IMG/VR virus record: IMGVR_UViG_3300036982_000142 | Coordinates: 1-30,646 of that record | DNA: 30,646 nt | Reading direction: 5' to 3' (one strand) | DNA from: a virus | Lineage: Duplodnaviria > Caudoviricetes | In this document: positions 1 through 30,646 of the stretch, piece by piece | Numbering within the stretch: the stretch's first letter is position 1 | Layout of the letters: every line of letters starts with the position of its first letter | Program-made: the position numbers and the translations under genes | The notes under the pieces: generated by a model | Seen by the model: the letters and a program-made list of their open reading frames with translations, nothing else | Told to the model about the DNA's origin: nothing | Databases searched by the model: none

Positions 1-67
1 GTTCGTAGCTGAAAACGAAAACCTTGCTTACGAAGTTGCAGCGGCTGAAATTCCAAATATCATCTAA
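1..67 (+). CDS. 3' end of the tail tube gene (duplicate of the end of 29915-30421)
   Basis: Encodes FVAENENLAYEVAAAEIPNII-stop, matching the C-terminus of 29915-30421 except F->Y. Confidence 0.9.
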   Translation, partial: FVAENENLAYEVAAAEIPNII

Positions 68-86
68 TAAGATAAACACGAATTGG

Positions 87-114
87 AAGGGGGTTTTAAT
101 TAGCCCCCTTTTTT
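87..114 (+). terminator. Rho-independent terminator after the tail tube gene
   Basis: AAGGGGGTT/AGCCCCCTT stem followed by a T-run. Confidence 0.85.
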
Positions 115-117
115 ATT

Positions 118-143
118 TAACCAACTTTTCTAAATACTACTTA
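118..143 (+). promoter_or_regulatory. Putative phage late promoter TAACCA-N14-TACTTA
   Basis: Exact motif with 14-nt spacer, 10 nt before ATG 154; repeated at 18100, 22032, 26105, 27942 and (TAACCG) 11381. Confidence 0.8.
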
Positions 144-153
144 TTAAGGTAGT

Positions 154-501
154 ATGATATACATTGAACAAAACCAAAACAATACAATAGCCTTAACGCT
201 AACGGAAAGTGCAACAATCACAGCACCGACTTGGTTGTTTAAATTCGTGTGGGAAATGGACCAAACACTTGACCCTATCTATTGGGTTGGCGTGGACTAT
301 TCTCAATATGTTAACCGCTATAACCTTTTCTTTTTGGAGGAAGGTGTTGACGTAACTTTACGAATTGGTCAATTTCGCTATTGGGTTTACGAAAGTCCAG
401 TGCCAATAATTGTCGACCCAAACACGAACGACAACGGATTGACTTTAGTTGAAGAGGGTCGTATGGTGGTCGAAGGTATATCGAATTCAATTTATGACTA
501 A
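154..501 (+). CDS. Hypothetical virion-module protein (beta-rich)
   Basis: 115-aa ORF after the late motif, overlapping the portal start by 1 nt. Confidence 0.7.
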   Translation: MIYIEQNQNNTIALTLTESATITAPTWLFKFVWEMDQTLDPIYWVGVDYSQYVNRYNLFFLEEGVDVTLRIGQFRYWVYESPVPIIVDPNTNDNGLTLVEEGRMVVEGISNSIYD

Positions 502-1790
502 TGGGTTTATTTGGAAAGTTTAAAAAAGACGACAGTCTTAAAATAGTTGACACAGGTTACCAAAGTTTTAGTACTCCGTTCCTGCGTGTGCCTGAAGGCA
601 ATTTGTCTTTACCCTTTGTTGATGTGCGTTACACTACGCAGGGTTACGTGCGTTTCGGAAGTGACAACCTTTATCCTCAGTACATGAACCAAATGTACTA
701 TATGAGTCCGTTGCACGGGTCTATTGTAGACTTTAAGACCAACGCAACTATAGGAGGTGGGTACACATTTGACGAGTCCAAACTTACGGACATGGAAAAG
801 GTGGTACTTTATGCGTTCGGAAAAAAGATAGGTTTTAAAGACACGCTAAAGACGATCACGAAAGACGTAATTCTTCACGGACGTTGCTACTTTTTAATTG
901 AGTTGAAAGGCGGGAAGACGTATAACGTGAAACGAGTAGCCCCTGAGAAGGTAAGAATAAACCAAGCTAAAACAATCTACGCAGTAAATGAGGACTGGCA
1001 GTTTGGTATGCAAATTAGAACCTTCGAACCATACCACCCGGAATGTAAAGACGGAACTTACCTATACGCTTACGAACAAAAGAGCGTAGGACAAGACTAC
1101 TATCCTTTACCGCAGTATACAAGTGCGTTAAACTTCGCCTTTTTGAGTGGTGAATTGTCCTACTTGCAGAAATCGAACATACAAAACTCCATTTTTCCAT
1201 CGTTTGCCATGATGTTTCCAAAGAAGCCCCAAGGTAATGAGGAAATGCAGCTGATAAAAGACACGGTTAACAAGTTGAAAGGGGCGGAGAACGCAGGAAA
1301 AGCGGTTGCATTCTTTGCTAATAACAAGGAAAGTTTGCCCGATATTGTTAACGTACCGACAAATTCAAACGACGAGTTATTTAAGGGGGTTAGTGAGTTG
1401 AATACCGAGCAAATTTGTTTCGCTCACACCATTGACCCTATACTTTTGGGTGTGCGCACTACGGGTTCTTTGGGTAGTGGTTCGGATATTAAACAAGCGT
1501 ATGTAATCTTTGAAAAGAATACTATTATTCCTTTGCGTGAAACCATTACGGATGTAATAAACGGACTTTTACGGGCGGTTGGTATCAATGCACACGTAGA
1601 AATAACTAACTACCAAATCGTAAACGAAACTATTACAAGCGTAGACGAAAAGGGTAAAGACATTATAAACGCATTAAACGCAATGAACCCAACACTTGCC
1701 GCTAAAGTTTTGGAAAATATGACAGCAAACGAAATACGGGAACTTGCATCTTTAGCTCCGTTACCTGACACTCAAACACCAGCGCAATGA
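501..1790 (+). CDS. Portal protein
   Basis: 429 aa; FGSDNLYP N-terminal motif, GAENAGK, 'EQICFAH..DPILLGV', 'IIPLRE.I' pattern typical of phage portals. Confidence 0.85.
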   Translation: MGLFGKFKKDDSLKIVDTGYQSFSTPFLRVPEGNLSLPFVDVRYTTQGYVRFGSDNLYPQYMNQMYYMSPLHGSIVDFKTNATIGGGYTFDESKLTDMEKVVLYAFGKKIGFKDTLKTITKDVILHGRCYFLIELKGGKTYNVKRVAPEKVRINQAKTIYAVNEDWQFGMQIRTFEPYHPECKDGTYLYAYEQKSVGQDYYPLPQYTSALNFAFLSGELSYLQKSNIQNSIFPSFAMMFPKKPQGNEEMQLIKDTVNKLKGAENAGKAVAFFANNKESLPDIVNVPTNSNDELFKGVSELNTEQICFAHTIDPILLGVRTTGSLGSGSDIKQAYVIFEKNTIIPLRETITDVINGLLRAVGINAHVEITNYQIVNETITSVDEKGKDIINALNAMNPTLAAKVLENMTANEIRELASLAPLPDTQTPAQ

Positions 1791-2302
1791 TTTACTTCGT
1801 AACTGAAAATTACCTAAAGGTAAACACCCCCATAACTGCTAACGTTGACGTTACGGACGTTTTCCCGTACGTTAAACCCGCAAGTGATATGCGAGTCCAA
1901 GCAATACTCGGTTCGTACTTCTATGCGTACCTTTTGGCTGCGTATAACGCTCAAACATTAAACAACGACGAAGAACTTTTAGTTGAAAAAATACAGCCCG
2001 TTGTAGCGTGGAGGGCAGCCGAACAAGCCGCCTTCGGATTAACTTACCAACTTAAAAATAAAGGTATTCAAACCCAAAACGGGGACTACTCAAATAGCGT
2101 GAGTCAAAATGAAACGGCTTTTGTTATGGATCACTACGGACAAATGGCTGCTTTCTACGAGAAAAGATTAACTAACTATTTGCTCACGAACAAAGCATTA
2201 TTTCCCGAGTTTACAAGTGACCTAAACACGGACTCGGATATTAAGCCCGTAGGTGGTTGCGGCAATAGAGGTGACTACGACAACACTATGATGGTTATCT
2301 AA
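1787..2302 (+). CDS. Putative head-tail adaptor/connector
   Basis: 171-aa helical protein coupled (ATGA) to the portal; position and size fit an adaptor. Confidence 0.55.
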   Translation: MIYFVTENYLKVNTPITANVDVTDVFPYVKPASDMRVQAILGSYFYAYLLAAYNAQTLNNDEELLVEKIQPVVAWRAAEQAAFGLTYQLKNKGIQTQNGDYSNSVSQNETAFVMDHYGQMAAFYEKRLTNYLLTNKALFPEFTSDLNTDSDIKPVGGCGNRGDYDNTMMVI

Positions 2303-4365
2303 TGGCAGACCAAGAAATAAATATAAAACTTAACGGGATAGCCCAAATCCGTTCGGAACTTAAAGCATTAAAAGGGGAACTTGCTAACGCGACCGACCCT
2401 AAACAAATGGCTGCACTTGCTGAAAAGGCGGGTGCATTAAGTGACCAACTGAAAGACGCTAACGAACAAGCTGCGGTCTTCGCTTCAGGTTCACGCTTCG
2501 AGCAAACGAGTAATGCGTTCGGCTTAATGTCTTCTCAAATAATGTCGATGGACTTTGAGGGGGCTGCAACCAGTGCGAAGTTGTTTGCGGGTAACCTTGG
2601 GAAGATTGACGGCAAAACTATTTCGTCAGGACTTAAAAGTGTTACCTCAATGATTACAACTTTGGGGGGTGCATTTATTAAGTTAGGAATAACAATTTTG
2701 GCAAACCCCATTTTTCTTTTAATTGCCATTGTCGTCGGTATTGTAGCAGCCCTTGCAACATTTGGAAAAAAATTAGGTTTTGTAAAAGCAATAATGGCAG
2801 GACTTACCGCTGTTTTTGATGCTATTATTGCAGGGTTAAAGGCGTTAAGTGATTGGTTAGGGTTTACTTCCTTTGCAGCGGAAGAGAGCGCAGCTCGTCA
2901 GGTTGCAGCCATGCAAAAAGTGGATAGCGCACGAGAAAAAAACCTCAATGCTTATATACGTGACACTGATACGAAAATTAAACTCATGCAAATTGAGGGA
3001 AAAGACACGTATAAAGTAGAACAACAAAAACGAGAACAAATAATTGAAACGTCAAAACTTCGTTATAAAGCTGCACTTGAGCAGATAAAAATGATGTACA
3101 AAACGGGTGAAGCTGATACCGAAGAAATTAGGAAAATACGGGAAAAAGCTAAAGCACTACGAGAGACTATAGACCAAACTTCCTCAGATGCTAAAATAGC
3201 AAGGGCACAACAAAAAGCAGACAAGAAAAAAGCAGGGGAAGAAGACGATAAAGCCGATGCAGACCAAGCAAAAAATCAAGCGGAAAATGCGAAGAAATGG
3301 AAGCTGGATAGATTAGCAGCGGAACGTCAAATCGAAGATTTAAGATTGTCTTTAATTGTAGATGACCAACAACGTGAAATAGCTATTAACTTAGAAAAAT
3401 TTGAGCGGCTTCGTGCTGACTTATTAACAAATGATAAATTAACAAGAAACGAACGGGCAGCACTTAAAGCACTATACGACCAAGAAGAGTTAAAAACACA
3501 AGAAGCAATTAACAAAAAATTCGTAGATGCTGAAGCTAAAAAGCAAGAAGAAATTAATGCGAAAAGAATTGCAGGTGAAGACGCTTTATTTGCCATGCGT
3601 CAGGCATTAACACTAAGTCAAAAAGAACAAGAAATTGCACAAGCGGTAAAAGATGCCGAAGATAAATACGCATTAGACGGAATAACCGCTGCCGATGAGT
3701 TACTAATTGCCGAAGAGCAAAAGAAAAAAATTGCTGAAATAAACCAAAAATATACGGATGCAGAAGTAGCCGCAACACTGGCAGCAGAAAAAGAAAAAGC
3801 AGACGCAAAAATAAAACTTGAACAAGAGGTAAGGGGGACAATAAATAACCTAACAGAAACTGCCTTCGCTTTATCAAATCGTTTCGGAAAACAAGACGAA
3901 GCAAGTCGTGAAAAACGGGCAAAGCGTCAGTTCCAAATAGCTAAAACAATGCAGTTGTCAATGGCTATTATGGACGGGATTAAAGCCGCTCAAGCTTCAC
4001 TTGCTGTTTCACCTTTGACAGTCTTAGGAGTACCGAACCCTGGGGCAATATCCGCCTTAGCATTTACTATTAGTACCTCATTGGCTAACGTTGCAAAAAT
4101 TGCAAGTACTCAATACGGAAGTAAGAGTGCTGGAGGTGCTGCGGGAGGTGCGCCCCCTGCGGGTGGTGGCGGTGCTGAAACTGCGGGAGGTGGTGCGCCT
4201 TCATTTAGTCTATTCGGACAAAGTAACAACCAAAACACGACGGGAGCAGCGCAAGACGTAGAAAACAAATCGAACCAACTCACGGTTAAAGCCATTGTAG
4301 TTGAAAGTGACGTAACAAGCACCCAAAATAAGGTTAAGAAAATGCAAGAAAACGCTACACTATGA
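2302..4365 (+). CDS. Tape-measure-like protein
   Basis: 687 aa, Ala/Lys/Glu-rich coiled coil, central hydrophobic stretch (ILANPIFLLIAIVVGIVAALA), Gly-rich C-terminal linker. Confidence 0.75.
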   Translation: MADQEINIKLNGIAQIRSELKALKGELANATDPKQMAALAEKAGALSDQLKDANEQAAVFASGSRFEQTSNAFGLMSSQIMSMDFEGAATSAKLFAGNLGKIDGKTISSGLKSVTSMITTLGGAFIKLGITILANPIFLLIAIVVGIVAALATFGKKLGFVKAIMAGLTAVFDAIIAGLKALSDWLGFTSFAAEESAARQVAAMQKVDSAREKNLNAYIRDTDTKIKLMQIEGKDTYKVEQQKREQIIETSKLRYKAALEQIKMMYKTGEADTEEIRKIREKAKALRETIDQTSSDAKIARAQQKADKKKAGEEDDKADADQAKNQAENAKKWKLDRLAAERQIEDLRLSLIVDDQQREIAINLEKFERLRADLLTNDKLTRNERAALKALYDQEELKTQEAINKKFVDAEAKKQEEINAKRIAGEDALFAMRQALTLSQKEQEIAQAVKDAEDKYALDGITAADELLIAEEQKKKIAEINQKYTDAEVAATLAAEKEKADAKIKLEQEVRGTINNLTETAFALSNRFGKQDEASREKRAKRQFQIAKTMQLSMAIMDGIKAAQASLAVSPLTVLGVPNPGAISALAFTISTSLANVAKIASTQYGSKSAGGAAGGAPPAGGGGAETAGGGAPSFSLFGQSNNQNTTGAAQDVENKSNQLTVKAIVVESDVTSTQNKVKKMQENATL

Positions 4366-5903
4366 CAAGCTACATAACACTACTTAGTAAGATTGAGCAG
4401 TTTTGTAATGCTCACCTTCAAATCAAAAAGTATGGGGGTGAATTTCGAGAGCAGATGCCAAACTTTTCTACTCAAAACGAAAAGTACCCTATTATTTTTG
4501 TCGAACCAGTTAGCGACCTCGAAGACCTAAACACGAACCAATTTTCTATTAACGTTTATTGTGTCGATATAATCCAAAAAGACCGAGTAAACATAAACAC
4601 TATTGTAAGCGACTGCCAACTTATCCTAAAAGATATGTACGTCTATTACATTAATGACATGGACGCTCAATTAGACGTAGTAGGTACTTCGACCATGACA
4701 CCCGTTAACAACTTTGACTCGGATTACGTTGCAGGGTGGGTAATGTCTATAACGTTTGAGGTCTCGACTTACGGAGCTTGTGAAATACCAATGAACCCCA
4801 TTGAACCCGTTGAGGTGGAATGTCAAGATGGAAGCGTTGAAAACTCGGACGGTAGTTACACTGACGTTGTACCAAGTGGGGGAACGTTAGTACTTCCTGA
4901 CGTGCGTTTAGTAGTATACGATGAAGACGGAAATGTATTGAGTGACGCAATGTACCCAAGCGTTACAGACCAAGACATAACGGTTACTATACCACCATGT
5001 GAGGACGCAACCTACGATGTTTATAACTCCGTTCCTACCTTACTATTTAGCGGAACAATACCAAGCGGTGACAATGAAATAATTACCGCACCTGACGCAA
5101 CGCTACACTTGAGAAAAGTTGGCAACGGTACAATACACGTTGAAGCCGTACCGAGTGGAGTAACTGAAAACTATATTGTAGCGGACAACGATATAACAGT
5201 TAACCAAGTTGACCCGTTTTCAATTCATGCAACCGACCCGTTAAACATACGACTACACAACCAAAGCGGTGGCGACATTACACCGCAGTCGGTAGTTTAC
5301 CAAGGTAACTCGAACCACGTTACAATCACAGTTAACACGGCTTCATTTACACCCGTTGGTGCAACCTTAATGAAGACGGGACAAACTACTTCTTACCGCA
5401 CTGGAGACGATGGAGACATTGAAGCGGGACGAGCTACTTCGTTCACAGTGCTTGCGTCAAATAATCCATTCGGAAACACTAATAGATTTACTGACGAGTT
5501 AGGCGGTCAAACGTACACGAAAAACATTGTCATTGATTGGTCAACTTATAACGGCTCAAATGTGCTTGGTTATTATAGAACAGTTAGTGCTACCAATATA
5601 ACGTGGAACGCTGCCATTGATGCCGCACTTGCTTTATCGGTAGTAGGTTTTACGAGTGGATGGAGATTACCTAACAAAAAAGAAATAGAAAACATTTTTA
5701 ACTATTCCCTTTCCTTTGGTATAAGCTATTCACCCTTCAACTTTCCAAACGCTCAAATTTGGACTTCTACAACTTACAACGCATCCACTACTTTAGCCTA
5801 TATACACGTAGGCAGTTGGATAAATTTGGGTGGTAAAACGGGCGCAGATGGCAGATGGATAGCATGTAGAACATTCACAGTAACAGGAACAACTTTATCT
5901 TAA
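4362..5903 (+). CDS. Tail-terminator-like N-terminal domain fused to a C-terminal DUF1566/Lcl-like (C-type lectin fold) domain
   Basis: N-terminal ~140 aa with 'YPIIFVEP...FSINVYCVD...VAGWVMSITFEV'; C-terminal TGQT..Y..GDDG, GWRLPNKKEI and WTSTT motifs. Confidence 0.65.
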   Translation: MTSYITLLSKIEQFCNAHLQIKKYGGEFREQMPNFSTQNEKYPIIFVEPVSDLEDLNTNQFSINVYCVDIIQKDRVNINTIVSDCQLILKDMYVYYINDMDAQLDVVGTSTMTPVNNFDSDYVAGWVMSITFEVSTYGACEIPMNPIEPVEVECQDGSVENSDGSYTDVVPSGGTLVLPDVRLVVYDEDGNVLSDAMYPSVTDQDITVTIPPCEDATYDVYNSVPTLLFSGTIPSGDNEIITAPDATLHLRKVGNGTIHVEAVPSGVTENYIVADNDITVNQVDPFSIHATDPLNIRLHNQSGGDITPQSVVYQGNSNHVTITVNTASFTPVGATLMKTGQTTSYRTGDDGDIEAGRATSFTVLASNNPFGNTNRFTDELGGQTYTKNIVIDWSTYNGSNVLGYYRTVSATNITWNAAIDAALALSVVGFTSGWRLPNKKEIENIFNYSLSFGISYSPFNFPNAQIWTSTTYNASTTLAYIHVGSWINLGGKTGADGRWIACRTFTVTGTTLS

Positions 5904-5907
5904 CAAT

Positions 5908-6135
5908 ATGACTTATAAATTCCCCCAATTTCAAGTAGAAATCGTTGACCCAAGAATTGAGGTTCTTGTTATTCACGACACCATTGCAAAACGGACTTGC
6001 AGCGTTGACGTATTACTAACTACTGAAACGGCTAACTTCGGTTTATCCTTAGACGGCTTTACTTACGTTAATGACTGGAACGACGAGGAAGTCGAACTTT
6101 GGACTTTAACGGAACTTTCTAAATACGCAGTGTGA
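5908..6135 (+). CDS. Hypothetical protein (possible fibre-associated chaperone)
   Basis: 75-aa ORF packed between the fibre-like gene and the holin. Confidence 0.6.
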   Translation: MTYKFPQFQVEIVDPRIEVLVIHDTIAKRTCSVDVLLTTETANFGLSLDGFTYVNDWNDEEVELWTLTELSKYAV

Positions 6136-6545
6136 AGTATTTAGTCACGGCACTCGTTGCGGTTTATTCGTTCTTTGCGCCTATCCAAGTTATTTTAATT
6201 GTCATCGGCTTAGCTATTTTTACGGACACTATTGTAGCTGTTCGTTTGACTACGGAAAAGTTTAGCAGTAGGAGATTAAGACAAGGTTTAGTTGGTAAGA
6301 TGATCACGTACCAAAGTGCGGTTATTCTTTTCTTCCTCATCGATTACGCAATGGTTAATGAAATGGTTAAGACCGTCTTTTCAGTTGACTATACTTTAAC
6401 AAAATTGGTCGGTTTGTTCTTGGCATCTATTGAGGTAGTCAGCATTGACGAAAAGATAAGATTAAAATACGGAGACGACAAGGGTTTTATTGCTCGGTTC
6501 AAGAGGTTTATAACCAACGTAAAGAAGATTAAAGATAGTTTTTGA
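6132..6545 (+). CDS. Holin (Phage_holin_4_1-like)
   Basis: GTG start; about three hydrophobic segments, 'SSRRLRQG..K', 'IEVVSIDE', basic C-terminus; upstream of the endolysin. Confidence 0.75.
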   Translation: MKYLVTALVAVYSFFAPIQVILIVIGLAIFTDTIVAVRLTTEKFSSRRLRQGLVGKMITYQSAVILFFLIDYAMVNEMVKTVFSVDYTLTKLVGLFLASIEVVSIDEKIRLKYGDDKGFIARFKRFITNVKKIKDSF

Positions 6546-6573
6546 TGGATTAATCCGACTTTATATATGTTTG
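6541..6573 (+). promoter_or_regulatory. Possible Bacteroidota-type promoter TTTG-N21-TATGTTTG
   Basis: Matches the -33/-7 consensus, ending 33 nt before ATG 6607. Confidence 0.4.
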
Positions 6574-6606
6574 CACGTATAATTCTCACACTTAAATACT
6601 ATTTGT

Positions 6607-7068
6607 ATGCTATTACGTATAATGTTTGCCCTATGTTTAACGTCTTGCTCGGTTAATTACCACCTCAACAAAGCAATTAAAAAGGGTTATAGGTGCGACA
6701 CGGTTAGCGACACCATCCGAATAACTAAAGTAGATAGTTTCCTTGTATGGAAACACGACACCACTTATTGGGTGAAGGTAGTAACCTCAAAAGATACTAT
6801 TATCTATTATAAGACTTCCTACATACCAAAAACACGCTACGAAGTTAGATTTGATTACAAGCGTTTTAACGATAGTTTGCACTCAATTCGATTAATGTAT
6901 AAGGACAGCCTACGCAATGCGCTTAAAACGGCTAAAAATGACGTTAAACGTGAACGAGTAGTGCAACGCAAGTCACCACTTAATCAAATTAAGAACTATT
7001 TACTCATTTCACTCTTTATTCTACTCATAATTTTAATGTTTATTTTGTTAAGAAAAGTTTTACTTTAG
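6607..7068 (+). CDS. Lipoprotein with C-terminal membrane anchor, candidate unimolecular spanin
   Basis: Lipobox LTS-C at Cys14, beta-rich middle, C-terminal TM YLLISLFILLIILMFILL-RK; between holin and endolysin. Confidence 0.6.
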   Translation: MLLRIMFALCLTSCSVNYHLNKAIKKGYRCDTVSDTIRITKVDSFLVWKHDTTYWVKVVTSKDTIIYYKTSYIPKTRYEVRFDYKRFNDSLHSIRLMYKDSLRNALKTAKNDVKRERVVQRKSPLNQIKNYLLISLFILLIILMFILLRKVLL

Positions 7069-7081
7069 CAAAAAAAACCTT

Positions 7082-7645
7082 ATGAACTTAGAAACGTACA
7101 TTAAATTTATTAAGAAGTGGGAAGGCGGCTTAAGCGGTGACCCCTCGGACTCGTGTTCAGCTATGTACTGCCCGGTACTAAAAGACGGAAAACGTTACCA
7201 TACTAACATGGGTATCTGCTACTCGTCTTGGGTAGGTCAGTTCGGACACTCAAACAACGTCCGCTTTTTAAACATGAACTCCGAAGACTGGTTTAAGATA
7301 TTTCGTAAGGGCTATTGGGACAAGTGCCGAGCTGACGAGTTTAAATGTTTTTCCATCGGAGTTATTGTAACGGGTATGGCTTGGGGCTCAGGACAACACC
7401 GGGCTATTATAACCCTTCAACAAGCACTAAACAATTTAGGTAAACACGTAGTTGTTGACGGGGATATCGGACTTAAAACTTTAGCAGCCGCAAACGAGTT
7501 AGACGATCAAATTTTATTTGACGAACTTATCCGACTTAGACACGCTTTCTTTATTGCTATTAGTAAGCCCGGCATGAAAAACGCTAAATACCGAAAAGGT
7601 TGGTTAAATAGATTAACCGACTACACCAAAACCTTTAGACCTTGA
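7082..7645 (+). CDS. Endolysin, glycoside hydrolase family 108 with PG-binding C-terminal part
   Basis: WEGG..DP.D, T.MGI, YW, LQ..L...VDG.IG..T, GWLNR motifs. Confidence 0.85.
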   Translation: MNLETYIKFIKKWEGGLSGDPSDSCSAMYCPVLKDGKRYHTNMGICYSSWVGQFGHSNNVRFLNMNSEDWFKIFRKGYWDKCRADEFKCFSIGVIVTGMAWGSGQHRAIITLQQALNNLGKHVVVDGDIGLKTLAAANELDDQILFDELIRLRHAFFIAISKPGMKNAKYRKGWLNRLTDYTKTFRP

Positions 7646-8415
7646 CCCGCAAAAGACTGTTTTTCGACATTGAAACTTCGCCAAATATCGTTACTTCGTG
7701 GCGGGTTGGCTATAATTTAAACCTAAGCCCCGACAATATAATAAAGGAACGTGCTATTATCTGCGTTTGTTGGAAGTGGGAAGGCGAAGACGAAGTACAC
7801 GCACTAACTTGGGATAAACACCAAGACGATAAAAAGCTACTTGAAAAGTTTATCAAAGAACTCAACAAAGCCGACGAAATAATTGGTCACAACGGAGATA
7901 GGTTCGACATTAAATGGTTACGCACACGCTGCATTTATCACAACGTTGATATGTTTCCTACTTACCGCACCATTGACACGCTTAAATTCGCTAAAAGTGG
8001 GTTCTATTTCAATTCTAATAAACTTGATTATATCAGTAAGTTTCTCGGAGTGGGTGCAAAGTCGGACACTGGAGGTTTCCAAACGTGGAAGGATATACTA
8101 TTTGATAAAAGCGAGTCGGCACTTGATCACATGGTTGAGTACTGCAAAAACGATGTCGTTATTTTAGAAAAGGTTTACGACAAGTTACGCCCGTACTCAA
8201 AGCACAAAGTCAACTACGCTACATTACGAGGTGGTGATCGTTGGAACTGCCCGAACTGCGGAACTGAAGACGTTAAACTTCGCAAGACTTACACGACTGC
8301 GGCGGGAACTATAATGCACTCGTTAGGATGTAAGGCGGGATGCCGTTCGGCTTACTCGGTAAACAATAAAGTTTACATTGATTGGCTACAACACAAAATG
8401 ATAAATAATATATAG
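7642..8415 (+). CDS. DnaQ/RNase H-like 3'-5' exonuclease with C-terminal Zn ribbon
   Basis: ExoI DIET, ExoII HNGDRFD, ExoIII YCKND; CPNCG...C...C. Confidence 0.85.
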   Translation: MTRKRLFFDIETSPNIVTSWRVGYNLNLSPDNIIKERAIICVCWKWEGEDEVHALTWDKHQDDKKLLEKFIKELNKADEIIGHNGDRFDIKWLRTRCIYHNVDMFPTYRTIDTLKFAKSGFYFNSNKLDYISKFLGVGAKSDTGGFQTWKDILFDKSESALDHMVEYCKNDVVILEKVYDKLRPYSKHKVNYATLRGGDRWNCPNCGTEDVKLRKTYTTAAGTIMHSLGCKAGCRSAYSVNNKVYIDWLQHKMINNI

Positions 8416-8450
8416 TATATTTGTCTACTTCTTTTTTTCATGTTAGGTTT

Positions 8451-8478
8451 AAGGCATCCCTTCGGGGGTGCTTTTTTT
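8451..8478 (+). terminator. Rho-independent terminator with cUUCGg tetraloop
   Basis: AAGGCATCCC-TTCG-GGGGTGCTTT followed by a T-run. Confidence 0.9.
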
Positions 8479-8487
8479 ATGACAAGA

Positions 8488-8521
8488 CCCCCCAAGTTTC
8501 CCCCCAAGTCACCCCCCAAGT
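8488..8521. repeat. 3 x CCCCCCAAGT, 12-bp period
   Basis: Copies at 8488, 8500, 8512. Confidence 0.95.
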
Positions 8522-8593
8522 GTTACAATTCCGTCACACATTTAACCTAAGTTTGTGACAAATCTCCAGTTTTTTAATCATTGAACTTGACAA

Positions 8594-8641
8594 AATGTCT
8601 AACAATGTCTAAAAATGTCTAAAAAATGTCTAAAATGCCTA
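8594..8641. repeat. 4 x AATGTCTAA plus one degenerate copy, about 10-bp period
   Basis: Copies at 8594, 8604, 8614, 8625; AATGCCTA at 8634. Confidence 0.95.
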
Positions 8642-8733
8642 TTCCATAAATTTTTATTTCACGCTGAAACCCTTACTACCATTGACTTTAAAAATAAACT
8701 TAAATTTATTTTGTTAAAAAAGTGTTCAAAAGA

Positions 8734-8763
8734 TTGCGTATTAAAAATAAAGCAGTACATTTG
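8734..8763 (+). promoter_or_regulatory. Early promoter, Bacteroidota primary-sigma type TTG-N19-TACATTTG
   Basis: Consensus -33/-7 elements, AT-rich upstream, precedes the first early ORF. Confidence 0.85.
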
Positions 8764-8802
8764 TAAGGTCAATAAGGCACAACAATTTTAAAACTTAACA
8801 AC

Positions 8803-8961
8803 ATGAAAACTTACAAGATTAATTTTTTAGACGCAGAAGAAAATGTTATTTATTCTAAAGTAGATACTTTCTACGATGAGCATGACGCTAACAAATACGC
8901 AAGAACAAAATTAGCAACGACTTCAGATGAGTGTGTAACCTTTGAAATTTGGGAAGCATGA
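8803..8961 (+). CDS. Small early protein, 52 aa (MKTYKINFLD...)
   Basis: Not in the ORF track; A-rich leader, ATGA coupling to the next ORF. Confidence 0.7.
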   Translation: MKTYKINFLDAEENVIYSKVDTFYDEHDANKYARTKLATTSDECVTFEIWEA

Positions 8962-9071
8962 AAAACTTAATTACCTATTTCACCCCACGCAACGCAGACG
9001 AGCGTAACGCTTTAGGCGGTCTTTTCGTCGGCATCTTAATCATTTTATTAATTATCATCTTAATCCCTTAA
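8958..9071 (+). CDS. Small membrane peptide, 37 aa (MKNLITYFTPRNADERNALGGLFVGILIILLIIILIP)
   Basis: Not in the ORF track; ATGA overlap, single C-terminal hydrophobic helix. Confidence 0.65.
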   Translation: MKNLITYFTPRNADERNALGGLFVGILIILLIIILIP

Positions 9072-9074
9072 ACC

Positions 9075-9290
9075 ATGTCAGCATACGAATTTAAACAGCA
9101 AGTAATTATCGAACAAAAGAACGATAAAATTGAAGCACTTATTGAGGGCTACAAAGAAATAATGAGACAACTTAACCACAACCAAAAGTTCGCAAAGACG
9201 GACGCAGAAAAAACCGCTTACTTCACGGCTCGTAATATAGTCGAAGAAACAATGATTGAAATAGCAGACATTAACGTAACCGATATTTAA
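9075..9290 (+). CDS. Hypothetical protein
   Basis: 71-aa ORF in tightly packed early operon. Confidence 0.7.
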   Translation: MSAYEFKQQVIIEQKNDKIEALIEGYKEIMRQLNHNQKFAKTDAEKTAYFTARNIVEETMIEIADINVTDI

Positions 9291-9291
9291 G

Positions 9292-9453
9292 ATGTACGAA
9301 GAAATTATAACACGTTGTGAATACTGCAACGGCACAGGCGTAGGAGAATACGTAACTGAATACGGACCATGGGGACGTGAAGTAAAAGACACTTGTCACG
9401 AATGCGAAGGTGACGGAATGATAACTAAACTTGTCGAATATGAAGAAGAATAA
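9292..9453 (+). CDS. DnaJ-type zinc-finger miniprotein, 53 aa
   Basis: Not in the ORF track; two CxxCxGxG motifs (CEYCNGTG, CHECEGDG). Confidence 0.75.
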   Translation: MYEEIITRCEYCNGTGVGEYVTEYGPWGREVKDTCHECEGDGMITKLVEYEEE

Positions 9454-9595
9454 GATTAAGTGCAACATAACGCACTTTCAAGAGCAATTAAAACGACAGT
9501 TGGCAATCACCCACGGAGATAGAAAAAATTGGTGGACGAACTACAACGCAGACTTAGTAAATAGAATTAGTGAAATTAAAAAAGCAACGACATGA
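9440..9595 (+). CDS. Hypothetical protein, 51 aa (MKKNKIKC...)
   Basis: Not in the ORF track; fills the gap and ends in an ATGA overlap with 9592. Confidence 0.6.
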   Translation: MKKNKIKCNITHFQEQLKRQLAITHGDRKNWWTNYNADLVNRISEIKKATT

Positions 9596-9783
9596 AGGCA
9601 TACGATAAAATACGAATTTGGATTGTAGATGAGGTTGAACCTGACGGAGGTTTTTGGTGTTTAGGTTTCTTGGATAAAGACCTAAATTTTAGACAAAGCC
9701 AATATAACTACAAAGGAAAAGAAGACGAACTCGACAGCATTTATCAGTACATTAAATGGGGTTATAAAATAGAAAAATTATGA
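9592..9783 (+). CDS. Hypothetical protein
   Basis: 63-aa ORF, ATGA overlaps at both ends. Confidence 0.7.
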   Translation: MKAYDKIRIWIVDEVEPDGGFWCLGFLDKDLNFRQSQYNYKGKEDELDSIYQYIKWGYKIEKL

Positions 9784-9923
9784 GATGGAAAGTAACTTAC
9801 AAGGGCTACGCTCACAAAACTTGGATTGAAATGTACAAGATAGTGACAGCCAACAGCAAAGAAGACGCAATCAAAAAAGCCGACCTTTGGGAAGGTGTAA
9901 TTTTAAAAGTAGAAATGATATGA
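9780..9923 (+). CDS. Hypothetical protein, 47 aa (MRWKVTYKG...)
   Basis: Not in the ORF track; ATGA overlaps at both ends. Confidence 0.65.
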   Translation: MRWKVTYKGYAHKTWIEMYKIVTANSKEDAIKKADLWEGVILKVEMI

Positions 9924-10738
9924 AACAAATACTTTTTAACGACCACTTCCAGAATTTTAAGACGTATAATTTACACAAAGCGCAGTTAATTATTGCCGAT
10001 ATACCTTACAATTTAGGAAACAACGCATACGCAAGTAACCCGGCATGGTATAAAGACGGAGACAACTCCAACGGAGAAAGTGAATTAGCTGGAAAATCTT
10101 TTTTCGACACGGACGAGAATTTTAAACCTGCCGAATTTATGCACTTTTGCAGTAAGCTATTGAAAAACGAACCAAAGGAAAAAGGACAAGCACCATGCAT
10201 GATAGTATTTTGCGCCTTTGACCAACAAATGTATCTTATTGAACTTGCTAAACGGTACGGCTTAAACAATTACATAAACCTTGTATTTAGGAAAAACTTT
10301 TCGGCTCAGGTATTAAAAGCAAATATGAAAGTAGTCGGTAACTGTGAATATGGTGTGTTATTTTACCGTGAGAAATTACCTAAATTCAACAACAAAGGTA
10401 AGATGATATTCAACTGCATCGAATGGGAGCGTGATGACAACTTAGTTAATAAGCTACACCCAACGCAAAAACCCGTTAAACTACTCAAAAAGTTAATAGA
10501 GATATTTACGGACGAAGGCGATATTGTCATTGACCCCTGCGCAGGAAGCGGAAGTACATTAGTTGCTGCGTTAGAAATGAAACGAAAAGCATATGGGTTT
10601 GAAATTAAAAAGGACTTTCATAAACAAGCGAGTGAATGGGTTGATGTGGTAAGGCAACGGATAGCAGACATTGACGAGTTCGGCTTTTCAAAGACGGAAA
10701 TGGATAAATCAAGTACAAATTTATTTACAGATATATGA
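9920..10738 (+). CDS. Orphan DNA methyltransferase, N6-adenine/N4-cytosine, beta class
   Basis: Motif IV variant DIPY, HPTQKP, motif I DPCAGSGST; start moved to ATG 9920 (ATGA coupling). Confidence 0.9.
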   Translation: MKQILFNDHFQNFKTYNLHKAQLIIADIPYNLGNNAYASNPAWYKDGDNSNGESELAGKSFFDTDENFKPAEFMHFCSKLLKNEPKEKGQAPCMIVFCAFDQQMYLIELAKRYGLNNYINLVFRKNFSAQVLKANMKVVGNCEYGVLFYREKLPKFNNKGKMIFNCIEWERDDNLVNKLHPTQKPVKLLKKLIEIFTDEGDIVIDPCAGSGSTLVAALEMKRKAYGFEIKKDFHKQASEWVDVVRQRIADIDEFGFSKTEMDKSSTNLFTDI

Positions 10739-10989
10739 CCAACGACATTAAACTAATAGCAGCGACTTCAATCCTCCCGGTACTTGCTGACTTCCTCGAA
10801 GACCTGAACGAAGATAAAGCGTTTCGTACCGACATGAAGATAGCAACGTTAAACCTCATCGGACAAATACGAAAACTCGATGAAAGGATAATGAAGAACG
10901 CAAGTAACGAGACGAGCGAACAACAAGTAAACATTCAAATAGCATTTAGACAATGGTTAAAATCGGCACAACATACGGAAGAAAACTAA
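10735..10989 (+). CDS. Hypothetical protein
   Basis: 84-aa helical ORF coupled to the methyltransferase. Confidence 0.7.
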   Translation: MTNDIKLIAATSILPVLADFLEDLNEDKAFRTDMKIATLNLIGQIRKLDERIMKNASNETSEQQVNIQIAFRQWLKSAQHTEEN

Positions 10990-11393
10990 TCTACATAAAG
11001 GCGCAACTTCCAAGACGTAACTTTTACACTATGCATGAATTTTTCATAGTTTGTCCGTGTTCTCACGAGTCACTAAAGGAAGCTAATAGACTGCGTCAGC
11101 TGATGCAATGGCGTCAAGTTGGTATGGTTTGGGCTACGTTGTCAGGACTTTCACTCACTGAGGCGGGACGTTTGTTTAACAAGAACCACGCAACGGTAAT
11201 TCACTCCCAAGAAATGGTTAAACTTGCACTGGAAGGATATCACCCCGAATTAAAGGATAAGTTTATGGAGGTTATGGAGTCGGTGGAGTTAGCGCAGTCA
11301 GCATCTCACGACATTAACACGAACTACATTATTTCGAGTAGACGTATTGAAAAATTGTTGATAAAACGTTACGAAAGAATTAACCGCATTTAG
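10953..11393 (+). CDS. Protein with DnaA C-terminal (domain IV)-like HTH
   Basis: SLTEAGRLFNKNHATVIHS resembles DnaA SLxEIGxxFGxRDHTTVxHA; true start uncertain. Confidence 0.7.
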   Translation: MVKIGTTYGRKLIYIKAQLPRRNFYTMHEFFIVCPCSHESLKEANRLRQLMQWRQVGMVWATLSGLSLTEAGRLFNKNHATVIHSQEMVKLALEGYHPELKDKFMEVMESVELAQSASHDINTNYIISSRRIEKLLIKRYERINRI

Positions 11394-11406
11394 GACGTAA
11401 TACTTA
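11381..11406 (+). promoter_or_regulatory. Variant of the phage motif, TAACCG-N14-TACTTA
   Basis: One mismatch, same 14-nt spacer; upstream of the structured leader. Confidence 0.65.
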
Positions 11407-11419
11407 ATTTAGTAGACAC

Positions 11420-11513
11420 AAGTTCACATCCTACATTATATGAACTTTAAAGGCGTTATTAGCCCTTGCAATGAATGACAGGTAGGATGGTCAGGATTTG
11501 TGAGGGTTTTTTT
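11420..11513 (+). ncRNA. Structured RNA leader/attenuator with complementary loops
   Basis: Two hairpins; loop CATCCTAC (11427-34) complementary to loop GTAGGATG (11482-89); ends in a T-run. Confidence 0.6.
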
Positions 11514-11533
11514 ATTTTTTAAAAATTTAAGTT

Positions 11534-11719
11534 ATGAACGAAGAAAAAGATTATTTAAAATTTGAGTGTAAATTGACTCCTCAAAAGGGTGATGTATTAT
11601 TTGTAAGTGATGGAAGAACTATGTTATTTCAAGTTGGTAATGACGAAAATTTTAATTCAGTTGGTTTGAATAAGGAAGATGTTAAGGAGTTAATTCAATA
11701 TTTAGTAAAATACTTATGA
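11534..11719 (+). CDS. Hypothetical protein
   Basis: 61-aa ORF coupled (ATGA) to the initiator gene. Confidence 0.65.
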   Translation: MNEEKDYLKFECKLTPQKGDVLFVSDGRTMLFQVGNDENFNSVGLNKEDVKELIQYLVKYL

Positions 11720-12390
11720 ACGGATATGATTTAAGCAGAAACTTCTGCAACTGGGCATTTGAAAACCCCGACAAAGTAAAGCCAATTCACTATGCAATTT
11801 TCTACTTTGCTATTGAACACTGCAACCGTTTAGGATGGAAGGACAAATTCGGTCTTCCTTCACAAATGGTTATGGAGGCAATAGGAGTTAAAAATTGGAG
11901 AACGTATGCAGCAGGATTAAACGAACTTGTTGAATTTGGGTTTATTGAAATGGTTGAAATTAGCAAAAATCAATACTCATCTAATATAATTGCTATTGTA
12001 AAAAATACCAAAGCACCTACCAAAGCATTAGACAAAGCATTGTCAAAGCACAGTACAAAGCACAGTCAAAGCACTGTTAGTATAGTTAAACAAGAAACAA
12101 TAAACAAAGAACAACTACACCCATTGGTTATTTATTTAAATACTAATTGTGAACAAGTGCAAGGTTTATCGTCGCCAATAAACAACTTGGACGCTGAACG
12201 TCTGTTAGTTGAATTTGACAAACACGACTTAGTGGAGGTGTTTATGGCAATGGAAAACACGAAGGAACTTAAAAAGAAATACAATAGTGCTAATTTGACA
12301 GTTAGGTCTTGGATAAAAAGACGACAAAAAGATAGTAGTACCTTCGGACAAATTAAACAACAAGACAAATTCAAAGCGGCATGGCAATAG
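11716..12390 (+). CDS. Replication initiator (winged-HTH N-terminus, lambda O/DnaD-like organisation)
   Basis: N-terminal wHTH-like segment (IGVKNWRTY..GLNELVEFGFIE), iteron-coded linker, directly upstream of the helicase. Confidence 0.7.
   Translation: MNGYDLSRNFCNWAFENPDKVKPIHYAIFYFAIEHCNRLGWKDKFGLPSQMVMEAIGVKNWRTYAAGLNELVEFGFIEMVEISKNQYSSNIIAIVKNTKAPTKALDKALSKHSTKHSQSTVSIVKQETINKEQLHPLVIYLNTNCEQVQGLSSPINNLDAERLLVEFDKHDLVEVFMAMENTKELKKKYNSANLTVRSWIKRRQKDSSTFGQIKQQDKFKAAWQ
12009..12073. repeat. Six CAAAGCA iterons, putative replication origin
   Basis: Copies at 12009, 12021, 12033, 12044, 12056, 12067, followed by an A-rich tract. Confidence 0.8.
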
Positions 12391-13364
12391 AAGGATTTAA
12401 AATAACGCAATCCGAAGACGTACTTAACCAACTCAAAACCTACCGAGACAAATACCACGACAAAGGTAAGTATTTAGGGTTTGAAGGATTAGATAAACAC
12501 TACTCCATGCAATTAGGAAATTGTACTGATTGGACGGGCTTTCCGATGAGCGGAAAAACGCAGGTGTTAATGGAGGTTTTAGTAAACTCATCTATGTTTT
12601 ATTCGTGGAAACATTTACTATACTTTCCTGACGTAGGAAATAATGTCGAAATCATTGCCGACCTATTACACAAAAAGACGAGCAAGTCATTTGACCCGAA
12701 CAAGCCAAACACGATTACTGATAAAGAAATCGAAAGTAACTTAGAATGGGTGCTATTACATTTTCACGTACTAACCAAAACGGACGTAAAAGCAAAGATG
12801 ACACCGATGGCATTTTGGGACTTAGCTGCTGAACTTAAAAAGACCGTTGGACTGGAGACTGCAAGTATAGATAGTTGGAAAGATATGAGTCACCCATACG
12901 ACGAGTTTGGCGGTTATGCGACTTATTTGGAGTACGTCCTTCCGTACCGCAATCACATTGCCGAAGAAAACAACTTGCACCTTCACACTATTATTCACCC
13001 TAAACTAACCGAGAAGGAAAACGGAAAACGAAACCCTCCCGGTCCTTACGACCTCAAAGGTGGCTCGGAGTGGTTTAATAGTGGTAAGTGTATGATAACG
13101 GTACACCGACACGATGTAATGGAAAACAAGGCGACAATCATTTTCAATAAGATTAAGCCCCGTTCGGTAGGTTCGATTGGTGAAATAGAACTATTTTTCG
13201 ACTTGAACTCACTTACATACTACGAACTGGATGCAGTTAACCCGAGCAATATGCAAAAGAGGTACGCTTCGCCAAAAGGTCAAACAATTACGAGTAAATT
13301 AGTGCCTGAATTGAACTTAATTATACCACCAACGAACCCATACATTAACGATTTACCATTCTAA
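12381..13364 (+). CDS. Replicative helicase, SF4 (DnaB/T7 gp4-like)
   Basis: Walker A GFPMSGKT, Walker B ASIDSW, HP.K, DLKGGSEW. Confidence 0.85.
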   Translation: MAIEGFKITQSEDVLNQLKTYRDKYHDKGKYLGFEGLDKHYSMQLGNCTDWTGFPMSGKTQVLMEVLVNSSMFYSWKHLLYFPDVGNNVEIIADLLHKKTSKSFDPNKPNTITDKEIESNLEWVLLHFHVLTKTDVKAKMTPMAFWDLAAELKKTVGLETASIDSWKDMSHPYDEFGGYATYLEYVLPYRNHIAEENNLHLHTIIHPKLTEKENGKRNPPGPYDLKGGSEWFNSGKCMITVHRHDVMENKATIIFNKIKPRSVGSIGEIELFFDLNSLTYYELDAVNPSNMQKRYASPKGQTITSKLVPELNLIIPPTNPYINDLPF

Positions 13365-13636
13365 TGAAAGAACTTGACATTTTAACCGCACAAATAAACC
13401 TTCAAACCCTCGACAAGGCATTGACGTTGAGCATTGAGGACTTGAAGGCAAAGCACTCGCACCGGGTAGACTTGATTAAGCCGATGGAAACACGATCAAT
13501 AGAACTGAAAGAAGCTATGCTCACATTTTACCGAGTATGCGAAGACCACAAGCAAGTGATAAAAAAGGTTTATGCGCTGCATGAGGAGAATTTGAGACTG
13601 AAGACTGAAAACACGGAACTAAAAAAGTTTATATGA
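13364..13636 (+). CDS. Hypothetical coiled-coil protein
   Basis: 90-aa ORF overlapping both neighbours. Confidence 0.65.
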   Translation: MKELDILTAQINLQTLDKALTLSIEDLKAKHSHRVDLIKPMETRSIELKEAMLTFYRVCEDHKQVIKKVYALHEENLRLKTENTELKKFI

Positions 13637-14154
13637 AGTCATGTAAAAAATGTGGTGAAACCTTTACACCATACCGCACCACTGACAAGTTTTGCTATAT
13701 CTGCACAAAGACGGAACAAGCACTAAAGAACCTCGCCAAAATGAAACGAGACAAGGTCAAGAAGCAAAAGGAAGACTTGTTAACCGTCTCGGACTATCTT
13801 AAATTGGCGCAGCAAGTATTTAACAAGTGGATAAGGCTACGGGATCAATACCAAGGTTGTATAAGTTGCGGCAATCCCCTCGGAAGCAAATACGATGCGG
13901 GTCACTTTTGGAGCGCAGGGGGACACTCATCCGTTCGGTTCAATGAGAACAACGTCCACGCTCAATGTGTGAGCTGCAACCAACATAAACACGGAAACTT
14001 ATTGCCGTACCGAGAGGCACTAATAAAGAAAATTGGACACGATGGCTACGGATGGCTTGAAACTTTTGCGCACGAAACCCGTAAATGGGACAAGGAAGAA
14101 CTGAAAGAATTAATAGCAACCTACAAAAAAAAGATAAAAGATGTTGTGTATTAA
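13633..14154 (+). CDS. ninG: NinG/Rap-like recombination endonuclease
   Basis: AQ.VFN.WIRLRD...CISCG, DAGHF, RF.E.N.HAQC..CN. Confidence 0.85.
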   Translation: MKSCKKCGETFTPYRTTDKFCYICTKTEQALKNLAKMKRDKVKKQKEDLLTVSDYLKLAQQVFNKWIRLRDQYQGCISCGNPLGSKYDAGHFWSAGGHSSVRFNENNVHAQCVSCNQHKHGNLLPYREALIKKIGHDGYGWLETFAHETRKWDKEELKELIATYKKKIKDVVY

Positions 14155-14172
14155 AAATAAAGCGTATATTTG
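14144..14172 (+). promoter_or_regulatory. Early promoter TTG-N18-TATATTTG
   Basis: Bacteroidota consensus; shares spacer GTATTAAAAATAAAGC with the 8734 promoter. Confidence 0.85.
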
Positions 14173-14196
14173 AAGACCAAACACAACAAAAGAAGT

Positions 14197-14340
14197 ATGA
14201 AAAAGATGAGCACCATTGCAGAATTAGACGCTAAAATGATTAAAATAGCGGCTTCCGTTAACATGACAGTTGAGCAATTTCGTAAATTGTCACGTAAGAA
14301 ATTCATTGCTATCTGCAATCAATACAACGCAACCAAATAA
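14197..14340 (+). CDS. Small basic protein, 47 aa (MKKMSTIAELD...)
   Basis: Not in the ORF track; first ORF after the promoter, A-rich leader. Confidence 0.65.
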   Translation: MKKMSTIAELDAKMIKIAASVNMTVEQFRKLSRKKFIAICNQYNATK

Positions 14341-14349
14341 ATAAACCAT

Positions 14350-14901
14350 ATGAAAAAAGAAGAAGTAAAAGTTGAAGAACTGGTTAAGGTCACGGGACTT
14401 TATCCAAAACTACACGCAGCCAAGCAGAAAATTGGCAAGGTCGTGAAGAATGCTAACAACCCCCATTTCAAGAAGTCCTATGCGGACATTAACGCATTGG
14501 TAGAGACAGTTGAACCTATCTTACTCGAACAAGGTCTTTTACTTATACAACCTATTTCGGAAGGGTTTGTTAGTACATTGATCATTGACATTGATAATGG
14601 AGACCAAGTGTGTTCGACTATGCGCCTTCCCGAAATCCAAGACCCTCAAAAGATTGGTTCTGCGGTGACTTATTACCGACGATATACCTTGCAGTCGTTA
14701 TTGAGTTTACAAGCGGAAGACGACGATGCAAACAGCGCCAGTGCAACGGTCAAAAACACGAAACCAACCATTACGCAAGAACGTTTCGAGAACGGACTTA
14801 CTCAAATAACCGAAGGTAAACTAACACCCGAAGCGTTTAAGAAGGCATTAAGCGGGTTTCAATTGACGGAATTACAAACTAAAGCACTATTAATACTATG
14901 A
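14350..14901 (+). CDS. erf: ERF-family single-strand annealing protein
   Basis: NPHFK..YA, Q..GSA.TY.RRY.L, EDDDA. Confidence 0.9.
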   Translation: MKKEEVKVEELVKVTGLYPKLHAAKQKIGKVVKNANNPHFKKSYADINALVETVEPILLEQGLLLIQPISEGFVSTLIIDIDNGDQVCSTMRLPEIQDPQKIGSAVTYYRRYTLQSLLSLQAEDDDANSASATVKNTKPTITQERFENGLTQITEGKLTPEAFKKALSGFQLTELQTKALLIL

Positions 14902-15569
14902 AAATACGCTGCAGCTCGTTAGGTAAGATAATGACTTCCCCCCGTACAAAGGGGGAGGTCTTGTCCCAAACCGCAAAGACGTACATTAAAGAACTGGTAA
15001 TCGAGGAAACCTTAGGGATCCGCAAGGAGTTTTCGTCACGCTATACTGACAAGGGCAATATTCAGGAAGACACAGCTATTGAGATGGCAAGTAAAGTTTT
15101 GAGTTTGCCGTTTGCGCTCAAAAACACGGAATACTTTGAGAACGAATTTATCAAAGGTACACCCGACTTGATCCTTGAAGACGAAATCGTAGACATTAAA
15201 TGCTCATGGGACGGCACTACCTTTCCTTGGTTTGAGGACGAACTACCGAATAAGGACTATTATTGGCAAATGGTCGGGTATATGTGGCTCACTGGAAGAA
15301 CGAAAGCCCGAATAGTTTACTGCCTTGTCGACACCCCCGAAGACATTGTGCAAGACGAGATTAGACGCACTTCGTGGAAGAAATTTGAGATTGATGTAAC
15401 TGAAGAAACTGAAACGGAGGTACGAGCGAAACACGAATTTAGCCACATAAGCGAAAATAAGCGTGTTAGAACGTACTTAGTCGAGTTAACCGAGGAAGAC
15501 ATTGCCAAGGTTACCGAACGTATCTTAGAAGCAAGAAAATACTACAACGAATTAATAGATAGATTGTAA
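14898..15569 (+). CDS. YqaJ/lambda-exonuclease-like PD-(D/E)XK nuclease
   Basis: R.SS, G...E, GTPD, DIKC, YYWQ..GYM; coupled to ERF. Confidence 0.85.
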   Translation: MKIRCSSLGKIMTSPRTKGEVLSQTAKTYIKELVIEETLGIRKEFSSRYTDKGNIQEDTAIEMASKVLSLPFALKNTEYFENEFIKGTPDLILEDEIVDIKCSWDGTTFPWFEDELPNKDYYWQMVGYMWLTGRTKARIVYCLVDTPEDIVQDEIRRTSWKKFEIDVTEETETEVRAKHEFSHISENKRVRTYLVELTEEDIAKVTERILEARKYYNELIDRL

Positions 15570-15627
15570 ACGAAAAGTGCATTATAACGCACAAAACACG
15601 AACAAAAAGTAATTTTAAAGACACGTT

Positions 15628-15855
15628 ATGAGAACAGCAGTAGAATTTTTAATAGAAGAATTGTATAAATTAGCAGTAATAAGTGACCATTTAGATAAAT
15701 CTGAATTTATTGAGGCAAGAACAATGATTTATGAAAAAGCCAAAGCAAGAGAAAAAGACCAATTAGGAGCGTTGTATTTAACATTGCTATTAAACACTCC
15801 CGACATAACGCAATTTGACTTTGAACAATGGTATAACGAAAAAACGAACCAATGA
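15628..15855 (+). CDS. Hypothetical protein (TAVE(W/F)L family)
   Basis: 75 aa; resembles 16049-16237. Confidence 0.65.
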   Translation: MRTAVEFLIEELYKLAVISDHLDKSEFIEARTMIYEKAKAREKDQLGALYLTLLLNTPDITQFDFEQWYNEKTNQ

Positions 15856-16052
15856 AAGTAGATAGAATAGTAATCCAAGTCCTAAACCAAATAGCTGACC
15901 GCAGCGAGAAGGGGCTTGAAAAATACGGAACTAACCTCGAAAGAACCGACCTTGAGACCTTGGACTGGTTGCAACACGCACAGGAGGAAGCAATGGATTT
16001 ATGTCTATATTTAGAAAGAATTAAAGAGCAAATCAAAAACAAACAGTTATGA
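15852..16052 (+). CDS. Small all-alpha protein, possibly NTP-pyrophosphatase-like
   Basis: R...G.EKYG..L and EE..D...Y acidic motif. Confidence 0.5.
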   Translation: MKVDRIVIQVLNQIADRSEKGLEKYGTNLERTDLETLDWLQHAQEEAMDLCLYLERIKEQIKNKQL

Positions 16053-16237
16053 AAAAACAAACAGCCGTTGAATGGCTTGTAGAGCAAATCAAAAGTGATA
16101 GTGATATTATTTTTTGTTATGACAAAAATGTGCATCCATTTGACAAATATGTAGAGACAGCCAAAGCAATGGAAAAAGAACAAAAAATTGAAAAGTATTT
16201 CAAAGGTGTTAAAAAAGGTAAGAAACTTTTATTTTAA
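16049..16237 (+). CDS. Hypothetical protein (TAVEWL family)
   Basis: 62 aa; QTAVEWL...AKAMEKEQ. Confidence 0.65.
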   Translation: MKKQTAVEWLVEQIKSDSDIIFCYDKNVHPFDKYVETAKAMEKEQKIEKYFKGVKKGKKLLF

Positions 16238-16247
16238 ACAAACAATT

Positions 16248-16385
16248 ATGAAAACAACAGTGTACAACACATGGAAACAATGGGGGGTAATATGCTTTAC
16301 TCCAATGGTAGCAATCGACTTTGACGACAAAGTAATTAGAATTGCATGGATTATTTTACAAATCGAAATCAACAAAAACAAGTAA
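16248..16385 (+). CDS. Hypothetical protein, 45 aa
   Basis: Start moved to ATG 16248 behind an A-rich leader. Confidence 0.55.
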   Translation: MKTTVYNTWKQWGVICFTPMVAIDFDDKVIRIAWIILQIEINKNK

Positions 16386-16386
16386 G

Positions 16387-16623
16387 ATGAGTTACGAACA
16401 CAAAGCAAACACGGGTACACTTTTCCCTAACAACAAAAAAGCAGACACGCACCCGGACTACAAGGGTAAAATCAAGGTAGGCGAAGTCGAGTACGAACTT
16501 GCAGGGTGGATTAAAAAGACGGACAAAGGACAATTCCTTTCATTGAAACTATCCGAACCCTTCCAACCTACACCACAAAGCACCTCGGAGAAAATTATGG
16601 ACTCAACGGGTATTCCATTTTGA
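16387..16623 (+). CDS. Putative single-stranded DNA-binding protein (DUF736-like)
   Basis: GTLF.N..K...HPDY.G, AGW, LSL, C-terminal IPF tail; start moved to ATG 16387. Confidence 0.7.
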   Translation: MSYEHKANTGTLFPNNKKADTHPDYKGKIKVGEVEYELAGWIKKTDKGQFLSLKLSEPFQPTPQSTSEKIMDSTGIPF

Positions 16624-16844
16624 GAGTAGCAGAACTTACCCAACTCAACGGCTTTCTTCGGGAGGTCGTTGAGTCACGGCTCGAAGTGGAAAGTATGCGG
16701 TCTTTTTGCAGACGGTCTAAAGTCCAGTGCAGCCAAGTGAAGAAGTTACTAAACAACGAGGGCGGATTAAACACGACCACAGTTCAACGAATTGCCCACG
16801 CACTAATTGACTCACGTTATGAGGCGCATGACATTTCTATTTAA
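16620..16844 (+). CDS. Putative Cro/XRE-like HTH protein
   Basis: TTG start; SMRSFCRRSKVQCSQVKKLLN and TTVQRIA..L pattern. Confidence 0.5.
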   Translation: MRVAELTQLNGFLREVVESRLEVESMRSFCRRSKVQCSQVKKLLNNEGGLNTTTVQRIAHALIDSRYEAHDISI

Positions 16845-16881
16845 GATATGTGGTAAAATTTAGGACTTAACCTTTAAAGAA

Positions 16882-17208
16882 ATGAATAAACAAATAGCAA
16901 TTGAACTTGACAGCGCAGTTAAAATAGTAGCAGATAGATTTTCAAGAACAGATAGAGAAATGAATCACAATAATGAGACATTTCATGTGGACAAAATTTA
17001 TCCAACTGGAGACCATACAGCCACGGTAATGTTTAAAAAATCATCTGGTAAATTAGGTGCTGCTTTCTTTTATTACATTCCTAATGGTATGAGTAAAGGA
17101 TGGAAATATTTTTTCCCTACAGATTCTCACATTATTGGAATGAGAGCATTTGAATGGTATAAACTTATGGCAGAAAATGAAAACTATCAGCATAATTTTA
17201 AATCATAA
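16882..17208 (+). CDS. Hypothetical protein
   Basis: 108-aa ORF, more AT-rich than its neighbours. Confidence 0.7.
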   Translation: MNKQIAIELDSAVKIVADRFSRTDREMNHNNETFHVDKIYPTGDHTATVMFKKSSGKLGAAFFYYIPNGMSKGWKYFFPTDSHIIGMRAFEWYKLMAENENYQHNFKS

Positions 17209-17212
17209 TAAA

Positions 17213-17335
17213 ATGAGGCGCAAACCAACTGACAAGAACCATGTCAAATATCGGACGCAAAGACGGACAAAATCCGATTGGTGTAGATATATCTTTCAAT
17301 TACCCGCCTTCGAGCGACTTAACCCTGACGAATAA
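17213..17335 (+). CDS. Small basic protein, 40 aa
   Basis: ATG 17213 after A-rich spacer; ends in the terminator. Confidence 0.45.
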   Translation: MRRKPTDKNHVKYRTQRRTKSDWCRYIFQLPAFERLNPDE

Positions 17336-17348
17336 GTTGGGGTTTTTT
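17321..17348 (+). terminator. Rho-independent terminator
   Basis: AACCCTGAC/GTTGGGGTT stem plus T-run. Confidence 0.75.
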
Positions 17349-17375
17349 GTTGGTTAAAAAATAATTGTATCTTTG
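17346..17375 (+). promoter_or_regulatory. Host-type promoter TTTG-N18-TATCTTTG for the sigma operon
   Basis: Bacteroidota consensus, 17 nt before ATG 17393. Confidence 0.8.
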
Positions 17376-17392
17376 ACTAAAATCTAATCATT

Positions 17393-17650
17393 ATGGAATA
17401 CGTTTTTTTAATTGCAATGGGGTGGTTTATTCAGGAGTTTGAACCATTTAAGTATTTAGCCGACCTCATCTACGACCGCATTAAGCCCCGACCACTAATT
17501 GATTACGTCTTCGGATCGTTGGAGTGTTGGCAGTGTTGCACATTTTGGTCAGCACTTGCTATTACATGGTCGTTTGAAAAGGCGGTCATTGCTTCGTTTA
17601 TTACGTTTGGGTTACAAATGCTGCACGAAGGATGGATGCGCAGGAAGTAA
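17393..17650 (+). CDS. Small membrane protein with CxxC (DUF1360-like)
   Basis: Hydrophobic segments and LECWQCCTFW motif. Confidence 0.65.
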   Translation: MEYVFLIAMGWFIQEFEPFKYLADLIYDRIKPRPLIDYVFGSLECWQCCTFWSALAITWSFEKAVIASFITFGLQMLHEGWMRRK

Positions 17651-17838
17651 ACCTATTCGAAACCCTTTACGACGAGTTTAACTTGGGTAAAGTTAGCAAG
17701 GTGACTGCGGTGCGTTGTCGTGACGTGTGGAATACGTACAACCCTACAAAAAAAATTACCTATTGTATGTGTTCTTCGGTTCAACGCAGGATATACGCAA
17801 AGGACTTTTTAACGTGGTATGCGGAATATAATAGATAG
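17632..17838 (+). CDS. Small Cys-containing protein
   Basis: 68 aa, C...YCMC; overlaps both neighbours. Confidence 0.65.
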   Translation: MDAQEVNLFETLYDEFNLGKVSKVTAVRCRDVWNTYNPTKKITYCMCSSVQRRIYAKDFLTWYAEYNR

Positions 17839-18322
17839 ATTCTACACTGACAACTATACGCTGTTGGTGAGTGCTGCGAAAAGACGAATAACGCAGTTGA
17901 AGAAATCTATTGAACCAGAAAGCCTTGTTTCCTCGTCCTATTTGTACTTAGTGGGGAAGGTAGACACGATCACCGAGGAAGAAATCGAACGCCTTGCATT
18001 TGGGTTCATCTATTTCGAGCTGATGAGGTACAACTCGCAGACGAATTTAAAGGAACGGATAAACTCCATGGATTTAGAGTTTGAGATTAGTGACGGGAAT
18101 AACCAATCCAACAACCTACTACTTAAAATAGATGTAAGGGACTTTGAAAAAACGTTAGATAGAGTCGATGCAATACTATGGGAAGTGTACTACAACAAGG
18201 GAATAACTACTAAACGAGACTTAGCCGACCATTTTAACATTGACCCTTCCAGTGCATTGATTTACATTAACGAGTTGAAGCAAAAATTTAGAAATTATGT
18301 TGAAGATAAAGAGCGAATATAA
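17819..18322 (+). CDS. Putative ECF-like sigma factor / late transcription activator
   Basis: 167 aa; region-2-like N-terminus (FY...Y..L...A.R...E.LV...YL.L) and region-4-like HTH (L...D..L.E.YY..G.T.RDLA..FNI...S....I...K.K.R). Confidence 0.7.
   Translation: MRNIIDRFYTDNYTLLVSAAKRRITQLKKSIEPESLVSSSYLYLVGKVDTITEEEIERLAFGFIYFELMRYNSQTNLKERINSMDLEFEISDGNNQSNNLLLKIDVRDFEKTLDRVDAILWEVYYNKGITTKRDLADHFNIDPSSALIYINELKQKFRNYVEDKERI
18100..18125 (+). promoter_or_regulatory. TAACCA-N14-TACTTA inside the sigma gene, upstream of the packaging operon
   Basis: Exact motif and spacer. Confidence 0.7.
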
Positions 18323-18536
18323 CGGAGTTAGCGTTGAGTACAAATTGGGGACTGTCCGGGTAACCAAGAAAATTGAGGACTTGACCGAAGCCGACATAAA
18401 CACGGCTAAGAAATGGGGGGTTAACTTAGAAAAGTACTTTGAAAAGACGGAACTACCAACCGAACAACCAACCATACTACCAACTATTGCCTATGAGGGA
18501 GTAGACCAACCTAAACCTAAACGCAAAAAGAAATGA
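18297..18536 (+). CDS. Hypothetical protein with basic tail
   Basis: 79 aa, KPKRKKK C-terminus. Confidence 0.65.
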   Translation: MLKIKSEYNGVSVEYKLGTVRVTKKIEDLTEADINTAKKWGVNLEKYFEKTELPTEQPTILPTIAYEGVDQPKPKRKKK

Positions 18537-18703
18537 AACTAAGCCACGTATTCGCTTTTTTAGTCGCTTGCCTTACGTTTACGGCTGCACTCAGTTTGAT
18601 ATACCACGAGACCGACTTAGTTATGACGTTTTCAGGGTTTTCAATTATCAGTTACCTATGTTACCTCATTGCCATTACAGGCGAAAACGAACACAATGGC
18701 TAA
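18533..18703 (+). CDS. Small two-TM membrane protein, 56 aa (MKLSHVFAFL...)
   Basis: Not in the ORF track; ATGA overlap, two hydrophobic helices. Confidence 0.65.
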   Translation: MKLSHVFAFLVACLTFTAALSLIYHETDLVMTFSGFSIISYLCYLIAITGENEHNG

Positions 18704-18893
18704 TTACTACCTACTTGACGCAGGGAAGAACATGACAAAGTTCGCCATAGCACTGGAAGACGAACTCAAAGAGCAAAAAGCCCACGTAGTTTTTTACCTC
18801 ACGGACGTTGACGGGCTAATGTGCTTGGAGGAAATAAGCGAAGATGAGTTCTTAGACCATTACACCAAAAACACGAAACAAAATGGAAAGTAA
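18696..18893 (+). CDS. Hypothetical protein
   Basis: Start moved to ATG 18696 (MANYYLL...). Confidence 0.6.
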   Translation: MANYYLLDAGKNMTKFAIALEDELKEQKAHVVFYLTDVDGLMCLEEISEDEFLDHYTKNTKQNGK

Positions 18894-19392
18894 ATTAGTA
18901 AAAATATCAGAGGTTAAGTTAAACCCTAACAACCCTCGTCAAATCAAAGACGACAAGTTTAAGAACTTAATCAAATCAATTAAGGACTTTCCACAAATGT
19001 TAGACATTCGTCCTATTGTAGTCAATGAGGATATGGTTATCTTGGGAGGTAATATGAGGTTCCGTGCTTGTAAGGAAGCAGGATTAAAAGAAGTGCCCGT
19101 AATTGTAGCGAACAACTTAACCGAAGACCAACAGCGTGAGTTTTTGATTAAAGACAACGTAAGCGGTGGAGAATGGGATTGGGACTTATTAGCGAATGAG
19201 TGGGAAGTTGAGCAGTTAGAAGAATGGGGATTGGATGTACCAAAAATTTTAGAGTATACAGAAAATGAGCCAAGCGGTTACGATTTATCACAAAAATGGT
19301 TTTTAAATATCGAATTTGAAAATGAACAAGACTGTGAAAAATGGTATAACTCGTTAATTGAAGAAGGTTTAATTTGTAAAATAGTCCAATGA
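18883..19392 (+). CDS. ParB/Srx N-terminal domain protein
   Basis: NP.NPR.I, RPIVV, ILGGN.R..A, DN...GEWD...L. Confidence 0.85.
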   Translation: MESKLVKISEVKLNPNNPRQIKDDKFKNLIKSIKDFPQMLDIRPIVVNEDMVILGGNMRFRACKEAGLKEVPVIVANNLTEDQQREFLIKDNVSGGEWDWDLLANEWEVEQLEEWGLDVPKILEYTENEPSGYDLSQKWFLNIEFENEQDCEKWYNSLIEEGLICKIVQ

Positions 19393-20510
19393 TACCAAGC
19401 AATATAAAATTTGAATTACAAAGTGAAGTGTTTAACACTTTTCGATGTCAAGCCGCAGCAAATAGTTTAGATATTGACGTTAAAAAAAAGTCGGTACATA
19501 AACTCGAAATAAATAATATCAATCTTCCTAAAACTTGGAATATAGGCTTAATTTATGGTGCTTCAGGTAGTGGCAAAACAACCTTAGCAAAGCATTTGTT
19601 TGGCAGTGATATATTTGATTGTTCTATGGATGACAATAAAAGTATTATAGACCAATTACCTCAAGAATATACATATGAAGATTGTGCAAATATATTAAAC
19701 GGTATAGGTTTAAACTCAGTTCCTTGTTGGATTAGACCAATTAAAACATTGTCGAATGGTCAACGGGCAAGAGCAGAAGCGGCTTATTTGATGTGTAAAC
19801 AAGATTTTATTTGTATAGATGAGTGGACAAGCGTAGTGGATAGAACTGTTGCAAAAGCAATGAGTGTATGTTTGCAAAAATTTGCCAAGAAATACAACAA
19901 ACAAATAATTTTATTAAGCTGTCATTATGACATTTTAGAATGGGTCAATCCAGATTGGATGATTGATTGTAACAAACAAATTTTTGAACTTCCCAAATCG
20001 GAGGATTTTTTTTTTAGTGAGCGAGAAAAACTCGAATTTACAATTAAAGAAGTCGGCAGAGAAACTTGGAAGTATTTTAGTAAATATCATTATTTAAGTG
20101 AACGGCTGCCCGGTGGTAAAATATATTTGTACGGCATTTTTTATGGTAACGACCAAATAGGCTTTCAATGCTTTGCTAATTACACGCCACACAAAAAAGG
20201 AACAAAGATTATTTATCACTCGAATAGAACAGTAATCCACCCCGATTACAATGGTCTTGGTTTAGGTATTAAGTTAATAAATGAAACAAGCAGTTTGCTT
20301 CAACAAAAAATAGACTGCAAAATAATGGCTAAATTTTCTGCTATTCCAGTTTTCAAAGCAATGAAAAAACAAAAGCAATGGATTTTCTTAGGAGAAAAAA
20401 GATTGATGGGTAAAATGAAAACGGGCGGAACTGCGTCAAAAGGCTTTGCGCAAAATCAGAGTTTTAGAGAAAATGGAGTTAGGACATTTCATTTTGAATT
20501 TAGAAAATAA
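19389..20510 (+). CDS. ABC-type ATPase fused to a GNAT acyltransferase
   Basis: Walker A GASGSGKT, signature LSNGQ, Walker B ICIDE, H-loop SCH; GNAT motif A RTVIHPDYNGLGLG. Confidence 0.85.
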   Translation: MIPSNIKFELQSEVFNTFRCQAAANSLDIDVKKKSVHKLEINNINLPKTWNIGLIYGASGSGKTTLAKHLFGSDIFDCSMDDNKSIIDQLPQEYTYEDCANILNGIGLNSVPCWIRPIKTLSNGQRARAEAAYLMCKQDFICIDEWTSVVDRTVAKAMSVCLQKFAKKYNKQIILLSCHYDILEWVNPDWMIDCNKQIFELPKSEDFFFSEREKLEFTIKEVGRETWKYFSKYHYLSERLPGGKIYLYGIFYGNDQIGFQCFANYTPHKKGTKIIYHSNRTVIHPDYNGLGLGIKLINETSSLLQQKIDCKIMAKFSAIPVFKAMKKQKQWIFLGEKRLMGKMKTGGTASKGFAQNQSFRENGVRTFHFEFRK

Positions 20511-20527
20511 CGTGAAAAAAACGAGAT

Positions 20528-20902
20528 ATGGCAAATGAACAAAACTTAAAAAAATTCAGTTCGGAATATCAACCCGAGAAGAACGGGCGACCTCGCAAAT
20601 GGATAAGCGAACTTAAAGAAAGCGGTTACAAATCTTCGGAAGTGAACGACTGTATTTTAGTAATGTTGTCAATGACATTGGAGGAACTTGCTGACGTATA
20701 TAAAAACCCGAAGGCAACTATTCTTGAAAAGACGGTTGCCAATGCTTTAAAGCGGTCACTTGAAAAAGGTTCGCTGTATTCACTTGAGACGCTATTAAGT
20801 CGAGCAGTAGGTAAGCCAAAGGAAAGCGTAGACCATACGACAATGGGCGAAAGGTTAACCGAGGTTCAAGTAAACATAGTCAATGCAGATAAACGCAACT
20901 AA
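20528..20902 (+). CDS. terS: Putative terminase small subunit
   Basis: N-terminal NL..F...NGRPRK, helical core, GKP.E.VD; overlaps TerL. Confidence 0.7.
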   Translation: MANEQNLKKFSSEYQPEKNGRPRKWISELKESGYKSSEVNDCILVMLSMTLEELADVYKNPKATILEKTVANALKRSLEKGSLYSLETLLSRAVGKPKESVDHTTMGERLTEVQVNIVNADKRN

Positions 20903-22034
20903 TATCTTTCAACGTAACTGGGACGCACTTACCAACTCGGAGGTGCGTTTCATCGTTAACGAGGGTGGCTCACGTTCAAGTAAGACCTATTCGCTTTGTC
21001 AGCTGCTAATTGTCTACTGCATACAAAACCCAAACAAGGTTGTTAGTATTGTTCGTAAGACCTTCCCTGCATTGAGGGCTACGGTCATGCGTGACTTCTT
21101 CGAGATACTTAAAGACTTGGAGATTTACGAAAAGGCGAACCATAACATGAGTGAGAATATATACCGCTTCCCCAATGGAAGTATAGTTGAGTTCTTTAGT
21201 GTGGACGACGAGCAAAAGATACGGGGGCGTAAGCGGGATATAGGTTGGTGCAACGAGGCGAATGAACTTTATTTCGAGGACTTCCAACAGCTCAACATGC
21301 GAACCGAGGACAAGTTGATATTTGACTACAATCCGAGTGAGTCTTCCTCATGGCTTTATGAGTTACCGCCTCACGAAAGCGTAATGATCAAGTCGACCTA
21401 CAAAGACAACCCCTTCCTGCCCGAAAGCATTAAGCGACAAATCGAAGACCTTAAGCGAACCGACGAAAGTCTTTACCAAATTTACGCTCTGGGTGAAAAG
21501 GCAATCAGCAAATCTAACATATACAACAATTGGACGTTTACTAAGTCGAGACCTTCGAGGTTTACTAATTTCGTGATGGGACTTGACTTCGGGTATAATC
21601 ACCCCACTGCGCTCGTAAGAGTCTATTGGCATGAGGGGGATATTTACATTGAGCCAGTAATTTATCAAAGCTACCTAACCACTTCGGAGTTAATCCAAAA
21701 GTTCAAAGACCTCGACATTGAAAAGACGATTGATATAATGGCAGATTACTCACGCCCCGAAATAATTGCCGAAATGCAAAACGCAGGGTATAACGTGAAC
21801 AACGCTAACAAGTCGGTTAAGATGGGGATAAACTACGTTAAGACCTTCGGGGTATTTTGTGAGGAAGAACCAACGCTAAAAAAGGAATACGAAAATTATA
21901 AGTGGAAGAAGGTAGGCGACATGATATTAGACGAACCTGTCAAACTATACGACGATGCAATGGACGCAGTGCGTTACGCAACTACTCACATTAAAGAGAT
22001 GTACTATACCGACGATGGCTACGTGGCGTTCTAA
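20883..22034 (+). CDS. terL: Terminase large subunit, PBSX family
   Basis: GGSRSSKT Walker A, NEA.E, YNP, TYKDNPFL, GLDFG...P, DAMDAVRY. Confidence 0.95.
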   Translation: MQINATNIFQRNWDALTNSEVRFIVNEGGSRSSKTYSLCQLLIVYCIQNPNKVVSIVRKTFPALRATVMRDFFEILKDLEIYEKANHNMSENIYRFPNGSIVEFFSVDDEQKIRGRKRDIGWCNEANELYFEDFQQLNMRTEDKLIFDYNPSESSSWLYELPPHESVMIKSTYKDNPFLPESIKRQIEDLKRTDESLYQIYALGEKAISKSNIYNNWTFTKSRPSRFTNFVMGLDFGYNHPTALVRVYWHEGDIYIEPVIYQSYLTTSELIQKFKDLDIEKTIDIMADYSRPEIIAEMQNAGYNVNNANKSVKMGINYVKTFGVFCEEEPTLKKEYENYKWKKVGDMILDEPVKLYDDAMDAVRYATTHIKEMYYTDDGYVAF

Positions 22035-22057
22035 CCACCAAACGAAATAAATACTTA
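22032..22057 (+). promoter_or_regulatory. Late promoter motif TAACCA-N14-TACTTA
   Basis: Exact motif, 7 nt before ATG 22065. Confidence 0.8.
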
Positions 22058-22064
22058 AGGAGTT

Positions 22065-23471
22065 ATGGCAATGACACTAATAGCAGCACCGCAAGACTTC
22101 ACACCAGCGTATAACCCTTGCAAGTTTATATTCAACTCGACGAACAAGAACAACGAGGGCTTTCGATATATCTTCGACATTTACGAAAGTGGCACGATCA
22201 ATAAAATAGGTGAGTACCGGGTACTGCCTACCTACGGAACGGGCTACGGGGAAGTTGACCTCAGCAAGTTGTTAGGGTCAAAAGTTGCGCCCGACTTCCA
22301 ACCTACTAACTACTCGGAGTTAGACACACCGACTTCACGCTACAAGTACGATGTGCAAGTAGGCGAAGAATACATAGTCACTTACAACTACACCGCTTCA
22401 CTTGCGGACAACGGGGGTAACGTTGAGATTACACCTACCGCAGCTCACACATTTTTAGTGGGTGACCAAGTTGTAGTTGACGCAGGAACGAACACTTTGA
22501 TTACGGGCTTATGGACTGTCATAGCCGTAACTGGAACGACGGACTTTACAATCAGTGCGGCTTGGTCAAACGTTGTCGACCCAACGGAGAACGGAACGGT
22601 AACTTATGCGGACAAGCGAAAGACGGTCACACGGGATATTATAGACGAACTAAACAAATACGTGTTTAACGGAGCGTTGCCTTGGGTGCAGTTTCCTAAC
22701 TACCTTTTAACTGACTATTTATTAGACAACACGGCTGCGCTATTCCTGACTTCGATGTCTTACCGAGATATGACCATAGCACCTAATCAGGAAGTTTGGT
22801 TTAATGGGTTCAACAACTCGGTGACGGGTCGAGTAGTGTTTAACAATAGCAACGGGGACTCGTTTTACTACGATGTCATGAACACGGAAATAACTACTCA
22901 ACTTTGCGTTGCAAGTCCTAACCTTAACCTAACTGTCATTACTGGAACTGCGCCATTGATTAAGTCCGATACAACGTACTACGAGTTTTATTTCATTGAT
23001 GCTTCAGCACCACCCGACTCACAAACGTACACTTTTAACATTGACCAACGCTGCGCAATCAACGACTACTATTTAGTCTTTTTAGATCGTATGGGTTCGT
23101 GGAGTTCGTTTAGTTTTCCTTTACGTTCTTACGAGACGGGGACAAGCACAAAGCAATCCTTTAACAAAGTGGTTGAGGGCTACGTTAACGGGACGGAGTG
23201 GAGTTATACAAGTGACGCAAGAGGGCTAACAACTTACTCGAGTACGGTAGACAAAAACTTCCAACTCAATACAAACTGGATGAACGAGCAAATGGCTGCC
23301 TACTTCCAAGAGTTGATTACGTCACCCGTAGTGTACTTTTGGGACGGAACTCAGTACCTTGCTTGTGTTGTTCAGGAAACCGCCTTCGAGGTTGAGCGAC
23401 AAAAGAACAAGAACCTAATTAAAAAGACGGTTAACGTAAAGTTGGCGAACCAAGACAAAATTAACTTATGA
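22065..23471 (+). CDS. Tail structural protein (distal-tail-like)
   Basis: 468 aa, beta-rich; C-terminal FL.R.G.W..F.F, LNT.W, EL..SP.V pattern seen in Bacteroidota phage tail proteins. Confidence 0.6.
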   Translation: MAMTLIAAPQDFTPAYNPCKFIFNSTNKNNEGFRYIFDIYESGTINKIGEYRVLPTYGTGYGEVDLSKLLGSKVAPDFQPTNYSELDTPTSRYKYDVQVGEEYIVTYNYTASLADNGGNVEITPTAAHTFLVGDQVVVDAGTNTLITGLWTVIAVTGTTDFTISAAWSNVVDPTENGTVTYADKRKTVTRDIIDELNKYVFNGALPWVQFPNYLLTDYLLDNTAALFLTSMSYRDMTIAPNQEVWFNGFNNSVTGRVVFNNSNGDSFYYDVMNTEITTQLCVASPNLNLTVITGTAPLIKSDTTYYEFYFIDASAPPDSQTYTFNIDQRCAINDYYLVFLDRMGSWSSFSFPLRSYETGTSTKQSFNKVVEGYVNGTEWSYTSDARGLTTYSSTVDKNFQLNTNWMNEQMAAYFQELITSPVVYFWDGTQYLACVVQETAFEVERQKNKNLIKKTVNVKLANQDKINL

Positions 23472-26107
23472 GTGTACGCATACAATTAGAGACGGGCTAC
23501 CTTGACGTGAAGGAGGGGACTGCCTTCCCCCTTAATTTTGGTGTTGCTGACATTCGAGACGTAAGTAAAAAGTCGGGAGCGTTCTCAAAGACGATTACGT
23601 TAACGGGAACGGCAAACAACAACAACCTACTCAATCACTACTACGATATAAACGTACAGGCGGGAACGTTTAACATAAACACCCTGACGAGGTGTAGTGT
23701 TATTCAAAACGGACTTCCAGTTCTTGAAGCGGGTTACCTTCAACTAATAGCTGTTAACAAAGTACAAACGACTGCGGACTATGAGAACGAAGTTGAATAC
23801 GAGGTTTTAGTAAAAGACGAAAGTTCGGACTTCTTTACCAAGTTAGGCAATAAGGAACTTACGGACTTAGATTTTAGCGACCTTAACCACGAGTACCGAG
23901 CGGACAACGTAGTGAACTCATTTGCGAACACTCAAGGGGATGGGTACAAATACCTCCTACCCTTTAAGGACTCTAATAGTTATTTACTGCAAGAGATGAA
24001 ACCCGCCATTTACGCAAAGACTTACTTTGACCGTATCTTTAGCAACGCAGGGTTTTCTTACACTTGGAATAGTTTAGCTGCTGCCCACTTCGACAAACTC
24101 ATAATACCTTTTAATGGGGAAAAGTCAGTTGTTGACAACACCGATTATTTAGTTGACGCAAATACTTCGTTTACTGACTCAGGAACTCCAGCGGTATTTA
24201 TTAACCCAATTACGGGGTGGACGGAAACACAAGACGCATTTAACTTATTCAATCCAACTACGGGAGAATACGATGTGCCTTTTAACTTACAAGCGTCCGA
24301 AAGTGTAGTATTTGAGTTTACGTTTACCGCAGACTTAACGCTTATAAATGGCAACGCAGGAACGGCAACACTACAATCGAACAACCTATCTTATAAGCCG
24401 TACTTTCAACTTGATTTAAACGGCACACCATACGCAACAACAAACGGTTCACCTGCGGGAATAAGCGTACCTTTTGGAACTACTATACCAGTCGGCAATA
24501 CTTCAATAGGTACTTTGTCAGGGACTTATTCAATGTTAGTAAGTAACGTAATCACAACGGACTTATTTACTATTAAGGGCGGTTCGTTAACTTTGGACTA
24601 TTGGACTGTTGGCGGTGTGTTTGCGCAAGTAGGTTTAGAAATAGATTTTACTTCGTTGCAAGTTCGCATACTACCTTCGTCAAACATTCTCGGCTACGGG
24701 GCGCAGATTGATATGAATAACGTAGTGCCTAACAAGGTAAAGCAAGCGGATTTCATTAAGTCATTGTTCACGATGTACAACCTTTATACCGAGCAAGACA
24801 ACGACGTTCCTAACAACTTGGTGTTGATGCACCGAGACGACTACTACGACAGCGGAGCGGAGATTGATTGGACGTATAAGTTAGCAAAGGACAAAGACCA
24901 AGCCCTTCAATTCTTACCCGAGTTGAGCGCAAAGAAATTAATCCTAACCTACAAGAACGACAGCGACGACCCTAACAAAATATACTTTGAAGCTACTAAA
25001 GAAATATACGGACAACTTGAGTTTATCTTCGACAACGAGTACGTCAAGGGAATAGACACGAAAGAAATAACCTTTAGCCCGACACCAATAGGACTAAGCA
25101 CATTCAACGCTTACTTACCTTTGCTTTCAGGCGAACCAAAAGTGAACATTCGCATCTTACAAGATGGAGGGGAGGGAACGTGTGACGCTTACAATTTATA
25201 CAACTACGGAACGACGGGCGAAACCAACGTAACGACCTACCCAATTTTGCACCATTGGGACGACCCGATAAACCCGAGCTTCGATATTCTATTTGCGCAG
25301 CCAGATTATATGTTTTATAACGGGTACAACGTCACGAATAACAACCTTTACAATTTGTACTGGAGACGCACCGTTAACCAAATCAATGTCGGTAAAATGT
25401 TGACGGCATATTTTGACCTACGAGAAGACGACATACAAAGTCTTAAGTTAAATTCAAAGGTTCGTATAGATAACAGTTGGTGGACGATTAACAAAGTAAT
25501 TGATTACGACTGCAACGCTCAAAACTTGACTAAGGTTGAATTGATGAGTGCGGACACTGAAATAGATTTAGCACCATTTAAAAAGGGCTCAGTTACCCCG
25601 ACAACGGTAGGAGACTTAGCAAGTCACACGGGCAGCATACACTTTAACAATTCGTTTGTGGGGAACGTAGTACCCGGTACGTCAGTAAGTGCTATCTACG
25701 GACAGGGCAACGTAATTCAACCGGGCGTTAACGGAATAATCGTAGGCGACAATAAGATACTCGACCAAACGGGAATAAGCACCGAGAGGATAGCTGCGGA
25801 CGTGGCTAACATTAAGTCGTTGAGTTTGTCGGGTGGTATTAAGTACCCACTTATTAAAACAAATGTTAACTACTATATAACAACAAACGATTATTTGATT
25901 ATTTGTGATGGTGTAAATATTTACTTACCATTAAGTTCAATTGAAAATCAAGGTCAAGTTTATGTTATTAAAACGGAAAGCAGCACAAGCATAGTTTATA
26001 CGTTGGGCTCAGATGTTATTGATTTATCTTCAACGTCAGTTACCCTGTTAGCATACGAAAGTATTTCCTTAATAAGCAATGGAAGTACGGGTTGGCTCAT
26101 TATTTAA
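23468..26107 (+). CDS. Large tail tip / hub protein
   Basis: 879 aa; 'LN...ADI.D...K...FSKT..L.GT..NN' N-terminus, Q.DFIK....YNL, fibre-like C-terminus. Confidence 0.65.
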   Translation: MSVRIQLETGYLDVKEGTAFPLNFGVADIRDVSKKSGAFSKTITLTGTANNNNLLNHYYDINVQAGTFNINTLTRCSVIQNGLPVLEAGYLQLIAVNKVQTTADYENEVEYEVLVKDESSDFFTKLGNKELTDLDFSDLNHEYRADNVVNSFANTQGDGYKYLLPFKDSNSYLLQEMKPAIYAKTYFDRIFSNAGFSYTWNSLAAAHFDKLIIPFNGEKSVVDNTDYLVDANTSFTDSGTPAVFINPITGWTETQDAFNLFNPTTGEYDVPFNLQASESVVFEFTFTADLTLINGNAGTATLQSNNLSYKPYFQLDLNGTPYATTNGSPAGISVPFGTTIPVGNTSIGTLSGTYSMLVSNVITTDLFTIKGGSLTLDYWTVGGVFAQVGLEIDFTSLQVRILPSSNILGYGAQIDMNNVVPNKVKQADFIKSLFTMYNLYTEQDNDVPNNLVLMHRDDYYDSGAEIDWTYKLAKDKDQALQFLPELSAKKLILTYKNDSDDPNKIYFEATKEIYGQLEFIFDNEYVKGIDTKEITFSPTPIGLSTFNAYLPLLSGEPKVNIRILQDGGEGTCDAYNLYNYGTTGETNVTTYPILHHWDDPINPSFDILFAQPDYMFYNGYNVTNNNLYNLYWRRTVNQINVGKMLTAYFDLREDDIQSLKLNSKVRIDNSWWTINKVIDYDCNAQNLTKVELMSADTEIDLAPFKKGSVTPTTVGDLASHTGSIHFNNSFVGNVVPGTSVSAIYGQGNVIQPGVNGIIVGDNKILDQTGISTERIAADVANIKSLSLSGGIKYPLIKTNVNYYITTNDYLIICDGVNIYLPLSSIENQGQVYVIKTESSTSIVYTLGSDVIDLSSTSVTLLAYESISLISNGSTGWLII

Positions 26108-26130
26108 CCAACATAAACACGAATTACTTA
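26105..26130 (+). promoter_or_regulatory. Late promoter motif TAACCA-N14-TACTTA
   Basis: Exact motif, 8 nt before ATG 26139. Confidence 0.8.
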
Positions 26131-26138
26131 AGTAAGTT

Positions 26139-26612
26139 ATGCAAGGTTCATTTAAGATAAAGTACAAAACCCGTTTTAAGCTACAAAAAGCTATTCAACA
26201 AACTATTACTCAAATTGGGTTTGATGAGTCAGGTGAAGGTACGGGAACGATGCACGACTCAATTCGTATTTCAGCTGCAACGGGTGACTTGAATAAATTA
26301 TACGTTACGATTAACGCCATCTTTTACTATATGTTTATGGACAAAGGCGCAAACCTTACCAATGGTGGGGTTATTCGTCCGCAGTTCATAACACAAAAAG
26401 CAATAGATAGCCCTTTAGGTCAACAGTTCTTAAACGACGCAGTAGGCGAGTACCTTGTATGGATGCAAGCCAACTATCCTATCTTAGACGTGGCTACAAT
26501 TAACGTCACCCCTTCCAATATCAAGTTAGAAATTACTTATAATTTATTCGGTGCTGATGGTGGTAAGTGGAACGGAGAATTTGACTACGCTACTAATTGG
26601 AATAATTACTAA
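26139..26612 (+). CDS. Putative neck/tail-completion protein
   Basis: 157 aa; TG.M..SI and Y..FMD.G motifs reminiscent of HK97 gp10-like proteins. Confidence 0.5.
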   Translation: MQGSFKIKYKTRFKLQKAIQQTITQIGFDESGEGTGTMHDSIRISAATGDLNKLYVTINAIFYYMFMDKGANLTNGGVIRPQFITQKAIDSPLGQQFLNDAVGEYLVWMQANYPILDVATINVTPSNIKLEITYNLFGADGGKWNGEFDYATNWNNY

Positions 26613-27347
26613 TTAGCCCTTGTTGAGTTGTAGGTCTTCCACCATTGACAGCATGTTAAACACGAAGATTAAATTTAGGTCGGTGACTGCGTCTATTTTA
26701 GTTAGGTCTTGGTTCGCTAAGTCGTAGAGTAGTTTTTCCCAACTCCACTTTGTAAATACCTTTTCTTCGGCTTCGGCTTTCAGGTCTTCTTCGTCAAGTT
26801 CGGTTTCGTCTTCCTCAATGACTGGATTAAATAGGTTCTCGTAGCGTTTCTTAAAGTCGTTTGAATAATCAATGTAGTTCTTTACCGCCCCGTAAACTTC
26901 GTTTATACTTACGTCTTGAAACGTATCTTTGCGGCTCATTATACTATACGTATAGGGCTCAAATATTAAGTTACCCCACTCGTCCGTCTTCCAACGTTTG
27001 TATAATATACTAAGCAAAATGTCGAAATTTTGTACAAATTGCATAGCATAATGTTCAAGGTCGATGAACTCCCCTAACGTAAGCCTATCCAACGGCTTCA
27101 ACTTTAAACCTTTCACGAGTTCTTTTGGCTTATTGGATGGCTCACGCTTAACAAAACTAACCTTTTTTGCAAGGTCAATTAGTTCTTCGGGGTCGAGGTC
27201 TTCCAGTTCTTCGGGGTCTGTATCCGATAGTATGGAAAGTGCCTCGATTGTTTGCAGGAATACGGAGTTATATTCTTCTTCGTCAATGGTGTTTAATTCT
27301 AACCACTGATTAACGTTTACTTCGTTCCAATTTCTCGGTAAATTCAC
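26613..27347 (-). CDS. Acidic protein, possible tail assembly chaperone
   Basis: GTG start, 244 aa; P.NW.EV...Q, LTLGEFIDLE, ILYKR. Confidence 0.6.
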   Translation of the reverse strand: MNLPRNWNEVNVNQWLELNTIDEEEYNSVFLQTIEALSILSDTDPEELEDLDPEELIDLAKKVSFVKREPSNKPKELVKGLKLKPLDRLTLGEFIDLEHYAMQFVQNFDILLSILYKRWKTDEWGNLIFEPYTYSIMSRKDTFQDVSINEVYGAVKNYIDYSNDFKKRYENLFNPVIEEDETELDEEDLKAEAEEKVFTKWSWEKLLYDLANQDLTKIDAVTDLNLIFVFNMLSMVEDLQLNKG

Positions 27348-27349
27348 CT

Positions 27350-27898
27350 TTATTCCGTTACTTCTTCGTTAGCTTCTTCTAACTTCTTTTCCGAAATTGC
27401 GGCTATCTTTTGCAGAATTTCCATAATGTACGGGAATGCAACTTCTGCGTTTTGTTTCTTCATTAAAGCTACCTTTACTTTGATGTGTGCAGGAGCGTAG
27501 TGTTCGGTACGGGTTAAGTCAGTACGTTTGAAAAGTATGGCTAACGTTTGAGCGCAGAAATTATCGTCTTGTCCCCGGTATATTTTCTCAATTAACCCCA
27601 AGTCTTTTACTCCTATTGTTTCGTTTGCTTGGTAAGTATATTTGTCAATTACCAACTCGGTGATTTTGTCCGTGCTTGGTACGTCCGACTTGTTGAACTC
27701 TTTTATATAATGTGTAAAGTCGTCAAGTTCCATTTTGTCAAATGCTTTGTCAGGCACACCGAGGTATATAAATTTCTCAATCCATTTCTCGATTGTATCT
27801 AACTCTTGGTTGTTTTCAATTTTGTTGAGTTCGTCAAATTGCTGTACGGTTAACTCGTTAAGGTGGTTGGGTATTTCGACCCCGAACATTTGTATCAT
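27350..27898 (-). CDS. Paralogue of the downstream minus-strand gene, possible tail assembly chaperone
   Basis: 182 aa; IPN.L.EL...QF.EL, AILFKR. Confidence 0.6.
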   Translation of the reverse strand: MIQMFGVEIPNHLNELTVQQFDELNKIENNQELDTIEKWIEKFIYLGVPDKAFDKMELDDFTHYIKEFNKSDVPSTDKITELVIDKYTYQANETIGVKDLGLIEKIYRGQDDNFCAQTLAILFKRTDLTRTEHYAPAHIKVKVALMKKQNAEVAFPYIMEILQKIAAISEKKLEEANEEVTE

Positions 27899-27913
27899 TG
27901 CTTAGATTTTAAT

Positions 27914-27921
27914 CAAAGGTA
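27914..27921 (-). promoter_or_regulatory. Host-type -7 element TACCTTTG for the minus-strand operon
   Basis: CAAAGGTA on plus strand, 15 nt from the 27898 start; no well-spaced -33 seen. Confidence 0.55.
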
Positions 27922-27941
27922 TAAAAATAATGTTGAAAAAT

Positions 27942-27967
27942 TAACCAAAAGTATTTTAGTGTACTTA
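27942..27967 (+). promoter_or_regulatory. Late promoter motif TAACCA-N14-TACTTA
   Basis: Exact motif, 8 nt before ATG 27976. Confidence 0.8.
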
Positions 27968-27975
27968 TTAAGTCA

Positions 27976-28917
27976 ATGGAAGGACTACCGACTTACAAAA
28001 TTACCATAGACGAAGCGTATAACGATGGCGAACAACCTTTAGGAGTTGATGCTATTGCGTTCACGTCAAACCCCGCTGTACTTGTTAAGGGTGTAGCGTT
28101 TAAGTCCCAAGCTAAAAGCCACTTCGCAGACGAGAAAAAATACCGTATCACTGCACCCGCCATGATCCCGATGGATATTTATCGGAACGACGATGACATG
28201 GGGGAGTATTATGTACAATTCTCAGAAGTCGAGATTGACACCATCTTTAAGGAATTCATGCTCAACTTAAACAACCAAAACTTGTTTAATTTAGAACACG
28301 AAGGCGACAAAATTGTTCCTGCATATATTCTCGAAGCGTGGTTGGTGGATAATCCCGAAGCGGACAAGGCAAAAAGTACGTTTGGTATTTCAGTGCCTAA
28401 AGGTACGTTAATGATGACCGCACAAATAACGGACACTGAGTACTACAACAAGTTGGTCGAAGCGGGTCAGGTAGGTTTTTCTATTGAAGGCTTTTTAGGT
28501 CTTAAACTAAGTAATCAAAAACAAACATATATGTTACCAGACGGAGAACACACACTCGAAGACGGAACGGTGATCGTCGTAAAAGACGGAGTAGTCGTTG
28601 AAGTTAGAGAACCCGAGGTAGTAATGGCAACTGACGAACCTACCGAAGTAGAGATGGCAGCACCAGTTGAAACTGAAACACCTGAAGAACCAGTTGTTGA
28701 GGTGGAAGTTGAAGCGGCTATTGACCCTGCGGCAGATTCTGAAGCTATTTTGGCAATCGTTAGCCCTTTGTTGGAGCAGCGTATTTCTGAGGTATTACAA
28801 GTCATTGCAGACCTTAAAAACGAATTAACCGAAACGGAGGAAGTTGCACCCGTTGAGGAAATCAAAATGAGCGCAACACAAAAATTTAATAAAGTAATTG
28901 ACTTCTTAAAAAAATAA
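27976..28917 (+). CDS. Prohead serine protease (XkdF-like) fused to acidic scaffold
   Basis: AMIP...IYR, N.EH, P.GT, GFSIEG catalytic Ser motif; acidic C-terminal half. Confidence 0.85.
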   Translation: MEGLPTYKITIDEAYNDGEQPLGVDAIAFTSNPAVLVKGVAFKSQAKSHFADEKKYRITAPAMIPMDIYRNDDDMGEYYVQFSEVEIDTIFKEFMLNLNNQNLFNLEHEGDKIVPAYILEAWLVDNPEADKAKSTFGISVPKGTLMMTAQITDTEYYNKLVEAGQVGFSIEGFLGLKLSNQKQTYMLPDGEHTLEDGTVIVVKDGVVVEVREPEVVMATDEPTEVEMAAPVETETPEEPVVEVEVEAAIDPAADSEAILAIVSPLLEQRISEVLQVIADLKNELTETEEVAPVEEIKMSATQKFNKVIDFLKK

Positions 28918-28919
28918 AG

Positions 28920-29849
28920 ATGGCTAAAAAATTAAAATTTGACTTGACGGTTGATGGCAGTGCGATGTTACAAGCAAACCCGTCCGAGTACTATTCAATC
29001 CTTTACGGGATGGAGAACGCAGTAACTAACTACCGTGTCCTTCCGGGTATTAAAAACAAAACGAAAATTGCTACGGTTCTTTTTGACACAGTGTTGGCAG
29101 AAAGTGGCTGTAACTTTTCCGCTCAAGACGCAGACCTTAGCGCAGTAGATATCGACGTTTGTGCGTTGACTTCTCAAGCGTCAGTTTGTCAGTTTGACTT
29201 AGAGCAATCTTTCCTTGCATTGGAAATGGCTAAAGGATCTAACTCAGATTTCTCAGTAGCTTCGTTTATGAATTTCTTTTATTCACAAATGGCGAAGAAA
29301 GGTCACCAAGAACTTGCACAATTGATGTGGAGAGGTGACACGGCTGTTGAAGGTGCATTGGGTCTTTGTGACGGTTGGTTGTTGCGTTTGTGTACAGCTG
29401 ATGATTATATCACTGGTGGTGCGGGTGCAGTTACTTCATCTAACGTACTTGCTGCAATGGCTGCGGTGTTGACTGCTGCAACTCCTGAAATGTTGGTTAA
29501 CCCTGCACAAATGCAATTCAAAGTTTCTGCAAACGTTGCGGCTGCTTATCGTATTGCAACGGCTGCAACTAACACAGCAACAAACGTTACAACTGCTTTG
29601 TCTTTGACTTACTTGGATATCCCTGTAGTTGTTGAGTACGGACTTCCTGCAAACCAAATCATCTTGTCGGACTACACTAACTTCATCTACGCTTTAGATG
29701 CTGAAGGTGACCAAGACAACCTACAAATCGTTGACTTTAGCAAGACAACACTTGACCGTCGTATCGGTGCACGTGCTGACTTCAAAGCAGGTTTCTATGT
29801 AGTGAACACGACACAAGTTGTTTGGTACGGGGGTTCAACTTACTGTTAA
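28920..29849 (+). CDS. Major capsid protein
   Basis: 309 aa after protease/scaffold, W.GD...DG motif, strongly biased codons, followed by a terminator. Confidence 0.8.
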   Translation: MAKKLKFDLTVDGSAMLQANPSEYYSILYGMENAVTNYRVLPGIKNKTKIATVLFDTVLAESGCNFSAQDADLSAVDIDVCALTSQASVCQFDLEQSFLALEMAKGSNSDFSVASFMNFFYSQMAKKGHQELAQLMWRGDTAVEGALGLCDGWLLRLCTADDYITGGAGAVTSSNVLAAMAAVLTAATPEMLVNPAQMQFKVSANVAAAYRIATAATNTATNVTTALSLTYLDIPVVVEYGLPANQIILSDYTNFIYALDAEGDQDNLQIVDFSKTTLDRRIGARADFKAGFYVVNTTQVVWYGGSTYC

Positions 29850-29867
29850 TATTTATTTAGCTAATGT

Positions 29868-29892
29868 AGGGGGTTTAACCGCCCCCTTTTTT
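29868..29892 (+). terminator. Terminator/attenuator between capsid and tail tube genes
   Basis: AGGGGGT/GCCCCCT stem plus T-run. Confidence 0.8.
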
Positions 29893-29914
29893 ATAAACTT
29901 TTAAACTAAATAAA

Positions 29915-30421
29915 ATGGCATGTACAACACTCGAGTCCATCTTAAAAACGTGTGACTCAAATATCGGAGGTATAACTTCGATTTATATTAACGACATGGA
30001 TAACATTACGGGTGCAATCGTTGAAGCTAACTGGATTATTTCCTCTTTTAGCGGACTTGCAGACCAATTCATTCCTTTCGAGTTCAGACGTAACACGGGA
30101 ATGTACACGGAGGAAGCGGCAATTGACTTGGTAAACGGTTCGTCTTATTATACGCAAACTATTACTTTGATGTTCCATCGTCGTGAAGCGGTTAAGTCTA
30201 AAGCAATAAAAATCTTAGGCGAAGGACAACGTGACCTTGCACTTGTAGTAGGTGACGCTAACGGCAAATATTGGTATTTTCCAAACGCTCAACTTACTGC
30301 GGTTGCTGAAGGTTCGGGAACAGCCAAAGCCGATGGTTCAAAGTACTCAATTACGTTCGTAGCTGAAAACGAAAACCTTGCTTTTGAAGTTGCAGCGGCT
30401 GAAATTCCTAACATTATCTAA
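29915..30421 (+). CDS. Major tail (tube) protein
   Basis: 168 aa; MAC....C...GGI, NG...Y.Q, D.NG..W, SG....D...Y.ITF...E. Confidence 0.7.
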   Translation: MACTTLESILKTCDSNIGGITSIYINDMDNITGAIVEANWIISSFSGLADQFIPFEFRRNTGMYTEEAAIDLVNGSSYYTQTITLMFHRREAVKSKAIKILGEGQRDLALVVGDANGKYWYFPNAQLTAVAEGSGTAKADGSKYSITFVAENENLAFEVAAAEIPNII

Positions 30422-30646
30422 TAAGATAAACACGAATTGGAAGGGGGTTTTAATTAGCCCCCTTTTTTATTTAACCAACTTTTCTAAATACTACTTATTA
30501 AGGTAGTATGATATACATCGAACAAAACCAAAACAATACAATAGCCTTAACGCTAACGGAAAGTGCAACAATCACAGCACCGACTTGGTTGTTTAAATTC
30601 GTGTGGGAAATGGACCAAACACTTGACCCTATCTATTGGGTTGGCG
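30355..30646. repeat. Terminal direct repeat, right copy
   Basis: Matches 1-292, including the terminator, late motif and start of ORF 154. Confidence 0.97.

Follow-up and report, generated by a model that had tools for sequence, protein, structure and literature searches.

We asked whether a short bipartite sequence that recurs in the genome of a tailed bacteriophage (Caudoviricetes; IMG/VR record IMGVR_UViG_3300036982_000142), and that an earlier note had proposed to be the late promoter of a phage-encoded sigma factor, can be assigned this role. A pattern scan for TAACCR-N14-TACTTA of the window, the whole 30,646-nucleotide stretch of DNA that was analysed, returns seven matches (118, 11381, 18100, 22032, 26105, 27942 and 30472), all of them on the plus strand, compared to a mean of 0.04 and a maximum of one in 100 shuffled sequences. 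The ends of the window form a repeat over 292 nt with six mismatches. The match at 30472 is therefore a copy of the site at 118, which leaves six distinct sites in approximately 30,354 bp. This rescan reproduces the six coordinates, the strand and the 14-nt spacer of the earlier note, as well as its estimate that chance would produce well under one copy. The motif is strict: when spacers of 8–21 nt are allowed between TAACC and TACTT only three extra matches appear (spacers of 12, 13 and 18 nt), the window scan found no one-mismatch versions, and two-mismatch matches number 8 versus a chance mean of 8.6. Moreover, unbiased counts of 5-gap-5 words rank the motif between 1 and 3 in all six records of what we term clade A (the window and five relatives). 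For the other clades such counts revealed no clear motif, chance words scoring similarly, and their motifs were taken from orthologous junctions instead. The sites and the features around them are the following.

118–143, plus strand: motif site 1, 10 nt upstream of the ATG of ORF 154; heads the block of ORF 154, portal and lysis genes.
11381–11406, plus strand: motif site 2, without a nearby ATG; putative promoter for the structured RNA and for the replication genes that follow.
11419–11513, plus strand: candidate structured RNA with a 5′ hairpin and a terminator-like hairpin with a U-tract.
17321–17344, plus strand: intrinsic-terminator-like hairpin ending the early block, called by pattern scan only.
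17368–17375, plus strand: host-type −7 box TAnnTTTG preceding the sigma cassette.
17393–17650, plus strand: small hydrophobic CxxC protein, a candidate regulator (possibly an anti-sigma factor or cofactor).
17632–17838, plus strand: small CxC protein, a candidate regulator.
17819–18322, plus strand: sigma-like protein of 167 amino acids, of ECF size, assigned by the family HMM matches of its homologs and by its fold.
18100–18125, plus strand: motif site 3, inside the linker codons of the sigma gene and upstream of the packaging block.
20883–22034, plus strand: terminase large subunit, terminated by the TAA of site 4.
22032–22057, plus strand: motif site 4, 7 nt upstream of the ATG of ORF 22065.
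26105–26130, plus strand: motif site 5, 8 nt upstream of the ATG of ORF 26139.
27914–27921, minus strand: host-type −7 box for two reverse-strand genes, back-to-back with site 6.
27942–27967, plus strand: motif site 6, 8 nt upstream of the ATG of the prohead protease (27976), which is followed by the capsid gene (28920).
30439–30466, plus strand: intrinsic-terminator-like hairpin immediately upstream of the copy of site 1, called by pattern scan only.
30472–30497, plus strand: copy of motif site 1 in the terminal repeat.

The sites head virion, packaging and replication gene blocks, and they often come after a terminator or overlap the preceding stop codon. The module labels given to them previously hold in part. 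Portal, packaging and capsid are backed by Pfam/PHROG matches, the supposed tail ORFs 22065 and 23468 have no family match in searches that included Pfam and PHROG, and the neck label of ORF 26139 goes back only to an HK97-gp10-like lead in the ESM Atlas (score 0.92, rank 9). Site 18100 is not intergenic but sits within ORF 17819 itself (codons 94–103). Site 11381 overlaps the 3′ end of a gene for a DnaA-C-type helix-turn-helix (HTH) protein. As it precedes replication genes, "late" may have to be read as "middle/late".

Only two RNA runs contain a small part (0.07) of the stretch, in both cases as assembled contigs. Along 11000–30646 the contigs cover parts of most regions; that of one relative starts at 28026 and another spans site 26105. 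As contigs give no start, strand or level, no conclusion is drawn from them.

The earlier description of ORF 17819 as sigma-like is supported by its homologs and by its fold. The protein itself has no sigma match in Pfam, PHROGs or NCBIfam, nor in the PDB by sequence; 23 of its 45 homologs match TIGR02937 sigma70-ECF at E ≤ 0.05 (best 3.8e-7) and four match PF07638. The AlphaFold model consists of two confident helical domains, a sigma2-like one (residues ~1–80) and a sigma4-like HTH (~103–165), joined by a flexible linker of low pLDDT (85–103). The protein thus has the ECF layout of sigma2, short linker and sigma4 in less than ~200 residues. In Foldseek searches of the PDB the matches listed are all sigma factors or transcription complexes, the best E-value being only 0.028. 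In VIA-align the SigR N-fragment matches residues 1–76 (Z 7.0) and SigW region 4 matches residues 101–164 (Z 8.2). The top row is a UPF0122 protein that has sigma4 only (Z 8.5, 64 residues aligned), and a Z of about 8 is a level that the tool's own note calls common. In the alignment the recognition helix lacks the basic residues that this helix carries in a typical ECF sigma4.

The sigma-like gene is the third of a cassette (17393-17632-sigma) that is present in all 22 related phage records examined, with the CxxC and the CxC protein each upstream of sigma in 22/22. Neither protein has a family match in searches that included Pfam and PHROG. The 700 nt that precede the sigma ORF contain a TAnnTTTG box in 19 of 23 records, and the reverse-strand box at 27914–27921 recurs in 21 of 24, 12–18 nt before the ATG. 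Genome-wide the box is not enriched (46 versus 38 expected), so that only its conserved positions count; a scan of the window for E. coli-type promoters is at chance level (26 versus 29). These conserved boxes support Bacteroidota as the probable host phylum, Flavobacterium being a candidate genus only. A prophage and host search yielded 4 short contigs, binned with four taxa that are unrelated to each other and include Chitinophagaceae, and a sigma homolog occurs in one of 301 genomes of the phylum, on the same short phage-like Chitinophagaceae contig.

ECF sigma factors are usually autoregulated from a cognate promoter upstream of their own gene. The window scan found no cognate motif between 11406 and 17819, and the cognate site is located within the sigma gene or downstream of it. 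Thus, the gene does not appear to be autoregulated in the usual ECF way. Codons 94–96 and 102–103, within the intragenic site, are invariant in all 22 distinct clade-A sigma genes, compared to only 23 of 110 amino-acid-invariant codons that are codon-invariant.

We then compared motif and sigma across the relatives of the window. Two records, one in which the region is absent (G019) and one with a truncated sigma ORF (G028), are included neither among the 22 records nor in the sigma tree; G004 served as a control and is not a family member (27% partial match, no terminase match). Of 477 terminase relatives, 80 are among the matches listed. The clade-A records carry five to six forward and no reverse copies each (6/6). 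In 18 records of other clades the class A motif occurs once forward and three times in reverse in total. At the orthologous junctions we find seven motif classes, each made of an AAC-containing box, a spacer and a second box, and each confined to one sigma clade; AAC is common to all seven. The patterns of clades B–H were fitted by eye on junctions seen beforehand, so that most B–H matches are circular, and the packaging-block site was not found in clades B, E, F and H. The sigma, capsid and protease trees group the motif classes alike, and most of the covariation therefore reflects common ancestry. Sigma and capsid can be told apart in only two contrasts: G001 and G020 have capsids that are 90% identical, sigmas that are 39% identical and motifs that differ at 3/3 sites, whereas G006 shares only 65% capsid identity but 90–92% sigma identity with G009/G011 and has the same motif. 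In both, the motif tracks the divergence of sigma and not that of the capsid. G007 seemed discordant at first; however, this record is chimeric and has two sigmas, and each of its segments bears the motif that belongs to it. The co-variation that had been suggested as a check is present: the motif is kept in all close relatives and is replaced clade-specifically where sigma differs.

The structured RNA downstream of site 11381 provides a second line of evidence. Among 80 distinct variants of this RNA a host TAnnTTTG box lies upstream in 65 and a class A or C motif in 11; one variant has both and five have neither. The motif thus replaces a known Bacteroidota host promoter before a conserved RNA, which argues that it is a promoter itself. 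Two loops of the RNA are complementary over 8 nt (11427–11434 with 11482–11489), and Rfam has no match at the element. An antiterminator fold, minimum-energy in the window, was rejected as a conserved mechanism, being so in only 2 of 77 relatives.

Where sigma differs between relatives, so does the signal at the corresponding positions, and the six sites are therefore likely promoters for the phage's own sigma. We put the probability at about 85% that they are −35/−10 promoters of a late programme that are read by host RNA polymerase together with the sigma-like protein of ORF 17819. Fold, conservation, clade-specific replacement and the substitution of the host promoter before the RNA all speak for the original proposal.

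Alternatively, the motif might be a promoter used by a host sigma with the help of a RinA/ArpU-style activator; this activator could be ORF 17819 or a different phage protein, for instance the DnaA-C-type HTH at 10953. ORF 17819 does lie just upstream of the packaging genes, seven of its 45 homologs weakly match TIGR01636 phage_rinA (best E 5.7e-4), and the best VIA-align row is a sigma4-only protein. However, sigma2 domains align with the N-terminal half of ORF 17819, the clades differ in both motif boxes, and in the window a downstream plus-strand host −7 box is absent at all six sites. Moreover, the HTH at 10953 is absent in 2 of 22 motif-bearing records and another at 16620 in 16 of 22, and we consider an activator improbable. 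Even less probable is that a host ECF sigma reads the sites and that the motifs differ between clades because the hosts differ. ECF promoters typically have AAC in their upstream box. F. psychrophilum has seven ECF sigmas, but the host ECF-type motif described in the same source has a CGT −10 box (PMC9723704). Furthermore, 151 sampled genomes of the phylum contain 67 motif matches in all, at most three per genome and without excess over a backwards control, and the sigma-like gene is kept in 22/22 phage records. The true host probably lies outside this sample, which means that the genome survey weakens a host ECF sigma as the reader without removing it.

The near-fixed distance before an ATG at 24 of 35 clade-A sites would also suit an RNA-level or translation-start signal. 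The remaining 11, located within the sigma gene or upstream of the RNA, have no start codon there. Moreover, the spacer is fixed in length and free in sequence, the motif stands in for a known promoter before a non-coding element, and its frequent position after a terminator or on the previous stop codon also argues against such a signal, which is the least probable of these explanations.

If the sites are promoters for the phage sigma, the host primary sigma would transcribe the early genes and would also use the box at 17368 to express the cassette 17393-17632-sigma. The phage sigma would then bind core polymerase, with sigma4 reading TAACCR and sigma2 melting TACTTA. In sigma70-family geometry transcription starts ~7 nt after the −10 box. 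A start ~7 nt past TACTTA would leave leaders of ~1–4 nt for ORFs 154, 22065, 26139 and 27976; with four sites 7–10 nt before an ATG, we predict late mRNAs almost without a leader. Calibrating the start by the RNA works for class C but fails for class A, where the RNA spacing of 11–13 nt would set the start past the ATG of ORF 22065. The intragenic site 18100 would fire into the packaging block without adding full-length sigma, and positive autoregulation is therefore not expected. Finally, site 11381 would feed the structured RNA with its terminator, which precedes the replication genes.

The best terminase match among GenBank phages is 34% identical and the capsid has no match among them, which suggests a family without a cultured relative. 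We found no description of the motif, the phage group or the RNA in the literature covered, in which subscription papers were few. Leaderless mRNAs make up 3.7% of transcripts in B. thetaiotaomicron (PMC7366714) and, as given in PMC9723704, 5.5% in F. psychrophilum, and near-leaderless first cistrons would stand out in such a phylum. Seven natural sigmas at 20–60% identity, to each of which belongs a distinct promoter word in equivalent genomic locations, make the link between residue and base directly testable by swaps and could yield orthogonal expression parts for Bacteroidota. A fuller reading is possible but rather doubtful: small phages of Bacteroidota, forming an uncultured and widespread family, would express leaderless late mRNAs from a fast-evolving mini-sigma, with at least seven mutually orthogonal, co-diverged sigma-promoter pairs and a packaging promoter in linker codons. 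The two Cys-motif partners would form an undescribed sigma control module, and the same sigma would be wired onto a kissing-loop RNA switch coupling late transcription to DNA replication. Were all this true, the family would be a natural codebook for −10/−35 specificity and an orthogonal expression kit for Bacteroidota.

The closest known case is gp36 of phiEco32, described as a two-domain phage sigma (sigma2-like and sigma4-like) that acts once the host primary sigma has transcribed the early genes, directing host core polymerase to middle/late genes with contacts to both the −10 and the −35 region (PMC12276001; PMC4331800); phage 7-11 is treated alongside it (PMC4331800). The same arrangement is predicted here. 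The host phylum differs, and so does the promoter, with a consensus AATGTA centred at −11.5 for gp36 (PMC12276001) and an exact 6+6 bipartite word, TAACCR-N14-TACTTA, with predicted near-leaderless starts here. In the comparison with gp36, tblastn gave no match among 50,697 GenBank phage records (E ≤ 0.01), and the fold match of ORF 17819 to the gp36 complex is weak (9m7y_F, Z 5.1, rank 49 in VIA-align). With bacterial ECF sigmas (group 4: SigW, SigE, SigR, SigK) the protein shares its size and the sigma2-linker-sigma4 layout, and its putative promoters resemble theirs in being bipartite, in having a spacer of fixed length and in carrying AAC in the −35 box. They differ in the second box, which reads TACTTA/T; the CGT that is common, but according to PMC9723704 not universal, in ECF −10 boxes is absent from all seven classes. 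Further differences are that the sigma-like gene has no cognate promoter upstream, that the protein sequence is too divergent to match ECF HMMs and that an anti-sigma factor is only a candidate. T4 gp55 and SPO1 gp28/gp34 likewise move host polymerase to later gene classes. They do so in large phages, unlike the ~30 kb genome here, and T4 late promoters consist of a −10 box only and need gp33/gp45. RinA, ArpU and LtrC of Gram-positive phages, also encoded just before the packaging module and with a sigma4-like HTH, act on a single region that precedes terS, where they bind and help a host sigma, whereas here there are six dispersed sites without an adjoining plus-strand host −7 box and a sigma2-like domain. 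A phage sigma with cognate promoters, as in phiEco32 gp36, is a known strategy, and the present case is a well-supported new example of it.

The motif TAACCR-N14-TACTTA occurs seven times in the window, always on the plus strand, compared with a mean of 0.04 in shuffled sequence. The ends of the window overlap by 292 nt, so the match at 30472 duplicates site 118. This leaves six distinct sites with fixed spacing on one strand, as an earlier note had claimed, and no scatter of random matches over both strands. The motif series is a real feature:

118, plus strand: ATG of ORF 154 10 nt on; preceded by a terminator-like hairpin
11381, plus strand: without a nearby ATG; followed by a structured RNA of ~95 nt
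18100, plus strand: within ORF 17819, the sigma gene
22032, plus strand: ATG of ORF 22065 7 nt on; starts within the terminase stop codon
26105, plus strand: ATG of ORF 26139 8 nt on
27942, plus strand: ATG of ORF 27976 8 nt on

One-mismatch sites are absent from the window, two-mismatch matches stay at chance level, and other spacer lengths give three further, scattered matches. The window resembles the complete genome of a small tailed phage and has genes for portal, terminase, protease, capsid, holin, endolysin, helicase and recombination; among its 54 scanned ORFs none matched an integrase. The terminal repeat (1-292 and 30355-30646) shows 6 mismatches; the record may mix strain variants.

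19389-20510, plus strand: ABC-ATPase and GNAT-like fusion protein in a region of GC 0.34, between a ParB-like gene and the terminase genes; skipped by relatives' RNA-library contigs and thus looking like a variable insert
8450-8640, plus strand: an extended intergenic stretch behind the late block, containing a terminator-like hairpin as well as three repeats of CCCCCAAG type and several of AATGTCTAA type; it may serve as an origin or for packaging

ORF 17819 (17819-18322, plus strand; 167 aa) itself gave no sigma match in family HMM searches; 23 of 45 homologues match TIGR02937 (sigma70-ECF; best E-value 3.8e-7). In its predicted structure a linker of low confidence (85-103) joins two helical domains that are modelled with confidence. 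When this model was compared with the PDB by Foldseek, the rows listed were all sigma factors or transcription complexes (best E-value 0.028). VIA-align pairs the N-terminal half with sigma2 fragments (SigR: Z 7.0 and rmsd 2.6 over 70 aligned positions) and the C-terminal half with sigma4 (SigW: Z 8.2 and rmsd 2.9 over 63). Each score is modest, and the case for a sigma-like protein draws its weight from the agreement of both modelled halves. At E <= 0.001 there are 130 relatives among 50%-identity representatives, and none in 50,697 GenBank phage records. The gene is part of a fixed cassette, and other HTH candidates are present in 20/22 and 6/22 records.

17393-17838, plus strand: two small Cys-motif proteins (hydrophobic CxxC, then soluble CxC) directly before the sigma gene in 22/22 records; candidates for an anti-sigma or cofactor

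Among the 80 terminase relatives listed, of 477, were sigma homologues of several clades. The comparison covered 24 viral records: G004, which served as control, and 23 relatives. At orthologous junctions each sigma clade has one distinct word, giving seven classes:

Class A: AACCR-14-TACTT
Class B: AACAA-14-TACAAT
Class C: AACA-15/16-YATTAT
Class D: AACA-14/15-GCAAYAT
Class E: AACTA-14-ACCAAG
Class F: AACA-15-TATTCT
Class H: AACA-14/15-TTAATAT

A cross-scan is near-diagonal, with 3-8 forward copies of the own class per record (0-0.6 expected) and 0-1 of any other, most matches of classes B-H being circular because their patterns came from junctions examined beforehand. Outside the fitting, class C sites were found at the 3' end of the sigma gene and ahead of the structured RNA (5/6 records each), together with one extra F and one extra H site. 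Moreover, a relaxed class D site lies directly past the sigma gene in 3/3 records tested and tracks the CAATAT/CAACAT sub-variant. Sigma, capsid and protease trees all group the motif classes in the same way, and shared descent therefore accounts for much of the covariation. G001 and G020 have capsids 90% identical, sigmas 39% identical and motifs that differ at 3/3 sites, whereas between G006 and G009/G011 the capsid is 65% and the sigma 90-92% identical and the motif is unchanged. These two contrasts point to the sigma, not the capsid background, as what the motif tracks. G007, which first looked like an exception, proves to be chimeric, with two sigmas and the matching motif on each segment; ~4.7 kb of a clade D phage are joined to another phage carrying its own sigma (L119, L120). 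In G014 the structural block is present twice, in diverged copies.

11419-11513, plus strand: structured RNA candidate behind site 11381 (relatives L160-L279); 5' hairpin and terminator hairpin whose loops share 8 nt of complementarity, U-tract at the end

A scan defined by the 5' hairpin alone returned 120 loci with 80 distinct variants. The exact 8-nt complement of the own loop lies downstream in 80/80, another variant's complement in 0/80, and a U-tract is present in 77/80; pair counts were made on 14 sequences. Seven loop variants occur among the 80 relatives, each matched, and the window's own is an eighth. The element has no Rfam match and often stands ahead of replication-initiator-like or HNH-like genes; it resembles P4 CI-type specificity control. 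Upstream of the 80 variants we found the host TAnnTTTG box in 65, the class A/C motif in 11, both in one and neither in five. Since the motif thus occupies the place of a known promoter, it is likely a promoter itself. Within the sigma gene, the synonymous positions of the site are fixed in 22/22 distinct clade-A genes, compared with 23/110 invariant comparable codons; they fall in the linker, where protein constraint is expected to be low.

Host-type boxes show no overall enrichment in the window. They stand upstream of the sigma cassette in 19/23 records and 12-18 nt ahead of a reverse-strand gene pair in 21/24, and because of these conserved places the host is taken to be a member of the Bacteroidota.

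26613-27347 and 27350-27898, minus strand: the only two substantial reverse-strand genes, with similar N-termini and no family match; at a guess, they may encode tail assembly chaperones

This pair's box and site 27942 are arranged back-to-back. In clade D records the host box shares bases with the late promoter's -35 box on the opposite strand, an arrangement that suggests mutual exclusion of the two promoters. In G006, G010, G011, G012, G013, G014 and G030 the host box lies just 4 nt before the first cassette ATG, which would mean strictly leaderless mRNA from the host promoter too.

One study places the host box at -12 to -5 (PMC9723704). With 5-6 nt between box and RNA hairpin in 58/65 cases, transcription of the RNA is predicted to begin 1-2 nt ahead of the hairpin. 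In class C the spacing from the box to the downstream hairpin is 6 nt in 6/6 cases, and to an ATG 5 nt at 21/38 sites, so that the predicted start falls at the ATG or one base before. For class A this calibration fails (box-hairpin spacing 11-13 nt); leaders of ~1-4 nt are estimated from the usual sigma70 geometry, and the position of the ATG, at the 8th base, sets an upper bound. Upstream A-richness is 0.35 for the four motif-led genes compared with 0.53 for 24 others, a small sample. The RNA data consisted of contigs, in which no transcription starts are visible.

With a probability of about 0.85, the early genes, together with the sigma cassette, would be transcribed with the host primary sigma, after which the phage sigma would bind core polymerase and turn it toward the six sites. 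These would drive the packaging, virion and lysis blocks from probably near-leaderless starts, and also the terminator-gated RNA ahead of replication genes; the partner proteins may contribute to sigma control. Clade-specific replacement, the fold and the promoter swap before the RNA all favour the earlier note's claim that the sites serve the ORF 17819 sigma. It is unlikely that ORF 17819 acts as an activator and not as a sigma, and more unlikely still that a host ECF sigma reads the sites: 151 genomes of the phylum sample gave 67 matches, at most three per genome and without excess over a backwards control, and hence no sign of a host regulon. Least probable of all is an RNA-level signal. 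We retain promoters read by the phage sigma as the preferred reading.

Compared with ECF sigmas, two usual traits, the CGT box and autoregulation, are both absent here. ORF 17819 resembles phiEco32 gp36 (PMC12276001, PMC4331800) in its proposed mode of working rather than by demonstrated membership of the gp36 family.
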